DNA of 64,000 nucleotides from an uncultured virus (IMG/VR IMGVR_UViG_3300025900_000203) (lineage: Duplodnaviria; Heunggongvirae; Uroviricota; Caudoviricetes), in the IMG/VR virus record IMGVR_UViG_3300025900_000203, one strand, 5' to 3'. This document shows, in pieces, positions 1 through 64,000 of the stretch (its first letter is position 1; each line of letters starts with the position of its first letter). The notes beneath the pieces were generated by a model. It saw only the letters and a list, made by a program, of their open reading frames with translations. It did no database searches and had not been told where the DNA came from. The position numbers were made by a program, and so were the translations under genes.

Positions 1-95
1 CCCCTGGCGGTTGTCGCGCTGGGACTATTGGCGCTCGAAGCGTTCACTCGTCGTGGGCGACTTGCGCTTGAGTCGTTTACGCGTCGGAGGCGGCC

Positions 96-332
96 ATGAT
101 CTTCCTCCTGACGATTCACGACAAGATGCTCTACGGAGAGCCTGACATCGCCCTTGGTGTGGTCGAGGCTGATGATGAAGAGGCAGCTCTTCGAGCCGCG
201 AGGCCGACCATCGAGGCACTCGCAAACCAAGGTCGGGGACGCTGCGTGGTTCAAGCGCGGGCACTGAAACTGGGCAAGCTCTATCGACTGGGTGCGGTGG
301 TTCGTCTGCCGCCCGCGGATCGAGCGCTGTGA
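96..332 (+). CDS. hypothetical protein
   Basis: 78-aa ORF with GGAGG upstream. Confidence 0.6.
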   Translation: MIFLLTIHDKMLYGEPDIALGVVEADDEEAALRAARPTIEALANQGRGRCVVQARALKLGKLYRLGAVVRLPPADRAL

Positions 333-337
333 AGCCT

Positions 338-459
338 GGGTATTCGGTTACCCGTATCCCATTAGCTCTCCTTCGTGACGTGCAAGAGCCTGGGTATCTG
401 CATACCCAGATAGTTACATCAAGCACTTGCACGACATCTCCAACGGCACGCTGCGTGCT
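338..459 (+). promoter_or_regulatory. sigma54-type promoter with two upstream palindromic boxes and an IHF-like site
   Basis: GGGTATTCGGTTACCC (338-353), GGGTATCTGCATACCC (392-407), CATCAAGCACTTG (417-429), CGGCACGCTGCGTGCT GG-N10-GC (444-459). Confidence 0.75.
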
Positions 460-500
460 TTACATCTAAGAAGAAACGCGAACTGAACCCCTGAGGATTT

Positions 501-1376
501 ATGAGCAACAACCGCGCTGATTCCGCCCCTCGCCAAGAAGTCAAGATGTACGCCCCGGAAGACGTCGTCATCATCGGTCTCGACACCGAGGACGGTCCGT
601 CGCACCCGTTGTATGACGGCGAAAGCAACGCCGCGCCGCTGATCGAAGCCGACGTGGAGTTCACGAAGGAGCACGGCATCCTTCAGGCCGTTTGCTGCAA
701 GCGCGACGGTGACAGGCTCTTGGTCGTGTACGGCCGCGGTCGTACGCGTCAGCTCCGCGAGGCCAACAAGCGTCGCAAGGCAGAAGGGCAGGAGCCGTGG
801 TTCTTGCCCGTGAAGATCATCCGTGGAGACGAGAGCAAGTTGCTCGCGCTCAAGCACGGCGAGAACTCGCATCGTCGTGCGATCAACCCGCTCGCGCGGG
901 CACGTGAAGCCTACGATCTCGCGCAGCAGATGCCCGAAGCCAAGGCCGCCGTCATCTTGGGACTCGGCATCAACCAGTTCCGCAACGTGGTAAAGTTGCT
1001 CGATCTTGCACCGGCGGTCGCGAAGGCTGTCTCGAAGGGCGAGATCTCCGCGACGGCGGCCGTTGATCTGACCGGCCTGTCCGAGGTCGAGCAGACCGAG
1101 AAGCTTGCCGAGCTGATGAAGGCAAGCGGTGGTGAGAAGCCGACGATCCGCGACGTCAAGGCGGTGGTGCGCGAGGCGAACGGCAAGGCCCCGCTGTTGT
1201 CGCCGGCGCAGCGGATCACGAAGGTGTCGGAGGTGATCACCAAGCTCGACGATTCCGCGACCAAGGACGAGCTCTGGTCGACGATCCGGAAGATCAAGAG
1301 TCTCCTCGAAGATAAGGCGAAGAAGGAGAAGGCGGACAAGGCGAAGAAGGGTACTTCGCGGGCGAGCGCGTCGTGA
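501..1376 (+). CDS. ParB/Srx-like N-terminal domain protein with HTH
   Basis: GILQAV...LLVVYGRGR...ENSHR pattern followed by an HTH-like region; GAGGA RBS. Confidence 0.75.
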   Translation: MSNNRADSAPRQEVKMYAPEDVVIIGLDTEDGPSHPLYDGESNAAPLIEADVEFTKEHGILQAVCCKRDGDRLLVVYGRGRTRQLREANKRRKAEGQEPWFLPVKIIRGDESKLLALKHGENSHRRAINPLARAREAYDLAQQMPEAKAAVILGLGINQFRNVVKLLDLAPAVAKAVSKGEISATAAVDLTGLSEVEQTEKLAELMKASGGEKPTIRDVKAVVREANGKAPLLSPAQRITKVSEVITKLDDSATKDELWSTIRKIKSLLEDKAKKEKADKAKKGTSRASAS

Positions 1377-1597
1377 AGATCACATCCGCCACGACCATCG
1401 TCGAGCTGGAGATTCTCAAAGGCGAGCTTGGCGTCGCATCGGTGCGCACGGAGCTACTGGGACTTCGCCGACTCGCCGCGATCCGCCATCCTCAGTACGG
1501 CCACTTCGTGTGCACCGCGGACACCGAGGCAGAAGCGCTCGACGGCGCGTTCGCGAAGCTGATCACGGCGATCAGCGCCGCGCTCGCGGCATCCTGA
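1373..1597 (+). CDS. hypothetical protein
   Basis: GTGA overlap with upstream gene. Confidence 0.6.
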   Translation: MKITSATTIVELEILKGELGVASVRTELLGLRRLAAIRHPQYGHFVCTADTEAEALDGAFAKLITAISAALAAS

Positions 1598-1624
1598 GTT
1601 GCTGTCCTCGCAGCGAAGTAACAA

Positions 1625-1900
1625 ATGAAGCTCATACTTCAAACGCTCGACGGCAGGAACACCTTTCACGTGGATGCCCAACTCACGGGGTACACCATGG
1701 CTCTGAAAGCCGGTCAACCCGAGATCCATGCTGACACGGTCGTGTTCGAAGTAAGTGTTCCCTCTCTTGGGGAGTGCTTTTTCGTCGAGCCGAAAGCGCT
1801 GTGGGATGACCTGATCGGCTGCGGTTACCACATCCGTGAGTTGACGGAACAAGCCGCAGAGGCCCGCCGGAAGAGTTGTGATGTTGACCGACCCTTCTGA
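1625..1900 (+). CDS. hypothetical protein
   Basis: 91-aa ORF in co-directional run. Confidence 0.55.
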   Translation: MKLILQTLDGRNTFHVDAQLTGYTMALKAGQPEIHADTVVFEVSVPSLGECFFVEPKALWDDLIGCGYHIRELTEQAAEARRKSCDVDRPF

Positions 1901-1949
1901 ACCACCTGCGAACGTGGAGGTCTGTGATGTCGACCGACCCTTCTGAACC
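1877..1949 (+). repeat. 27-nt direct repeat (1 mismatch), 46-nt period, at a gene junction
   Basis: TGTGATGT(T/C)GACCGACCCTTCTGAACC at 1877-1903 and 1923-1949. Confidence 0.85.
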
Positions 1950-3816
1950 GCTCGTGTTGTCCTACGGCATGGGCGTTGACTCGACCGCGGTGCTCGTGGG
2001 GTGGTGGCAGCGTGGCATTCGCCCGCACTGGATCGGGCACGCCCAGGTCGGCAACGAATGGCCGGAGACCTACGCGTATCGGCCGATCATCGACCGATGG
2101 CTCGCCGACGTTGGATTTCCGACGATCACAGACGTGCGGTACATCGTAAAGCGTCCCAAGCACGGGAACTACTCGACGCTGGAAGAGAACTGCCGTGTGA
2201 ATCGCACGCTGCCGTCGCTCGCATTCGGCTACAAGAAGTGCTCGCTCAAGTGGAAAGGCGGGCCACTCGATGCGGCATGTGCCGACTACTTCGAGGAGTA
2301 CATCGCGGCAGGCAGGACGATTCAGCGTGCGATCGGCTACGACGACGGCTCGTGCGACTCGCGCCGCGGCGGTGTGGAGACCGAAGGTCCATGGAAGTGG
2401 ATCTATCCGCTGCGCGAGTGGGGCTGGGATCGCGCGCGGTGTGTGGAAGAGATCAAGGCTGCTGGTCTTCCGGTTCCACCGAAGAGTGCCTGTACCTTCT
2501 GTCTTGGCGGAGAGACAGAAGTTGTTACGCGTGAGGGCGTTCGGCCTATTAATGAACTCGCAGGCGGCCACCATGAACTATTAGTCCCCCAGCGCTACAA
2601 GCTGGGTGGACTAGCACATCGCGGAAAATTTGTAAATGTTGAAGTTCGTAGTTTCGGGATTCAGCCGTTGTTTGAGGTCAAACTACAGCGCGGGTCTGCT
2701 ACTCGAACTGTCAGGACTACGGCGGAGCATCGCTGGTTTGTCACAAGCAAATCTCAATGGACATCGATCGTCGAATCAACACGTACAACCGCAACCTTAC
2801 AAGTTGGAGATAAGCTGCGCACACTGCGAGCTTCACCTCCTGTGAAAGAACAACCTATGGCAGCGGCAATCGCACAAGGTTTTACTTTCGGGGACGGAAC
2901 ACGCGGCCACGGAGAACGGCCAGCTTCAGTTGTCTTTCACGGCGCTAAAGATCGATCGCTGATCAAGTTTTTTACGGCAAGTGTTCCGCGAATGACGACC
3001 GTCAATGGCCGGAGAGAGAAGTTGGTGTACGGGCTTCCAAGGTTTTGGAAGGATCTTCCACCTATTCGCGAGTCTCGTGCTTTTTTGCTCTCATGGCTGG
3101 CTGGTTATTTCGCAGCTGATGGTTCTGTACTGAAAAGCGGCGTCGCTGCGTTGGAGTCTGCCAGTCTAGAATCGCTTAAGTTCGCCAGATCTGCCGCAGC
3201 TGTCTGCGGTGTTGGCTACAGCAGAATCCAGAAACGTATGCGTTTAGGAAAGGGGAAAACCCCTTCAGCACTATACCGTTTTCACCTTCGACGGTCTGAT
3301 CTTCCTAAATGGTTCTTCCTAATCAAGAAGCATCGTGACCGAGCACTCGCGGTCAAGCGGCATCGGCAGGATGATCCTTGGAAGGTTGTAGCTGTCCGTG
3401 CTTTGCAGTGTCGCGAGGAAGTGTTCTGCGCCGTTGTGCCGGGTGCTGCGGCATTCGGACTTTCTGAAGATCTAATGACCGGCAATTGTCCATCGACGAA
3501 GCCGGCAGAGCTGATCCAACTCGCCAAGCGGCATCCTGACCTCGCACGGCGCGCGATCGAGATGGAGGATCTCGCGCGGCCGGGGCTGATCAAGATCGAA
3601 GGCCTCTGGGGCAAGGGCGTCAAGGGGACGCGCGGTGGAGAGAAGAAGCCTGGATCGTGGCGAGCATTTCTTGCGGAGCATGCTCCCGAGGTGCTGCCGC
3701 CACTGCCCTCGGAGCTGCCGCCACTGCCCTCGGAGCTGCCTGCAGTGACCGAGGTGCTACCGCCACTGCCCTCGGAGCTGCAGCCGCCCCCGGAACTAGA
3801 AAAGAAGGTGTCATGA
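1927..3816 (+). CDS. PAPS reductase/adenine nucleotide alpha-hydrolase-like protein containing an intein
   Basis: PP-loop-like SYGMGVDS, E-W-P-E-T-Y, KCSLKWK, YPLREWGW, KSACTF|CP after splicing; GGAGG RBS; Pro-rich C-terminal repeats. Confidence 0.8.
   Translation: MSTDPSEPLVLSYGMGVDSTAVLVGWWQRGIRPHWIGHAQVGNEWPETYAYRPIIDRWLADVGFPTITDVRYIVKRPKHGNYSTLEENCRVNRTLPSLAFGYKKCSLKWKGGPLDAACADYFEEYIAAGRTIQRAIGYDDGSCDSRRGGVETEGPWKWIYPLREWGWDRARCVEEIKAAGLPVPPKSACTFCLGGETEVVTREGVRPINELAGGHHELLVPQRYKLGGLAHRGKFVNVEVRSFGIQPLFEVKLQRGSATRTVRTTAEHRWFVTSKSQWTSIVESTRTTATLQVGDKLRTLRASPPVKEQPMAAAIAQGFTFGDGTRGHGERPASVVFHGAKDRSLIKFFTASVPRMTTVNGRREKLVYGLPRFWKDLPPIRESRAFLLSWLAGYFAADGSVLKSGVAALESASLESLKFARSAAAVCGVGYSRIQKRMRLGKGKTPSALYRFHLRRSDLPKWFFLIKKHRDRALAVKRHRQDDPWKVVAVRALQCREEVFCAVVPGAAAFGLSEDLMTGNCPSTKPAELIQLAKRHPDLARRAIEMEDLARPGLIKIEGLWGKGVKGTRGGEKKPGSWRAFLAEHAPEVLPPLPSELPPLPSELPAVTEVLPPLPSELQPPPELEKKVS
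2500..3486 (+). other. intein (329 aa) with LAGLIDADG homing endonuclease
   Basis: Starts CLGGETEV, block B TTAEHRW, LAGLIDADG-like QGFTFGDG and LAGYFAADG, ends MTGN|C; visibly more AT-rich than flanks. Confidence 0.92.
3688..3790 (+). repeat. coding tandem repeat (LPPLPSE)x3
   Basis: CCGCCACTGCCCTCGGAGCTG repeated three times. Confidence 0.85.
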
Positions 3817-4172
3817 GCGATACGAATGAACCGCGTGCGGCGACCGCTGCGGAGATGAGCCGTCAGCTCGTCGAGCACATGCGCGAGGTTGCCATCTATT
3901 GGGCGAAGACGGATCTGACGCGGCCAGAGTTCGCGAAGCACGTCGCGACCGTGGAGAGTGATCGTCTCTATCGCATCACCGGCTTTATCCACAGCCTGCT
4001 CGTCGCCTTCAGTGGCTACGCCGGGGGCTTGCCATTTGGAATCAAGCTTCAAACCGAAGGAAACAGTCAGGAAGACATCCAGTTTTTCCGTGAGTGTGGA
4101 GAGAACTGGTACCCGAACGGCGAAGTGCTTGAGGGTTTGCGGGAACTCTGGCGGACACGGTGTCCAGAATGA
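3813..4172 (+). CDS. hypothetical protein
   Basis: ATGA overlap, starts MSDTNEP. Confidence 0.65.
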   Translation: MSDTNEPRAATAAEMSRQLVEHMREVAIYWAKTDLTRPEFAKHVATVESDRLYRITGFIHSLLVAFSGYAGGLPFGIKLQTEGNSQEDIQFFRECGENWYPNGEVLEGLRELWRTRCPE

Positions 4173-4411
4173 CGGCGCCTGTGAAAGACGATGATCCAGA
4201 GTATCGGATCGCGTACGACGTCGATCGCTGCAAGGTCGGCTGCGTGCTCATTCAAGTCGCTCTTGGCGGCGACGTGCCGCACGATCTCTTTTACAACCAT
4301 TTTCCGGCGGAAGGCTGGACGGTCGCCGTGAGTGGTTGCCAAGTCTATCCGATCCGCCGCAGTCAACTGCCGCTGCTTGCGGCACGCACCTCGTTGGACG
4401 AAAGGGACTGA
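4169..4411 (+). CDS. hypothetical protein
   Basis: ATGA overlap, starts MTAPVK. Confidence 0.6.
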   Translation: MTAPVKDDDPEYRIAYDVDRCKVGCVLIQVALGGDVPHDLFYNHFPAEGWTVAVSGCQVYPIRRSQLPLLAARTSLDERD

Positions 4412-4414
4412 TCA

Positions 4415-5605
4415 ATGGGTCGCAAGCTAATGCGTGTACCGATGGACTTCAGCTGGCCGGCACACAAGGTCTGGAAGGGCTACATCAACCCGTATGCGAA
4501 ACTCCAAGTTCGCTGTGCTGCCTGCGATTTCGGCGAATATGCGCCACGCGGGTACTCGCCCGAAGGGTTTCGCTACCATCAAGAGTGGTATGGCCACGTG
4601 TCCTTCGATCCGATCGCGTACGGGGCTGTGCCGATCGACATCACACATCCGCGTATCCGAGAGTTCGCAACCGCGCAGGTGAATCGTCACCCACAGCACT
4701 TCATGACACACGAGGAGCTGGGCCGCGAGCGTAAAAACCTTCAGCGCGCAGGCGTCGACTTGATCGAGCTCATGAAGACGACGGAAGAGTTGAAGGCAGA
4801 GCTGAACAGCCCAGCCAGCGAGCTTGAAGATCTTCAGAAGGAAGGCTTGGTTCGGATCGACAATCATCGAGGCCCTGCGATCGAGCGTGAGATCAAGCGA
4901 CTCTACGAGGTCTGCGTCAAAGACCACTGGAGCCATCATCTGATCCAAGCGGACGTGGACGCGCTTGTGGCGGATGGCCGTCTCCGAGATTTCACCCATC
5001 GCCCTCGTACCCAGGCGCAAGTCGAGCAACTTGCAGCGCAAGAAGCCGCGAGCGGTTCGGGCTATTGGCTCGAAGAGCCGAACGGCCACCATCCGACGGC
5101 AGAGGAGGTCAACACGTGGTCACTGTTCGGCATGAGCCACGACTCGATCAACGCATGGTGCTGCATGCATGCACGTGCCGCTCGTGAAGGTGTCGAGCTG
5201 ACGTGTCAGGCATGTGCCGGGTCTGGGGACCTATGGGTGGATGTCGAGTACGACGACCTGCCGCGGCTGACCGAAGGGCTCCTCAAGCCGGATGCGATCC
5301 TCGCGATCAAGCCCATCGGCAAGATGGTTCCTGCAGCGACTGTCGAGCAGCTTTGCGAAGAGTGGAAGGATTACGATCCGCCCGAGGGTCCAGGCTTCCA
5401 GCTCTGGGAGACGACCTCCGAAGGCAGCCCCGTCTCGCCCGTGTTCGCTTCTATCGAGGAGCTATGCGAGCACTGCGAGAAGCATCAGTCGACGTTCGGA
5501 ACAGATAACTTCGTCTCGAAGGAATGTTGGCGCGAGATGCTCGAGGCGGATTTCGTCCATCACACGGAGACGCGTGCAGACGGCGGCTCCAACATCTTCA
5601 TGTAG
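4415..5605 (+). CDS. phage-type hypothetical protein with CxxC pairs
   Basis: MGRxLxRVPxDFxWP N-terminus, CxxCxGxG, GFQLWETTSEGSPVSPVF C-terminal block. Confidence 0.75.
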   Translation: MGRKLMRVPMDFSWPAHKVWKGYINPYAKLQVRCAACDFGEYAPRGYSPEGFRYHQEWYGHVSFDPIAYGAVPIDITHPRIREFATAQVNRHPQHFMTHEELGRERKNLQRAGVDLIELMKTTEELKAELNSPASELEDLQKEGLVRIDNHRGPAIEREIKRLYEVCVKDHWSHHLIQADVDALVADGRLRDFTHRPRTQAQVEQLAAQEAASGSGYWLEEPNGHHPTAEEVNTWSLFGMSHDSINAWCCMHARAAREGVELTCQACAGSGDLWVDVEYDDLPRLTEGLLKPDAILAIKPIGKMVPAATVEQLCEEWKDYDPPEGPGFQLWETTSEGSPVSPVFASIEELCEHCEKHQSTFGTDNFVSKECWREMLEADFVHHTETRADGGSNIFM

Positions 5606-5619
5606 GAGATCCTTTAACG

Positions 5620-6780
5620 ATGCCATTCCTATTTCTTACGCCGACGAGCCGTCAGTTCCCGCATGATGCTGTGTGCGGCCAAATTGTCCGCGCGCTGCAC
5701 GCGCGAAACTTCCAAGCCGAGGGCTTCCACATCGAGCTTCGAACGTACGGTACCGGGCAGCAGAAGCTTCGATACGTCGAACTGATCCAAAGCGAGGAAC
5801 ACGACATCCGCATTCGTTTCGGCCGTCCGCAAGGGCTCTTGCAGGGTGGATCGTTCAACGACGTTGCTGCGGTAAACGAGGTGCAACTGCCGCGTCAGAT
5901 CCTTCGCGTGTTCGAGGACGAATCGGGACCGACTCTTCATCGATACGTTGGTGACGATTGGGCCCACGATCGCACTACGTGGTGGTCGAAACCAAACGCG
6001 CGACTTCACCAAGAGTCCAGGCGTTGTGTGACGTACTCGGGGAAATATCCTCGGCATCCAGGCGTCCGGCCTGTTTGGCTCGTACACCAGACGGACTATC
6101 GTGAGTACGCGCCTGAGGGCGAGGAGCCGACGTGTATCGACACAGATCGGGTGATGGAGGAGTTTCGCACGGCCCTGGAGACCCTCCGCGACACGATCTT
6201 GAAGTTGCCGATCGCAGAGAAGATCGATCCGGTATGGAAAGATCCAGCGGAGATTCCGTTCCCGGCAGGTGTGCCTGCAGGTCCTTTCTTCACACGTGGT
6301 AACGCGCGTGATGTGCGTCGCATCGAACGAGGGCAGCGCAACATCGATGACCTCGCGCTGGCAGATCGTTACGGGCTTCTTGGCGGGCAGCGGCTCGCGC
6401 CGCTGAATGTGCGCGATGTGCCGAAGGTGGCCTATGATGGCTTTATTTGGTGCAGTGCCTTACCTACCGCTTCCAATGACGCTCTTCGCTACGACGCGTT
6501 TCTGGGCGACAGGGACACACTCATCCGAATCACTCCCAAGGATGCGCGTGGCATCTACGTGGTCGATCACGCCGCGTACACAAAACGCCGTGCTGATCTA
6601 TCCGCGCAACTGCAGGGTCGCGATCAATTAACCGATGGAGAGGTCGCGGACATCCAGCGGGCACGAGCGCTCACGATCGTTCCGATCCTCGAATACACCG
6701 GGGACTACGAAGACCCGCTATATCTCATCAACCGCGAGCTTGGGTTGGACGAAGTCGAAGTGCCGAGGCCTCTCACGTGA
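5620..6780 (+). CDS. hypothetical protein
   Basis: Long ORF, AGGAG upstream of ATG 5620. Confidence 0.7.
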   Translation: MPFLFLTPTSRQFPHDAVCGQIVRALHARNFQAEGFHIELRTYGTGQQKLRYVELIQSEEHDIRIRFGRPQGLLQGGSFNDVAAVNEVQLPRQILRVFEDESGPTLHRYVGDDWAHDRTTWWSKPNARLHQESRRCVTYSGKYPRHPGVRPVWLVHQTDYREYAPEGEEPTCIDTDRVMEEFRTALETLRDTILKLPIAEKIDPVWKDPAEIPFPAGVPAGPFFTRGNARDVRRIERGQRNIDDLALADRYGLLGGQRLAPLNVRDVPKVAYDGFIWCSALPTASNDALRYDAFLGDRDTLIRITPKDARGIYVVDHAAYTKRRADLSAQLQGRDQLTDGEVADIQRARALTIVPILEYTGDYEDPLYLINRELGLDEVEVPRPLT

Positions 6781-7235
6781 TCACGTGGCCGCAAGCAATC
6801 GGTATCCTCGCCTTCGTCCTCAATGTCTGGGGGAACCTGGCATTGACGCGGCAGAAGAACCACGGGCACGTGGTGCGGTTGCTCTCGAACGCGTGTTGGC
6901 TGATCTACAGCCCGCTCGTCGGCGCGTGGGCACTGTTGGCAAACCACGCCACGTTCGCCGGTATCAACTTGCTCGGCTACTATCGCTGGAAGCAGATCGA
7001 GCGTGTGAGAGCTGCAACGGTGCCTGCAGCTCCGAAGCTGCTGCAGCACGATCGTGACGCTCTCTCGTGCGCATACCATCGTGAGGCGATTCAAGCGCTG
7101 CGTGCGGCCCGAAACGGTCACGGAGATTTAGACACGATCGCGGCGGTGGCCCGTAACCTTCGCGACTCTTTCGAATGGATGTATCCCGATTTCTGGCGAG
7201 ACGATCCAGAGTTCGTGCCCTTCAAGCAGCGCTGA
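6777..7235 (+). CDS. membrane protein, PnuC-like half-transporter N-terminus
   Basis: Three hydrophobic helices ending GYYRWK. Confidence 0.5.
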   Translation: MITWPQAIGILAFVLNVWGNLALTRQKNHGHVVRLLSNACWLIYSPLVGAWALLANHATFAGINLLGYYRWKQIERVRAATVPAAPKLLQHDRDALSCAYHREAIQALRAARNGHGDLDTIAAVARNLRDSFEWMYPDFWRDDPEFVPFKQR

Positions 7236-7237
7236 CA

Positions 7238-7462
7238 CTATTTCTCAGACTCTTGTGACGTTGTAGACGACCCTTTGAGGGTCGACGCGATCGTCATCGC
7301 AGCCTTCGTCGTGGCATACGTGCCGAAGATCCACTCGGAGAATGTCGTCCATTGGTCGACGGTCATCTTGCCGAGCCCTGTCAGGACCGACGCTACGATG
7401 ATCAGCGCGAGCGCGAGGATGCCTTTGCCGGTGGAAAAGAGGTCAGAGAGTGCTGCTTGCAT
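7238..7462 (-). CDS. small membrane protein (holin-like)
   Basis: 74 aa, strong TM helix plus a second amphipathic/TM segment, charged tail. Confidence 0.5.
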   Translation of the reverse strand: MQAALSDLFSTGKGILALALIIVASVLTGLGKMTVDQWTTFSEWIFGTYATTKAAMTIASTLKGSSTTSQESEK

Positions 7463-7510
7463 GACCCTGAGGCTACAAGCAGCTCTTCTGGGAGGCGAAT
7501 TTTAGCTGCC

Positions 7511-7729
7511 CTACAACGGGCTCTTGTCGAACTTCTGGTCGAGCGCGTCGTCCGCGCTCTTGCGATCCGCGGCTAGTTGATCGTTCAGCTTTTGAGCTTC
7601 TTCAAGGGTCGCCTTGAGCTGAGCGGTCGCGCTCGCGAGCGATTGCTTGGCCTTGTCGATCTCGTTCGCGAGACCCTCAGCGGTCATGACCAAGAGCTTG
7701 ATGATCTCGATCGTGGCTTCGATGTTCAT
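7511..7729 (-). CDS. coiled-coil protein
   Basis: Heptad-rich 72 aa; overlaps stop of upstream lipoprotein. Confidence 0.6.
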   Translation of the reverse strand: MNIEATIEIIKLLVMTAEGLANEIDKAKQSLASATAQLKATLEEAQKLNDQLAADRKSADDALDQKFDKSPL

Positions 7730-8118
7730 AGCGGGTCCTTCATGGTTTTGAGCGTGTCTACCATCTTGAGCACGTCCGCGACGGCAGTGACTGCATCGTG
7801 CGAGCTCTTGGCATCATCGAGCAGCGCCGCGCCGTAGATCAGATGATACGCGTCGTCGAAGGCGCGAGCGATCTTGTCCACGCCAGCCCGCCACGTCGCG
7901 AGCTGCGCTTTACCTTCTTCTTTGGAGGTTGCGCTGGCGACGATCTGCGCCTCTCGAGCTTTGCTGACCGATAGCAGCGTGTCACGAGCGACGTTGAGCG
8001 TGACAAGGCTGGTGCGCAGCGCTTGTGTCCTCGCGTTCACCCCACAGGCGACGAGTAGGAGCGCGATCAGGAGAATGCTGGATACGTGCAGGGGACGTCT
8101 TCGTTTTCCGTACTTCAT
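7726..8118 (-). CDS. helical lipoprotein
   Basis: Basic N-terminus, hydrophobic stretch, lipobox LVAC. Confidence 0.7.
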   Translation of the reverse strand: MKYGKRRRPLHVSSILLIALLLVACGVNARTQALRTSLVTLNVARDTLLSVSKAREAQIVASATSKEEGKAQLATWRAGVDKIARAFDDAYHLIYGAALLDDAKSSHDAVTAVADVLKMVDTLKTMKDPL

Positions 8119-8156
8119 GCACTTACCCTACGCGTGCACTGTGACGAGGTCGATTT

Positions 8157-8435
8157 TCACACGCGAAATCTCGTTCTCGTGAGATCTACGAAGCGCGTCC
8201 ATCCAGTGCCGTCGTGATCGGTGAACCGTGTCATGTGGTAGGGCTTGCCGAGCAGCATCACGCCTGTGAAGTTCTCGATCACGGAGGTGCGGTCGACCTT
8301 GATGCTGATCGATACACCTCCGGTTTTGGGGGCGTCAGGCGAGATCACAAACTGAAAATTTCCACGCTCCGTACGAGCTTCGCCGGCGCGCCTGTCGAAG
8401 ATACCGACGCTTGTTTTGAAGGTGTCTTCGGCCAT
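8157..8435 (-). CDS. hypothetical protein, paralog of 59874..60209
   Basis: Shared DRTxVIxNFxGVxLLGxxYHMTRxTxxDGTGWxRFxD block. Confidence 0.75.
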   Translation of the reverse strand: MAEDTFKTSVGIFDRRAGEARTERGNFQFVISPDAPKTGGVSISIKVDRTSVIENFTGVMLLGKPYHMTRFTDHDGTGWTRFVDLTRTRFRV

Positions 8436-8439
8436 TGTT

Positions 8440-8640
8440 TCAACCTTTCAGCTCGGAGATCGTGGGCGCTGCCCCGCAATCTCTGCATAGATCGTCAGGC
8501 CATCGTTCCAGCTTGCCGCCAGAATAGATATTCCCAGGTTCGTAGAGCTGCTTGCAGCATCGACAGCGGCCTGGAATTCCTGCCCAGAACGTTCGTCCAA
8601 GCTTCTTGATCTCGATGCCGTGTTCACAGCGCATGGTCAT
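8440..8640 (-). CDS. small Cys-rich protein
   Basis: CEH, CxCC, CxxC. Confidence 0.55.
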   Translation of the reverse strand: MTMRCEHGIEIKKLGRTFWAGIPGRCRCCKQLYEPGNIYSGGKLERWPDDLCRDCGAAPTISELKG

Positions 8641-9289
8641 GAACTCTCCGTCCTGCCTGTTTCTTCACTGGGATCCGGACCATTGTCACACGCTTGATCA
8701 GGTCGCGGTCGATCTTCAGCTTGATGCCAAGCATGTCCGCAGCGAGCACGAACGCTAGCGCGATCGGACCGCCTGTCAGCTCCCCCAGTGCGGCAGCTGC
8801 TCCGAGGGCGATCGCGTTTTCGGTCTCGTGCATGTCGACGATCGAGATCTCATCCACCTTGGCACCTGCTGCACAGTTGTCCGGCGACGATGTCACCATG
8901 TGATAACGGCACACGGTGGGACGAACCGCATAGACGTCGCAGCGCTGAGAGCTCGTTAGAAACACGCACGACAACTTACGTCGGAAGAATGCAATTCGCG
9001 CGTCTTCATCGAGAACGTTGACACCGTCATACGCTACGAGTTGGCGCGTCAGCTCACGCTCAAGCGCAGGCCGCCGTTTCGGCCAATCGTTACGCTGCGT
9101 GAGGTAATCGACGATCGGCACCATCTCTGGGATGGTCGCGGTGGCCGGTAGCTGACAGCAGTGCGAGCAGCCCTCTTTGCATGGAGTGCCCATCCGCTCG
9201 GCAATCTCTTTTGCGGCTGGATCGTGCTCACGATAGAGCTGGAGCACGACCTTGCCGGCACGACGGGCGAGCCGCGCGTCTTGGCTCAT
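8624..9289 (-). CDS. YkgJ-family cysteine cluster (Fe-S/Zn) protein
   Basis: CKEGCSHCC...CVFL...CDVYAVRPTVCR. Confidence 0.85.
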   Translation of the reverse strand: MSQDARLARRAGKVVLQLYREHDPAAKEIAERMGTPCKEGCSHCCQLPATATIPEMVPIVDYLTQRNDWPKRRPALERELTRQLVAYDGVNVLDEDARIAFFRRKLSCVFLTSSQRCDVYAVRPTVCRYHMVTSSPDNCAAGAKVDEISIVDMHETENAIALGAAAALGELTGGPIALAFVLAADMLGIKLKIDRDLIKRVTMVRIPVKKQAGRRVHDHAL

Positions 9290-9489
9290 CGCGCTCCGCA
9301 CTGCGGGCAGTCGACGTTGGCACAGCGGTTGTTGCAACGATAGGTTTCTCGCCACTCGTTGTTGTAAACCTGACAAGCACGATCGTGCGCACGGTCGTCG
9401 AAATAGCTCTCACGTTGCGGAGCACCTTCTGGAAACGATCGCGTCGGCTGAAGCCAGAATCGCGAAACTTCCCGTTGCTGGCGGCTCAC
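9286..9489 (-). CDS. small Zn-finger-like protein
   Basis: Cys-rich C-terminus; ATGA overlaps on both sides. Confidence 0.55.
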   Translation of the reverse strand: MSRQQREVSRFWLQPTRSFPEGAPQRESYFDDRAHDRACQVYNNEWRETYRCNNRCANVDCPQCGAR

Positions 9490-10589
9490 GCGGTGCCCTT
9501 CCGACGGCGCGACTTACCAGCATCCAGATTCTCGAACTCGCGCAGAAGCTTTTCCTGGGCTCGAGACAAATTCCGGGGAACCTCGATCCTAAGCTCGACG
9601 TAGTGATCGCCGCGACCTTGCCGATCATGGTGTGGAATCCCGTGACCTCGTCGAAGGATCGTCTCTCCAGGCTGTGTTCCTGGTGCCAGCTCAAGGATGA
9701 CGGTTCCGTCGTCGATCGTGTGGTCGATCGTATCGATCTCGATCTCACCTCCGAGCGCCGCCTGGACGAAGCTGATCGAGACTTCACTGGTGATGTCGTA
9801 TCCTTCGCGTTTGAAGCGCGAATCGTTGGCGACATGCAGGACCACATAGAGATCGCCGGCGAGACCTCCAGGAGAGGTTTCTCCTTTCCCAGCGACACGG
9901 AGTGACTGCCCGTCATCCACACCTGCAGGGACAGCCAGTGAAAGAGTGCTCGTCTCTGATCGGATCCCGATGCCGCGGCAATCGGAGCACGGGTCCTTGT
10001 TCAGCTTGCCGCGGCCAAGACATTCCGAACACGTGGATTCGACCCTGAAGAATCCTTGGGCGATCGTGACCTGTCCTCGACCTGCACAGGTACGGCACAC
10101 CTCGATGGGGGTGCCCCCCGCACTTCCAGAACCTTTGCAGGTCGAGCAATTCACAGGCCGCGTGAGCTTGACGTCCTTCTTCGTTCCCCACACCGCCTCG
10201 ACAAACGTCAGTGAGAGATCGAGACGGAGATCCTTACCTCGTACGACACCGCGTCCTCGTGTTGTTGCGGAGAAGAAGTCTCCGAACAGATCGCCGAAAG
10301 CCGAGAAGATGTCTTCGACGTTATTGAACCCACTGCCACCGCTGTAACCCGCAGGATCGCCACCGCCGCGACGGAGTCCATCGAAACCGTAGCGATCGTA
10401 GGTAGCGCGTTGCTGCGGATCGTTGAGCACCTGGTAAGCGTTCGCGGCCTCCTTGAACTTCTCCTCGGCGGCCTTGTCGTTAGGGCACTTGTCGGGATGA
10501 TAGCGTTTCGCGATCGTGCGGTATGCCTTCTTGAGCTCTTCCGAGGTGGCAGCTCGAGAAACACCGAGGACTTCGTAGAGATCTTTCAT
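9486..10589 (-). CDS. dnaJ: molecular chaperone DnaJ (class A)
   Basis: J domain with HPD, G/F region with DIF, four CxxCxGxG repeats, C-terminal domain. Confidence 0.97.
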   Translation of the reverse strand: MKDLYEVLGVSRAATSEELKKAYRTIAKRYHPDKCPNDKAAEEKFKEAANAYQVLNDPQQRATYDRYGFDGLRRGGGDPAGYSGGSGFNNVEDIFSAFGDLFGDFFSATTRGRGVVRGKDLRLDLSLTFVEAVWGTKKDVKLTRPVNCSTCKGSGSAGGTPIEVCRTCAGRGQVTIAQGFFRVESTCSECLGRGKLNKDPCSDCRGIGIRSETSTLSLAVPAGVDDGQSLRVAGKGETSPGGLAGDLYVVLHVANDSRFKREGYDITSEVSISFVQAALGGEIEIDTIDHTIDDGTVILELAPGTQPGETILRRGHGIPHHDRQGRGDHYVELRIEVPRNLSRAQEKLLREFENLDAGKSRRRKGTA

Positions 10590-10858
10590 CGGATACTTTC
10601 CACAAGCTCGGGGAGAGCCAGCTCGCAGCGTCGCAGATCTACGATGACCGCACGCGGAACCGATTGCCCTCGACCGAAGATCTCATCGAGCACGTGCCGT
10701 GGAGATTTGAGGGCTTCTCGCAACTTGTTCACCTTTCGAACACGATCGGGGCCTGGTAACGCGGTTGTCGCGACGAGCAAGCATGTCTTTGCCCAGGCGA
10801 CTTCATTGAACAGACGATCGACGACTTCAGGGGTGGGACGATTCGAATGAACTGCCAT
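10586..10858 (-). CDS. hypothetical protein
   Basis: ATGA overlap with dnaJ. Confidence 0.55.
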   Translation of the reverse strand: MAVHSNRPTPEVVDRLFNEVAWAKTCLLVATTALPGPDRVRKVNKLREALKSPRHVLDEIFGRGQSVPRAVIVDLRRCELALPELVESIR

Positions 10859-10874
10859 CGGGCATCCCTTTGGA

Positions 10875-11420
10875 CTATGCAGGGTCGATTGTTGCGAGAG
10901 CTTGCGACGTGCGACGTAGAATCTCGACTGCGGCATCACACGCCCCATGCCAGCGGCTCTCGCGGGGGCCGGCGACCATGAGCCGTACGGTTGGTGGAGT
11001 CGGTGCGCTCTGCGAATCGAGAGCGAGCGGCAACGTCGTTCTAGACGTCTGGATCAGATCTTCCCAGATCCAGCGCGCGACCGTCTCTTCCGGGGTCCTA
11101 CCGTCGACGACGCGATACGGCCGTCGAAACTCCTCTGCATACTCGAGCGTTTTTGCAGTCCCAGGCGTCGCCCGTGGATCGTCACGATCCACGACGATGA
11201 CGAGGAGCGCGCTGCACCAAAGGACGTTCGCTCTCGTCCTTGACGTGTAGGACGCTTCTGTATGCGGAATGAGGTAGCGAGCGACCTCTTCGGGAATGGG
11301 TCCTAGCTCATCACGGCGATCTCGCGGCATGTATCCGGCGATCTTCCAGCCAGCCGCGATCGCGGCGTCGTGGGCTCCTCGATCCACACCCGTTTGACCC
11401 CCATGGATCAGCGTGATCAT
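10875..11420 (-). CDS. SLOG-superfamily (YpsA/putative molybdenum carrier-like) protein
   Basis: GGQTGVDRGA, RTRANV, GTxxT, VAGPRES motifs. Confidence 0.85.
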   Translation of the reverse strand: MITLIHGGQTGVDRGAHDAAIAAGWKIAGYMPRDRRDELGPIPEEVARYLIPHTEASYTSRTRANVLWCSALLVIVVDRDDPRATPGTAKTLEYAEEFRRPYRVVDGRTPEETVARWIWEDLIQTSRTTLPLALDSQSAPTPPTVRLMVAGPRESRWHGACDAAVEILRRTSQALATIDPA

Positions 11421-11614
11421 GAAGGTCGCTTCGCCCGCTTACCGGCATGCAGTTGTTCGAGTGCGAGCCGAATGAGATCGCTCATCGTGAGCTTGCGGTG
11501 CTGCATCTCCTTGCGCAACCACGTCTCTTCTGTATCGGTCACGCGTGCCCCGATGTAATTGTTGAGACCTTCGCGTGCTGCTCGTTTGGGTTCGAACATC
11601 GGGCGCTCAACCAT
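11417..11614 (-). CDS. ribbon-helix-helix DNA-binding protein
   Basis: IGARVT...L...TMSDLIRLAL pattern; start may be 11599. Confidence 0.75.
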   Translation of the reverse strand: MVERPMFEPKRAAREGLNNYIGARVTDTEETWLRKEMQHRKLTMSDLIRLALEQLHAGKRAKRPS

Positions 11615-11640
11615 CTATCAGGTTGTTAGACAACTGTCAA
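11614..11640 (-). promoter_or_regulatory. promoter/operator motif, copy 1
   Basis: TTGACAGTTGTCTAACAACCTGATAGA; 22/27 identical to 31902-31928. Confidence 0.6.
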
Positions 11641-12350
11641 AACGTGCCGCTCAAAGCAAACGACGCGAACACGATGACGACACGCCCCTGGAGGCGATCG
11701 GCAAGCTCGAACGCTTCGTCGTCACGACGCTCGATTCGCTGCACGCTGCTGCCGTTCGGAACTCCTTGACTAGGGTGCCAATTGTCTGGCACCGGCGAGA
11801 CGATCACGGTGATGGTCTCACCACTCCATGCCGAGAATCGAGGTGTCCGATCTTTTTCGTACCAGCCTACCCATGGAAGCTCTCGTGTTGGCTCTTCCGG
11901 CGAGGCCATCCACGCTTGCCCGAGGTGACAGCCACAGCTGCAACGCGGATACAGCGCCCCGCAAATGCGGAAGGTCACCCACAAAGAAGACCCATCGGAA
12001 TACCCCTGCGCCTGCAACTCGTAGCAGCCACAACGATACTCTTCGTCGAGAGGTGGAGGAGGCTGCTGTGCCAACGCACGCTGTGCGAGGATCGCGCTCG
12101 TCGAGCCTTCTGCGTAGCTGATCGGGGCCAGCTTGCGGAGTGTCTTTCGAGCTTCTGTCATCGTCAGCTTTTCGCGTCGTGCGAATGCAAGCGTGCAGAT
12201 GGCGCGCACACACCAGCGCGTGACGGTCTCCAATACGCGCGCAGTGCTCGGCGCGTCGCAGTGCCAGCAGTACACACGCTTGCAATGCTCGCAGCTCCAA
12301 CCGCGCTGGTTGCAGTCATGCGGCGAGGCGGGGCGGCGTTCGAAGCTCAT
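11637..12350 (-). CDS. Cys-rich hypothetical protein
   Basis: Multiple CxxC/CxC motifs. Confidence 0.6.
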   Translation of the reverse strand: MSFERRPASPHDCNQRGWSCEHCKRVYCWHCDAPSTARVLETVTRWCVRAICTLAFARREKLTMTEARKTLRKLAPISYAEGSTSAILAQRALAQQPPPPLDEEYRCGCYELQAQGYSDGSSLWVTFRICGALYPRCSCGCHLGQAWMASPEEPTRELPWVGWYEKDRTPRFSAWSGETITVIVSPVPDNWHPSQGVPNGSSVQRIERRDDEAFELADRLQGRVVIVFASFALSGTF

Positions 12351-12352
12351 GT

Positions 12353-13054
12353 CTAGAGAACGAAGCCGGTCACTTCGATCAAGAAGTTGCCGACCGATCC
12401 GTTGTGACTATCCCGCGTCGATGGTGTCGTCGTGCCGCACGACGGCGCGGTGTAGTAGCTCGGCAGAATCTGATTTCCATCTGTACCTGCAATCGCGAAC
12501 GTTCCACCTAACCCGACGTAACTCGGCGCCGCGATCCCGACGAGGAGTACGGCGCCGGCCGGAATGGTGGTGGTGATGGGAACTTGCACGACTTGATTGA
12601 TGCCGTCGGGTACATCGATCAGGCTGGTGGCGTACCACGACATGAGCGCGGGGTTGAGTGTCGGATCTCCAACGCTCCCTGCGTAGATCCCGACTTCGAC
12701 CGTGACACTTTTCGCCGTCGCGCTGTTGGCGGTGAACACGACGGTGTTCACACGGAAATCCCCCGTGATCGAGAACTGCGTGAGCGGAAACGTCCGCTCA
12801 TACACCTCCGATTGCGTCGGCGCGTTCACACTCGCGTTCGCGAGACAGAAGGACGTGTGCCCGTTGACGACGACGTTGGTTTCTGTCTCGCGCAACAGGA
12901 TCGGTGTCGGAGCATCGGGTGGGGCATCCGGCCGAGCGTCGACCCGTGCATCGGCAGTGTGCGTGCCCGCATCGAGCGGGCTTTCTCCGTGGAAGCTACA
13001 TCCCACCAATGCGATCGCGAGAGCGATCGCCAACACCGGAAGCTTGGTTCGCAT
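12353..13054 (-). CDS. secreted lipoprotein with myxobacterial-type DAxxDA linker
   Basis: Lipobox LVGC, DAGTHTADARVDARPDAPPDAP, beta-rich domain. Confidence 0.75.
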   Translation of the reverse strand: MRTKLPVLAIALAIALVGCSFHGESPLDAGTHTADARVDARPDAPPDAPTPILLRETETNVVVNGHTSFCLANASVNAPTQSEVYERTFPLTQFSITGDFRVNTVVFTANSATAKSVTVEVGIYAGSVGDPTLNPALMSWYATSLIDVPDGINQVVQVPITTTIPAGAVLLVGIAAPSYVGLGGTFAIAGTDGNQILPSYYTAPSCGTTTPSTRDSHNGSVGNFLIEVTGFVL

Positions 13055-13131
13055 GGGCGGCATGGTGCCACGGCCGCAGCGCGCTGAACATGGGTTGTCT
13101 CGTACCCCTCTAATGGTGTACGTTTCACACT

Positions 13132-13695
13132 ATGACAATCTTCGCGAAGATCCTACGCGGTGAAATCCCATGCCACCGTGTCTACGAAGACGCACACGTG
13201 CTTTCGTTCCTCGACATCCACCCGCTCTCGCACGGGCACACGCTCGTGATCCCGAAAGAGGCAGCTGCCACGCTCGATCAGTTGTCAGAGGAGGCTGCTG
13301 CTGCTCTCGGGCTCGCGCTACCGCGCATCGCTCGGGCACTGATCATCGCGACAGGTGCCTGCAACTACAACGTGCTGCAGAACAATGGAGAGGCGGCAGG
13401 GCAGACAATACCGCACGTGCATTTTCACATCGTTCCGAAGCACCTGGAGGGAACAGGTGGCGGCTTCGTTCCTGGAAAGCTCGACAACACAGTCGGCGCG
13501 CTTCTCTCGCAAGCCATTGGAAGTTGGTTCGAGATGGGGAGCCCTTCAAGAGTGCACGGCTTCGCACCTGGTGTAGATCTCGCCACGAAAACCTTCACGT
13601 GTCCGCGTTGCGGTGCACGCCGTGACTGTCAGGCACTCAATCCGATCTGCCTCGCGTGCCGGTATTCGGATCCTCGAAGCTTCGTGCTGGACTAG
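13132..13695 (+). CDS. HIT-family nucleotide hydrolase with C-terminal Zn ribbon
   Basis: IFAKIxxGEIP, GHTLVIPK, AGQTIPHVHFH; CPRC...CLAC tail. Confidence 0.92.
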   Translation: MTIFAKILRGEIPCHRVYEDAHVLSFLDIHPLSHGHTLVIPKEAAATLDQLSEEAAAALGLALPRIARALIIATGACNYNVLQNNGEAAGQTIPHVHFHIVPKHLEGTGGGFVPGKLDNTVGALLSQAIGSWFEMGSPSRVHGFAPGVDLATKTFTCPRCGARRDCQALNPICLACRYSDPRSFVLD

Positions 13696-13696
13696 C

Positions 13697-14221
13697 TCAC
13701 TTGCGGCCGATATCGGCGAGGACGAGCCCCCACACGTCGTGAGGCACCTGATCCATCACCCACGGCTTCGCCTGGGCTAGCTCGTAGACGGCGAGCGCCC
13801 ACTTCTTACGGCGGGCAGGTACGTGAGCCAGTGCCCGATAGCCAGACAGCCGCCGATTCATATCGCGCCTGATCTCGACTGCGGTCGCTTCTTCGAGCGG
13901 CATGGTTCCCGAATGCGTCTCCACGCGGATTCCTGTCGGAGCGAGATCGCTCCACTCCACGCCAGAAGGGTGCTCTTCGCGCTTGGTTGCGTGGAAAGCC
14001 TTTCGTCCGCGCTGGACAATCCGACCTGTGGCGTCAACTCCAACGACGTGCAGTTGGCTGCCAGGATTTGCAGCTTGGAATTTCTTGGCTGCCTTGCGTG
14101 TCGTAAACACAGCGGATCGCGTCTTACCAGCAGCTGTCCGTGAGACCTCGTAACCGACGCTTTTGGGTCGCTGAAGAGCTTCCGCGATTTCACGATCCAG
14201 CTGTGCAGGCGTCTTCGACAT
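13697..14221 (-). CDS. hypothetical protein with AQLDREIAEAL leader
   Basis: MSKTPAQLDREIAEAL; internal FHATKR; TAGGAT 8 nt upstream of ATG. Confidence 0.75.
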   Translation of the reverse strand: MSKTPAQLDREIAEALQRPKSVGYEVSRTAAGKTRSAVFTTRKAAKKFQAANPGSQLHVVGVDATGRIVQRGRKAFHATKREEHPSGVEWSDLAPTGIRVETHSGTMPLEEATAVEIRRDMNRRLSGYRALAHVPARRKKWALAVYELAQAKPWVMDQVPHDVWGLVLADIGRK

Positions 14222-14323
14222 GCCTGCAGATCCTACGACATTCGCCGAAGGAGCGCGACGTTCGCGCACTGCGCTGTCTCAGCCGACGGTGCCGACAGCC
14301 GTCGCTTCGAACACCTCGATTTC

Positions 14324-14497
14324 TCACCGAGGTGCGGGCTGTTCACGCTGCTCGTCCCGTCGTCGGGCCTGGCACATGCGACATAGGTTGTCGACGTAGA
14401 AGCAGGGCCACTCGGTATCTCCGCACCGTTCGCAGCACTTCCGATACGCGGCGCGATCCGCGGTGGTCGCGACTTCTTGCTGGTTGAGTAGACGCAT
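14324..14497 (-). CDS. 57-aa Zn-finger-like protein (below ORF track cutoff)
   Basis: MRLLNQQ...CCERC...CRMC; ATG 13 nt after sigma54 -12 GC. Confidence 0.6.
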   Translation of the reverse strand: MRLLNQQEVATTADRAAYRKCCERCGDTEWPCFYVDNLCRMCQARRRDEQREQPAPR

Positions 14498-14509
14498 AGC
14501 CCTGTCTGA

Positions 14510-14567
14510 AGCAGCGCCTGTGCCAGCGCTAAGTTGTCGTGGTTAAAGCCTGGGTTGTTCGATACCC
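14510..14567 (-). promoter_or_regulatory. sigma54-type promoter plus GGGT-N8-ACCC box
   Basis: TGGCACAGGCGCTGCT (14525-14510); box 14552-14567, 27 nt upstream of GG. Confidence 0.7.
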
Positions 14568-14592
14568 AGTCTCCATCCGACAACAGCGTGTC

Positions 14593-15735
14593 TTAGTTGC
14601 TCTGCCCCGGGACGTAGCCGAACAGCTCGATCTGTCCAACGCCCGTGACCGTCTGCCCATTCGAGGTGCCGCTCACGACCGCGCTGCCCTCGTACCACGG
14701 TGCGAAGAAGGCTGGCCGTGCCGTCAGCTCCTGATCGAGCACCGTCGGTTGCACGACGAGGTGCACGCCCTTCGACGGGATGTCGACCGTGAACTGCGTC
14801 GGATAGATGTTTCCAGAGTGCGGCGAGGTCCACGATCCCGAATGGCCGAGCGTAAACTGATTCGAGGTGAGCACGCCTTGTCCGCAGGATGGTGCCGCGT
14901 CGAGGAAGTTCACGGTCCGCGAGAGCACCTGATCACGGTGACCACCCACGTAGATGTCGTAGATCATCAGCTCTTGGCCGTTGGAGAGCTGCACGCCGTA
15001 CCAATCCCAGCCAACCGGCACACCTGCGAAGCAGCACGGATCCCATTCGCGATCGAACCAGCTCTGTCCAACGACCGGCTTCACCTGGCCCGTCGGCAAC
15101 GTGAGCGTACCCACGGTCGCGAGACGCGTGCGCGAGTAGTACCAGTTGTCGCCGGCGTATTGCCCGCTCGGAGTGATGAAGGCTGCGTAGCCGTTGTTCA
15201 GCTCGAGGAGCGGGGTCTTGAGGCTCGTTGAGTAGAGATCGAGGTTATAACCGTCGACCGCGGCACGCACGTGATCGACGAGTCCCCCGCCACCCGTGGC
15301 GGAGGGGCCGTGGTCGATCGCGAGGTTGAAGCTGTTGACGGTCTGCGCGAACGTGCCGGCGACGAGGTACGAGCTCTGATGGAACACCCCCGTCTGCTTG
15401 TCGGTCAGGCCGACACTTCCCCAGAGCAGCGTCGAGTAACCGCTCGCGTCCGTGCAGAGATCCGGGCACAGGAAATTCGGCACGATGAACTGGAAGAGGA
15501 AGACGTGGTACGTGTAGCGCTGATCGATCTGCCCGAACCAGAACCACTCGTTCATGGGATCTGGATTGATCGGCGCGTCATCGTGCGGAAGCTGGATCTG
15601 CGTCGGCGGCAGATCCGGGCTCGCACAGAAGCTGATGGAGTCGCTCTCTTGCGCGACGGTTGCGGTGGTCTCATCAGGCGGCGGTGCAGCGCAGCTCGTG
15701 AGGAGAAAAAGGGCGACGGCGAATAACTTCTTCAT
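14593..15735 (-). CDS. AttH/CrtC-like (lipocalin-like hydrolase) lipoprotein
   Basis: Lipobox LTSC; EWFW, YYSRTRL, GQSWFDREW, GWDWY, WTSPHSGNIYP, DQEL, YEG, ELFGY. Confidence 0.85.
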   Translation of the reverse strand: MKKLFAVALFLLTSCAAPPPDETTATVAQESDSISFCASPDLPPTQIQLPHDDAPINPDPMNEWFWFGQIDQRYTYHVFLFQFIVPNFLCPDLCTDASGYSTLLWGSVGLTDKQTGVFHQSSYLVAGTFAQTVNSFNLAIDHGPSATGGGGLVDHVRAAVDGYNLDLYSTSLKTPLLELNNGYAAFITPSGQYAGDNWYYSRTRLATVGTLTLPTGQVKPVVGQSWFDREWDPCCFAGVPVGWDWYGVQLSNGQELMIYDIYVGGHRDQVLSRTVNFLDAAPSCGQGVLTSNQFTLGHSGSWTSPHSGNIYPTQFTVDIPSKGVHLVVQPTVLDQELTARPAFFAPWYEGSAVVSGTSNGQTVTGVGQIELFGYVPGQSN

Positions 15736-15807
15736 GCCTGTCAAGTTGTATCGCAAGGTGTAATTTTCCGATACTGCTTAAATTAGCCAGTGTGCGGGAG
15801 CCACGAA

Positions 15808-16215
15808 TCAGTGCGCCAACACGCCCGGGGGCACGAAATCGTTCCTCTCGCCACGCAACCATTCGTGATGGCCGCCGAACCCGCCGAGCGACGCGGGAAT
15901 CCAATCGCAACCGAGCAGCACGTGAGCGATGAAACGATGGTGCCCGTCGTCGATGAAGGGCATCCCCCAGTAGATCGGTCCACCCCAACGCATAGGAGTT
16001 ACTTCGTTGTCGACGAAGATAGGATCGATCGGACGGTCCGCGAGGATCTCATCCATGAAGAACCGCACACGCCGAATGTCGTAGATGCGTCCGCGAATCC
16101 TGCCAAATTCTGCGAGCGGTCGCGAGCGTTGGATACGACGGTCTTTCGCGATCGCGTCCGCCCAAGGCGGCCAGTAGATCGAGTGGAGCCGTCGCGTGAG
16201 GATATATTCCGTCAT
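15808..16215 (-). CDS. ParB/Srx-fold protein, paralog of 39411..39818
   Basis: RVRFF...PIFVDN...IDDGHHR. Confidence 0.7.
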   Translation of the reverse strand: MTEYILTRRLHSIYWPPWADAIAKDRRIQRSRPLAEFGRIRGRIYDIRRVRFFMDEILADRPIDPIFVDNEVTPMRWGGPIYWGMPFIDDGHHRFIAHVLLGCDWIPASLGGFGGHHEWLRGERNDFVPPGVLAH

Positions 16216-16216
16216 G

Positions 16217-16993
16217 TCAAGGCGCTTCGCCGATTGCACGTTTCTGTTCTTGTGAAAGCCCATCCACCAAGCTGCACTTGTTGCAAGTCATGTGAACGAG
16301 CGCGTGGGTGATCTGATCTGCGGTCGAGTGAACGTCGCCGATCGCGAAGCAGTTGGACGATTCGCCAGCAACGATCGTTCCGTCGCTTGAGATGCTCGGC
16401 GAGCAATTTCCCGACATCCCTACCGTCGCACGGGCTCGCAAGATCACGAGGGCTTCCCGCACGTCATGAAACGAACGAGTCAGTGATCGCAGATTGAAGG
16501 AGGTGGGCGATTTCCGCAGCGGTAGCGACGCCGGTGCCCGCGATGGTTTCAGACGACCGATCGGGATGAGGTGGGTCAGCGAAGGCACGAAGACAACTCG
16601 GGGATCGTCACGGGGAATGCTCTTGGGAGCCGTCGGATAGAACCGTGGATCGTTGGTGACTTGGACCAGCAAGTCAGGCCACTCCGGTCGAAGGATCTTC
16701 GCGCGCAGATCCGGATCGTCGAGCCACATGCCATTCGTGATCAAGATGATCTGGAAGCCTCGATCACGCGCAGTCGTGAGGTACTCTACGACATCGGGAT
16801 GTTCGGTGGCCTCGCCGCCACTGATCAGGAGCCGTCGCGGAATTCCGCGACTCCACGCAAGTCCCTCAAGCCGCTCGGTGAGCGCGAGGGCGGCGAGGAA
16901 GATCTCGCGGGTCATGTGCTTACCCGCTGGAGTGGACCCTTCCATACAGTGCGAACACCCCATGCCGCACGCGTTCGTGATTTTTAGAAGCAC
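16217..16993 (-). CDS. radical SAM protein
   Basis: CGMGCSHC (CxxxCxxC), SGGEATEHP, TNG, C-terminal Cys. Confidence 0.9.
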   Translation of the reverse strand: MLLKITNACGMGCSHCMEGSTPAGKHMTREIFLAALALTERLEGLAWSRGIPRRLLISGGEATEHPDVVEYLTTARDRGFQIILITNGMWLDDPDLRAKILRPEWPDLLVQVTNDPRFYPTAPKSIPRDDPRVVFVPSLTHLIPIGRLKPSRAPASLPLRKSPTSFNLRSLTRSFHDVREALVILRARATVGMSGNCSPSISSDGTIVAGESSNCFAIGDVHSTADQITHALVHMTCNKCSLVDGLSQEQKRAIGEAP

Positions 16994-16994
16994 G

Positions 16995-17480
16995 TCAGTA
17001 ATTTTCTCCACTGGCGAGCCAGATATCTTCTTCCTCGCATTCGCGCTCGAGACGTTCGCGGTTCTCAGGAACATCTTCGTCGTACTGGAGGATGTGATCC
17101 GGCAACTTGACGCCTTGCTCCTTCCAACGTCGGATCGATCCCATCATCGATTTGAGATCGCCAGGCTTCCAGCCGAGACTCGATCCTGGCGGCTGCTCGA
17201 ACCAACAAATGAAGTGATCCTCGGGAAGCTTCGCGAGCGGGGCGGCGACCGGCACCGTGCTTTCTAAGATCTCACGGTGGTCCGCTTCGTAGTGACCTTT
17301 CACGGAAGTCACCGCAGCTTCTGCCGTAGGAGCTTGCACGATCGCTTCGTAGGTGGTTCGTTCGACGCGCACGAGCTCGACGCGGAACCATGGAAGTGGA
17401 TAGCATTTCTGACAACGCCGATTGCCGCAACCTTCCGGCGTCCGCGGTGGTGGCGTCCAATTCTTGAAGTTGAAGTTCAT
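16995..17480 (-). CDS. hypothetical protein
   Basis: AGGAGGG RBS; CxxxxCxxC. Confidence 0.65.
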   Translation of the reverse strand: MNFNFKNWTPPPRTPEGCGNRRCQKCYPLPWFRVELVRVERTTYEAIVQAPTAEAAVTSVKGHYEADHREILESTVPVAAPLAKLPEDHFICWFEQPPGSSLGWKPGDLKSMMGSIRRWKEQGVKLPDHILQYDEDVPENRERLERECEEEDIWLASGENY

Positions 17481-18025
17481 CTTGAAGTCCCTCCTTGAGG
17501 GTTACGACCGCTCTCGGCATCGCTTCGCGTCAAATAGAACGTCGTGCTCACGGTGTGGGCCTTCCATGTGAGCAGCCGTTCCAATCCTTCGTATGTGGCA
17601 GGCAAGCGTTGGATCCGATTTCGGCAAAGCAGCCCTTGCACGGCGCGTTGACACCATCCTTCAAGCGCACAGTCGAGAGCCATCGGATCGGTGTAGCCGA
17701 TTTCTTCGTCTGCAACCTTCGTGTGCCCAGCTCGCCGCAAGAGTCGTTGAGAGATGGACATCGCCGCTGCCTCACGCGAGATGAGGTAACGAAGGCGTGA
17801 TGACGTTTGCCCGGCATTGGGACCAAAAAGGAAATCTCCGAATCGATCTGTCTCACGATCGAGATCAAACATGCGAATGCGACACTCTCGCGCCGTAGCG
17901 ACCAAGAAATGACCGATCTCGTGCGCCGGCCACCACGCGCTGGAAGTGTCCTTGTAAAGCCGAGCATCTGCCGCAACTCCTGGAACGAAACGATAGGCCA
18001 ACTCGGAGATCTCGATGAGCGTCAC
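17477..18025 (-). CDS. HExxH-motif protein (metallopeptidase-like)
   Basis: AHEIGH followed by a distal E. Confidence 0.55.
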   Translation of the reverse strand: MTLIEISELAYRFVPGVAADARLYKDTSSAWWPAHEIGHFLVATARECRIRMFDLDRETDRFGDFLFGPNAGQTSSRLRYLISREAAAMSISQRLLRRAGHTKVADEEIGYTDPMALDCALEGWCQRAVQGLLCRNRIQRLPATYEGLERLLTWKAHTVSTTFYLTRSDAESGRNPQGGTSR

Positions 18026-18309
18026 GGCGCCACGTCTGTGGGTGCACGGCGTTTGATGACGACGGCCGCCTTTGGTATCGGACGGCACACGTCCCATCGA
18101 CGCGCGTCTTCGACAGCAAATAGATTTTCTCCGACGATGGGCTCTTTGTCATAGACGTAGATCCATTCACCGCACGGATCCTGTTCGAATGCAGCGACGC
18201 GCACCGGGCTGCCAAGGGCGCGTGACAACCACGAGGGCGTACGTGTAATCGTGCCGAAGGTGCGGGTGTCGTCAAATAACGTGACCGTGATCTTCATGAG
18301 GAGCATCAC
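18022..18309 (-). CDS. hypothetical protein
   Basis: GTGA overlaps in operon. Confidence 0.55.
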   Translation of the reverse strand: MMLLMKITVTLFDDTRTFGTITRTPSWLSRALGSPVRVAAFEQDPCGEWIYVYDKEPIVGENLFAVEDARRWDVCRPIPKAAVVIKRRAPTDVAP

Positions 18310-18506
18310 GGCGTCTTCGAGATCGGTGCCCACTGATCGAAGGTCGTCCAGCCGCAGAAGCCGCCTTCGTCTGTGGCGACCCAGAAGTCATGGCCGTTTT
18401 TGTCGACGACATCGATCGTACCTTCCATCCCGAGAGGAATCTCCTTGTGGGGAGCCGTTCGACGAACGCGAAGGCCGAGTGTGGGCTGGATAGACTCATC
18501 CGTCAT
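18306..18506 (-). CDS. small SH3-like hypothetical protein
   Basis: GLRV...GMEGTI beta pattern; ATGA overlap. Confidence 0.5.
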   Translation of the reverse strand: MTDESIQPTLGLRVRRTAPHKEIPLGMEGTIDVVDKNGHDFWVATDEGGFCGWTTFDQWAPISKTP

Positions 18507-18805
18507 TCGTCGTCGTCCTCCGTGGTGTTGGCGGGATGAGTGCCGTCGAGCCACATGTCGATGTCGAGCCGCGGCACGTGAACACGCACTGTCACCCAGA
18601 GGTGCTCTTCGGCATCTTGTGTGACAACCAGCTGTCCGGCGTCCTGCACGATCTCGTGTTCCAGCTCGAAGTTGTTTTCGTGTAGCCACACAGCCTGCAA
18701 GACTTCGACAGCGGCTTCGGCGAGCGCTGGGTCGACGCGTGGAGTTGTCTTCTTTGCTCGCACCTTCTTCACTGTCGCCTTCTTCTTCGTCGATTTACTC
18801 GTCAT
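18503..18805 (-). CDS. hypothetical protein
   Basis: Lys-rich N-terminus, acidic tail. Confidence 0.6.
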   Translation of the reverse strand: MTSKSTKKKATVKKVRAKKTTPRVDPALAEAAVEVLQAVWLHENNFELEHEIVQDAGQLVVTQDAEEHLWVTVRVHVPRLDIDMWLDGTHPANTTEDDDE

Positions 18806-19574
18806 AGTCCCAGTAGCCCGAGTAATCCTTCGGCCATGGAGTCCACGCGTCGCCACGTGACCACAGAAGTGTGGCCTCGTCGAGATAGCTCGAGTCCATC
18901 GTGTTACAGCCGAGCCCGTGCGTGATCGTGCCTGTGTTCGCGTGCTCGCGATCGTATCGTGCATGCCAATGCCCATGCACGTGACGCTCGGGACGGTGCT
19001 GGCAGATCAGCGCGTCGATGCCGGCCATCGAGATCTGCTGCTGTCGCTGATACGTGGCGGAACCCTTGGCCGAGAACCCAGGAGGCATCGCGTTCGCATC
19101 GTGCGTAACGAGCACGTGGATCGGTCCGTTCGCTTCCCGAGCCCATGCGAGTTCCTCCATCTTGATGACCTCTTCGGGCCACCAGGAGACACCCGCGACG
19201 CGACTTGCCCGATCGATCGAGGGTGCGCCACCTAGAAACAAGAATCGAGTGCCGTCGACGTCTTCATGCACAGATCCACGAGGCTGGTAGATCACGTTCG
19301 GCGCGATCGTGACTCCGCGATCGTTGGCTCCACAGAAGAGTCGGCGTAGGGCTGGATGATTGTCGTGGTTACCGTCGACGAAGCGCATCGTGACGCCGGC
19401 AGCAACGAGCTTATTTGCAAGCGGTAGAAGTTGATCGTTATCTGGCCACAGGAAGCCCCAATCGCCCACCTGCACGATCTCCGCACCGTGCTCGCGGGCA
19501 CGATTGATCGCAGCCGCAACGAAGTCCAGGTCCCCATGCGTGTCGCCGACGAAAAAATACTGCTTCACGGCCAT
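18795..19574 (-). CDS. calcineurin-like metallophosphoesterase
   Basis: GDTHG, VGDWG, DGNHD, THD, HGHWH. Confidence 0.92.
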   Translation of the reverse strand: MAVKQYFFVGDTHGDLDFVAAAINRAREHGAEIVQVGDWGFLWPDNDQLLPLANKLVAAGVTMRFVDGNHDNHPALRRLFCGANDRGVTIAPNVIYQPRGSVHEDVDGTRFLFLGGAPSIDRASRVAGVSWWPEEVIKMEELAWAREANGPIHVLVTHDANAMPPGFSAKGSATYQRQQQISMAGIDALICQHRPERHVHGHWHARYDREHANTGTITHGLGCNTMDSSYLDEATLLWSRGDAWTPWPKDYSGYWDYDE

Positions 19575-19924
19575 TCTCCGCTACGCAGCAGCGCTTCCGT
19601 TTCCGCCCAGCGCTCGTGCGATGGAATCTCGCGTCCGTGGACGTACGCTTCTAGCGCGTCGGCCTCCTTCACCACGAGCCCGAGCTCACGCATGCGCTGG
19701 CGACCGAGCAGCGTGGTCACGTGACGATAGGCTTGCCACGTCGCGAGGAAGAGCTGGTTGCACGCAGGCGTTCCGGGCGTCGGTAGCGGAAGCTGGTGTT
19801 CGTCCTTCTGCGTGCGATCGCTCGCGTAGATCGCACAGAGTAGCGCCATGTGCTCTGTCGTTGGCGCTCCAGCGGAGGGTTGAGCCATAGCGATGCCGCG
19901 ATCGAAAAACTTCGAACTGCTCAT
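19565..19924 (-). CDS. hypothetical protein
   Basis: ORF in co-directional run. Confidence 0.55.
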   Translation of the reverse strand: MSSSKFFDRGIAMAQPSAGAPTTEHMALLCAIYASDRTQKDEHQLPLPTPGTPACNQLFLATWQAYRHVTTLLGRQRMRELGLVVKEADALEAYVHGREIPSHERWAETEALLRSGEWP

Positions 19925-20087
19925 CGAGGTTTCGATTCCTTTTGCATGAACTCCAGGATGGTGCGCTCGAGGTCCGCCATGTCCATAGTTGAGAGCACGA
20001 CCGACGGTCCACGAAATCCACGCCGAATCTCGCGCCCCAGCTCCGTACGAATCGTAATGTTCTGGAGCGGAATACGTTTCGAATCAG

Positions 20088-20303
20088 TCACCAGTCACCT
20101 CCACTCAGGGTCGGCACATATTCGAGCGCTCTGGATCGATCCGGCCGCTTCGTGCCGCCTGCGTCGTGAGAGTCCATCGACATCATGTGCAGGTTGCCGC
20201 TACCGGCGACGTAGAGTTGCCAACCATCGGCCGCGATCGCCCGCAGTAGCTCCGCCGCGGCGTGCAAGCGTTTCGCGTTCGTCTTCTCACGTCGAGGCTT
20301 CAT
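20088..20303 (-). CDS. hypothetical protein
   Basis: GAGGAG RBS; ends GGDW. Confidence 0.6.
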   Translation of the reverse strand: MKPRREKTNAKRLHAAAELLRAIAADGWQLYVAGSGNLHMMSMDSHDAGGTKRPDRSRALEYVPTLSGGDW

Positions 20304-20351
20304 GCTCTAGGACTCCTCCTCGCGATCGAAAGCAGCGCAGGTTCGGGCTGC

Positions 20352-20642
20352 TCACTTTTGCCAATCCTCGATCGCATTCGAAATCGCCTCTGCGAACGTC
20401 TTGCCGCTTCCGCGGCCGACATGACCATTCGATGCGCTGTCAACGACAGCGTTGTAGCTGGCAACAGCGTCGCGGCCGAAGGATGCCGGCGCGCGCCGGA
20501 TCGACAGTTCAAGCCCAAGGATCAGAAGGTGGGTTTGCACCTCCACGAGCGTCATGTCGTTGGTGAGGGTGATCGTTCGTCTGGTAGCCACGGGTAGATC
20601 TACTTTCCCTCGTCGGTGAGACGAGTTTCCATACGGCGGCAT
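20352..20642 (-). CDS. hypothetical protein
   Basis: 3' part of ORF 20352..20762; start uncertain. Confidence 0.45.
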   Translation of the reverse strand: MPPYGNSSHRRGKVDLPVATRRTITLTNDMTLVEVQTHLLILGLELSIRRAPASFGRDAVASYNAVVDSASNGHVGRGSGKTFAEAISNAIEDWQK

Positions 20643-20680
20643 CTGGATCGTTCGGTCCTCGCCGCCGCTCGCCGGCGCGG

Positions 20681-21235
20681 TCACGAGAACCTCACCACAC
20701 CGCGCGAGGTGGCGACCTGCGAGAAGACCTTCGCGAGGTCGTCGTACTTGCGCAGAAACCAAGCGTCGTCGGCGCCGACGCGATGCTCGCTGAACAATTC
20801 GCGATGCGACAGGCCATTGCTCGAACCGCGGAAGTCGGCCGAGATCCGCGCAGCCGTGGTCCAGCTGATGGTTCCTTCGTTATCGGCGAAGTTGATCAGC
20901 GGCGCGAACGGAAGACTCAGCCTTGTCGGATCCTCCCACAAGATCTGAGGCAGGATGCCGAGAACGGATCGACACAGTCGCTCGCGCCAGACGTTGTAGC
21001 CGGAGTACGACATCGACACGGAATCGGTGCGGCCGTTGGCGACGAAGCACCCATAGCGGACGAGGGTGCCGTAACGAGCCGCATGTTCTTCGATGATGGG
21101 GAGGTCGCGCGCTCGCTCCGCGAACACATCGAGGTTGTAGAGCCGAAGGTGATCGCACTGTTCGCACCACTTGCCAGGCTCAGTGATGCACTCGACGCGC
21201 CTCACGTTCAGGTATCCGTAGATGTCGACGCCCAT
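20681..21235 (-). CDS. phage-type hypothetical protein
   Basis: MGVDIY N-terminus, SYSGYNxWRExL, LINFADNEGTI. Confidence 0.7.
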   Translation of the reverse strand: MGVDIYGYLNVRRVECITEPGKWCEQCDHLRLYNLDVFAERARDLPIIEEHAARYGTLVRYGCFVANGRTDSVSMSYSGYNVWRERLCRSVLGILPQILWEDPTRLSLPFAPLINFADNEGTISWTTAARISADFRGSSNGLSHRELFSEHRVGADDAWFLRKYDDLAKVFSQVATSRGVVRFS

Positions 21236-21338
21236 TGCTACTTGGCTCCCTTTTTCGGCACGCCCGACTTGCCCTTGGCATCGGCGGCCGGAGTAGAGGC
21301 CCCGTCTCCTTCGCCACCACGGCGAGAACGACGTCTCC

Positions 21339-22154
21339 TCATGCTGCCTCCGCGTCGATCTTCTTGGGATACGCGATCGGCTCTCCATTCGCGTCGACGA
21401 TCGCGAGCTTGGCCACCTCTCGTCGCAGCCGCCGATTCAACGCCCAGAGGTAGCGATGATTCCCCCGATGTCGAACACGCCGGGCGATGCGCGCAAGCGC
21501 GTTCTGCATCCAAGCGCCGAGGTCTTGGCCGATGTCGGACGGCCGCTCTGCACCGTGGGCGACGAGCTGATCGATCGCGTAGCGGTAGCCACGCTCTCGT
21601 GCACGGATCTTGGACATCGCACGCTTGGAGAACACGGTTCCATCTGGAAGGAGCCAGAGTAGCTGCGACGATGCGCGGCCCCCATAGATCGCATTCGTGG
21701 CCTGGTAGATGTTGCCCACGTGCCCCGGCAACACGAGCGTGCCCGTGGTCGTTCGACGAGGTAGCGGATCACTGTGACTGATGAGCGCTTCGATGCCGCG
21801 GACGCGGAGCAGGTCGAAGCAGCGTGCCAGGAACCAGCTCTCTCCGTTGCCGGGAACGCTCGAGAGGAGCACAAAACGTCCCAGTTCGATACCCGCCATC
21901 CGCTCGCACGGAAGTCGACGGAGCACCGCTTCATTCGGCGGATGTGAGAACACCGCGACACCCACGAGCTGCTCGCCTTGGTAGAGGCCGTAGCGTGCAC
22001 GAGCTGCCGGGTAGCTGCCGCTGTAATGGTGCTCTTCGACAAAACGCTTGGGCGTTGTGTCATCGAAGAGCTCCGCAACTTCGTACGCGCTTGTGTCGAT
22101 GATCTCGCTCGGATCTCTCCACGATCCGAGACGCTGGTACCAGCGCTGGTTCAC
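21339..22154 (-). CDS. Mom-family (GNAT-fold) DNA adenine modification protein
   Basis: FVEEHHYS, LVGVAVF, ELGRFVL, NGESWFLA, SHSDP, GHVGNIYQATN; GGAGGA RBS before GTG. Confidence 0.8.
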   Translation of the reverse strand: MNQRWYQRLGSWRDPSEIIDTSAYEVAELFDDTTPKRFVEEHHYSGSYPAARARYGLYQGEQLVGVAVFSHPPNEAVLRRLPCERMAGIELGRFVLLSSVPGNGESWFLARCFDLLRVRGIEALISHSDPLPRRTTTGTLVLPGHVGNIYQATNAIYGGRASSQLLWLLPDGTVFSKRAMSKIRARERGYRYAIDQLVAHGAERPSDIGQDLGAWMQNALARIARRVRHRGNHRYLWALNRRLRREVAKLAIVDANGEPIAYPKKIDAEAA

Positions 22155-22516
22155 GGCGCATCCTCCGCGAAGTGCGTTTTGATGGCAACGCGACGACCTT
22201 CGACGTCGAACTTGGCAAGCTGGATCCAAGCCTGGATCGCGATGGAGACTGTCGTGTCTTCCTTGGTGGAGACGTGGTAGCGCGCCTGTTCCATCACCTT
22301 CGTCAGCAAGTCGAGATCGCGCCAGGCGAGGCGAAAGGTCGATGGGAACTCCCCATCGCACGCCGTGTTGTGGAGACCGTTGATCACTCCCGCCGTTCCA
22401 GCTTCGCGACACTTGTAGTCGTAGTGGTTCGCAGCCACCCGCTTGAGGAGCGTCGTCCACGTCAGTGGTAACGAAACCACGAGATACACCTCGTAGTCGA
22501 ACTTCATCGCCGTCAT
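22151..22516 (-). CDS. hypothetical protein
   Basis: Overlapping operon gene. Confidence 0.6.
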   Translation of the reverse strand: MTAMKFDYEVYLVVSLPLTWTTLLKRVAANHYDYKCREAGTAGVINGLHNTACDGEFPSTFRLAWRDLDLLTKVMEQARYHVSTKEDTTVSIAIQAWIQLAKFDVEGRRVAIKTHFAEDAP

Positions 22517-22941
22517 GCAGCCACCTCGTGCAATTGCTGACGAAGCTGCGCGGCGAGATCCCGGTATTCGCGCAACGCCCCGCACCAGCTAGTCAAGATG
22601 TCGTCGATCGCATCCGGGCCCGAAGCTGTCTCGCCGTAGCGAACGTTGTCCTTCGCGCACACCACGTTTACCGCAGCACGGCACCCGACGAACTGCGTCG
22701 CGGTCACATCGACAATCGTGACCCCGACGTGGTTCCACGCGTGCCGATGCGGATAACGTTTGTGCCCGAAGCGCGTGTCTTTCGCCATGTAGAATCCCGT
22801 GCGTAGTGCCCACGGATCTGCAAGCTTGACGGCGATGAGCAGCGCGGCGAGTCCGCATTGTCCGGCGAGATCGCGGGGAAGTCGGCGCTTCAGGAGTTGC
22901 GCGCGAACATCGCGCGCGGTTGCCAGTACGTTTTCCCTCAT
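22513..22941 (-). CDS. possible papain/transglutaminase-like fold protein
   Basis: GQC...HAW...IVDVTATQF, a Cys-His-Asp arrangement. Confidence 0.5.
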   Translation of the reverse strand: MRENVLATARDVRAQLLKRRLPRDLAGQCGLAALLIAVKLADPWALRTGFYMAKDTRFGHKRYPHRHAWNHVGVTIVDVTATQFVGCRAAVNVVCAKDNVRYGETASGPDAIDDILTSWCGALREYRDLAAQLRQQLHEVAA

Positions 22942-23333
22942 GCGCGAGGCTTCTCCCACGTTAGCTCGCCCGGCCGGCAGTCGCTGTAGTTGTCGCGACC
23001 CTCCGACACGTAAAGGCCGCAGGACAGCGCGAAGGTTGGGCGATGGAACTTGAAGGTTTCGCAGAGCGACTCGGCCATCGCGGCAACCGTCTCGCGATAC
23101 TTAAGCTCTTCTGCGTGCCAGAAACGATCGCCATCGTTCAACTTTCGATCATTGAACTTCTTGACCTTCTCCAAGACGACCACGGCCAACCGGGAAAACG
23201 TCGCCTCGATCGAGTGGTCGCGGTCGCGGTCGACATGCTGGGTCCAGGGGACCCCGCACGAACAATCCGCACAACCGTTGTAGGCGTGGCGTTCGACGGA
23301 ACAGTTGCAGCAACGCACAGTGTTCGTGCTCAT
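22938..23333 (-). CDS. Cys-rich hypothetical protein
   Basis: First gene downstream of sigma54 promoter. Confidence 0.6.
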   Translation of the reverse strand: MSTNTVRCCNCSVERHAYNGCADCSCGVPWTQHVDRDRDHSIEATFSRLAVVVLEKVKKFNDRKLNDGDRFWHAEELKYRETVAAMAESLCETFKFHRPTFALSCGLYVSEGRDNYSDCRPGELTWEKPRA

Positions 23334-23349
23334 AGCGAAGAAGCTCCCT

Positions 23350-23417
23350 TGCGGATCGCGTGCCGGCTGAACATCCACCTAACTGATTGATCTGACCGTC
23401 TGGGTATCGAGCTACCC
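23350..23417 (-). promoter_or_regulatory. sigma54-type promoter, IHF-like site and GGGT-N8-ACCC box
   Basis: CGGCACGCGATCCGCA (23365-23350); GATCAATCAGTTA (23392-23380); GGGTATCGAGCTACCC (23402-23417), 37 nt from GG. Confidence 0.8.
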
Positions 23418-23468
23418 GTGTAACGCAAGCGCCACCGCTTGTGGCGCCCAAGCGACAGGATCTCGAGA

Positions 23469-25466
23469 TCACTCCCGCACGTATTCCTTGCGGAGCTTGT
23501 TGAACGCGCGCTTCGAAAGTGAGATCGCAAGCTTAAGCTCGAGATGCCTCCACGGGTTGTCGAGCTGCGAGTCCTGTGGATCGATCCGCTGAAGGATGCT
23601 GTTGCCGGTGTACGGCTCATGGGTCGTCCAGTGCTGGAGAGGCCAAGGTATCTTCCCTGCTGGGATACCCATGAGCAGCGCGAGCGCTCGCGGGTTGTCA
23701 GGGCTGATCAAGGTGAACACCGAGGCTCGTGAGGGTGGGTTGATGGCGCATTCGAAGTACCGCCCATTCCATTTCCCGAAGCGGAGACCCTCCGGCGTTC
23801 CCCCGTAAGTCTTGTACCAATCACGGCCTTCCTTCTGCTGAAGGATGTTGCCGGTTGACCAACGCAACGTGTCGCGCGTAGGAAACGGCTCTTTCTCCGT
23901 GCTCTTCCACGAAGTCTTGGGGGCGATGAGTGAGCCCCGTGCGACGGCGGCCCAAAGGAAGGGCAGGTTTCGCTCGAGACGCTTGCGATACCAGGCAAGG
24001 ATCGTTGCCTGCTTCGCTGCGAAGTCCGCCGTCGCGAGCCGTTGCACCCCGTTGATGAGATTCACACGCCCGTACCAGGAGCGTGTCTGCTCAATGTCCG
24101 CGGCTGTGCCAAAGTAGCTTGGGTCGAGTGCCATCGGCTCGATCGCTACCTTGCGGAGATCGCGACCTCCCCAGCGCATGACTCCAGGCTGCTGCCGCTC
24201 TCGTGGGAGATCCTCGATGTGCGCATCCCCCGGTAGAAGTTTTTGGGCGGCTTTCCCCGCGTACAGCGCTTGGCGATCTCCCACGACATCGAGCAAGATC
24301 TCCGGCACCTGATGGCGGTAGCGCTCCTCGAGCCACGCGTTGTGCCCGAGCGGCGGCTTATTTTTCGCACGCTCCGCCGTCGTTGTCGTTGTCGTGAGGG
24401 CCGGCAGGACGAGCGGCGTGTAGTGACCCGTTGACACGAGAGCGCTCTGTGCCGCCACGAGAGCATGAGGAGCGACCACCATCTCGCCGGTGTACGAGAG
24501 CTGTGGCAGCTTCTCGTCGTCGCGATCGAACTTCGCCGCGATCAGCTCAAAGAGTAGGATCAGCCAAACGAACTCCGGCGGTTCCAGCTCGGAGATTTCA
24601 GCGATCGCCTGGGCCTTTGCATCGAGCGGTACCAGTGCATGTTTTCTAGACGTGCGCTTGACCGGATCTTCTTCGAGAAGCCTGTAGGGGAACCAGTGCT
24701 GCCGCGCACGCTCTTCGAGCTGTCGATCCGGCCGCCGCGTCATGTTGTGATACTCGGGGTGCGCGCCGTCCTGGAAGTCGGTCAAGGTCGTGATCGTTTC
24801 GCCATTGCGGAGGCCGAGCGCGAAGTACGCCTTGCAGTTGTCCCCGGATCGAATCAACGCGAGTGTGATGCCTGAAACCATTTGATGTCGGAGGGCGTGC
24901 AAGAACGAGTTGATGCTCGAGAACTCGTAGATCTTCCGGTTGTACTGGAGCGGTTTGGGATCCCGAGCTCCCTGCGTGAACTGATGGATCGCTAGCGTGA
25001 CCAGGCTGCGTGACGCGGCAAGGCGGAGTTCTCCGAGTGCCCTTTCGTCGTTGAGGATCTTTTGAAGCGCGGGTAGCTCGTAGCTGTAATGGGTTGCGGC
25101 GGATCGCAACGCCCCCCGGAATGCGACGATCGCCTCTTCGCACGATGCTTGGGTGACCAGCGCATGGAACGCTCGCAGGGGACCGAGTGTTTCTTCGACC
25201 TCGTCCGCCGCATAGAGGAGCGTGTGAAAACGGAGCGACTTCTCTTTGACGTACGTCTCGAACAACCCGCGCAACAGCAGGATTGCTGTCGTGCCGGTCG
25301 GATCCTGCACACGAGCGTCGTTGAGCGCGGCGACGTACTTTTGGAGGTCGTGATCCTGGAACTCAGAGTTATTGAACGAGATCGTGTACGTGTTCGTGCC
25401 GAGCTTGGTGCCCGTGAGCTGGGCCCACAGCGGCACGGCCGCATTCAGGATCTCGTTGAGCGTCAT
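23469..25466 (-). CDS. large hypothetical protein (665 aa)
   Basis: Long uninterrupted ORF; no motif recognised. Confidence 0.8.
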   Translation of the reverse strand: MTLNEILNAAVPLWAQLTGTKLGTNTYTISFNNSEFQDHDLQKYVAALNDARVQDPTGTTAILLLRGLFETYVKEKSLRFHTLLYAADEVEETLGPLRAFHALVTQASCEEAIVAFRGALRSAATHYSYELPALQKILNDERALGELRLAASRSLVTLAIHQFTQGARDPKPLQYNRKIYEFSSINSFLHALRHQMVSGITLALIRSGDNCKAYFALGLRNGETITTLTDFQDGAHPEYHNMTRRPDRQLEERARQHWFPYRLLEEDPVKRTSRKHALVPLDAKAQAIAEISELEPPEFVWLILLFELIAAKFDRDDEKLPQLSYTGEMVVAPHALVAAQSALVSTGHYTPLVLPALTTTTTTAERAKNKPPLGHNAWLEERYRHQVPEILLDVVGDRQALYAGKAAQKLLPGDAHIEDLPRERQQPGVMRWGGRDLRKVAIEPMALDPSYFGTAADIEQTRSWYGRVNLINGVQRLATADFAAKQATILAWYRKRLERNLPFLWAAVARGSLIAPKTSWKSTEKEPFPTRDTLRWSTGNILQQKEGRDWYKTYGGTPEGLRFGKWNGRYFECAINPPSRASVFTLISPDNPRALALLMGIPAGKIPWPLQHWTTHEPYTGNSILQRIDPQDSQLDNPWRHLELKLAISLSKRAFNKLRKEYVRE

Positions 25467-25924
25467 GACTTCTCGACGAAGAGATCGTCGAAGATGTTCG
25501 GGACTGTTTGATCACGCACGCGTTTCGCTTCGAGTACGGCGACCCCGAGCGGTGTGATGCGTCGACCTGTCCCGCTCCGTGCGATCAGGTGCTGCCGTTC
25601 CAAGCTGTGGATCGTGTGGCCGTGCACGCGTCCCCAAGATGCGTTCGCGAAAGCTACCCCGAGCCCGAGGAGCTGCTCGCGGGTGAGCTTGGGCAAGAGC
25701 TGCTCGGCAGCAGCCCGCTGTGACTCGACCGAAGCTTTGTGAGGCGCGTAGCGACCACGTGCGGTCACGCGCACGCGCCGCTTGCAGGTGCCGCAGGCTG
25801 CTTTGCGGTCGAGGCCGACGTCACCAGGCACGGGGACTCCGTCTTCCGAGCCCGTGCAGTATCCGCGATGCACGAGGGCTTCACGGGGCGTAAGCCCGAA
25901 GCGTGCACGCCAGCGGTTCGTCAT
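25463..25924 (-). CDS. Zn-finger/winged-helix-like hypothetical protein
   Basis: C..CxxC..H and LExxHLI...RITPLG. Confidence 0.55.
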   Translation of the reverse strand: MTNRWRARFGLTPREALVHRGYCTGSEDGVPVPGDVGLDRKAACGTCKRRVRVTARGRYAPHKASVESQRAAAEQLLPKLTREQLLGLGVAFANASWGRVHGHTIHSLERQHLIARSGTGRRITPLGVAVLEAKRVRDQTVPNIFDDLFVEKS

Positions 25925-26181
25925 CGATAGTGCTCGAAACGTTTGCGAGCGCTCAGAATGAACCAAGGCATGTCACGCGCGGCGTTTGCGATCGTCCAAC
26001 TATTCTCGTTCGCTCGCTCGAATTGGAGGACCCGGCCGACCGGAAAGAAATTACCGACGTAGGTGTCGGGTTCACGGTTGGTGACCACGACGGCTTTGAA
26101 GGGTTCGAGTGAAACGATCTTCAACTGAAGCCCCATGGACTCAGGATTGATCACTTCATCGATCTCGAATGTTGCCGTCAT
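25921..26181 (-). CDS. hypothetical protein
   Basis: Starts MTATF; operon overlap. Confidence 0.55.
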   Translation of the reverse strand: MTATFEIDEVINPESMGLQLKIVSLEPFKAVVVTNREPDTYVGNFFPVGRVLQFERANENSWTIANAARDMPWFILSARKRFEHYR

Positions 26182-26488
26182 GACGATTTCCAAGGCCAGC
26201 GCCCCAGCTCGATAGACCACTCGGGCACAGGGAAACGATCGTTCGGCGGTATCGCCGATCCGTAGTCGTCGTTGAACCTCCACTCGCCAATCCCTGGTGA
26301 CCACGCGGATCGGATGATGGCTTCCGCACGATCGTGCAGAACGCGTCCGCTCCTTCATCCCCGCCGACACCCGTCTCCCAGAAGGCGAGCACCTCTGGAG
26401 GTGGCGGCCAGGCAACAGGTCGACAATCCGGCTCGTGGTCGGCGTCGCCCTGTTGGTACCACGAGATCCAGCGCAGGTTGTTATGCAT
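26156..26488 (-). CDS. hypothetical protein
   Basis: WISWY...DCRP..WP...FWETG. Confidence 0.55.
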   Translation of the reverse strand: MHNNLRWISWYQQGDADHEPDCRPVAWPPPPEVLAFWETGVGGDEGADAFCTIVRKPSSDPRGHQGLASGGSTTTTDRRYRRTIVSLCPSGLSSWGAGLGNRHDGNIRDR

Positions 26489-26771
26489 CGCTTTTCTCCG
26501 AATCGTGCGACTCGCCGCACGGACAGCTCTCGAACCATTCGGATTCTTCGAGCGTGAGCGGCCGATCCGGTTCCTTCAGACGTGCGAAGTACATGGCCGC
26601 TTCCGTCAGCACGTCGCTCACGCTCGGGCGATGCTCCGAGGCGTAGTCTCCATGGTGCCGCTCGGCAGCTGCGTGCGACGGGAGCCACGTCCACAGCTGG
26701 TCCGCGGAGTTTTCCTCATCCTCCAACTGTCGGAGGAGTTGGATCAGATCCTGTTTGAACGTGGGCTTCAC
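26481..26771 (-). CDS. hypothetical protein
   Basis: Operon overlap; CPCG. Confidence 0.6.
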   Translation of the reverse strand: MKPTFKQDLIQLLRQLEDEENSADQLWTWLPSHAAAERHHGDYASEHRPSVSDVLTEAAMYFARLKEPDRPLTLEESEWFESCPCGESHDSEKSDA

Positions 26772-27163
26772 GCGAGGTCTCCGGGCTTGTCAGGATCGTT
26801 GGGATGGCGCTCGGCGCGGATGAGATACTTTGAGAGGCTCGCGAGCTGATTTCCGAGAAGCGACATCCACTCTCCGTAGGTCAGCTCCCAGTCCCGTTGG
26901 ATCAAGATCATGGCTTCACGCCATGCCCCGAGAGCACGCGAAAGGTGAGGCCTACGCTTGGGGACGATGGTGCACGGCGTGGCGAGTGCTTTTTCGACCG
27001 ACTTGTGCAATCGCATGCCGCCTGTAAGAGCGTCGAGCCGCTCGACGAGCACGGAGAACAGATCTTCATAGTCGAGATCGGGCTGGTTGAGCAGCGCGAG
27101 GTAGCTTGTTCCGAAGGCCGCAGAAGCGGAACGATAGCTTGTGACGCGGCGATGTTCTTTCAC
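26768..27163 (-). CDS. hypothetical protein
   Basis: GTGA overlaps. Confidence 0.6.
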   Translation of the reverse strand: MKEHRRVTSYRSASAAFGTSYLALLNQPDLDYEDLFSVLVERLDALTGGMRLHKSVEKALATPCTIVPKRRPHLSRALGAWREAMILIQRDWELTYGEWMSLLGNQLASLSKYLIRAERHPNDPDKPGDLA

Positions 27164-27486
27164 GGCTTCTGTTCCTCGCAGCGCTTTCGCCAGGCCAACA
27201 ACGTTCGCACCAGATCAGCTGCATCTTCCACCGTCAGGCGATGCCGGAAGCATGTGACGTCGTGCCATTTCAAAGTCCCAGGCTCGACTTCGAAGATCAG
27301 CGCGAAGTCATGCTCCTCGAGATGCTGTCCTAGGACAACACGGCCATCGCCGTAGCCGAGTTTGGTTGCTTCGGCCTCTGGAACCGCGGCGATGAGCGCG
27401 GAAGCGGTCGCCCCGGCTTCGGGATCGCAGCGATGGTGGCTGAATGGCGAAGCGTACCAGCCACAGTCAGGACAGACTTTGCTCAT
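27160..27486 (-). CDS. hypothetical protein with N-terminal CPDC
   Basis: ATGA overlap. Confidence 0.6.
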   Translation of the reverse strand: MSKVCPDCGWYASPFSHHRCDPEAGATASALIAAVPEAEATKLGYGDGRVVLGQHLEEHDFALIFEVEPGTLKWHDVTCFRHRLTVEDAADLVRTLLAWRKRCEEQKP

Positions 27487-27851
27487 GGCACGCTCGATGC
27501 TGGCTTAGCCTCGCTCAGCTCACGTGCTCTGCACATATGCTCTTCGGCTTTTTGGTCGTTGCCGGCCTTGCGCTGCTCCTTGGCAAGCGCGAGGTGCTCT
27601 CCGATCGCGTTGTGCTTGTCGAGATGCTCTTTCGCCTTGGCCTCGTGGTACTTCGCCTGTTCGTGCCGACCAGCGTGAAGAGCCGCGAGCGCTGCATCCT
27701 CGTGAGCGTTGCGAGCTTCGAGATGCTTCGCCTGCCGATTGTGCGGACCGGACGAGTACGACTCGTCAACGGTCTTGGAACGCTTCTCGGCACGCGCTGT
27801 CGCGGCGTCGGACTTTGTCTCTTCCTTGGATTGAGTCACGCTGGTCGACAT
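27483..27851 (-). CDS. His/Ala-rich helical protein
   Basis: GGAGG RBS; periodic His in Ala/Lys/Glu helices. Confidence 0.65.
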   Translation of the reverse strand: MSTSVTQSKEETKSDAATARAEKRSKTVDESYSSGPHNRQAKHLEARNAHEDAALAALHAGRHEQAKYHEAKAKEHLDKHNAIGEHLALAKEQRKAGNDQKAEEHMCRARELSEAKPASSVP

Positions 27852-27970
27852 GTACATCCTCCACAAAGCAAATCGGATGCCGCACCAACGAGGCCGTAAG
27901 TCCGTGGAAGTCAGACGACCCACGTCCACAAGCGGCACACCTTTGAGGCATGCAAGACACGGGTAGCGCA

Positions 27971-28630
27971 TCACCCGGGGTCAGTCCTGCTGTCCAGGAA
28001 GCACCCGGCCGCCGCGCAGCGCGGGCTGGCATGCTGACGATCGCATACCCATCTCGAGATAGGATGTGCCGTGCCTCGACCCCCACACGTGCCGCACTGA
28101 TCTGTTTCGTCGGCCGGTAGAAACCGATCGACACCGCTGCAGTGCATGCAACGTCGTTCCAGCACGAGCCCTCTCTTATCAAGGGTCGTCGTGTTGGACT
28201 TGTCGCGCAGCGCTTCATCCGCGACATGCGCGAACGATGCTGCCCAGGCAGGCCCGAGGCTTCTCGACGAGTCGAGAGCCATCCTTCGCACCTCAAGCAA
28301 AGCATTCTCCAGCTCGGCACTCCGGGCCTTCAGCTTTTGAAGCTCGGCGTCTGCGACACGCACGTCGTAGTCTCGAGCCTCCGCGTAGAGGCGTCGAAGC
28401 TGCGCGAGCTCGCCCCGCATGAGGGCGTTCGCCGATACCAATCGCCGCGCCAACGAACCCGGCGGCATGTCGTCCAGCGAGACCCTCAATTCGCCAGCGG
28501 CTGCCGTGAGATCCGCCTCCGTCGCCCGTAGACGTGCGATCAGCGAGAGCACGTCTTCAGGATCGATGCGAAACCCCCGCATCGCTTCTTCACGTGCCGC
28601 ACGTTCGAGCTTGTCGATGTCGACGGTCAC
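27971..28630 (-). CDS. coiled-coil protein with C-terminal Cys clusters
   Basis: DIDKLE...VLSLIARLR N-terminus, heptads, CxxCxG pairs. Confidence 0.6.
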   Translation of the reverse strand: MTVDIDKLERAAREEAMRGFRIDPEDVLSLIARLRATEADLTAAAGELRVSLDDMPPGSLARRLVSANALMRGELAQLRRLYAEARDYDVRVADAELQKLKARSAELENALLEVRRMALDSSRSLGPAWAASFAHVADEALRDKSNTTTLDKRGLVLERRCMHCSGVDRFLPADETDQCGTCGGRGTAHPISRWVCDRQHASPRCAAAGCFLDSRTDPG

Positions 28631-28649
28631 AGCATGACTCCGGTCTCGA

Positions 28650-28877
28650 TCATGGTTCCTTCGCGCGAGAGATTTCTACATCTTGCACGAACTCGGCCAA
28701 CTCTCCGGTAAGTGCAATATGGCGCAACCTGCCAGCTCGCTCGCACACGAGGATCTCTACAGCGTAGTTTCTGTTGACGATGACGAGTACGATCTCGCCA
28801 ACGATATGCCTGCCATCTGGATCGCTGCGATCGATGTAGCTGATCATGCGGCCGACGAGATTTGTCATCATGTGCAT
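28650..28877 (-). CDS. hypothetical protein
   Basis: TAGAGT 6 nt upstream of ATG; resembles 54098..54328 (GxxxSxI/L...IVGEIV). Confidence 0.55.
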   Translation of the reverse strand: MHMMTNLVGRMISYIDRSDPDGRHIVGEIVLVIVNRNYAVEILVCERAGRLRHIALTGELAEFVQDVEISRAKEP

Positions 28878-28908
28878 TGATCCACTCTAGCGCATAACGC
28901 GATCCTTG

Positions 28909-29385
28909 TCATAACGTCCACTCTCGTTGCTTCAGCTCGTGATGTGCACGCGCGATCAGCCCGACTGCAATCGTGGCCAACGCATTCTCCGCGCACGTGA
29001 TGGGCTTGCACAGATCCGTTTCAGAAGGAGCGGGCGGCTCCTCCCAGAAGCTTGCCGTCTTGAGCATGCGACACTGCTTCTGTTTCGGCACACCGAATCC
29101 GAGCATGTCTAGTACCGCAAACTCCACCCGCAGCGCCGTCAACTCATGAGCGTTTTGCTCGGCAGGATCTTTGGGCAAGAAGGCTTCGATATTTTCAGCG
29201 CAGTGTGGATCGCCGAGGCAGAGCGCGTGGGCCAGCTCGTGCAGGATCGCCTCGATGTCGCTGAGTTTCTTGCTGCGGTGTTTCACGGTCGAGCCCGGAT
29301 GCTCAGCAGCAGGCGCGTACTCGTTCCACAGCCGCTGCAGCGCCGCATGCAACTGGGTGACCGTGAGTCGAAGCTTTGTTTTCAC
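28909..29385 (-). CDS. HExxH-motif protein (metallopeptidase-like)
   Basis: ILHELAHA...HELTA. Confidence 0.55.
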   Translation of the reverse strand: MKTKLRLTVTQLHAALQRLWNEYAPAAEHPGSTVKHRSKKLSDIEAILHELAHALCLGDPHCAENIEAFLPKDPAEQNAHELTALRVEFAVLDMLGFGVPKQKQCRMLKTASFWEEPPAPSETDLCKPITCAENALATIAVGLIARAHHELKQREWTL

Positions 29386-29645
29386 GGAACCCTGCCGAAT
29401 GTACGTACCAAACATTCGAAGCACACGCGCAGGCCCCCGCCCATGTAATGGTGCCGAGGTTCGTGCCCGCAGAGGATCAGTCCAGGATCTTCACCCGCCT
29501 TCGCGCGGAGGAGTGCTTCTTCATCGTCGTATTCCTGAACGTGCACTCCGAAGTGAGGCGCGAACTCGGCGGTGTATCCGTGCCGGCGATCGACACGCTC
29601 GATGGCCTTGTCGCGGAACATGGTGTCCGCATCATCGTTCGACAT
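29382..29645 (-). CDS. hypothetical protein
   Basis: Starts MSNDD; CGH...CxxC. Confidence 0.5.
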   Translation of the reverse strand: MSNDDADTMFRDKAIERVDRRHGYTAEFAPHFGVHVQEYDDEEALLRAKAGEDPGLILCGHEPRHHYMGGGLRVCFECLVRTFGRVP

Positions 29646-29886
29646 AGCTCGCTGCCTCCTTCTTACATTCCCGTTGGTTCTCTCCGCTCCCGACAACACG
29701 GTTATCGAACCGCAACTCGTAGCGTTCTGGGCGAGTGCCGCCACCGTAGATCGGCGTGATCCACCATCTGCCGCAGTGCGACTCGACGTAGTCGCCTGTC
29801 GATCGTTTCCAACGTACGTGCATCGAAAGCTTAGGCCTCGCCCCACAGATGAGCGTGCTCGACAAGTAAGTCCAGCCAGTACTCAT
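29632..29886 (-). CDS. hypothetical protein
   Basis: ORF in co-directional run. Confidence 0.45.
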   Translation of the reverse strand: MSTGWTYLSSTLICGARPKLSMHVRWKRSTGDYVESHCGRWWITPIYGGGTRPERYELRFDNRVVGSGENQRECKKEAASYVER

Positions 29887-30020
29887 TCATGTCAAGCTTC
29901 CCGTCCGACCCTCGACACGCCTTAACGAGACCTCTCCAATGATCGGATCGGTCCTGTGTAGACGTGATCGTGATGCCGGGTCGCGCCTCGAACGCGAACC
30001 ATACGCGCCAGCCTGCCATG

Positions 30021-30323
30021 TCAGCTCCGTGCCTTGTCAGCATCGGCAGCCTCTTCGGCCGCAATCCGCGCCTGCCACCCACGCACCTGCTCTAGCGTGG
30101 CGCCTGCCTCCATCATCGCAAGGATCGGCAAGCGGCGCAGTTGCCAGGTGTGCAATGCGTTGATGGCAGCGAGGCCACGGTGTCGGTACAAGCACACCGC
30201 GTGCGCGTGATGTCGAGTGCCGTACTTCACCATCTCGGATTGGCGCGCGATCACCTTGCAGAAGCGACACTGGCCCCAGGCTGGAACGTAACGACTATTC
30301 CGAGGCATTGGGTACTCCGCCAT
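30021..30323 (-). CDS. hypothetical protein
   Basis: CRFC...HAHxxC. Confidence 0.55.
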   Translation of the reverse strand: MAEYPMPRNSRYVPAWGQCRFCKVIARQSEMVKYGTRHHAHAVCLYRHRGLAAINALHTWQLRRLPILAMMEAGATLEQVRGWQARIAAEEAADADKARS

Positions 30324-30576
30324 GCGCCGGGCACGCTGGCGGTAGAATGTCGTCGTACGTCACAGCGATGACGTCGTGGATGCAGTAGGCGAGGAACCTC
30401 GCGTCGATCGGCCAGTTGAACTTCTTCGCGATCTCTGAAAAGTTTGGCTTGATCAACTCCGATTGGAGCAAGTCGACGATCGTTAAGGCGTGGCCGTGGC
30501 CGTGTTTTCGATAGATCGCAACCGCTTGATGGATCTGATTGTCCGTTAGGAACTGTGTGAGCTTGATGTTCTTCAT
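30295..30576 (-). CDS. hypothetical protein
   Basis: AAGGAG RBS. Confidence 0.6.
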   Translation of the reverse strand: MKNIKLTQFLTDNQIHQAVAIYRKHGHGHALTIVDLLQSELIKPNFSEIAKKFNWPIDARFLAYCIHDVIAVTYDDILPPACPAHGGVPNASE

Positions 30577-30803
30577 GGAGACTCCTTCGAGTGGAAGGAC
30601 TGGAGGAGCTGCATTACGCGAAGCGCTTGCTCCTCGCTGAGCCGATCCGCTTCCACATGCAGGCCTCCAAACTGACGCGCTTGCACCCGTGCAGCCGGAA
30701 CTTCCCCAACGATCCGTTGAATCCGCTCGACTTGCGCTTCGAGTTGCTCGCGGCGCTTTTCATCTTCACGTCGTCGCACTTCTACATAGCCGTTTGTTGT
30801 CAT
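30573..30803 (-). CDS. hypothetical protein
   Basis: Starts MTTNG. Confidence 0.5.
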   Translation of the reverse strand: MTTNGYVEVRRREDEKRREQLEAQVERIQRIVGEVPAARVQARQFGGLHVEADRLSEEQALRVMQLLQSFHSKESP

Positions 30804-31053
30804 GGTACTTGCCCGCAATGATGCGGACCCGGCCGACCTTCGGATAAAGACCTGCCGTTTGCTCGGCACGAATCTCGATACTGCCGACGTATTCCCCGTC
30901 GATTCTTGAGATGTCGTAGCGACCGCCGAAACTCTTGCCACTGTCGAAAGGGATCTTTCGTTTGGTCAGCTCTGCCTTGAGGCCTTCGAACGCCGCGACG
31001 AGCTTACGATCTTGCTCGGTCGAAACTGCATCACGTTGCTCTTGGAGGGTCAC
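30766..31053 (-). CDS. hypothetical protein
   Basis: Starts GTG-TLQE. Confidence 0.5.
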   Translation of the reverse strand: MTLQEQRDAVSTEQDRKLVAAFEGLKAELTKRKIPFDSGKSFGGRYDISRIDGEYVGSIEIRAEQTAGLYPKVGRVRIIAGKYHDNKRLCRSATT

Positions 31054-31144
31054 GACACACTGCCTTCCCGTTGGATACGCCGCTCGATGAGCGAACGGTT
31101 CTGCACGATGTAGCTGCGGCTGTCCGCGAGGTACAGCGCTCGTG

Positions 31145-31357
31145 TCACAGGTTCGGTTCCCACTGCATGCCGCACGGCACGAGTCCGGCATCGTCGAAGT
31201 CTTCGGGCTGCGGGGCAACGTGATCGAACGACCATTCGCTTGGCTTGACGCGAGCAACACAGAGAAGTGTCAAGTCCGGCGCGTTGGCAGCTTCGCCGTT
31301 GTCCTGGATGAACTTGCCGTTGGTGTTGCCACAGTGCGGACATTTCCCGTGCTTCAT
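31145..31357 (-). CDS. small Zn-ribbon protein
   Basis: MKHGKCPHCG...C...CGMQW; follows sigma54 promoter. Confidence 0.6.
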   Translation of the reverse strand: MKHGKCPHCGNTNGKFIQDNGEAANAPDLTLLCVARVKPSEWSFDHVAPQPEDFDDAGLVPCGMQWEPNL

Positions 31358-31372
31358 ACTTGACCTGGTTAA

Positions 31373-31441
31373 AGCAGATCGTGTGCCGAATGACGGCGTG
31401 TGTAAGTGCGTGAAGCGCCAACCCTGGGTAGGAAAGTACCC
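31373..31441 (-). promoter_or_regulatory. sigma54-type promoter plus GGGT-N8-ACCC box
   Basis: CGGCACACGATCTGCT (31388-31373); GGGTAGGAAAGTACCC (31426-31441), 38 nt from GG. Confidence 0.8.
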
Positions 31442-31491
31442 GTCTCTGTGCCGACATAGGGCTGTGTCCGAGAAAGGACACTTTCGCGTCG

Positions 31492-31806
31492 TCATCGAGA
31501 CTTCCTCCGTGTGGCAGTTTTCTTCGGGCGCGGCTTCTTGAGCGTGCTGTGCCACTCGTAGCCGAACGAGGAGACGGTCAAGGTCGCTGCCAGCTCCGAG
31601 ACTGCACCGCGCATCTCACTGACGACGCAGGCAATCTTGGCATGCGGTACGAGGATCGCCTCGCCGAGCCGCAGTGCCGCGCCACCGCACGCGAGCGCGA
31701 CCTTCTGCGCGAATAATTGCGGGGTGACTTCCTCGTCGAGCAGGAACGTGAGCGTCACCTGGTGCTTCTTGCGGACGTCGAGGTGCTTCATCTGATGGGG
31801 TCTCAC
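31492..31806 (-). CDS. hypothetical protein
   Basis: 104-aa ORF, basic tail. Confidence 0.55.
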   Translation of the reverse strand: MRPHQMKHLDVRKKHQVTLTFLLDEEVTPQLFAQKVALACGGAALRLGEAILVPHAKIACVVSEMRGAVSELAATLTVSSFGYEWHSTLKKPRPKKTATRRKSR

Positions 31807-31901
31807 GGGCTAGCAGGCCCCCGACCCACCGCAGTTGAGGCAACGTCGGAGGATACGGAAAACAGTCGTGGGCTCAACCAATTGTGCGGTCCTTTGAGCT
31901 G

Positions 31902-31928
31902 TCTATCAGCTTGTTAGACGTTTGTCAG
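31902..31928 (-). promoter_or_regulatory. promoter/operator motif, copy 2
   Basis: CTGACAAACGTCTAACAAGCTGATAGA; matches 11614-11640. Confidence 0.6.
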
Positions 31929-31970
31929 CCCCTCGTGGCTTCGGGGCGTTGAGGCTCGTGGAGCACGGAG

Positions 31971-32240
31971 CTAGTTGATGGAGCGTTCGGCGCCGTTGTT
32001 GATGAGGTGCTCGACACGATCACACGGCACGTTGGCCAAGGCAGGGCCTCCTTGGTACGTCCCCCGCGTTTCGAAGAGGTACGCGAAGCATAGGCCGCTG
32101 CGCGGATCACGAAGGTAGGTGAGGCTCTTCACCAGAAGGTTCGCGTCGTCGGTGTCCACGGAGATGTATTCGCTCTTCTTACAGCCGCCCGCGAGGAGCA
32201 CGAGCGTGAGAGCTGCGAGGCGTAGATGTGTTTTGATCAT
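31971..32240 (-). CDS. small lipoprotein
   Basis: Signal peptide with AGGC lipobox; YLRDPRSGLCFA. Confidence 0.7.
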   Translation of the reverse strand: MIKTHLRLAALTLVLLAGGCKKSEYISVDTDDANLLVKSLTYLRDPRSGLCFAYLFETRGTYQGGPALANVPCDRVEHLINNGAERSIN

Positions 32241-32259
32241 AGAACCTTTCGTTAGAGAG

Positions 32260-32577
32260 CTAGTTGATGAGATCTACGACGATCGTCAGACGAAGCATCT
32301 GGCGACCGACCGAGATGAGATCCCCCGAGACTAGCTTCCGTCGATTGATCTTCTGGCCGTTCACGTAGGTGCCGAGTACGGATCCGAGGTCTATGAGGAA
32401 GATGCCGTCGTGGTTACGCTCGATGACCGCGTGCAGCCGAGATACTTGATCGTCGTTGGCGAAACGAATGTTCGCGCTGGAAACGCTGCCGATCTTGATC
32501 GTCAACGCGGACGGATCCGAATTGTATTGAAATGTTTGAGTGACGGTATCTCCGTTCATAATTTCAATGCGGATCAT
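32260..32577 (-). CDS. stand-alone FHA domain protein
   Basis: IKIGS...VSRLHAVI...DLGSVLGTYVNG...LVSGDLISVG; GGAGG RBS. Confidence 0.9.
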   Translation of the reverse strand: MIRIEIMNGDTVTQTFQYNSDPSALTIKIGSVSSANIRFANDDQVSRLHAVIERNHDGIFLIDLGSVLGTYVNGQKINRRKLVSGDLISVGRQMLRLTIVVDLIN

Positions 32578-32807
32578 GCAAGCCTCCAAGCATGTCAACA
32601 CACGCTTTGCACCGTTGGATGGGGAATTTACGTTCGGACATCGGACGCGAGTCGTTCGCCAAGTATTGACCAAGGCTCTCGAAGAGCGGCACAGCGATGC
32701 ACGGCGCACAGTTTCTGTCGCACAGCGGGGTCGAGGCGTCGTCGAGTTGGCAGTGAACGTCGAGCGGTGGCCTTCGTGGAAGCAGAAACATTCGTTTGGA
32801 CATCCTG

Positions 32808-33374
32808 TCAATGTTCAGGTGCGAAGGGTCTGCGGCCGTCGACATGTAACTGTTCGTCAACCTCGTGGAGGTAAAGCTGGCGTACGATGTGACGAATGAA
32901 ACGGCTCGCACTCTCTTCGTGGTAGGGCGGTAGCTTGTAGCGAGCGGCGAGCGGCACAGGGAGACCCTTGGCGATGGCGAGTGGGATCTTGTCTCTACCT
33001 TCCTTGTCGACGAAGAGCTTCAACTCCGGCCCCTGGGGGTCAGGGGGCTCGTAGGGAACGATCACTTCAACCACGACGTAGTGTCCATCCACACGAAACG
33101 TCACGGGCAACGCTCCACCCACGCGAACGGTCGGCAGGTACGCAGACCAATGCTCGACATCGTGCGGTTCGAGTGGCGGCCCCTCAAGTTGAGTGGCTTC
33201 CGTGTAGAGGGCCATTGCGGCATCGATCATCGCGTGCCGGATCACGTCTCCCCAGCAATCCGCGTCTCCTGCGTTGATCGCTTCGCGCAGCAGCTTGTCT
33301 GCCTGTGTTCGAAGGTCGCTGGCCTGTTGGATCAGATGATGGGTGTCTGTGAAGTTTTCCACGCTCTTATTCAT
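32808..33374 (-). CDS. hypothetical protein
   Basis: Ends HEVDE...DG.RPFAPEH. Confidence 0.65.
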   Translation of the reverse strand: MNKSVENFTDTHHLIQQASDLRTQADKLLREAINAGDADCWGDVIRHAMIDAAMALYTEATQLEGPPLEPHDVEHWSAYLPTVRVGGALPVTFRVDGHYVVVEVIVPYEPPDPQGPELKLFVDKEGRDKIPLAIAKGLPVPLAARYKLPPYHEESASRFIRHIVRQLYLHEVDEQLHVDGRRPFAPEH

Positions 33375-33452
33375 AACGGTCACCTTTCCGCGACGGCTTG
33401 CTCGCACTCAAAGGAGCACCGTCCCCGTCGCGCATGCTCTTCACCTGGAACA

Positions 33453-33800
33453 CTAGACGGCCTCGCTAAGCGATTCGCGATCCGTCTGGCGCAACGCGGC
33501 GATCTCGGCGCGCAGCCTCTCGGCACGCTCCCGATTTCCACTCTCAATCGCGTAAACCACCTGCAACTCGAGTCGCTCCTCAGGCGTGCCGTGACCCCAT
33601 ACGTACGACGCGCGCTCGAGGCACGATTCGCACTCGTAATCGCGAGTAAGCGCCTTGCAACCGCACGTCGTGCAGCGGTGCGCGTCGCAGTTCGGGTAGG
33701 CGTCGCACACGTCGGCGACGTCGCCGCAGTCGTCGCACCACGACGCGCACCCGTGGCACCTGCTCGGGCCGATCTGACAAGCAGGAGGACGCTCCAGCAT
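33453..33800 (-). CDS. Cys-rich protein
   Basis: Many Cys in CxxC pairs. Confidence 0.6.
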   Translation of the reverse strand: MLERPPACQIGPSRCHGCASWCDDCGDVADVCDAYPNCDAHRCTTCGCKALTRDYECESCLERASYVWGHGTPEERLELQVVYAIESGNRERAERLRAEIAALRQTDRESLSEAV

Positions 33801-34054
33801 CAGTGATCCTGAACGGGCAAATGCTCGGCGAATTCGGCGGCGATCCTTAGGTGGCGCTCCACCGTGGCGATCGCGTCGGAGAGCTTCTCATCATCGGTCT
33901 TTGGGCGGAACTCAAGCGAACCGTCCGCGTTTCGACCGCAGCCGACCTGGGTTTGGAGGAGCTTGTACGCGCCACTGTGTACGATCGCGGTCCAGTGTGC
34001 TGCACGCGCCATGAAGAGGAGGAACTGGGCTTCATTGTACTTCACAACGGCCAC
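33800..34054 (-). CDS. hypothetical protein
   Basis: Operon gene. Confidence 0.55.
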   Translation of the reverse strand: MAVVKYNEAQFLLFMARAAHWTAIVHSGAYKLLQTQVGCGRNADGSLEFRPKTDDEKLSDAIATVERHLRIAAEFAEHLPVQDH

Positions 34055-34301
34055 CTTCCGTGACGGACTGAACCGTCTGCGAGATCTCGATCGGCGCCAA
34101 GCCCCAGTGCTCGCGCAGATACTTCACCACAGCACGCAGCGTCGGGAACGGCGAGCAAGCGGCGGAGCTGGTGTGGGTGTGGTTGTAGCCATCGCCCTTC
34201 GTGAACAGATCGAAGTCCCAACCGCCCAACGCGTGACGGAACGCGCGAGCACGCTTGGTGTCGTACTGCGAACGGTAGATCCGATCAGCGTAGCGAAGCA
34301 T
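34032..34301 (-). CDS. hypothetical protein
   Basis: ATG 13 nt after sigma54 -12 GC. Confidence 0.55.
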   Translation of the reverse strand: MLRYADRIYRSQYDTKRARAFRHALGGWDFDLFTKGDGYNHTHTSSAACSPFPTLRAVVKYLREHWGLAPIEISQTVQSVTEGGRCEVQ

Positions 34302-34313
34302 GGCCAAAGATGA

Positions 34314-34381
34314 AGCAGTTCACGTGCCGAAGGAGCGCGTGTGTAAGTGCGCGGAGGTAGCCCCTGGGTACGTAGTTACCC
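34314..34381 (-). promoter_or_regulatory. sigma54-type promoter plus GGGT-N8-ACCC box
   Basis: CGGCACGTGAACTGCT (34329-34314); GGGTACGTAGTTACCC (34366-34381), 37 nt from GG; shares GCGTGTGTAAGTGCG with the 31.4 kb copy. Confidence 0.8.
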
Positions 34382-34587
34382 GTCTCTCCGACGCTGCAGA
34401 GCTGTGCCCGAGAAACCACACTACGTACTAATCTTGCTGTTTGCAGCCGTACGGTCGCGAGGTGGACGCCCACGCGTTTTTGTAGGGTGCCATCTCCATT
34501 CCCCAGCCAGCTTCTTCGCAGCCGCAGTCTTCATCACTCGTCGACGCACGCCAGCCTCGTATTCGAACCCGAGCATTTTTTGCTCAC

Positions 34588-35244
34588 TCACAGCGTGTCT
34601 CCTTCTGCGATCGCTTCGAGGAACGGTTCCAGGTGCTCTTTGTGCATCAGCGGGAGACAGGAATCGATCGAGTCCGCGCCGATGCTGCGGGCCCAGCGCA
34701 CGCGATCAGGAACGCCGACACGGCCGACGTGACACCGACGACCACTGTCGTGTGCAAACTTGACCCAGTCAGCCGCCGTGCGAAGCTTCCAGGGGAGCTG
34801 GCCCCCGACGAAGATCCCGTGGAAGCGCTGCCCCTTCGATCCGAGGAGCTCCTCGATTCGTAGGGCAGCTCCGACGCGGGCCGGCGTCATGCCGTCTTGG
34901 ACCGCGAGGTAGCACGGCAGATCTTCCAGATCGGACTTCCAGGCGCACGAGAACTTGAGCGAGGCCATCCCGCCGGCCACGATGTCCGGAGCGACCACGA
35001 AATCAGGAGATCCGTGCCCGTTGCCGAACTCGCGATCGATGCGAATCCGTCGCATGTCGCGCACAAACCGCATCACGTTGAACGGTTTCGCGGCCGTCCA
35101 GTCACGATAGGCGCCGTTGTCGTAGAACCACGGATCGCGCTTGCGCGAGAACAACTCACCACGCACGGTGCACTCCCCGATGCCGTGCTCCTTCAGCTTC
35201 TCGACCAGCTTCGGATCACGTGTCTGGCCACAGTAAGCCATCAC
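34588..35244 (-). CDS. TGT/DpdA-like TIM-barrel protein (possible nucleic-acid base modification)
   Basis: YDNGAY, PDIV, AVQDG, IFVGG, HVGRV, GADSIDS. Confidence 0.5.
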   Translation of the reverse strand: MMAYCGQTRDPKLVEKLKEHGIGECTVRGELFSRKRDPWFYDNGAYRDWTAAKPFNVMRFVRDMRRIRIDREFGNGHGSPDFVVAPDIVAGGMASLKFSCAWKSDLEDLPCYLAVQDGMTPARVGAALRIEELLGSKGQRFHGIFVGGQLPWKLRTAADWVKFAHDSGRRCHVGRVGVPDRVRWARSIGADSIDSCLPLMHKEHLEPFLEAIAEGDTL

Positions 35245-35445
35245 TGCGCGGGCACTTTCCGTCCGAAAGCCTTCACGAGGCGCTCAAAGCAGACCCACAG
35301 GCCGTAGTGGAGCCGCGTTCGGGTGCCGTGGCCGCAGAGCGTAGCTCCCGGGTCGAACGTGTCCGCGTCTTCACGGTTCGATGCGCTTTACTCGGCATTG
35401 CGATCCCATTTCAGGTTCTGGTAGCGAGCTGCTAGCGTGGACAAG

Positions 35446-35928
35446 ATGAAGGTCCTGACTTCAAGTGCCACATCGAACGTACCAGAAGAGGTCGTTCCAA
35501 CGATCTTGGAGGACGTTGCCGTCGAGGCCGCGACTCTCAAGGAGTTGCGGACGGCGTATCGCGAGTTACGGGCGGCGTACAGCGATCTGCATGTACGACA
35601 CCACGCACGGATCATTGAAGCTCTCGCTGACCTCAAGGAAGAGGGAAAGAAGACAGGCGGCGACGTCCCGTACGGATATCGACTTGCCGACGATGCCGAG
35701 ACACTGCTTGAGGACGAGACCGAGCAGAAGGTGATCGCCGAGGTAGTCGAGCTCCGTGCGCAAGGTATGTCGTTTCGACGGATCGCACAGGAGTTGTGGA
35801 AGAAGAAGCTACGCCCACGGCCGGTTCCCAAAGTGCGGGGACGGCTGAAGACGAAGCGTTTCGGCGTGTTCGATCCGACACAGATCCGACGCATGATCAA
35901 GGCACACGAGGAGCGCACGACGGAATGA
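35446..35928 (+). CDS. serine-recombinase DNA-binding (Recombinase) domain protein without catalytic domain
   Basis: GGDVPYGY...EQKVI...G.SFRRIA.EL; no resolvase Y.RVS motif; TAGCGT 7 nt upstream of ATG. Confidence 0.75.
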   Translation: MKVLTSSATSNVPEEVVPTILEDVAVEAATLKELRTAYRELRAAYSDLHVRHHARIIEALADLKEEGKKTGGDVPYGYRLADDAETLLEDETEQKVIAEVVELRAQGMSFRRIAQELWKKKLRPRPVPKVRGRLKTKRFGVFDPTQIRRMIKAHEERTTE

Positions 35929-35932
35929 CGCT

Positions 35933-36961
35933 TCATTTATTGCGAAGCTTCTTGGGAAGGAGATCGATGAAGGAGTTCGCCGGCGCGACTGGCGCGTCCG
36001 ACAACTTCATGTAACGCGCGGTCGTCTCACTCTTGCTGTGTAGGAGACCACGCTGGACGATCTCCATGGAGACGCCGCGCTGCTTAGCGATCGTTGCGAG
36101 CGATCGACGGAAAGCGTGTGGGGTGAAGCGCGTGTGGTCGACGAAGCCTGCGCGAGCTGCCTGGCGCTTGACGGCATTTCGCACGGTGGTCGTCCCCACC
36201 GCGTTCAGACCATTTTCAGATTTGCGGAACAGCGGACCTGCCACGATGTTGAATTCCTTGACCCAGTTCAGCAGCATCCGTGCGAGCGGTGCGACGACCT
36301 CGACGCGTCCGTACTTGCCACCTTTCGCGTGGACGCGGAGCAAGCCACCCTCAACGTCGAGCTTCTCGAAATCATTGATCGCGATCCGTGCCACCTCGGA
36401 GCGGCGCAGTCCTGTGAACGTGAGCACTACTGTGATGAGGTAGTCACGCTGCTCGATGAAGCTATCGTCGTCGGGAGCCACACTAAGGAAGCGCTCTAGG
36501 TCGACAGCCTCGATCCACGGCGTCTTCATGGGAGCGCTGTCGCCCTTAGGATTCTTGGCTTCGCGCGCCGGGTTCGCTCCGGCGAGAACGCCCGTCTGTG
36601 AGAGCGCGGCGTAGAACGCACGGATCACGGCGAGTGCCCGAGCTCGGGTGTTCTGCCGTTTGCCGCGCGCGCGAAGCTCCAAGAGGTACGCCTGCACGTC
36701 GAGCGTGATGACGTTGAGCGGTGACTTTCCCTTGGCCGCCAGATGCGCGACGTAGGTCTCCCATTCGCGCTTGTACGCGCGCTCGCTCTCGGGGCTGTTC
36801 AGCGCCGACAAGATCTGAGCGACCGCGGCGGCGAGCCGATCGTCCTGGGCCGGCGCGACGACGATCGCGGTGGCAGGCACCGCCGGGATCACGGCGACGG
36901 CAGTTGTAGGCGGAGCCGCCGATCGCCGGCGCGGCTTTGCGGACGCTGTCCTAACCGGCAC
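35933..36961 (-). CDS. tyrosine recombinase/integrase
   Basis: Core-binding domain plus TGLRRSE, KGGK, HAFR, LLHS, TARY: full R-K-H-R-H-Y set. Confidence 0.93.
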   Translation of the reverse strand: MPVRTASAKPRRRSAAPPTTAVAVIPAVPATAIVVAPAQDDRLAAAVAQILSALNSPESERAYKREWETYVAHLAAKGKSPLNVITLDVQAYLLELRARGKRQNTRARALAVIRAFYAALSQTGVLAGANPAREAKNPKGDSAPMKTPWIEAVDLERFLSVAPDDDSFIEQRDYLITVVLTFTGLRRSEVARIAINDFEKLDVEGGLLRVHAKGGKYGRVEVVAPLARMLLNWVKEFNIVAGPLFRKSENGLNAVGTTTVRNAVKRQAARAGFVDHTRFTPHAFRRSLATIAKQRGVSMEIVQRGLLHSKSETTARYMKLSDAPVAPANSFIDLLPKKLRNK

Positions 36962-37118
36962 GTTTCGCCCCTTCCCACGGGTCATCTGCCGCGGCAGGGT
37001 TCGCGATCGTGCGCCGCACTTGGCCGGCCAGCTGCTCTGGTGTCCTGCCGCCAGACTGCGCGTACCAGACCAGTCCCCGCAGGAGCATCCCGATCGCCTC
37101 GTAGATCTTGTCATCCAT
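36951..37118 (-). CDS. 55-aa hypothetical protein (below ORF track cutoff)
   Basis: MDDKIYEAIG...; AAGGAG RBS. Confidence 0.55.
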   Translation of the reverse strand: MDDKIYEAIGMLLRGLVWYAQSGGRTPEQLAGQVRRTIANPAAADDPWEGAKRAG

Positions 37119-37335
37119 CGCGACGCTCCTTGTGGAGATCGATCATGGGCAGCGACAGCCACGGAAGCGCCCCGGTGCTGTACTGCGCGCCGCAGTCCTC
37201 GCACTGCACGAGGGTGACGGGGCGGTCGGGAAGGACCTCGGACCGGACCTCCAGGAAGTCCTCGCAGCCGCACGCTGGGCAAGTTTCCCGCGCGTTTGTC
37301 ATCGCATTCCATTCTCTTGGGTCTTCGGACACCAC
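37111..37335 (-). CDS. Zn-ribbon protein
   Basis: CPACG...CEDCG. Confidence 0.6.
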   Translation of the reverse strand: MVSEDPREWNAMTNARETCPACGCEDFLEVRSEVLPDRPVTLVQCEDCGAQYSTGALPWLSLPMIDLHKERRDG

Positions 37336-37928
37336 GTCTTGTGCGGCAGTGCTGGCTCACTGCCATCTTCTTCGCCGCACGTGCAGTGAGCACCACGAGC
37401 CCCGCTCGTCTGGACAATCACGCACCTATCACGGAGACCGTTGCGGTGGCTCCCGAGCTGCTCGATCGAGTCCCCGTCGTACGGGTTCACAGCCTCCTCG
37501 GGCATCGACGCCGAGATGTTCGCCTCGCCCAGCATCTCCACGACCGCACGCGCGACCACCGTCGCTTGGGCCTGAGGGCCCGTGATCGTAACGACGAGGT
37601 TGATCCCGCCCGGACCACGGGACTCGCGCTCGACAGCCGCGTCATAGCGGGCCTGCATCTCGGGGGTGCGCGCGGCGGCCAGCATCCCGACCTTCGCGAT
37701 GATCTCGTCACGGATGTCTGAGCTGCGCCGCCCGAGGCGAATGTCTTCCGCGATCGCGGTACGGATGTCGGGCTCTGCGAGCTGAGCCTTGAGCTTCTTC
37801 TCGATCGCACGAAGCTGCTCTCGCACCGGATCGGGCTCGTGTTTGAGCACTTCCTCGGCGCTGCGATCGCCTACGAGGAGAAGCAGGATCTGGAGCTGCT
37901 GCGGGTCAAACGGGGCGTGATCGGCCAT
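37299..37928 (-). CDS. hypothetical protein
   Basis: Starts MADHAP; TAGGGT 7 nt upstream. Confidence 0.65.
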   Translation of the reverse strand: MADHAPFDPQQLQILLLLVGDRSAEEVLKHEPDPVREQLRAIEKKLKAQLAEPDIRTAIAEDIRLGRRSSDIRDEIIAKVGMLAAARTPEMQARYDAAVERESRGPGGINLVVTITGPQAQATVVARAVVEMLGEANISASMPEEAVNPYDGDSIEQLGSHRNGLRDRCVIVQTSGARGAHCTCGEEDGSEPALPHKTWCPKTQENGMR

Positions 37929-38040
37929 CCAGGGCACCCTATCACCCCTGTGGAATTGACGGTAATGGGGCCTTACCGGCAAGTCTCTTCTGCAAGTAGT
38001 TGATCTAGCTGGGACACTTATATGAAGTGTCACAAATCGG

Positions 38041-38154
38041 CACAGTCGACACTGTGATCGCATTGCGCGAGACACGGGTGCCTGATCACCCAGGGTTTGT
38101 GATCGCGCGGTTGCGCGTCGTCGAGGTCCGACGTCACTCGGCACGCGGCGCGCA
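38041..38154 (+). promoter_or_regulatory. sigma54-type promoter with GGGT-N8-ACCC box and a second palindrome
   Basis: CACAGT-N4-ACTGTG (38041-38056); GGGTGCCTGATCACCC (38076-38091); CGGCACGCGGCGCGCA (38139-38154). Confidence 0.7.
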
Positions 38155-38166
38155 ATTACTCTCGAC

Positions 38167-38412
38167 ATGCAGGTGCTGACCGCTGAACAACTCGCCGCTG
38201 TCCCGTCGACTCCCGCAGCACTCTCGAGCGACGAAGCGCTCATGACGATGCAGCTCACCGACGCGAAGCGGCTTGCAGCTTCCGAGTTCGAACGTCGCTA
38301 CCTCATCAACGTGATGGCGCGGGCGAATGGCTCGGTCTCGGAGGGTGCACGGTTGTCCGGGCTCGATCGCACCAACTTCCGTCGGTTGCTCCATCGTCAC
38401 AACCTTCGCTAA
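38167..38412 (+). CDS. stand-alone Fis-type HTH (C-terminal domain of sigma54 enhancer-binding proteins)
   Basis: AK....EFERRYL...ANGSVSEGARLSGLDRTNFRRLL; no AAA+ domain. Confidence 0.88.
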   Translation: MQVLTAEQLAAVPSTPAALSSDEALMTMQLTDAKRLAASEFERRYLINVMARANGSVSEGARLSGLDRTNFRRLLHRHNLR

Positions 38413-38436
38413 AGCCCCTCGCTAAGGACTTTTTCC

Positions 38437-38784
38437 ATGCCCCTCAATATGACCGTCGACGAAGCTCGTGAAGCACTTCGCAACTTTTCATTGAATAGCG
38501 ATACGCCAACTGCATGGGCTGCCGACATCGTGCTCGATGAAGTGTTGAAGCTTCGTTCCGATCTCCGGGCCGTGTTGGAGCTTGCGACGTACTTCCAGGC
38601 TGACTACGAGAGAAAACTCCCCGTGATCGCAGCGTTCCGGCACTGGCGGCACGGCGTGCTCACGGCAGAAGAGTTTCTCCAGCGGCTCCGAAGAGATGAC
38701 CTCGGTGAGGTGCTTCGCTACGAGCCTGTGGCTCCGATGCGCGGGCTCACGATCTTGAACGACCGCAACGATCGCAAAGGATGA
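38437..38784 (+). CDS. hypothetical protein
   Basis: AAGGA RBS. Confidence 0.6.
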   Translation: MPLNMTVDEAREALRNFSLNSDTPTAWAADIVLDEVLKLRSDLRAVLELATYFQADYERKLPVIAAFRHWRHGVLTAEEFLQRLRRDDLGEVLRYEPVAPMRGLTILNDRNDRKG

Positions 38785-39026
38785 CCATGTCGATCTACGA
38801 CGATACGTTCGACGTTCCGATGGATCCCGACGCGACGTCGATCTACGATCTCGGCAAGCTCTTCCCAACGCCGCGGGTACGCAGCGGCAGCATGCTTCGT
38901 CGCCTGATTCGTTCGACGCGCCAGATCGTCGACGGGCTGCGGGCCGCACTCGCCGCAGGCTGGGACGTTGGCCCCGAGCTTGCGCACGAACAGCGACGAC
39001 TCGCGCTGCTCGAAGAACTGGCTTGA
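38781..39026 (+). CDS. hypothetical protein
   Basis: ATGA overlap. Confidence 0.6.
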   Translation: MTMSIYDDTFDVPMDPDATSIYDLGKLFPTPRVRSGSMLRRLIRSTRQIVDGLRAALAAGWDVGPELAHEQRRLALLEELA

Positions 39027-39027
39027 C

Positions 39028-39414
39028 GTGGCGGTTTTGCTGAGCCGTTGGAAAAGAGGTTGGTTGTCCGTTCACGATGAGATCTCTTATGAGATCTCCA
39101 CGACGGCACACTCGACGATCTTCGAAGCGCTTGCCGTGATCTCAGATGCACTAGCGGTGTTGTGGGAGACAACCGTCGCGCAAGAGTTATCCAGCGTGCC
39201 GTTTCACACTGCAGAATTCACGGTAGAGCAGCGTGAAGGCCCGATCTCGTCGACTTCCTGCCTACTATTTTACAACGACGCCCTTCAAACAATGACATCT
39301 CAGGACCTCGAGCACGTCACCATCCGTGGAAAGGACGAAAGCTCGAGCACTGTGTTTGAGCGTCACGCTGTGTTTGATCCTGCCCTTCTGAAATGGAATT
39401 TCGTCACGCCGTGA
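39028..39414 (+). CDS. hypothetical protein
   Basis: Co-directional ORF. Confidence 0.55.
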   Translation: MAVLLSRWKRGWLSVHDEISYEISTTAHSTIFEALAVISDALAVLWETTVAQELSSVPFHTAEFTVEQREGPISSTSCLLFYNDALQTMTSQDLEHVTIRGKDESSSTVFERHAVFDPALLKWNFVTP

Positions 39415-39818
39415 CGGCACACGTGATCGTCAAGAGACTGTGGCACCTCTACGCGTGGCCCGAGCTGCAGCTGCCGATGCAGTCAATGACCGTCGCCAAG
39501 CTCCTGCGCTACCAGAGGCGTCCAACCTACGTGAGCGATTTGGTCCGCTCGCGAAAGCAGCCTTCCCTCGCGTGGGACTACGGACGGATCCGCTTCTTCT
39601 ACGAGCAACTCCTGGCTGGTGTCACGCTTGACGCGATCGAAGTCGACAACGTTTGTCAGGGAGGTCGGATCTTGCCCGAGCCGCAAGTCCTTGATGGACA
39701 CCATCGACTTGCGGCTTCCCATCTCGCTGCGACGGAGCATATCGCCGTCGAATATGCAGGTCGGCTCGATCTTCTGCGCTATCTCACGGGTGCCCGTGCG
39801 TCCGTGCCTTTGAAGTAG
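39411..39818 (+). CDS. ParB/Srx-fold protein, paralog of 15808..16215
   Basis: RIRFF...AIEVDN...VLDGHHRLAA. Confidence 0.75.
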   Translation: MTAHVIVKRLWHLYAWPELQLPMQSMTVAKLLRYQRRPTYVSDLVRSRKQPSLAWDYGRIRFFYEQLLAGVTLDAIEVDNVCQGGRILPEPQVLDGHHRLAASHLAATEHIAVEYAGRLDLLRYLTGARASVPLK

Positions 39819-39830
39819 CTGATCGTATCC

Positions 39831-39899
39831 GGGTACTTCGTTACCTACGCATGTACCTTCGCGGAGTTACCAGCATCATTGCATGGCACGCGCTGTGGA
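39831..39899 (+). promoter_or_regulatory. sigma54-type promoter (variant -12) plus box
   Basis: GGGTACTTCGTTACCT (39831-39846); TGGCACGCGCTGTGGA (39884-39899), 38 nt from box. Confidence 0.6.
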
Positions 39900-39913
39900 T
39901 CTAACGAGCTAAC

Positions 39914-40717
39914 ATGAACGTGCTCGATCTCGATCAGGTGAAACTGCAACCCGGCAGCGGAAAGCGCTGGACCATGGCCCCGCAGCGTTGCGTCGAGGTG
40001 AAGACGTACCGCATGCAAAAGCACCAGCCTGCGATTGTGCTTGCGACGTGTGGAGACATGCTCTTGCTCAAGCTCTCGGTCGTGCCTGATCCTGCGTGGT
40101 GGTGGGTGACTCCCGATGGTTTCGTCGTATGCCATATGGATCAGACGCGTCAGGGCTACCGCTTCACACGCACGATCGCGAAGCTCCTTCGTGTCCTCAG
40201 ACAGCTCGCCTACAAGGCGGGACGCAAGCGCGCGACTGAGCAGCAACTCGCCGAGCGTGCCGCGGCGCGCGTCGGTCGCGACGGCGAGTGCCAGATCTGT
40301 GCAAATCGGCAGATCCTTCAGAAGGGCGTGCTCGTGCTTCACGGATATCAACGACCCGGCGACGGCATGGCGCACGGAGAATGCCACGGTCGGGGCTACG
40401 AGCCGTATGAAGTGAGCTGCGATCGCTTGCGTTGGTACGTCGAGGTGTTTCTCGTCAGTGCCCTCGCAAACGTTCACCAACTGTTGACCGATCTCCCGAG
40501 GATCCAACAACTACCGCGACAGGTCTCGGATAGCTCCAGCGTCCTCAGGTTCCACACGGAGATGGTGGCGCGCGGAGAGCGGGGCTTCGATCGTTTGGAG
40601 GAGCACCGGCGCTCTGAGTTGAAGATGAAGATCAACTCCTTGGAGTTTGAGAGCCAGCAACAGGGCCGTCGTCTTGCCGCGTGGCGATCGCCAGCGGAGG
40701 TGCCACGTGGCCGTTGA
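39914..40717 (+). CDS. phage-type Zn-binding hypothetical protein
   Basis: GECQIC...HGYQRPG...CHG...PYE. Confidence 0.7.
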   Translation: MNVLDLDQVKLQPGSGKRWTMAPQRCVEVKTYRMQKHQPAIVLATCGDMLLLKLSVVPDPAWWWVTPDGFVVCHMDQTRQGYRFTRTIAKLLRVLRQLAYKAGRKRATEQQLAERAAARVGRDGECQICANRQILQKGVLVLHGYQRPGDGMAHGECHGRGYEPYEVSCDRLRWYVEVFLVSALANVHQLLTDLPRIQQLPRQVSDSSSVLRFHTEMVARGERGFDRLEEHRRSELKMKINSLEFESQQQGRRLAAWRSPAEVPRGR

Positions 40718-40907
40718 ATTTCAAGGCCGCTTGATTGACGACGATGAGCTTCGCGACCTTCTCTCCACAATCACCGAACTTCAGGCCGAGGTAAGTAGGT
40801 ACAAGAAGGTGCTCCGCAGCATCGCGTCTCTTTGCAACGCACCATATTGGACAGCTGAACGGCGATGGAAGATCGAGGCTCTCGCGTCTGGCCGTGAGAA
40901 GCCTTGA
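40707..40907 (+). CDS. hypothetical protein
   Basis: GGAGG RBS, GTG start. Confidence 0.55.
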   Translation: MAVEFQGRLIDDDELRDLLSTITELQAEVSRYKKVLRSIASLCNAPYWTAERRWKIEALASGREKP

Positions 40908-40925
40908 AGGCGAAAGACAAGGTCC

Positions 40926-41255
40926 ATGAGCACTGACAACAAGATAACCTTCCTCATCATGGCAACTCTTGAGTCGCCGAACCGCTGGTCACGGCCGTTC
41001 TTCGTACGTGCTGCCTCGACCGCCGAGGCGTACCAGGAAGTGCTGAGCAACAGCATGTTCCAGCACCCGAAGGTCTCGCTCGAGGCCCATATCATCGACG
41101 CCACGATGCTCCCAGAGATGCGGCCGTTGCTGAAGGCGGTGGCCCGCGCGTATTGGTACGCAGGCCGTGAAGCTGAAAGGACCTCTAACCAAAACTCGAC
41201 GTCGTTCGATGATCACTGGGAAGAGAACGGCATCGATGTCGAAACGGAGTCCTGA
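40926..41255 (+). CDS. hypothetical protein
   Basis: 109-aa ORF. Confidence 0.6.
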   Translation: MSTDNKITFLIMATLESPNRWSRPFFVRAASTAEAYQEVLSNSMFQHPKVSLEAHIIDATMLPEMRPLLKAVARAYWYAGREAERTSNQNSTSFDDHWEENGIDVETES

Positions 41256-41267
41256 TGCGGCGCAGGT

Positions 41268-41603
41268 TCAACGAACCGCGCGTAGCTTCCATCGCTTGGG
41301 AGGCACCTGCTTGAGGGCATCCGTGACGTTCGAATGTTGCGAATCACCGACGGGACCCTGTGCGTCGAAGAAGCTGACCTGCCACGTGCCAGCAGCCTTC
41401 GTCGACGGATGGAGGATGGCTGACTCCTCGCGGCGCGTTCGCGAGGCGAACTCGGCCGCCCGCACCGTTCCGACGGCTTTCCACTCGCAGCTCTTGATGC
41501 CGAACGCGAGGGTCCGGCAGACAACACGCAAGGGCGACTTCGGCGGCTGCCGCGAGAGAGCCTCCGCAATCTCGCGATCGAGTTGGGCCCCGCTCTTGCG
41601 CAT
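41268..41603 (-). CDS. hypothetical protein with AQLDREIAEAL leader
   Basis: MRKSGAQLDREIAEAL; TAACAT 7 nt upstream. Confidence 0.75.
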   Translation of the reverse strand: MRKSGAQLDREIAEALSRQPPKSPLRVVCRTLAFGIKSCEWKAVGTVRAAEFASRTRREESAILHPSTKAAGTWQVSFFDAQGPVGDSQHSNVTDALKQVPPKRWKLRAVR

Positions 41604-41613
41604 GCGCTCGATG

Positions 41614-42114
41614 TTACTCGAGACCGATCGTCGCCGACACGAAGGGATTCAGCTCGAAGGAGTCCGGCGGCGAGATCGCGACCCGCAACTCGAAGGTGTC
41701 GCCGATCGCGAACGCCACGGGTCCCGCGAGTGCGGTCTTGATGCCCGATTCGCCCGCGACGTACAAGAGCGAGAACCCAGGCACCGGCGTGCCTTGATCG
41801 CCGTTCTTGATCAGATCGATGACGAGCGTGGTGTCGGGGGGCACGGTCTCCGAGAGGTTGACCGCGATGTTCACCAAGCTACGGGCGACCGCGAGAGGGT
41901 AATTCGTTTCCCCGGTGGCTGGGGTGCTGGGAACACCCGAGTCACCCAGGAACGTGAGCAGAACACCCTGTCCCGAGCTCTGTGCGGATCCCGAGAACTT
42001 GAGCAGCCCTGCCGACGTGCCTGCTGGACCGGCAGGACCGCGATGGCCTCGCTTGCCGCGCTTACCGCGCGCGCCGCCTTCGTCACAGAAATCGAGAGTT
42101 TGTACGTCAGCCAT
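41614..42114 (-). CDS. short collagen-repeat protein with beta-rich C-terminal domain, paralog 1
   Basis: GARGKRGKRGHRGPAGPAG Gly-X-Y run. Confidence 0.8.
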   Translation of the reverse strand: MADVQTLDFCDEGGARGKRGKRGHRGPAGPAGTSAGLLKFSGSAQSSGQGVLLTFLGDSGVPSTPATGETNYPLAVARSLVNIAVNLSETVPPDTTLVIDLIKNGDQGTPVPGFSLLYVAGESGIKTALAGPVAFAIGDTFELRVAISPPDSFELNPFVSATIGLE

Positions 42115-42180
42115 GGCACAACGCTACTACCCCCAGAAGGGGAAGGCCAAAAAGTGACGATCCTGCAAGCGCGCGTGTGC

Positions 42181-42693
42181 TTATTCGAGCCCGATCGTTG
42201 CCGACACGAACGGATTGATCTCGAAGGAGTCCGTCGGCGAGATCGTGACCCGCAGATCGAAGGTGTCGCCGATCGCGAACGCCACGGGACCTGCGACGGC
42301 GCTTTTGATGCCCGTTTCACCCGCAACGTACGTGATCGAGAATCCTGGCACGGGTGTGACCAGGTCACCGTTCTTGATCAGATCGAAGGTGAGCGTGGTG
42401 TCGGGGGGCACGGGCCCATTCGCCACGAGGTTCGTTTCGATGTTCACGAAGTTGCGCGCGATCGCGAGCGGATAGCTCGTCTCACCCGTCGTGGGCGTGT
42501 TGCCGGGTCCCGCCGCTCCAAGGAAGGTAACGAGCGACGGGCCTTCCCCCAAACTGAGGACTGTCCCCGAGAACATGAGCAAGCCGCCGGCCGACGGACC
42601 CGCGGGTCCCGCGGGTCCTCGAGGACCTCGCTTGCCGCGTTTGCCCCGCTTGCCGTCACCATCGCAAAAATCGAGAGTTTGCACGTCAGCCAT
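42181..42693 (-). CDS. short collagen-repeat protein with beta-rich C-terminal domain, paralog 2
   Basis: GKRGKRGPRGPAGPAG; highly similar to 41614..42114. Confidence 0.8.
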   Translation of the reverse strand: MADVQTLDFCDGDGKRGKRGKRGPRGPAGPAGPSAGGLLMFSGTVLSLGEGPSLVTFLGAAGPGNTPTTGETSYPLAIARNFVNIETNLVANGPVPPDTTLTFDLIKNGDLVTPVPGFSITYVAGETGIKSAVAGPVAFAIGDTFDLRVTISPTDSFEINPFVSATIGLE

Positions 42694-42731
42694 GGCACAA
42701 CGCTACTATCTCCAGCGGCAGGAGGCCAAAA

Positions 42732-43337
42732 ATGCATCCTGTGACGATCAAGCGCATCCTCGCGGTGCGGGACACGCGGGATCGCATCGAGGTTGGGGAT
42801 CGTTGGGTGGCGGTGCCAGGATCCGGGCAGCTCCGTCCTTGTGATCGCTGCGGACGCGAGCATGAGATTCACGTCGACGTCGAGTTGTCCGATGGACGCC
42901 ACGCGAACATCGGCTCGGGATGCGCGAAAGGCGAGTCGATGGAGGTGCAGTCACGCCTCAAGAGCGCGGTGAGCGCTGCCCAGACACGGGCGAAGCTTTC
43001 GGCGGAGCTTGCCTTGGCGAAAGAGGACTACGCGAAGGCTCAAGCAGCGTGGGAAATGGTGCTGAAGTTGCCGACGCCGTCGCCCCAGCTCGTCGAAGAA
43101 GTTTCGGATCCGCGCGGGATGCGGCAGGTTTGGATGATGGGCGACTCGAAGGTCTGGGTGCTTCCAGGCCGAACCTTCGATGCGGAGCGGCGGCAGTCGC
43201 TGTTGAATACGTGGCGGAACCGTGAATACGACAAGTACGGTTTCGATCGGTCGCCGCACAGCTACAAGAACACCGTGGAGGACTTCACGGATCGGCTGGC
43301 GAAGATCGATCGAAAGCTCAAGGCCTTGCTGTTCTGA
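42732..43337 (+). CDS. Zn-binding hypothetical protein
   Basis: GGAGG RBS; CDRCGR...GSGCA. Confidence 0.7.
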   Translation: MHPVTIKRILAVRDTRDRIEVGDRWVAVPGSGQLRPCDRCGREHEIHVDVELSDGRHANIGSGCAKGESMEVQSRLKSAVSAAQTRAKLSAELALAKEDYAKAQAAWEMVLKLPTPSPQLVEEVSDPRGMRQVWMMGDSKVWVLPGRTFDAERRQSLLNTWRNREYDKYGFDRSPHSYKNTVEDFTDRLAKIDRKLKALLF

Positions 43338-43360
43338 TCAAGCCCGTCGAGCCGCTGACC

Positions 43361-43660
43361 TCACGCCACAGCAATCAAGCGCCCGAAGATCTGGTGCCGC
43401 GTTACCCAGCCGTTGATCCCGCCACGATTGTTGCCGATCTGGTAGCGATCACCTTGAATCGCTTTGACCAGGTGGAGGTACTGCTGGCCTTTCACGCGGC
43501 ACAGTACGATATCACCGACAAGGATAACGTTCTCGCCAATCGGCTCGACCGTGCAAAGGTCACCATCGTTTACCTTTCCGGTCATCGAATGGCCGCGTGG
43601 TCTAAACTGCACCGTTTCGCCGAGCGTGAGACGCTCCACGTGTCCATCTGCCCAACCCAT
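43361..43660 (-). CDS. S24/S26 peptidase-like protein
   Basis: RGHSM...DGD...GDIV...LHLV...GNN. Confidence 0.7.
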   Translation of the reverse strand: MGWADGHVERLTLGETVQFRPRGHSMTGKVNDGDLCTVEPIGENVILVGDIVLCRVKGQQYLHLVKAIQGDRYQIGNNRGGINGWVTRHQIFGRLIAVA

Positions 43661-43666
43661 GGAAGT

Positions 43667-43852
43667 CTACGAAGATCGCCGCGGAATGAAGATCGAAACC
43701 AGGAAATATACCGGCCAGATCAGTAGCAGTGTGTAGTGATACCATCTGCGTGGAGTTACAAACTTCAGCTCGGCGAACACCCGCAAGAGCACCACGCCGA
43801 TGGTCACGGACAAGACGTAGCCGAAGATCGCCAAGATCGTCACGAAATCCAC
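43667..43852 (-). CDS. small membrane protein
   Basis: Two hydrophobic helices, LIWP motif. Confidence 0.6.
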   Translation of the reverse strand: MDFVTILAIFGYVLSVTIGVVLLRVFAELKFVTPRRWYHYTLLLIWPVYFLVSIFIPRRSS

Positions 43853-44018
43853 GGGCTATTCCTTCAGCCTTGAACACTTTTACACATGCGATGGATCCGG
43901 GCCGTCTTCCTCGCGTGCTGAAGGTTGATCGCCGCAGCACCGGCCCAGCCGCATGTACAGCGGGGTACCCATAACATGGCTATGAGGTCCTGGTCGATCT
44001 TGGTGACGTGCTGATCAT

Positions 44019-44258
44019 TCATGAAGTTTTCCTCCGTACGATCTCGAACTCCGAGCGCTCGTGCAACAGCGCATCATCCACGGCTAACTCCAACGTCCCA
44101 CGCTCGGGACCTTTCCAATCACATAGAAGACACCGGGCCATTCGAGACGTGCCTCCACGCCGTAGCGATTCAGGGCTTGCCGTGGCGACGTAGGCGCAAT
44201 GTTGTTGCTCGGAGCCCTGCCGCTTGAAGTTGGCCATGGATCGTACGGCTTGTAGCAA
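44019..44258 (-). CDS. small Zn-finger-like protein
   Basis: CLLCDWKG...LLHE; start uncertain. Confidence 0.45.
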   Translation of the reverse strand: MLQAVRSMANFKRQGSEQQHCAYVATASPESLRRGGTSRMARCLLCDWKGPERGTLELAVDDALLHERSEFEIVRRKTS

Positions 44259-44320
44259 GGATCGTTACCGTACGAAATGGGTGATTCGATACCCAGATCG
44301 CTGCCATCGACAGGATTCTA

Positions 44321-44355
44321 TTACTCTTGACTTCGCTAAGCCTGGAGTAAATCAT
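44321..44355 (+). promoter_or_regulatory. TTACTC-family promoter/operator, copy 1
   Basis: TTACTCTTGACT-N17-AATCAT, ATG 8 nt downstream. Confidence 0.75.
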
Positions 44356-44363
44356 CCGAACGG

Positions 44364-44531
44364 ATGAATCGTGTCTACGAATATGGCCTCCTCGATCCGG
44401 TCGTCAACGCGCAGATCGTCGAAGATCAACTCCGTGCCGCGCATCGCTATCGGAACCTCTTGGTCGAGATCGAGCGCGAGCGCCGACGTGCCAGGTCCTT
44501 TGATGCTCCAAAACGATACTTTCCGTGGTGA
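44364..44531 (+). pseudogene. truncated Cas12m/TnpB-like N-terminal fragment (55 aa)
   Basis: MNRVYEYGLLDP...EDQLRAAHRYRNLLVEIERERR then early stop; similarity recalled, not computed. Confidence 0.55.
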
Positions 44532-44574
44532 TGTCCAGCCCCCGTCCGTACAAGAGGCGGCATCGCCGGTATCC

Positions 44575-44676
44575 GGGTATCTGCACACCCAGGCACTTCG
44601 ATATACGGGTAATGGGATACCCACTCCAAGCAGTTCACCGACTTGCGCCGTCTCACGAGTTGGCCCGCGGTTCGCA
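44575..44676 (+). promoter_or_regulatory. sigma54-type promoter with two boxes
   Basis: GGGTATCTGCACACCC (44575-44590), GGGTAATGGGATACCC (44607-44622), TGGCCCGCGGTTCGCA (44661-44676). Confidence 0.75.
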
Positions 44677-44689
44677 CAATAGTCCAGGC

Positions 44690-44848
44690 ATGAACACTGC
44701 GGAGATCGAAGCCTGGCGCCGCCGCGGACGTACGAACGTGTTGGCCACGTTCGAGGCCCGTCCCAAGAGTTTCTCGATCGGCTGGTGCGCGGCTTTCGTG
44801 CAATGGCACACGATCTACGTCGTTCAGCGCGCGCAGGTGCGGCCGTGA
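44690..44848 (+). CDS. small hypothetical protein
   Basis: ATG 14 nt after sigma54 -12 GC. Confidence 0.55.
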   Translation: MNTAEIEAWRRRGRTNVLATFEARPKSFSIGWCAAFVQWHTIYVVQRAQVRP

Positions 44849-45510
44849 CCAAACGCATCGAGATCTCCGCAGCGCAACTCTACTGGGATGCGCAAGATCA
44901 CCAGGCTCAAGGATGGGTGCTCAACTACCGCGACGAAAAAGAGCAGCCGGTAACCGCCGAGATCGACGGTGAAGAAGATGCTGATACGGAAGACCTGATG
45001 CTTGCCGTCGAACACTACTTCAACCGCACCTATGCAAGCCGCATCGTGAGCGGTCGCGTCGCACTCTACCGTGGCCAGCTCGTGGAGAAGCGCTTCGAGC
45101 TGATCGGCATCCCGAGCGAAGAAGATCAGATCGCGCGCGACGCGCAACTGGTGGGACGTGCGGAAGAGTCCGTCACGATCGGTAACCAGCTCATGGAGAC
45201 GGACGCCGAGAGGACCGAGCGGCTCGTCACGGAGATGGCGCGGTTGCCCACGTATCAGGGCTGGCGGTTCACGTACGAGTATCCGGGGTTCTTCTGCTAC
45301 CACCATGCCGCGCTCCCGTTCAGCGTCTTCTTCACCCCGGATTGGGAGGCTGCGGAGCAGTTGCCGGTGGAGGTTCAAGACAGCAACGGGCAAACGCTCA
45401 CCGCGCACTGTGCCGTGATCCCATTGCCCGCTGGCGGGCGTACCGGCCGACAGATCTTTGGCCTCGTTCAACCGACGCTCGACAAGCTTCTCAAGGAGAA
45501 TCCACTGTGA
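44845..45510 (+). CDS. hypothetical protein
   Basis: GTGA overlap. Confidence 0.65.
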   Translation: MTKRIEISAAQLYWDAQDHQAQGWVLNYRDEKEQPVTAEIDGEEDADTEDLMLAVEHYFNRTYASRIVSGRVALYRGQLVEKRFELIGIPSEEDQIARDAQLVGRAEESVTIGNQLMETDAERTERLVTEMARLPTYQGWRFTYEYPGFFCYHHAALPFSVFFTPDWEAAEQLPVEVQDSNGQTLTAHCAVIPLPAGGRTGRQIFGLVQPTLDKLLKENPL

Positions 45511-45860
45511 CCCGACTTCTGAACACCGAGATCGAATCGCACGAGCTGTTGACGAGCGAGCAGCACCTCCTCTGCAAGGCGATGCGAAACGAAAGCCGTC
45601 GGGCCGGTCATGACTTCACGCTGTACGACTTCGCGAAGGTCGCCTTACGTGCGACGGCACGCGACTACGTCGAGGCTTCTGACTTGTCCGAGGCCGCGCG
45701 TGAACAAGCGCGTGTGACCCACGAGCGCGCGCTTCAGCGTGCGGCCATCCTCTTCGTGTACGAAGCGCTCAAGGCGTGCGACATCAACTTGATCAAGCAG
45801 TGGCCCGAGTTCGATGAAATGCTGCGATCGATCGTGATGTTGGCCGGGGATCTGCCCTGA
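45507..45860 (+). CDS. hypothetical protein
   Basis: AAGGAG RBS, GTGA overlap. Confidence 0.65.
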   Translation: MTRLLNTEIESHELLTSEQHLLCKAMRNESRRAGHDFTLYDFAKVALRATARDYVEASDLSEAAREQARVTHERALQRAAILFVYEALKACDINLIKQWPEFDEMLRSIVMLAGDLP

Positions 45861-45891
45861 TCCTCGCGCTGCCGCGTGCGATGGTCACTCC

Positions 45892-46128
45892 ATGATGCAA
45901 CGCTTTTTCATCGAATTCGTGGTCGACGTTCCCAACGAGGCTGTCGCCGGAGACGTCGAGACGCGCCTCGCGCGTGAGAACCTCCCGCGGCTCTGCGATG
46001 TCCTCCAGGAGCTGACGGGCTACGCCCCACTGGCGACTCCGAAGGAGCGGGGCATCCGCGTCGCGTACGAAGAGGTCGTCTGGAACGCCAAGGCGCAGGA
46101 CTGGCTCGGCGAGGACGACGAAGAGTGA
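45892..46128 (+). CDS. hypothetical protein
   Basis: 78-aa ORF. Confidence 0.6.
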   Translation: MMQRFFIEFVVDVPNEAVAGDVETRLARENLPRLCDVLQELTGYAPLATPKERGIRVAYEEVVWNAKAQDWLGEDDEE

Positions 46129-46214
46129 GCAAACGCTAACGCGTGGAGCACCGACGATCGTTGCTTCACGAAAAGACACATCCAAGGGAAGGGAAGGTTA
46201 CGATGGTGACAAGC

Positions 46215-46430
46215 ATGGCTGCACGTAAAAGCGATGACGTCGAAGAGCTCTCGAGCCCGTTTCTGCGAGCGATGCTCTCGCGGCTCCGCATCGAGATGTT
46301 GTCGTGCGCCGTGGCCTTCCAAGAAGGTCCGCTACATGACGAGTTCTGGAAGCTCGTCGACGACCTGAATGCGATCCGTGACGATCAGCAACTTCGCGCG
46401 GAGTTGTCCAAACCGAGCGCTGCAGAGTAG
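46215..46430 (+). CDS. hypothetical protein
   Basis: Starts MAARK. Confidence 0.5.
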   Translation: MAARKSDDVEELSSPFLRAMLSRLRIEMLSCAVAFQEGPLHDEFWKLVDDLNAIRDDQQLRAELSKPSAAE

Positions 46431-46494
46431 CTGTGCGCTCGCCGCGCCAACGCTCGCCGATCCGAGGTGATTACGTGATCCTCGATGAGGACTC

Positions 46495-46848
46495 ATGACC
46501 ACTCTTGATCTCGTGCTCTGCAGCGGTCGCGAGTCGCTGCCGCTCACCGAGCGGGTTGGGCTATTGCGGGCAGACAGTGCCTGGTTGCAAGGCATGGATC
46601 CTTCAGGACCCTCCCGTCGCGGGCAGGGGGACTTCATCCACGATCTTGTCCAGCTCTACGCCCTGATCAACGACACGGTGTTTTTCTTCGAGAAGTCCGC
46701 AAAGCACGACGACGATCGCACACGCATCGAGGGCAGCGTGCACCTTGCCTTCATTTCACGACTGGAGTGCCGAGTGCTCGCGTGGCGGCGCGGTGGGCAT
46801 CAAGAGGAGCGGCGCATTGCACGACTGCAGCGCGAAGCCTGCGCGTGA
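46495..46848 (+). CDS. hypothetical protein
   Basis: GAGGA RBS. Confidence 0.55.
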   Translation: MTTLDLVLCSGRESLPLTERVGLLRADSAWLQGMDPSGPSRRGQGDFIHDLVQLYALINDTVFFFEKSAKHDDDRTRIEGSVHLAFISRLECRVLAWRRGGHQEERRIARLQREACA

Positions 46849-46854
46849 TGTAAT

Positions 46855-47000
46855 GGCGTGTGACGGCGTGACGAGAGCGGGCTGCGGGTGCGTGACGCCG
46901 TGACGAGAGCGGGCGGGCGTGTGATGGCGTGTGACGAGAGTGGGCTGCTGGCGTGTGACGGCGTGTGACGAGAGCGGGCTGCGAGCGTGTGACGTGACAG
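46855..47000. repeat. imperfect intergenic tandem repeat (about 4 units of 31-34 nt)
   Basis: Core GTGACGAGAG(C/T)GGGC at 46868, 46900, 46931, 46965, interleaved with GTGACG/GTGATG. Confidence 0.85.
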
Positions 47001-47038
47001 AAGCTCCCCTGGGGCGTGACGGGACGGTAAACTAGGCT

Positions 47039-47422
47039 GTGGGCAAGAAACTGATCACGATTCCGTTCGACGACCTGGTCCTGTATCACAGCGAGATCGG
47101 CCTGCATCGCGGGCGGAAATACGGTTTCGGCGAGATCTTCGGCTTCGACTCGCTCAGCAATCAGCCCTTCACGAAACTCGCGAAGAAGGTGAAGAAAGCC
47201 TACCGCGGCGAAGAGGTGCCCTCGCACAAGGGTTGGCCCGCGCAGCAGGAAGCTCTTCGGTGGCTCGTCGATCGCGGCAAGGACGCGATGTACGACTTCA
47301 AGGACGACATCCGCGTGGTGCAGGGCTGGAACGGTGACTACTACCTCACAGGCGGTAACCACCGATCGCTCGCGCTGTACATCCTCGGCGCCGACAGTGT
47401 GCGCGCGACGCTCAAGCGCTAG
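47039..47422 (+). CDS. ParB/Srx-fold protein
   Basis: IRVV...YYLTGGNHRSLAL..LG. Confidence 0.65.
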   Translation: MGKKLITIPFDDLVLYHSEIGLHRGRKYGFGEIFGFDSLSNQPFTKLAKKVKKAYRGEEVPSHKGWPAQQEALRWLVDRGKDAMYDFKDDIRVVQGWNGDYYLTGGNHRSLALYILGADSVRATLKR

Positions 47423-47739
47423 TTACAGGGCTGTCGGCAACGCGCAGGGTGTGGGCGTCATGCTCGAGGCACAGCGGACGATCCTCGAGCTGCTCCTCGA
47501 AATAGCTCTCGGCCCACTCGGCTGTGAAGCATTCTTCAGGGCGGTGGAATGGATCGGGACAGCAGCAACGATCGCCTAGCCGACACTCTTCCCATAGGTC
47601 TTCGTCGACGGCGTCCGGGGGACAGTAGTCGTCATCGTAGTCACGGGCGTCTTCGTCATCCACGCTTGGATTTTCGACACAGGAAAGCCGAAAAGCCAAA
47701 CACCGCGATGAAGATCGCGGGTGAGTACCTCACGAACCT

Positions 47740-48078
47740 TCACGACACGCTCAGGTTCTCGGTAACCCATCGCCGCGCTTCCTCGTGTTTGCGATAGGTC
47801 TCGCCGGAGTTGTGGCTGTAGAGCCGATTGTGGTCGTGCCAGTGATCAACTGGCTCGGTACGCGCCAGGAGCCAGATCTCGAAGACGAGCCCCCAGCGCC
47901 CGCGCCCCTCGATCCGATACCTCACTCCCTTGGGATGCCTGTCGGTGTTGTACTTGCGTCGCTCGACAGTTGCGACCACCGTCCGGCCCTTGTTGTCAAC
48001 GAGGTGAACCCGGTTGATCCACGCTGCCAGTTGGCGGTGATTCTTCGTCGGCGGGATGTTGAGTGGCTTGCGTTTCAT
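47740..48078 (-). CDS. hypothetical protein
   Basis: 112-aa ORF. Confidence 0.6.
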   Translation of the reverse strand: MKRKPLNIPPTKNHRQLAAWINRVHLVDNKGRTVVATVERRKYNTDRHPKGVRYRIEGRGRWGLVFEIWLLARTEPVDHWHDHNRLYSHNSGETYRKHEEARRWVTENLSVS

Positions 48079-48186
48079 AACTGCACTAGGGCGAGCGACG
48101 TCGCCGCAGGTGTTGGGATGAGAACATCACGGAACAAGGTCGACGCGTGAAACCTACCATCGCTACGGTGCGTAGCGTTTACAGGA

Positions 48187-48678
48187 TCAGTTGCTGCTCG
48201 TTGTCCGGCTCGCCTTCCCCGGACGTTTCCCCGTCGGGATCGCTTCCTTGCTGTAAGGCTTGAGCGCTCGAGCGACGAGCTTGAGATCCGTCGAGGTCGG
48301 CTGCTTCTTCGCGAGCTCCTTGCGAAACTCGATCTCGCGTTTGCAGGCGATCTCGTGGGCATCGTCGTAGTCCATGCCGCTGTAGAGCATGAGGTTCCGT
48401 TCGACGATTTCATGGAAGATCGTTGCGATGCGATCGAGCACGTGAAGCGCGTCGTCGAGCCAGATCTCGTTCTTGGGGATGTAGCCGGGATACGCCGCTT
48501 CCGATCCGCCAGCTGTGAAATCGATATCTGTCTTGTTGCGGACCTGCTCGCCGGATACGAGATAGATCGCGAGCCCGTTGATGAAGCCGAGCCGCTTGAG
48601 TCGCGGCAGCTTGAGGGCGAGACTCGACGAGATCTCGCTGTCCAACTGGGCATGGGATTTCTTCGCTTGAGGCGGCAT
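48187..48678 (-). CDS. leader-motif protein with HExxE...H metal-binding-like motif
   Basis: KKSHAQLDSEISSSL; FHEIVE...YDDAHEIA; TAGGAT 6 nt upstream. Confidence 0.75.
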   Translation of the reverse strand: MPPQAKKSHAQLDSEISSSLALKLPRLKRLGFINGLAIYLVSGEQVRNKTDIDFTAGGSEAAYPGYIPKNEIWLDDALHVLDRIATIFHEIVERNLMLYSGMDYDDAHEIACKREIEFRKELAKKQPTSTDLKLVARALKPYSKEAIPTGKRPGKASRTTSSN

Positions 48679-48765
48679 CGTCGCATCCTAGTACAGATCG
48701 GTCTTGGATCCTTTCCACTTCACACCGCTCAAGATCTTAGTCGCAGCGCTGGCCGCGGGCGCGGC

Positions 48766-49158
48766 TCATCGAGCCACGAGCCCACGGATCGTGCACAGAA
48801 ACGGCGCGTCCGGACGAGGGCCGATGTACTTCACATCGACCCAGAGATTCATCGCCGTTTGCACCGTCTCGAAACTGAAGCGGTTATCGACGCTGCTGCT
48901 CAGCACGTCACCAGGGATCGCATCCGCGTCGTCGTCGCCTGTGCGCATGAACTGTGAGCGGCCGTGGATGTTGAAGTCGTAGATCATCCAGTCGCCTGGG
49001 GACTCGTCGATCACGAGGCTCTGGGGCTTGTAGGCGACGCACTTCGGCCGGATGAGGAACCGTGCACGTTGACCCTTGGCGACGAGGTGCGGTCCGGTGA
49101 TTTCGGCTTCTACGCGTTCGTCTTCGTTCGTGAGAAAACGGATCGTGGAGTTCTGCAT
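48766..49158 (-). CDS. beta-sandwich-like hypothetical protein
   Basis: Alternating beta pattern; TACAAT 7 nt upstream. Confidence 0.65.
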   Translation of the reverse strand: MQNSTIRFLTNEDERVEAEITGPHLVAKGQRARFLIRPKCVAYKPQSLVIDESPGDWMIYDFNIHGRSQFMRTGDDDADAIPGDVLSSSVDNRFSFETVQTAMNLWVDVKYIGPRPDAPFLCTIRGLVAR

Positions 49159-49171
49159 GCGTTGGATTGTA

Positions 49172-49699
49172 CTAGCTGTACAGATTCCGAAGCATGTTGG
49201 TGCGTAGATCGCCTTCTGGAAGTTGTTCGATGCGATCGAGAGCCTGTTGTCGGAGCTGCGATACCTTCAGGGCGACGGCTTTGCCATTCGGATCATTCCA
49301 ACTATAGGTGCGGAGCGAGGACTCGAGGTTCTTGGCCCGCGACCGCAGGTCGTGGATGATTGCGCGCTCTTCCAAGAAGGGGCCTGAACCCATGAGCCGT
49401 CGCGACGCTTCGAGAGTGTCGGACTTGTATGCCGGCAACTTCTTTTCTGTGCGGGCTGTCGCTGTCGCGAGATCGATCATGCGCTCAAGATCCCGCTGTT
49501 GCGCCACGCTAAGAACCGTCGCAGCCTCAAGACGGATCGCGTCTAGAACTTCCCCGAGCCAGAAGCCGCGATCGACACTTGGGGTCTTGGCGGGAACCAC
49601 ACGATTCACGTATGGCCGCACGCCTGCCGACGCCTTTCCTGTACGGCTCCATTGAGTCGCCTGATTTACGAGCCGTCGGTAGCTATCGATCTTCGTCAT
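49172..49699 (-). CDS. hypothetical protein
   Basis: 175-aa ORF. Confidence 0.65.
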   Translation of the reverse strand: MTKIDSYRRLVNQATQWSRTGKASAGVRPYVNRVVPAKTPSVDRGFWLGEVLDAIRLEAATVLSVAQQRDLERMIDLATATARTEKKLPAYKSDTLEASRRLMGSGPFLEERAIIHDLRSRAKNLESSLRTYSWNDPNGKAVALKVSQLRQQALDRIEQLPEGDLRTNMLRNLYS

Positions 49700-49719
49700 A
49701 CGCGGTTGAATGATATCAG

Positions 49720-50103
49720 CTATACGCTCTCGTACGCTGCAAGCTTCGCGTCGTCGCCGCTCCGTGCGTGCCGGGCCCGTTCATGCAGCGAACCGGCACG
49801 GATGTTCACACCCGCCTCTTCGTAAAGGTCAGCGGCGACGTCCAAATCGTCGGCGGCTTGGCGGAGGAGCCCACGGTCCTTCGAGCTCCAATCGGCCCAT
49901 GGATCCCTCCGACTGCGAACTTCGTGAATGACCCGGTTCGCTTGCGCGGCCAGCTGGCCAGCTTCCTGAATCCGCGGATCGTCAGGGTTCGCACGCGGGG
50001 ACAACCGTGCCGATCCACGTGGCGCCGGGCCTCCATAACCGCTTAGCGGCTTGTGTTGAAGGTGCTCGTGGGCGAGTGCGGACACGGTGTACTCCCTGCC
50101 CAT
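49720..50103 (-). CDS. hypothetical protein
   Basis: 127-aa helical ORF. Confidence 0.6.
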   Translation of the reverse strand: MGREYTVSALAHEHLQHKPLSGYGGPAPRGSARLSPRANPDDPRIQEAGQLAAQANRVIHEVRSRRDPWADWSSKDRGLLRQAADDLDVAADLYEEAGVNIRAGSLHERARHARSGDDAKLAAYESV

Positions 50104-50127
50104 GAGTCTGAGTCTTCGACCGAGTTG

Positions 50128-50538
50128 TCACTCGATGAGGTCAGCGGTGTGTCCGCCGTAGAGGCCTTGCTTCTTCGCTGTCTGGACGGCCGCATAGATC
50201 CGACGTACGACGTCCTCGGAAGTGCCGTGTGCGCGCGCGACGTCGCCGTGATTCCACCGCTTGCGCTTAGTCGAATGGCTTCGCGCGCCGACGGAAATAC
50301 TCGCGATCGGTGAACTGCGTTTGTGCGCAGCCTCCCAAACTTCAACGTGGTCGTCAGCGTCATCGCCTTGAACAGCGAGATGCCAATCGTATGGAAAGAG
50401 CGTCTGGGTCTCGCGGATCGCTAGCCGAGCCGCGATCGCGGGCCGCACCCCAGTCTTCACGTGCTGGCGTGCGCGCTTGACGAGTTGCGCGCACGCGTGC
50501 TCGATCAGGTCCTTCGCGAAGTGCTTCTTCGTGGTCAC
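50128..50538 (-). CDS. hypothetical protein with HSTK motif
   Basis: ARSHSTKRKR; TAGAAT upstream. Confidence 0.6.
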   Translation of the reverse strand: MTTKKHFAKDLIEHACAQLVKRARQHVKTGVRPAIAARLAIRETQTLFPYDWHLAVQGDDADDHVEVWEAAHKRSSPIASISVGARSHSTKRKRWNHGDVARAHGTSEDVVRRIYAAVQTAKKQGLYGGHTADLIE

Positions 50539-50616
50539 GATGACGAAATTCTACTGCATCGCGGACGTTGGTCGTCGAATGGTATCCGTTCGAAGAGTCC
50601 GATAGACTCGCGGATC

Positions 50617-50847
50617 ATGGCGAAGGAATACGTAAGCCCTGCGAAAAAGACGCTGCGCGAGTTGCAGCGCCTCGACAAGGCGCTGTCGACGGCGCAGCAG
50701 TACGCGGGGACGTTGGACGTTTACAACAGCCAATTTCCAGGCGCCAAGAAGCTGGGGTCCGAGGCGTGGGACGAGATGGAGAAGATTCGGCTCAAGATCC
50801 GCAAGATGCTGGAGCGTCTCGAACGGCCCGGGGGCATCTTCGGATGA
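50617..50847 (+). CDS. hypothetical protein
   Basis: Starts MAKEY; TAGACT 8 nt upstream. Confidence 0.6.
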   Translation: MAKEYVSPAKKTLRELQRLDKALSTAQQYAGTLDVYNSQFPGAKKLGSEAWDEMEKIRLKIRKMLERLERPGGIFG

Positions 50848-51341
50848 TCGGAACGGCCACCGAGATCCTTCCGCACCTCTTCCTTGGCACACGCGAAGAT
50901 GCTGCCGCGTTGGGCTCGAAGGTTCCCGACGACTGGGCCTGCATCTCGGTGACGGAATATCGATCGCGCTACGGCCGCAAAGAAGAGTTGCCCAACGAGC
51001 CCACCGGATCGCTCGACCTGCCGTTCATGGTCGACGCCCCTGGGGGTTGGCACGCTGATCGGTACAAGCTCGATCTGATCGCGGAGACGATCTGTCTCCG
51101 GCTGCTGGAAGACAAGAACGTCCTCGTGCATTGCGTGCAAGGCCAGGAGCGATCGCCACTCGCGGTCGCGTGGTACCTCGCGTGGTCTGGCGCGGCAGGC
51201 TCGTTCGCGCGTGCCTACGATCGCGTCGAGCGGAAGCATCCACGTACGGAGCGTCGGGATGCATGGCTTCGAGGCGCGACACCAGGGGAGCGGCATCCAC
51301 GCTTTCGCGTACTGCTCGTCGCCTCGCGAACGGTGCCGTAA
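50844..51341 (+). CDS. dual-specificity protein phosphatase
   Basis: EILPHLFLG; VLVHCVQGQERS (HCx5R). Confidence 0.9.
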   Translation: MIGTATEILPHLFLGTREDAAALGSKVPDDWACISVTEYRSRYGRKEELPNEPTGSLDLPFMVDAPGGWHADRYKLDLIAETICLRLLEDKNVLVHCVQGQERSPLAVAWYLAWSGAAGSFARAYDRVERKHPRTERRDAWLRGATPGERHPRFRVLLVASRTVP

Positions 51342-51538
51342 CTTCGAGTGGACTGTCGTAAGCTTCAGCGATGAAGGACACGCGCTGGCCACCCGACAAC
51401 GTGAAGGACATCGTCCAGAAGTCTGATCGAAAGCTCGTCGCCTCGACCCCGACGACAGGCAAGTTCAATCAATTCCAGTTGGCTCTCCTAGCTGCTACCA
51501 AACAGTCCAAGCGTTGCCCATAGACTATCGAGCGAACC

Positions 51539-52297
51539 ATGATGCGGAAGAAGACACCCGCGGCGAAACTCGATCGCGAGATCGCTGCAGCTCTCCGCAG
51601 CCGCAGCCGTGTGCGGCACTCGACCAAGAAAGCCGTCACGATCACAAACCTCGATCAAATCTCCGATCGCACCCGTCGCGCACTCGGCGATGAATTGGAC
51701 GATGCCGCATCGCGGGCCGTCGCCGCTGGAGCGATCGGCGATCTGACGTACCAGGGAGCCGGCGCGACCGGCGTTGTCTTCTGCGACGAGCGCGGAGTGG
51801 CCTTCAAGGTGGCGCGGCGCGGTCGTGAGGACGCGGTCACCGAGGAGGCGGAGTGGCTTCGAAAAGCCGCGCAGGTTCCTGGCGTGCGCGAGCACGTCGC
51901 GAAAGATGCCCGCTACGACAAACGGCATGACGTGCTCGTACGCGAGTGCGTCGCAGGCCCGAGCGGAACGCCGCGGAACACGAGCAAGCTGTGGAAGCTC
52001 CACCAGGGCATGCGATCCGCAATGGCTCCGTATGGCTGGTTGTCGCCGGAGTTCAAGGAAGACAGCTACGTCATGGCGCGCGGCCGAGGTCCTGTGCTGA
52101 TCGACGCCTCGTCGGCCATCCGCGTCGGTGGCGAGCTCGTGCGCTACGCACAAGACGTGCTCGCCGCACGGCGACCGCAGACCGAGCGGCTGGAAGACAT
52201 TGCGTTCGCGATTCGATCGGAGCGCGGGCAGTCCATCCCGACAGCGGTGGCCGACAAACTCTTGGCGAAGCTTCGAGCCCGCGGCGTCGATACGTAG
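51539..52297 (+). CDS. leader-motif protein with protein-kinase-like domain (atypical catalytic loop)
   Basis: KTPAAKLDREIAAAL...HSTKK; GAGATGVV, VAFK, EEAE, LVRECV, SPEFKEDS, VLIDAS. Confidence 0.65.
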   Translation: MMRKKTPAAKLDREIAAALRSRSRVRHSTKKAVTITNLDQISDRTRRALGDELDDAASRAVAAGAIGDLTYQGAGATGVVFCDERGVAFKVARRGREDAVTEEAEWLRKAAQVPGVREHVAKDARYDKRHDVLVRECVAGPSGTPRNTSKLWKLHQGMRSAMAPYGWLSPEFKEDSYVMARGRGPVLIDASSAIRVGGELVRYAQDVLAARRPQTERLEDIAFAIRSERGQSIPTAVADKLLAKLRARGVDT

Positions 52298-52544
52298 ACG
52301 TCGGCACTTCGCAGTGTCCCCCGGCCCTGCTCGGAGTTGGTTGCGACGCGACGATCGAGCACAGCCTTGGATCGTCTCTATGAGTCACGTCCGGGGCGAC
52401 TCGAGCGTGCCGTCCGTCGGGATGTCTCTCCGACTTTGCTAGCCGTTCGCTCGCTGGGAAGCTAGCACCAAGCCCTGACAATGGGCAACCTGCCCCGACT
52501 TGCTAGATTTTGGGAGCCTGCCGCTCCGCTCTGTACGCTGAGAG

Positions 52545-53909
52545 ATGCAGTTCAAGTCGTACCTCAAGAAGCCCCACACGGGGCTTCAACCACGCTCAGC
52601 TGGATCCGGATCGTGGGCCGTTCCCGATCTCTGCGCCGCGTACCAGTGGCCGACAGGCCTCGCCGGAGGCGGAGTCATCGCGATCGTCGAGCTGGGAGGC
52701 GGCTGGAAAGCCGCCGACATGGCAGCGTACTTCGCGTCCATCAAACAGCCGGTGCCCTCGATCGTTGACGTTTCCGTCGACGGTACCAAGAACACGCCGG
52801 GCGGCGACGCGGACGGCGAAGTGATTCTCGACATCCAGATCGCAGCCGCCGCGTACTACGTCGCCACAGGGAAGCCTGCACAGATCCGTGTGTATTGGGC
52901 GAAGGACATCGCTCCCGCCGTGCACGCCGCGACCAAGGACGGGTGTGACGTCTGCTCGATCTCGTGGGGACTCGACGAGGCCGACTGGGGATCGCAGGCT
53001 GCGCACGACATGGAGCAAGCCGCGCTCGAGGCCGTGACTGCGGGTATGGTGGTGTTCGCTGCTTCCGGCGATAACGATTCTTCCGACGGTGGTGATTCGC
53101 CGGCGAACGTCGATCTCCCCGCTGCGTGTCCACACATCCTCGGCTGCGGTGGAACGAAGAAGACACGCTCGGCCGAGACGGTCTGGAACGAATCGCCGGG
53201 TAATCCGTCGGGGGATGGAACGGGTGGCGGCTACTCGACGATCTTCGCGATGCCTGCATGGCAGGCCCGCGCTCCCAAGGGAGCGGGTCGCCTGGTGCCG
53301 GACGTCGCGGCTGTCGCAGATCCCAACACGGGCTACGAAGTGTATCTCGACGGCAGCCCGCAAGTTTTCGGAGGTACGAGCGCGGTCGCGCCACTCTACG
53401 CTGGGCTCTTCGGCGCGCTCGGCAAGAAGCTCGGCTTCGTCGCAGCCAAACTATGGAGCAGCGCCGGTGACTTCACGGACATCACCTCCGGTGACAATGG
53501 CATGTACCACGCGCAGCTGGGGCCGGATCCGTGTACCGGGCTCGGGGCGCCGATCGGCAAGGCAATCGCCGCGCTGATCACAGCGGCAGGTCCGACTCCT
53601 GTTCCGACCCCGATCCCCACGCCGGTCCCGATCCCGTCGCCTGCTCCGGTGCCCCCAACGATCGTCACACTGACCCAAGCCACGACCTGGGCAGAGGCGG
53701 ATCTTCCACACGGCTTCCTTGCCCGATCGCAGGTCGTCACGCTGATCGATCAAGGACTTCGAAAGCACTGGCCGCCGCACATCACCACGCCGCCGCTCGC
53801 CGCAGTCACGAGCTGGATCGACGGAGAGTTGCCGCACGTCTCGATGGCACGACACACCGCGAAGATGTTCATCACGCGCGCGCTCAAGAAGCACTGGACA
53901 GGACCCTGA
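52545..53909 (+). CDS. S53 (sedolisin/kumamolisin) peptidase without prodomain, with PT linker and duplicated C-terminal module
   Basis: EVILD, SISWG, ASGD, GGTSAVAP, DITSG..G...GPDPCTGLG. Confidence 0.92.
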   Translation: MQFKSYLKKPHTGLQPRSAGSGSWAVPDLCAAYQWPTGLAGGGVIAIVELGGGWKAADMAAYFASIKQPVPSIVDVSVDGTKNTPGGDADGEVILDIQIAAAAYYVATGKPAQIRVYWAKDIAPAVHAATKDGCDVCSISWGLDEADWGSQAAHDMEQAALEAVTAGMVVFAASGDNDSSDGGDSPANVDLPAACPHILGCGGTKKTRSAETVWNESPGNPSGDGTGGGYSTIFAMPAWQARAPKGAGRLVPDVAAVADPNTGYEVYLDGSPQVFGGTSAVAPLYAGLFGALGKKLGFVAAKLWSSAGDFTDITSGDNGMYHAQLGPDPCTGLGAPIGKAIAALITAAGPTPVPTPIPTPVPIPSPAPVPPTIVTLTQATTWAEADLPHGFLARSQVVTLIDQGLRKHWPPHITTPPLAAVTSWIDGELPHVSMARHTAKMFITRALKKHWTGP

Positions 53910-54097
53910 AGCTCCAGAGATCCTGACAGCGTGAACAACTCAACACCGCAAATCACTTTCGATCAGACGACCCCACGGACACATCCGTGGGCGCTCTATC
54001 GAACGGGGCATCTGTTCCGCTGGGGTCGAGGTCGTGGTGGTGGGGGCGGTGGACAAATTCGCCGCCCTGCAACCAAAAGCGTTGCTACGATCGAGGC

Positions 54098-54328
54098 ATG
54101 TCCCAAGGAAACCTCCTCGGCCGCACCGCGTCCTGGCTCGAGCCGAACACAGCACCCTTCCCGCCACGCGCCATCGTCGGCGAAATCGTCAGCGTGACGC
54201 GCCCGTCTCCCGACGTGCCTGCCACGATCGCGGTGGCCGAGCGCGGAGACGGCGAGCTGCACTACGTCACGCTCGACGGCTCGATTCCGGTTTGGATCGT
54301 TCCCGTGGTGGAAGAAGAAGCCGCGTAA
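54098..54328 (+). CDS. hypothetical protein
   Basis: TACGAT 6 nt upstream; IVGEIV. Confidence 0.6.
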   Translation: MSQGNLLGRTASWLEPNTAPFPPRAIVGEIVSVTRPSPDVPATIAVAERGDGELHYVTLDGSIPVWIVPVVEEEAA

Positions 54329-54657
54329 TGGAGCCAACGCCAGCACAGCGTGTCGCACGCACGATCTGTGGTGCGCTTGCCGATCTACCTGCAGCGGATC
54401 AGGCTCGAGCACTCGAAGCAGTGCGCGTCGCACTTGGGCTGAATCCCGAAGACTTGCCGTCCACAGCGCAAGAGCGCGGGCCGCAACTGCCGATGGTGCG
54501 GGTACAGATGATGGGCGGCTCGCCCCGCGTTGTGAGTGACACGGATCCACCGGGGGCTCCGCTCGTTGTCATCTCCCGCACCCCGAGACCGCCGCGTGCC
54601 TTGCAGGCAACAACTGCTGCTCGCGGTTTCGTGCGCGATGTGCTCGCGCGACGCTAG
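54328..54657 (+). CDS. hypothetical protein
   Basis: TAATG overlap. Confidence 0.6.
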   Translation: MEPTPAQRVARTICGALADLPAADQARALEAVRVALGLNPEDLPSTAQERGPQLPMVRVQMMGGSPRVVSDTDPPGAPLVVISRTPRPPRALQATTAARGFVRDVLARR

Positions 54658-54964
54658 CTTCTGTCGCCGCATCTAACTCATGGAGTGTTTTCTTGATTCG
54701 CGCGGCGCCGCTCCAAGGTGTGATCACCCGTCCGCGTCATCGCAGACCGACGGTGTTCGAACTTGTCGACACCGCGCGTCACCGAACCAGGACGATGGCA
54801 CATGGGATCGTTGCGTACGTCGTGGATATCTTCAGTTGGCTGAACACGTCCACCAATCCAACGTCTGCGGATAGAAGCGATCCTCTTAGAGATTTCGGAC
54901 ACATTGCACCTCATTGCCGATTTACCTACAGCGGATCGTTTCGCGTGGCGCTAGCTCACGTTGA

Positions 54965-55130
54965 GCAGGCTTATCCGGTTGACGCGCAAGATGGTCACGC
55001 GTAGCTGGCCAGCTAGAGACAACAGCGGTCTGTTTCGCTTGGAGATGACCTGCAGACCATCGCATCTCCTCGATTCTGTCGTCTTACGCGATCGTAGGCG
55101 CGAGCTTGCGCGTCAACCGGATAAGCCTGC
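54965..55130. other. 166-nt element bounded by a perfect 26-bp inverted repeat (structured ncRNA or MITE-like)
   Basis: GCAGGCTTATCCGGTTGACGCGCAAG (54965-54990) and its reverse complement (55105-55130); nested internal stems. Confidence 0.75.
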
Positions 55131-55140
55131 AATGCGCTGA

Positions 55141-55713
55141 TCAATGGAGCTTGAAATTGCTCACGATCGCGTCGGCGTCGTTCTCCGAGAGTCCCTTGGG
55201 ACCTGCGAGAACGTTCACGATGTAGAGTCGCTTCTGGCTCGGAGCGTTGAGAAACCAGGTCCGCGAGAAACGGACGTGGCTCGGATCGTTGTCATGATCG
55301 TCACGCCACGTACCTCTGGCGAGACGGGCAGGCTGTCCTGCAAGCGAGACATCGCTCCAAACAACGTCCGACACGTGGCTCGTGAGTGCCCAGCCGGACT
55401 CCATCACCGTGATTTCGTGCGGTGTGGCCAGGGCCATCTCCGCAAGGGACACCGTCACGAGATACGACTTCTGCGGATCTCCACCCCCGAGGATCACCAT
55501 CCGCGTTCCAGGAGCTCCAGGCACCGGATGCGATTCACCGCGAGGCATCTCGGGGAACTGCATCTCGAACTTCGCGTCGGAGGCTTTGAACGAAACATCC
55601 CCTTCTTCGACGACGGAGATGCCCTCCACAGTGATGGGGTGATGACTCTTGCAGCCACCACTGCCGAGACCAACGAGACTGACGAAGAGGAGAAGCACCG
55701 TGCAAAAGCGCAT
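55141..55713 (-). CDS. lipoprotein
   Basis: Signal peptide with SGGC lipobox; F..QFP..P and C-terminal SNFKL pattern. Confidence 0.7.
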   Translation of the reverse strand: MRFCTVLLLFVSLVGLGSGGCKSHHPITVEGISVVEEGDVSFKASDAKFEMQFPEMPRGESHPVPGAPGTRMVILGGGDPQKSYLVTVSLAEMALATPHEITVMESGWALTSHVSDVVWSDVSLAGQPARLARGTWRDDHDNDPSHVRFSRTWFLNAPSQKRLYIVNVLAGPKGLSENDADAIVSNFKLH

Positions 55714-55716
55714 GAA

Positions 55717-56664
55717 CTATTTCTTTCCTGGGATCTTGTCGATGAGGCTCTGAAGATACGCGTCGGCGGACGCTGGCAGCTTCGCATCTTTCGACGGCGA
55801 CGGCGACGGCGCGGACGTGACATGCATGGAAGGCTCTTCGCTGACCGGCATGTCATCGTAGAGGGAGCGCTCCATCTGCGACTTCTCTGCCGCGCGACGT
55901 GACGCGACGATGGCATCCCCGACGCCGCCGCCAACGCCCGTGATCCCTGTGTTGACCAGCGAGAACGCGTCGTCCGTCAAGGCAGTCTCTGCCGCACGGA
56001 TACCTCCGGCGATCGTGTGATCGCCGTTGCCGTCGATCTTCTCGCCTTCGGCAGTACGATGCTCGTCGGCGGTCATCGCCCAGTAGTCGTGCGTGTCGGT
56101 ATCCCGCACGGCCGCTTTGTTTCCGTAGTATCCGCCCGCGACACCCAGCCCGAAGGCCGCGCTCGCGGGACCTGCAGCTGCAAGCACGGGTCCGCTACTC
56201 ACGGCAGTTCCTGTGGCTGCAGAGATGAGCGCTCCTGAACCTTCGATGGTCGCGGCACCCGCGCCGACTAGTCCGGCACCACCGCCCATCACCTTGACGG
56301 CGTCATGCTGGTTCATGCCTTCGACGAACTCGTTGGTGGCGAAGGCCGCTCCGACGGGGCCCATGAACGTGTCGAAGCCACTGAGCCCGTGGACGCCGAA
56401 TTTCTCGGCGACGGCATGTGCCCCATCGCCAATACGATGCATCCACTCGAAGGGTGTGGTGTTGTCCGCACCCTCAGCTTCACCGCCGCCTTCCGCGTAG
56501 TGCCCAGATGCGAGCGCGTCGGCCTTGGGATCGACAGGGCCGCGGGTTTCTCCACCCATCGGGTGGATTTCGCTGAACGGATTGTAGAGGTTCGCGAAGG
56601 GGTTTACGGGTGGAAGTGACGGGTCGTGGTCACCGACGAGAGGTTTCCTGGCGAGTGCTGGCAT
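55717..56664 (-). CDS. Gly/Ala-rich protein with glycine-zipper hydrophobic helices
   Basis: GGGAGLVGAGAA, AAFGLGVAGG, GVGGGVG; no signal peptide. Confidence 0.7.
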   Translation of the reverse strand: MPALARKPLVGDHDPSLPPVNPFANLYNPFSEIHPMGGETRGPVDPKADALASGHYAEGGGEAEGADNTTPFEWMHRIGDGAHAVAEKFGVHGLSGFDTFMGPVGAAFATNEFVEGMNQHDAVKVMGGGAGLVGAGAATIEGSGALISAATGTAVSSGPVLAAAGPASAAFGLGVAGGYYGNKAAVRDTDTHDYWAMTADEHRTAEGEKIDGNGDHTIAGGIRAAETALTDDAFSLVNTGITGVGGGVGDAIVASRRAAEKSQMERSLYDDMPVSEEPSMHVTSAPSPSPSKDAKLPASADAYLQSLIDKIPGKK

Positions 56665-56672
56665 CGAGCTTC

Positions 56673-56707
56673 ATGATTTACTCTTGAGTTGTGCAAGTCA
56701 AGAGTAA
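56673..56707 (-). promoter_or_regulatory. TTACTC-family promoter/operator, copy 2 (palindromic)
   Basis: TTACTCTTGA-N10-TCAAGAGTAA (56678-56707); AATCAT then 8 nt to ATG 56664. Confidence 0.8.
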
Positions 56708-56734
56708 TCGTGAGGCGGGCTCGTAGCTCTCGAC

Positions 56735-57238
56735 TTAGAACTTGTCGCCGATGCCGAGCCACATGGCGGCGCACCACGATGCGTCGGGACGGACGTCTTT
56801 CACGACGACCTGCACGAGCGGTGGGTACTTGGGGCGCTCTTCGAGCGAAACGCCGATCGTGACTCCTGGGGTTGAAGTCAACCACCAGCCAACCACCTTG
56901 TCGGTGTTTTCGTGGATGAAGAGCTTGTCCGGTTTGTATGTCGTGCCGACATCCAGATCGAGATCGAGGGTCCCGTCCTGGTGCGCGGTAATCACCGGCA
57001 GTTTACGGATGACCTTCCACAAACGTTCCTTCAAAACGCGATCGTCGCAGACATGCTTGAGCAGCACGTAGTCGCCCTGCCGTGGGTGGATCTGGTAGCG
57101 GATGCTCGCGTGATAGTGAGGCAGATCCGCCCGTGCGACGTCTGCCTGAGAGGCCGTCACACGTGGTGGCGGTGCTGGGTCAGCGAACGCCGGGATGCAC
57201 CAGAGCAAGAACGGTACGAGTCCGGTAAAAATCCGCAT
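56735..57238 (-). CDS. secreted protein
   Basis: Signal peptide ending AFA|DPAPP. Confidence 0.7.
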   Translation of the reverse strand: MRIFTGLVPFLLWCIPAFADPAPPPRVTASQADVARADLPHYHASIRYQIHPRQGDYVLLKHVCDDRVLKERLWKVIRKLPVITAHQDGTLDLDLDVGTTYKPDKLFIHENTDKVVGWWLTSTPGVTIGVSLEERPKYPPLVQVVVKDVRPDASWCAAMWLGIGDKF

Positions 57239-57246
57239 CACCGACG

Positions 57247-57281
57247 ATGATTCACCTCTGGTGCTGGCAAGTCAAGAGTAA
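57247..57281 (-). promoter_or_regulatory. TTACTC-family promoter/operator, copy 3
   Basis: TTACTCTTGACT-N17-AATCAT, 8 nt to ATG 57238. Confidence 0.75.
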
Positions 57282-57349
57282 CCCTTCTCTTCTTACCCCG
57301 CTGCATCCCCATGCAATGTCAGAGGAATCGTGTACAAGAGTAAGGTCCG

Positions 57350-57952
57350 ATGCCAAAGCCCAATGACGGCGTGCTCTCGTGGGACGAAGGAAAACAACTG
57401 CTTGCCGCCTGTGCCGGCAAGCGGGCGCGTGATGTGCGAGATCGCGCGATCGTCGTTCTGGGCCTTCGCACAGGGATGCTGCGATCCTCGATGTGCGAGC
57501 TGACGATCAAAGACCTGAAGTTAGGGCTGGATGGAGATTCGGGGTACACGCTCACCTTCACGAAGAAGGGTGGTGATCGCCACACCATCAAGCTCGATCC
57601 TGACACCCTACGGGTGCTAGCAGAATGGATAGAGTGCCTGAAGAGCCAGGGCATCACCTCGGGGCGCTTGTTCCGATCCATCTCCAAAGGAGATCAGGCC
57701 ACGGGTTCGCGGCTCACACCGGATGGGTTGTATCGTGCGATCGGCGCGCGTGCCGAGATCGCCAAGCTCGAGATGACGGGGTACATGTTCCACCGTACCT
57801 TCGCAGCGTGGGCTCGGCGGGCCCGCGCGAATGACGAGCAGATCGCGCAAGTGACAGGGACTGGCGTGGAGCTTCTGGAGTCGAAGACCAGCAAGCCGCC
57901 GGCGAACTTCGTGATCGGGAGGCTACTGCGTCGCGAGCGCTTCCGTCGATGA
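57350..57952 (+). CDS. catalytically degenerate tyrosine-recombinase domain protein
   Basis: RDRAIV..GL.TGMLRS, KKGG, LFRS, YMFHRTFA; catalytic R, HxxR, H and Y not conserved. Confidence 0.75.
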   Translation: MPKPNDGVLSWDEGKQLLAACAGKRARDVRDRAIVVLGLRTGMLRSSMCELTIKDLKLGLDGDSGYTLTFTKKGGDRHTIKLDPDTLRVLAEWIECLKSQGITSGRLFRSISKGDQATGSRLTPDGLYRAIGARAEIAKLEMTGYMFHRTFAAWARRARANDEQIAQVTGTGVELLESKTSKPPANFVIGRLLRRERFRR

Positions 57953-57968
57953 CACGTCGAGTGACCTA

Positions 57969-58418
57969 TCACAAGCCTCGGCGCGATACCGAAGGCGGAA
58001 GGTCCGTGATAGCGCACGATCCCAAGGTCCAACGTTCCGCCAAGGGCCTCGGTGCGGCATTGGATCTCTCCACCGCCGCACGATCCCATGGACCTCGCGC
58101 GCGAAGGCACGGGCTCGAGAGAGCGATGCGAAGCGGCGGCCACGACGCGGAGTGATCGCGTCGACATAGTCTCGCATCCACCGAGGGGAATCTCGAAGCA
58201 AATGTCCCGGTCCGCGCTCGAGGACGACCCAGCGTCCGTGCGAATCGCTTCGGCTCCAGGCGGCTTCGGCTCCAGGCGGCTTCTTTCGCTGCAAACTTTT
58301 CGAAACCGTCGATCATCAGCTCTGCAGATTTTTCGAAACCGATCATCCTTCCCTTTCCCCGGTGTCCTGACAACACCACGTAAATCCGTTGGGTTGGTAG
58401 TCGAAACACCTTCGGCAA
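57969..58418 (-). CDS. hypothetical protein
   Basis: Frame ambiguous versus 57923..58294. Confidence 0.35.
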   Translation of the reverse strand: MPKVFRLPTQRIYVVLSGHRGKGRMIGFEKSAELMIDGFEKFAAKEAAWSRSRLEPKRFARTLGRPRARTGTFASRFPSVDARLCRRDHSASWPPLRIALSSPCLRARGPWDRAAVERSNAAPRPLAERWTLGSCAITDLPPSVSRRGL

Positions 58419-58696
58419 CGGTGCTGAAGAACTTCTTCCAATACCGCTGCTCGCGCCTCTTCGTTCGGCAGCTCCGCTAAGAGCTTGCGGATCGCGTCGA
58501 CCGTTGGATGGTACGCCTTCACAGTAAGTTGTCCTTCCTGTTATCCTTGGGTGGTGGTGCCTTCAAATCCAGAACCTCAAACGCCAGCCATGTACGGCCG
58601 GGAATCTGGAAACTCTCGAGCTTCGCGGATCGCATTCGCAGCGTTTCTCGTGAGCTCCTTGGGAATCGCGTATCGCGTGCTTGAAGTTCGCCGTCT

Positions 58697-59071
58697 TCAT
58701 CGAGATGCCTTGCGTGCGCCTTGAGGCTTCGGAAACTTCGCAGGGTCATGCACGTACGTCGGGTCGTCGCCCTTCCACACAATCGTCGTCCAAGGTGAAA
58801 GCGTTGTAGCGAGGAGCTTCCGCGCTCGTGAACGGGAATACGCGGTCGAGGCTGCGATCACATGCAGGCCTTTCTTCTCTGCCGCACTCACGTTGTAGAA
58901 CACGATCTGCGATAGGGCGAATCGAGGATCGCGAGGCGTTGCAGCCCGAGGCGTGCGCAGGCCCCGCTTACGCGTTCGCAAGCGTCGAAGGACAAGTCCT
59001 CCTGGGCGAACGCCAACCACAAAGCGGCGTTGCCCACGGAACTCGATCCAATCGCCCATCCGCACGCCCAC
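58697..59071 (-). CDS. hypothetical protein
   Basis: Basic ORF, abuts upstream gene. Confidence 0.5.
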   Translation of the reverse strand: MGVRMGDWIEFRGQRRFVVGVRPGGLVLRRLRTRKRGLRTPRAATPRDPRFALSQIVFYNVSAAEKKGLHVIAASTAYSRSRARKLLATTLSPWTTIVWKGDDPTYVHDPAKFPKPQGARKASR

Positions 59072-59403
59072 TAGGCTTGCTCCGAGAAGTCCACGAGCTG
59101 GCTCACGCGGACGCGCGTGTCGTAACCTGTTGCAACGTCCAACCGATCCGTGATCCCGACGTCACCGAAGCGCGACGCCATCGTGACACGCACGCGGCGG
59201 CCTTCGAAGGTGGCGAACAACTGCGGGTGGGGCAACGGCTGCAGATAACCGTGGGCCGGAGAGCGGGCGAACGCCAGGAAGGTGCGTAGCGCCATCGGAG
59301 CTTTCAGATCGTCGATGTAGTCGTCACAATGATCGGCCGGCTCTGGGACCGCTGTGCTGACGATCTTCGACTTCCGTTTACGACGTGCTCGGTACTCCTT
59401 CAC
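59071..59403 (-). CDS. phage-type hypothetical protein
   Basis: HCDDYID...RVRVTMASRFGDVGIT. Confidence 0.65.
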   Translation of the reverse strand: MKEYRARRKRKSKIVSTAVPEPADHCDDYIDDLKAPMALRTFLAFARSPAHGYLQPLPHPQLFATFEGRRVRVTMASRFGDVGITDRLDVATGYDTRVRVSQLVDFSEQA

Positions 59404-59464
59404 TTGCGAGGCTCCGCAATCGCCGAACAGCGATCGCAGCCGAACATGATCTTATTGAAGTTGC

Positions 59465-59812
59465 TCACGAGTCCGCCGCTACATCCAGCGACGCGAATGC
59501 GAACACCTGGTGCTCCTTGCCGTCCGGATCGACCACGCACACCGGATTGATGCGGAAGAGCCCACCCCCAGCGTACGTGCACGGACCACCTTCCTTGCGG
59601 AAGGTCGCTTCGCCGGACGTTCCTGGAATCCAGCGACCGACACAGGAGAACGCGACCGTGTTCTCAGGTGCACCCGCGTCACGCCACGCGGACACGGCCG
59701 CTACGTATCCGCAGCTCGGGCACACGAAACGCCACGCCAGCGGATCGTCCCCGAACAACTCAACCGCCCTCGCCTGCCATTCTGCTTTGGTCCATCGAAG
59801 CGTGTCGCTCAC
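59465..59812 (-). CDS. VVA0879-like phage protein
   Basis: LFGDD..WRFVCPSCG...CVGR...C.YAGGGLF...FAFA. Confidence 0.65.
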   Translation of the reverse strand: MSDTLRWTKAEWQARAVELFGDDPLAWRFVCPSCGYVAAVSAWRDAGAPENTVAFSCVGRWIPGTSGEATFRKEGGPCTYAGGGLFRINPVCVVDPDGKEHQVFAFASLDVAADS

Positions 59813-59873
59813 ACAAATCTCCTGGTTTTCAGTTCACGAAGCCACCGCTGACGCCAATCGAGGCGTGGCCCTG

Positions 59874-60209
59874 TCACGCCTTCATTCTCGCCATGTCCGT
59901 GAATCGTACCCATCCCGTGCCGTCAGGGTTGGTAACTCGCGTCATGTGATACCGGCGGCCGAGCAGTAGCACGCCGCTGAAGTTGTCGATTACCGTGGTG
60001 CGATCCGCGACGATCGTGCAGCGATGCCATTCGTCGCTCGCATCGTCTCCGGCGGTTCGTGCACGCACTGCGTACTCGATACGCTCGACGCCCAGTTCGA
60101 CGATCTCGCCGGTGTAACGGTCGACGATGCCAACGTAATGCTCGTATCCTTCTCCCTTGTTGGGTAACTCGAACGTGGATTCGTACGCCTGCGGAAGTTT
60201 CTTCATCAC
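59874..60209 (-). CDS. hypothetical protein, paralog of 8157..8435
   Basis: Shared C-terminal block. Confidence 0.75.
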   Translation of the reverse strand: MMKKLPQAYESTFELPNKGEGYEHYVGIVDRYTGEIVELGVERIEYAVRARTAGDDASDEWHRCTIVADRTTVIDNFSGVLLLGRRYHMTRVTNPDGTGWVRFTDMARMKA

Positions 60210-60605
60210 CTAACCTCGAATGCAACTGTCCCGCGCGGACGATCGCCCAAGTAACGCGGAACGATCGGTGGTCCTGAAACACAGACCATCATGGGATCCA
60301 ACCCTCGTACTCGTGCCCGTGCAACTGCCGCTGGCACGACCCACAGAAGAGCGCCACGAGTGGCTGCCACGCGCGGACACCTCCTGCGTCTTCAGGAAGA
60401 GGAGGATGTCGCTCACGTCGAAGTGATCAACTTCGATCCAATCCGCCCACGCGCCGTTGTAGCGGGTGCTCATGTGCAACGAATAACCTTGCGCACCACT
60501 GCTCGGGATCAGGCGGTACCGCGACTGACTCGCCTCAAGATAGGCGGCACGCCCTTCATCACGCACGATCCCAAGCGCTCTACGGAGCGCGTCCGGCAGC
60601 GTCAC
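60210..60605 (-). CDS. hypothetical protein
   Basis: GTGA overlap with upstream gene. Confidence 0.45.
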   Translation of the reverse strand: MTLPDALRRALGIVRDEGRAAYLEASQSRYRLIPSSGAQGYSLHMSTRYNGAWADWIEVDHFDVSDILLFLKTQEVSARGSHSWRSSVGRASGSCTGTSTRVGSHDGLCFRTTDRSALLGRSSARDSCIRG

Positions 60606-61051
60606 GGGACCCGTCTCCGAGGCTTCTTCGATTGCCTTCGATTCCGCTCGATTTCTCGCTCCATCTTCGCCATCTCTGCAAGCAGGCAGGCCAGCGCTTC
60701 GTACCGCTCGCTCAGCGGTGAAGCTTTTTGCAGATCGAAGGGCTTTGCGGTGTGCGGCCAGAGGTTCGTCAGCGGCATGTGATTGGCTGACTGCACCCAG
60801 TCGCGTGGCGCCTCGGGCCGTTGGTAATCCAGCGGAAGGAACTCGACGGAGCCAGCATCGCCGGCGCACCAATAGCTCGACAGGCACACATGCCGCTCGG
60901 CCTCTCCGCTATCCCGTGCGACCGCGGTACAACGGCAGCAGATCAGCGCGTCGCACGGCTTTCCTCGCGGAGCTTCGCCACGCACGTATCCTTGCTGCGC
61001 ATAGAGGAGCACACGGCGGAAGCGGAGTCCGCTGATGATCGTGTGGCTCAC
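60602..61051 (-). CDS. hypothetical protein
   Basis: Cys cluster and coiled-coil tail. Confidence 0.55.
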   Translation of the reverse strand: MSHTIISGLRFRRVLLYAQQGYVRGEAPRGKPCDALICCRCTAVARDSGEAERHVCLSSYWCAGDAGSVEFLPLDYQRPEAPRDWVQSANHMPLTNLWPHTAKPFDLQKASPLSERYEALACLLAEMAKMEREIERNRRQSKKPRRRVP

Positions 61052-61136
61052 GAAAGCGCAATCCGCGCTGCTTCGTCAGACGTATAGCGGGCCTTCACCT
61101 TGTCGAGCCACGCCTGAAGGATGCTTGGGTACTCTT

Positions 61137-61357
61137 TCATGGTCTTGTGATCCCTGGACCGTGCTTCACGCAGATCGGACATGTGACATCACCATCACGC
61201 CCGAACACCCATCCTCTTTTGCGGGCGTGTTGACGAGCTGCCGCTTCTGTTTGCTGCTCGCCAAATTCGGCAGCGCCCTCGCAATGACGGGCGTCGTACT
61301 CATCTGGTTTCGCGAGAGCTTCCTCCGACTCAGGAGCGAATCGGCAGTAGAGGTGCA
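61137..61357 (-). CDS. small Zn-finger protein
   Basis: YC...C...RGW...CPIC. Confidence 0.55.
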
Positions 61358-61753
61358 TTATATAGGCACCGGCGATCATTTCTTTGCGACCGGAAAACGC
61401 TCCAGTAACAGATGATTGACAACGTCTGCCAGCGAACATTTTTCGCTCTTGGCTTGCGCGTTGAGGTGTTTGCGGATCCGCATTGGGATACGGACCGTAA
61501 GTTGATGATCGCGAAGCTCTGACAAGGTCCGGGCAGTGTCATGCACTGCACGCCAGCGGTCAATTACTTTTGCGCGAAAGCGATCGGCAACTCGGCAGAA
61601 ATTGCAACGAGGCCTTCCCGCACGAGAAGACGAAGAAGCATTCGCGACAGCCGCGTCGCCGACAGCGGCGGCTCTCGATCCATCCGGGTACGATAAGCCC
61701 GCGAAGAATCGGAATGATGATCAACGGGGCGGCGATGTCGAAAAGGATGTCGT

Positions 61754-62140
61754 TCATGGCCGGCACGACCAACGATCGCCGAAGCGTCGATGCACGGGTT
61801 TATTCGGGCACTCCTTCATATGCTCCTCGATCGTCGCATCTGCATACGGAGCCGTTTCGAAGCCACACCGTCGGCATTTCGCGCTGCTGACAAGCGTGCG
61901 CTTCGGCGGGGCAGTGAGCACAACATGGGTACGCTGTACGATCTCCCACTCGACGGAAGGATCCGGCGGAATCATCGGGATGCCCATGTCAGCGCCGCAA
62001 TCGACGCACGTCACTTGCTCAGCTTGTCGCCGGCACTCCTCACTCATCGCGAGCCAGTCGGCTGCGCGAAACGTCTGGAACGTAGCCGCCGCGTGATTGA
62101 GCGCGGCCGAAACCTTCAGCGATTTTGTCAGCGCGCGCAT
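61754..62140 (-). CDS. Zn-finger protein
   Basis: CVDC...CRRC...H...C. Confidence 0.55.
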   Translation of the reverse strand: MRALTKSLKVSAALNHAAATFQTFRAADWLAMSEECRRQAEQVTCVDCGADMGIPMIPPDPSVEWEIVQRTHVVLTAPPKRTLVSSAKCRRCGFETAPYADATIEEHMKECPNKPVHRRFGDRWSCRP

Positions 62141-62595
62141 GCTTCCACCGCCGACCGTGCGCGGTGACCGTGCGCGAGCGGAAGGGTGAGATCCACCGTC
62201 CAGCTCGGGCCCCCGTAGCCGTCCATCGCGAGCTGGAACGCATGCCCCAGCGTCTCGCCCTTGTCGTCTTCGTCCTCCGAGTAGTTCGGCGACGAATCGT
62301 CATTGCCAGCGGAAATGGAGTCCACGTCCAACGGTCTCGGCAGACCCTGCACCGCGATTACCTCCCCATCCTCTGAAGGAACGAAGATGCCTTCACCCGC
62401 GAGGATCAGTGCCCCGACAGCACAACACCAGCGCAACTTCGGACTGTCCCACCGGACGGGATCTCCCTCATCGTCGAGAAAAAACTCTCCCATCGTCGGG
62501 CCGAGCTTGCGCCCGTTGGCCTCTTGAAGAGCGATCGCGAGCAGAAGTTCATCGGTCGGAACACGATCTGCCGAGATCACGGACAACTTCTTCAT
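62128..62595 (-). CDS. phage-type hypothetical protein
   Basis: AAGGAG RBS; WCCAVGAL...GND. Confidence 0.65.
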   Translation of the reverse strand: MKKLSVISADRVPTDELLLAIALQEANGRKLGPTMGEFFLDDEGDPVRWDSPKLRWCCAVGALILAGEGIFVPSEDGEVIAVQGLPRPLDVDSISAGNDDSSPNYSEDEDDKGETLGHAFQLAMDGYGGPSWTVDLTLPLAHGHRARSAVEACAR

Positions 62596-62727
62596 GGCAT
62601 CTCCTTACGTTGAGGTTGGATCAAGCGAGGGTGAGGGTGAATTGTTGATGGCTGACATAGGCGACAACATCGGAGCCGATCTCCTCCTCATCGTCCCACG
62701 ACAAACACCACACGCGGTAACGATCGG

Positions 62728-63006
62728 TCATGACGGCAACCCTGGGCCCCAAATTTTCTGGATCTCGTCCGCGATGTCTTTCCGATCGATCTCGACGAAG
62801 TGCTCGCTGATCTCGCGGACGGTCTGTCGAATTGCCCCTGCCGCGGCACCTTCACCGATCTTGGCCAACCGATCACGCTCGGCCGTGATTTGATCCAGCT
62901 CGGCGTACGCGGAGACCACCGTCTTGCAGAGGACACGATTCTCGGCGCGGAGGCGATCACGCTCGGCGATCAACTCGGTGATCGCTTCGGTCGTCGGATC
63001 GTTCAC
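62728..63006 (-). CDS. coiled-coil protein
   Basis: AERDRL repeated. Confidence 0.6.
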   Translation of the reverse strand: MNDPTTEAITELIAERDRLRAENRVLCKTVVSAYAELDQITAERDRLAKIGEGAAAGAIRQTVREISEHFVEIDRKDIADEIQKIWGPGLPS

Positions 63007-63431
63007 GGCTTACGATCCTCATCCCACTGGGTGTACTTGAACCCCGCATCTTCCAGCATCGTCATGCCGATATTCGTGGCGAGCCACTGAATGACCGACG
63101 TCGCGACGAACCAATCTCGAGCGCTGGTGGCCGTCGCGTCTTGTAGGATTGCCGAAAGCAAGTGATCCGGATCCTGACGAAGGGCCATCTTCATCCACGC
63201 CGCGTGCATCTTCTTCTCGCGCGGATAGTGATCACTCTGCGTCCTCTCGAAGAGGGCGCCATAGAACCGCCAATTCTTGGCAGCTTCCAACGCCGCACGC
63301 GCCGTACAGCGGGGACAGTCACAGGGTTTCGGTCGCTCCTCCGCGTCGTAGTAGGCGCAATCGTCACGATTGGCGATCCGCCAGAGCGCGTTGTCGAGGA
63401 TTCGAAGTTGTTGCTCTTGATCGATACTCAT
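63003..63431 (-). CDS. hypothetical protein
   Basis: AAGGAG RBS; VIQWLATNIG. Confidence 0.65.
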   Translation of the reverse strand: MSIDQEQQLRILDNALWRIANRDDCAYYDAEERPKPCDCPRCTARAALEAAKNWRFYGALFERTQSDHYPREKKMHAAWMKMALRQDPDHLLSAILQDATATSARDWFVATSVIQWLATNIGMTMLEDAGFKYTQWDEDRKP

Positions 63432-63676
63432 GCAGGCTCCTTCCACTGTTGCCGGAGGATCAGACGTTCCCACAGCGTCTTCACGTCGTTAAACACTTGC
63501 GCATTCAGCGCCGGGCCAAGATCGTCAAGCGACTGTAATGCGGCGATCCCGTCAATGATCACAGCGCACTGCTGCCGGGACTCCGCGCACGTCTTGGGTA
63601 GCGTCGCCGACACGTCGAGCGCTCGCTGGCCATCGAGGAGACGGCGGCTGTCGATGTCCGTTGGCATGTTATCCAT
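63428..63676 (-). CDS. hypothetical protein
   Basis: ATGA overlap. Confidence 0.55.
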   Translation of the reverse strand: MDNMPTDIDSRRLLDGQRALDVSATLPKTCAESRQQCAVIIDGIAALQSLDDLGPALNAQVFNDVKTLWERLILRQQWKEPA

Positions 63677-63851
63677 GGGTGACGACGTGCGCGCCGTCGA
63701 GTGTCCAGCGCTTCATGGCTGCGACAGCTTGCGCGATCGTCTTGTAACGGGTGCCTTTGTCACGCACCCACGCGTGACGACTCTCGTCCCAATAATCGTT
63801 GCTGCCAGGCCCACGCGCGATGCGGGTTACCTTGACTCCGGGGCCGCTCAT
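63669..63851 (-). CDS. hypothetical protein
   Basis: Starts MSGPG. Confidence 0.5.
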   Translation of the reverse strand: MSGPGVKVTRIARGPGSNDYWDESRHAWVRDKGTRYKTIAQAVAAMKRWTLDGAHVVTHG

Positions 63852-64000
63852 GCGCGAGGACCTGCTTTGTAAGCTCGCGTATCGAAGGCTTGCGTGTCCA
63901 CCCGCACGTGGCGTACCGCCCGAGAAAGCACGTACTCCACGGGCCACGGGATATCGGTCCCCCGCATGTTCGCGGCGCGTTCGCCGGTGTACGTGCCAGC

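What the first reader, a model, noticed from the sequence alone, without database searches (positions are those of the whole stretch)
13697..52297. Shared N-terminal leader peptide (AQLDREIAEAL) on otherwise unrelated proteins
Seen: MSKTPAQLDREIAEAL (start 14221), MRKSGAQLDREIAEAL (41603), MPPQAKKSHAQLDSEISSSL (48678) and MMRKKTPAAKLDREIAAAL (51539). What follows is unrelated: two unknown domains, an HExxE metal-site-like domain and a kinase-like domain. A second basic motif, H(A/S)TK(K/R), occurs in two of them and in 50128..50538, at apparent domain boundaries. The genes are dispersed, and three have TANNNT 6-8 nt before the ATG. Established: T4 internal proteins use a short N-terminal capsid-targeting sequence removed by the prohead protease. 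Inference: an undescribed sorting signal that loads diverse effectors into the virion or another phage compartment, with H(A/S)TK as a possible processing or docking site.
Basis: partly seen in the sequence, partly recalled or inferred. Interest (0 to 1): 0.82.

Follow-up and report, generated by a model that had tools for sequence, protein, structure and literature searches.

The report
Portable helix tag on phage proteins
A group of very large, uncultured soil phage-like elements puts the same short peptide on hundreds of otherwise unrelated small proteins, probably as an address or docking label, but where it sends them is still unknown.

Summary
Four ORFs in the window start with a basic stretch plus [QK]LDxEIxxxL and have unrelated bodies. 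Conservation is at the protein level, because synonymous sites differ.

It is not a private or strictly N-terminal leader. A profile of the peptide finds 638 protein clusters among 1.84 billion representatives. In the best 150 it is N-terminal 66 times, internal 82 times and C-terminal 6 times. None of 73 exact-pattern hits in bacterial species genomes showed the canonical context, read by eye. In three protein families the peptide is an add-on that distant phage relatives lack.

H(A/S)T(K/R/M) is a second real motif: 63 observed against 3 expected. It marks junctions between small modules in flexible linkers.

AlphaFold2 models the peptide as a separate short helix. One tagged body is kinase-like. 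The HExxE body recurs inside a 2,834-aa polyvalent protein next to a portal gene.

Best reading (0.4): a portable docking tag, most likely for virion loading, with HAT junctions as processing sites. This is unproven. A non-capsid hub is nearly as likely.

The parts
13697..14221 (-). Tagged gene 1 (174 aa): leader, small module, HATKR junction, C-terminal module
   Evidence: (38.7 bits). A relative (P0126) has the leader joined directly to the C-terminal module, without the middle module.
14174..14221 (-). Leader peptide of gene 1, aa 1-16, core QLDREIAEAL
13979..13993 (-). HATKR junction motif in gene 1 (aa 77-81)
41268..41603 (-). Tagged gene 2 (111 aa), body unknown; leader aa 1-16 at 41556..41603
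   Evidence: (40.9 bits). Near-identical copies in L076 and L134, and a relative in L172.
48187..48678 (-). Tagged gene 3 (163 aa): drifted leader (core QLDSEISSSL, aa 1-20 at 48619..48678) fused to a conserved HExxE domain
   Evidence: (9.8 bits). Most orthologues carry the canonical leader. The body is homologous to a domain of polyvalent or virion-module proteins.
51539..52297 (+). Tagged gene 4 (252 aa): leader helix (aa 1-19 at 51539..51595), flexible linker with HSTKK (51617..51631), protein-kinase-like body
   Evidence: (25.2 bits).
50128..50538 (-). Untagged gene (136 aa) with an HSTKR junction motif at aa 88-92 (50263..50277)

Best explanation
The peptide is a portable address or docking tag used by one clade of very large (200-500 kb) uncultured phage-like elements. 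Its form is a basic stretch, K-K-(S/T)-(P/A)-A, followed by Q-L-D-R-E-I-A-x-A-L.

Shown here:
- It is conserved at the protein level.
- AlphaFold2 models it as a separate 12-15-residue helix on a flexible basic linker; the amphipathic pattern is read from the sequence.
- It has been added to many unrelated small domains, at the N-terminus, between modules or at the C-terminus.
- A second motif, H-(A/S)-T-(K/R/M), punctuates the linkers between modules.

Inferred:
- The helix binds one conserved partner and so brings a large, fast-changing set of accessory enzymes (kinase-like, ADP-ribosyltransferase-like, HExxE domain, DUF6496 and many unknowns) to one place.
- The most likely place is the prohead, so that the proteins travel with the DNA into the next cell. 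That would make them a disaggregated form of the polyvalent proteins of other phages.
- The H-A-T junctions would then be cleavage sites of a maturation protease that separates modules and sometimes removes the tag.
For: Reality and selection:
-.

Spread:
- 638 representative clusters at E<=0.001.
- 201 six-frame hits of 6 bits or more in the window plus 121 loci, against 0 in reversed sequences.
- Up to about 10 copies on one 5.9-kb contig, L075.

Diversity of what it is attached to:
- 136 downstream bodies fall into 79 BLAST clusters, and 70 upstream segments into 42.
- Only 13 of 150 tagged representatives have any Pfam hit.

Add-on nature:
- Kinase family: most orthologues are tagged, some carry two tandem helices, and the most divergent have none.
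- HExxE family: 87 of 120 score 6 bits or more, and at least the 7 most divergent listed start exactly at the body.
- 8 IMG/VR relatives lack both leader and HAT.
- 'YGHT' family: 5 IMG/VR relatives start at the body.

Structure:
- Helix 7-21, then a low-confidence linker holding HSTKK, then the body.
- Helix 9-20 in the HExxE protein.

Junction motif:
- 63 against 3.1+-1.9 in shuffles; the reversed motif gives 5 against 2.5.
- 102 against 4 reversed in the 150 representatives.
- It lies between modules, and fused and split homologues break at it.

Virion link:
- The HExxE body is aa 546-634 of a 2,834-aa polyvalent protein. That protein has InPase, Topo IB and RNA ligase domains and PHROG hits to minor head, virion structural and DarB-like families, and lies just downstream of a portal gene.
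- The same body lies in a 481-aa protein between major head, tail-fibre and baseplate genes.
- A tagged body hits PARP and ART-PolyVal.
- Tail-fibre-like genes lie on the same stretch, within about 4 kb of tagged genes, in 5 of 38 gene-called loci.

Precedent:
- T4 internal proteins are diverse and share only a capsid targeting sequence (PMC3012670, passages).
- Phages package effectors and polyvalent proteins (PMC5512222, passages).
Against: - No capsid, scaffold, portal, terminase or prohead-protease gene of this clade was seen, either in the window or in the loci scanned. No receptor or protease can therefore be named.
- The tag is internal in 82 of 154 instances, unlike the T4 signal.
- Only 11 of 66 N-terminal tags are followed by HAT within 36 residues, so removal of the tag cannot be general.
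- Relatives of the tagged 'YGHT' family sit in replication and DNA-modification modules, not structural ones.
- One tagged representative carries a sigma-70 region 4 domain.
- About a quarter of N-terminal tagged genes (14 of 54) have host-like leaderless promoters, which says nothing for late expression.
- Phage identity itself is not proven. The 665-aa marker shared with jumbo phages also occurs on megaplasmids.
Confidence: 0.4

Rival explanations
1. The tag is a docking motif for a hub that is not the capsid. The hub could be a protein loaded on DNA, such as a sliding-clamp-like or ParB-like factor, a replication or transcription factory, or a conserved host machine. It would work like clamp-binding peptides, which sit at either end or inside many unrelated proteins.
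For: - The tag's position is flexible: N-terminal, internal and C-terminal.
- Tandem copies suggest avidity.
- One tagged representative has sigma-70 region 4.
- 'YGHT' family relatives lie among polymerase, helicase, recombinase and methyltransferase genes.
- Nearly every helix position is conserved, which points to one specific, conserved partner.
Against: - No hub has been identified.
- The peptide does not fit the recalled clamp-binding consensus QL[SD]LF: positions 4-5 are R and E.
- None of 73 exact-pattern hits in bacterial species genomes showed the tag's canonical context by eye, so it does not mimic a common host motif.
- The HExxE body and the ART-PolyVal link point to virion-delivered proteins.
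Confidence: 0.3
2. The conserved peptide and the HAT junction are boundary or linker sequences. They persist because they let modules be shuffled, fused and split, either by recombination at short conserved DNA or as a tolerated flexible spacer. Under this reading they bind no partner.
For: - Fused and split homologues break exactly at these motifs.
- Modules are inserted at them: the 14221 gene has a middle module that P0126 lacks.
- Codon choice at HAT is skewed towards CAC GCG ACG AAG.
Against: - Synonymous sites vary freely while the amino acids stay nearly invariant.
- The leader is kept in orthologues across 53-90% identity.
- A mere spacer would not need ten conserved residues forming a helix.
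Confidence: 0.08
3. The motifs belong to a phospho-signalling or regulatory circuit of the element. The helix docks the element's kinase, the Thr of H-A-T is the acceptor, and FHA and phosphatase proteins read and erase the mark.
For: The window encodes a kinase-like protein, a dual-specificity-phosphatase-like ORF just upstream at 50568..51341, below Pfam's cut-off, and an FHA-domain protein at 32260..32811. Thr is invariant in the junction motif, but the sites were collected with a pattern that requires it.
Against: - The kinase carries the tag itself.
- Most tags have no HAT nearby.
- Whether the residues after the Thr suit FHA binding was not tested; from memory they do not look typical.
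- Nothing tested here bears directly on phosphorylation.
Confidence: 0.07
4. The helices pair with each other, so that tagged proteins form mixed oligomers or a condensate without a separate receptor.
For: Tandem helix-linker-helix arrangements in some orthologues could form a hairpin. The hydrophobic face carries small residues.
Against: An 11-residue helix is short for a stable coiled coil. There is no direct evidence.
Confidence: 0.07

Closest known systems
[quoted passage not shown]
   Same: A short peptide is the only thing shared by a diverse, fast-evolving set of small proteins (PMC3012670, passages). An ADP-ribosyltransferase is among the cargo. A short conserved motif nearby could be a protease site.
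   Different: The T4 signal is N-terminal and removed by the prohead protease (recalled). Here 82 of 154 instances are internal and most lack a nearby junction motif. No T4-type head genes were seen. Sequence similarity to the T4 signal was not tested. Virion presence is unknown.
Polyvalent proteins of phages and conjugative elements (Iyer et al. 2017, PMC5512222)
   Same: Strings of small effector domains are delivered with the DNA. Domain families are shared: ART-PolyVal, and the HExxE domain sits inside a 2,834-aa polyvalent protein.
   Different: Here the domains are mostly separate small proteins (median 180 aa) or short strings. They are joined by two conserved motifs. In the passages I read (a term search of the paper), 'linker' does not occur and no such motif is mentioned.
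Encapsulation peptides of bacterial microcompartments and cargo-loading peptides of encapsulins (recalled)
   Same: A short amphipathic helix on a flexible linker, at either end or between domains, docks unrelated enzymes to a protein shell.
   Different: Those peptides are poorly conserved in sequence, whereas this one is nearly invariant over ten residues. Pfam found no recognised shell protein among the window's 106 proteins.
Multi-site processing of head and inner-body proteins by the prohead protease of giant phages such as phiKZ and SPN3US (recalled; PMC5694885 seen only as a search listing)
   Same: Short consensus sites in flexible regions, several per protein.
   Different: The recalled consensus there ends in Glu; here it is H-(A/S)-T-(K/R/M). 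Cleavage has not been shown.

Membership tests
T4-type capsid targeting sequence | Located at the extreme N-terminus of every cargo protein | tested here: not met
   In the window, 4 of 4 are N-terminal. In the best 150 representatives there are 66 N-terminal, 82 internal and 6 C-terminal instances.
T4-type capsid targeting sequence | Followed by a prohead-protease site and removed | tested here: inconclusive
   Only 11 of 66 N-terminal tags have H-(A/S)-T within 36 residues. An I-A-E triplet is present in 39 of 73 copies. No protease gene was identified.
T4-type capsid targeting sequence | Cargo present inside virions | not testable with these tools
   There is no isolate and no proteome.
Polyvalent proteins (Iyer et al. 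2017) | Two or more unrelated effector domains in one polypeptide of a phage or conjugative element | tested here: inconclusive
   Relatives have 3-5 modules, for example the L084 347-aa protein and the L111 398-aa protein with four HAT sites. The window's tagged proteins have one or two modules.
Polyvalent proteins (Iyer et al. 2017) | Domain families shared with known polyvalent proteins | tested here: met
   An ART-PolyVal/PARP hit on a tagged body. The HExxE body is 43% identical to aa 546-634 of a 2,834-aa multi-domain protein next to a portal gene.
Microcompartment encapsulation peptide | Amphipathic helix on a flexible linker | tested here: met
   Helix 7-21, then a linker of pLDDT 59. 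Helix 9-20 in the HExxE protein.
Microcompartment encapsulation peptide | Co-encoded shell proteins | tested here: inconclusive
   No hit named as a shell protein appeared among the 106 window proteins in Pfam. The window is only 64 kb of a contig that is probably 231 kb.
Beta-clamp-binding motif QL[SD]LF (recalled consensus) | Hydrophobic residues at positions 4 and 5 after Q-L | tested here: not met
   Positions 3 and 4 after Q are R and E in 73 of 73 pattern-selected copies. The search pattern fixed them, but diverged copies keep E.
Protein-kinase-like fold (body of 51539..52297) | Bilobal kinase fold | tested here: met
   AlphaFold2 pLDDT 92.7. Foldseek gives 478 PDB matches at E<=0.001. 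Those listed are protein kinases and kinase-like proteins (RIO2, Bud32/PRPK, a lanthipeptide-synthetase kinase domain, eukaryotic kinases), with TM 0.32-0.44. Catalytic residues were not checked.
Zincin metallopeptidase (body of 48187..48678) | Zincin fold with a metal-binding helix | tested here: inconclusive
   HE[IVM]xE is invariant in 120 of 120 listed homologues. Foldseek finds no match. VIA-align lists zincins only at Z 4.5-4.8 among unrelated rows. The ESM Atlas lead to Peptidase_M78 scores only 0.80.

The most novel reading that the evidence does not exclude
A clade of huge soil phages runs an 'address tag plus punctuation' proteome. Hundreds of small accessory domains are encoded singly or as short polyproteins. 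They are cut apart at H-A-T-(K/M) junctions by a dedicated protease. One universal 11-residue helix then delivers them in bulk to a single destination, the capsid interior for co-injection. In effect this is a disaggregated, freely reshuffled polyvalent protein, and the first sequence-defined protein-sorting code of a phage lineage outside T4.
Probability: 0.3. Interest if true: 0.85.

Novelty: new variant of a known kind. Interest (0 to 1): 0.72.

Why it matters
If the tag is an address label, it gives a sequence-defined handle on which proteins of huge uncultured phages act together. It flags at least 638 protein clusters, more than 90% of them without any family assignment, as one functional set. 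It also offers a ready tool (tag plus reporter) to find the destination.

It would show that the polyvalent-protein strategy can be carried out by non-covalent tagging. If the H-A-T junctions are cleaved, polyprotein processing would exist in a dsDNA phage beyond head maturation.

Even without a mechanism, the two motifs are practical markers for recognising this phage clade and its accessory genes in metagenomes.

Tried and rejected
- No whole genome is held for the window. Metagenome records cannot be searched whole. The rest of the element, and its head genes, therefore stayed out of reach.
- Megablast of 20 kb against the phage and plasmid collections found no match.
- tblastn of the kinase-like protein against phages found no match.
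- tblastn of a 20-aa leader against phages found no match, but the query is too short for this to mean anything.
- Two jumbo phages that share the 665-aa protein (LR745208.1 and CcrBL9) have one chance-level LDxEIxxxL match each, so they lack the tag.
- DnaJ as a candidate partner: the 485-kb phage has only a J-domain match. This idea was dropped as unmotivated.
- A weak Phage_capsid match in LR745208.1 (21 bits, below cut-off) was not pursued.
- Co-folding of the kinase-like and HExxE proteins (complex prediction) returned 'no answer'. It is no evidence either way.
- PDB sequence searches for two bodies gave nothing below E=0.4.
- The 'LFAVEID' body has no relatives in IMG/VR.
- The one IMG/VR relative of the kinase lies in a 575-aa ORF in an uninformative context.
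- A DNA-level reading (GATC pairs inside the motif) was rejected. Only the Asp codon is skewed; the Ile and Glu codons are not.
- Literature string searches for the peptide found no relevant paper.
- Earlier scan notes held nothing on this genome or sequence.
Full report
**1. The observation**

A six-frame scan of the window for LDxEI gives five hits. They are:
- 13697..14221 (minus strand, 174 aa)
- 41268..41603 (minus strand, 111 aa)
- 48187..48678 (minus strand, 163 aa)
- 51539..52297 (plus strand, 252 aa)

I built a profile from independent metagenome copies of the peptide. It scores the four sites at 40.9, 38.7, 25.2 and 9.8 bits. The next window hit scores 4.4 bits. The best hit in reversed translations of the window plus 121 loci scores 5.1 bits.

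The four DNA stretches differ at synonymous positions. Across about 100 copies every codon position varies. The conservation is therefore on the peptide, not on recently copied DNA. Behind the peptide the four proteins are unrelated, with a best BLASTP E-value of 0.95.

**2. The element**

The window is about 60% G+C. No whole genome is held for it, and it has no near match in the phage or plasmid collections. Pfam and PHROGs find the following, but no head, tail or terminase gene:
- ParB
- a PAPS-reductase-like protein
- a full-length DnaJ
- Mom
- HIT
- FHA
- integrases
- a peptidase

A 665-aa ORF (23469..25466) has full-length relatives at 29-34% identity in a 485-kb uncultured phage and in Caulobacter and Brevundimonas jumbo phages. 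It has equally good relatives on megaplasmids, so it does not settle the element's nature.

Several things make a huge phage likely, though none proves it:
- Contigs that carry the tag also carry collagen-like tail-fibre and tail-fibre-assembly-like genes, HNH and LAGLIDADG endonucleases, RNA ligase, RF-1, PTH2, NUDIX and a sigma factor.
- The nearest ESM Atlas clusters of the HExxE protein are 83-90% viral.
- Orthologues of tagged genes lie on contigs of up to 501,972 bp.
- Proteins identical to the window's own sit on a contig of 231,296 bp.

**3. How widespread the tag is**

An exact degenerate-DNA scan for [QK]LDREIAxAL gave these results:
- IMG/VR: 1 contig.
- One genome per bacterial and archaeal species: 73 loci, about what chance predicts by my rough estimate. 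By eye, none shows the K-K-(S/T)-x-A pre-sequence with a nearby start.

The metagenome scan yielded 112 distinct instances. At least 80 have the basic pre-sequence. Of those 80:
- 49 lie within 13 codons of a start codon.
- 13 are directly preceded by H-(A/S)-(T/R)-(K/R), and 3 of these are at the C-terminus.
- 18 are otherwise internal or C-terminal.

The profile finds 64 further diverged copies in the same loci (QLNREI, QLDAEI, QLQREID and others). One 5.9-kb contig (L075) has about ten copies, and a 9.5-kb contig (L137) about nine. A 461-kb contig has at least six exact copies spread over 180 kb.

I then searched an alignment of 65 copies (A2) against 1.84 billion cluster representatives. 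It finds 638 proteins at E<=0.001. The best 150 have a median length of 180 aa and hold 154 instances: 66 N-terminal, 82 internal (51 of them preceded by HAT) and 6 C-terminal. Their 136 downstream bodies fall into 79 BLAST clusters, and their 70 upstream segments into 42. Only 13 of the 150 have any Pfam hit: DUF6496 six times, sigma-70 region 4, DUF3560, GNAT and a few weak ones.

So the peptide is a clade-wide portable module, and it is not confined to N-termini.

**4. The tag is an add-on under selection**

Three families show this.
- Kinase-like family (90 clusters, 53-81% identical for all but the two weakest). Most orthologues keep a leader. It is often drifted (QLERDIQ...), and sometimes there are two tandem helices separated by HATKK. 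The most divergent members start at the body.
- HExxE family (142 hits, 120 listed). 87 of 120 score 6 bits or more, and many of the rest show a drifted form. At least the seven most divergent listed begin exactly where the body begins. Eight more distant relatives in IMG/VR (34-46% identity) have neither leader nor HAT motif in 131 kb.
- 'YGHT' family (L001, L094, L109). Five IMG/VR relatives start at the body.

The window gene 39914..40717 is untagged, while its homologue in L079 carries the tag at residue 33.

**5. The second motif**

H-(A/S)-T-(K/R/M) occurs 63 times in the proteins of the tag-bearing loci, against 3.1+-1.9 in shuffles. The reversed motif occurs 5 times against 2.5. In the 150 representatives the counts are 102 against 4 reversed. 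In the window, H(A/S)T(K/R)(K/R) occurs 3 times against 0.1 expected.

The 49 distinct sites lie in Arg/Ala/Gly/Ser/Pro-rich stretches. The next residue is K in 35, R in 8 and M in 6. The sites sit between modules. For example, the 347-aa L084 protein reads as follows:
- module
- HATK
- DUF6496
- HATM
- module
- HARKRK
- tag helix
- HATK
- body

Homologous bodies occur both as separate genes starting M-x-K-K-T-P-A-Q-L-D and as fusions behind ...HATKK-S-P-A-Q-L-D (L176 against L083; L136 against L122 and L084). No predicted protein ends in HAT, and sites close to either end are rare. Codons at the site lean towards CAC GCG ACG AAG but do vary.

In the window:
- the 14221 gene has HATKR between its two modules
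- the kinase-like gene has HSTKK in the linker after its leader
- 50128..50538 has HSTKR

**6. Structure and bodies**

With a 55-sequence alignment, AlphaFold2 models the kinase-like protein at pLDDT 92.7. The leader is helix 7-21 (block means 66-85). Residues 21-30 average 59 and hold HSTKK. The body starts near residue 34. Foldseek gives 478 PDB matches at E<=0.001. Those listed are protein kinases and kinase-like proteins such as RIO2, Bud32/PRPK and a lanthipeptide-synthetase kinase domain, with TM 0.32-0.44.

The HExxE protein models at pLDDT 90.9, with the leader as helix 9-20 and only about five residues before the first strand. Its fold has no clear PDB match. HE[IVM]xE is invariant in 120 of 120 listed homologues.

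On a helical wheel, L1, I5, A8 and L9 form one face, flanked by D2 and E4. This is my reading of the consensus.

**7. What the bodies do elsewhere**

The HExxE body is 43% identical (E=8e-21) to residues 546-634 of a 2,834-aa protein in a 133-kb IMG/VR contig (L202). That protein has these features:
- It carries InPase, topoisomerase IB, RNA ligase and a carboxypeptidase-like domain.
- It hits PHROGs for minor head, virion structural and DarB-like proteins.
- It starts 3.4 kb downstream of a portal gene.

In a 44-kb phage with a terminase (L201), the body is 38% identical (E=4e-23) to part of a 481-aa protein that lies between the major head, tail-fibre and baseplate genes. In a third phage it lies in a 1,559-aa ORF. 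A tagged body in L075, with homologues in L086 and L132, hits PARP and ART-PolyVal.

This matches the class of polyvalent, virion-delivered proteins described by Iyer et al. I read passages of that paper (PMC5512222).

Against a purely virion reading:
- Relatives of the tagged 'YGHT' family sit among DNA polymerase, helicase, UvsX, nuclease and methyltransferase genes, although polyvalent proteins do hold such domains.
- One tagged representative has a sigma-70 region 4 domain.

**8. Promoters**

TANNNT 5-9 nt before the start codon is found at 13 of 106 predicted window genes, against 1.4% of random positions and 2% of all ATGs. It is found at 14 of 54 N-terminal tagged genes with an ATG start, and TAGGAT recurs six times. 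This is a general leaderless-type promoter arrangement of the element, not a mark of the tagged genes.

**9. Interpretation**

Shown:
- a protein-level, portable, helix-forming peptide on flexible basic linkers
- a separate junction motif
- both specific to one clade of very large phage-like elements
- both attached to a very diverse set of small, mostly unknown domains

Inferred: such conservation of nearly every helix position across hundreds of unrelated carriers is best explained by one conserved binding partner.

I rank the capsid interior first (0.4), for these reasons:
- the links to polyvalent proteins and to the ADP-ribosyltransferase-like body
- the neighbourhood of tail-fibre genes in five loci
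- the almost exclusively internal position of the junction motif, as expected of cleavage sites
- the precedent of T4, whose diverse internal proteins share only a capsid targeting sequence (PMC3012670, passages)

A non-capsid hub is nearly as likely (0.3). Linker-only, phospho-regulatory and self-association readings are less likely. None of these could be tested directly, because no head, scaffold or protease gene of the clade was within reach.

**10. Novelty**

String searches of 8.1 million PubMed Central papers and 0.36 million preprints for the peptide found nothing relevant. Neither Pfam nor PHROGs models the tag. In kind it resembles known address peptides, but it is unrelated in sequence, far more conserved, free in position, and coupled to a junction motif. 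I therefore class it as a new variant of a known kind.

Supplements of the cited papers were not consulted.

Noticed in passing
window 52545..53909 (+): The ORF that Pfam calls a subtilase is an S53 (sedolisin/kumamolisin-type) peptidase. Full-length relatives at 60-72% identity sit on huge contigs of the same clade (461,400, 262,039 and 201,944 bp). Bacterial S53 peptidases, including alphaproteobacterial ones (Stellaceae, Methylocystis, Rhizomicrobium) and a Kofleriaceae one, are 66-68% identical over three quarters of it. This suggests capture from a host lineage.
   Followed up: partly
window 9486..10589 (-): A full-length type I DnaJ (J domain, zinc finger, C-terminal domains) is encoded by the element. 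It is conserved in three other tag-bearing contigs: L092, L114 and L130.
   Followed up: partly
window 23469..25466 (-): A 665-aa protein of unknown function is shared, full length at 29-34% identity, by jumbo phages of Caulobacter and Brevundimonas, by a 485-kb uncultured phage and by Pseudomonas megaplasmids.
   Followed up: partly
window 1924..3816 (+), with 501..1376 (+): A 630-aa ORF has a PAPS-reductase-like N-terminal part (PHROG) and a weak LAGLIDADG-like match in the middle, possibly an inserted homing endonuclease or intein. It lies downstream of a ParB-like gene.
   Followed up: no
window 50568..51341 (+), 51539..52297 (+), 32260..32811 (-): A dual-specificity-phosphatase-like ORF (below Pfam's cut-off) lies just upstream of the kinase-like gene, and an FHA-domain protein is encoded elsewhere in the window. 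Together they could form a phospho-signalling set.
   Followed up: no
window, 13 of 106 predicted genes (for example 41614..42114 and 42181..42693): TANNNT boxes lie 5-9 nt before start codons, which suggests leaderless transcripts. The two neighbouring genes named here share an almost identical upstream stretch.
   Followed up: partly
window 35437..35928 (+), 35933..37417 (-), 57350..57952 (+): The 64 kb holds two tyrosine-recombinase genes (one of only 200 aa) and a serine-recombinase-like fragment.
   Followed up: no
L084:6251-7291, L093:4106-4747, L122:5694-6254, L136:3533-4732, L141:5000-5740: DUF6496 (PF20106) modules, singly or in tandem, are among the commonest units strung together by the HAT junctions in relatives.
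   Followed up: partly
P0018: One orthologue of the kinase-like protein lies on a 118-kb contig binned as a Gaiellaceae (Actinobacteria) genome. That conflicts with the alphaproteobacterial hint from the S53 peptidase, so the host is open.
   Followed up: no
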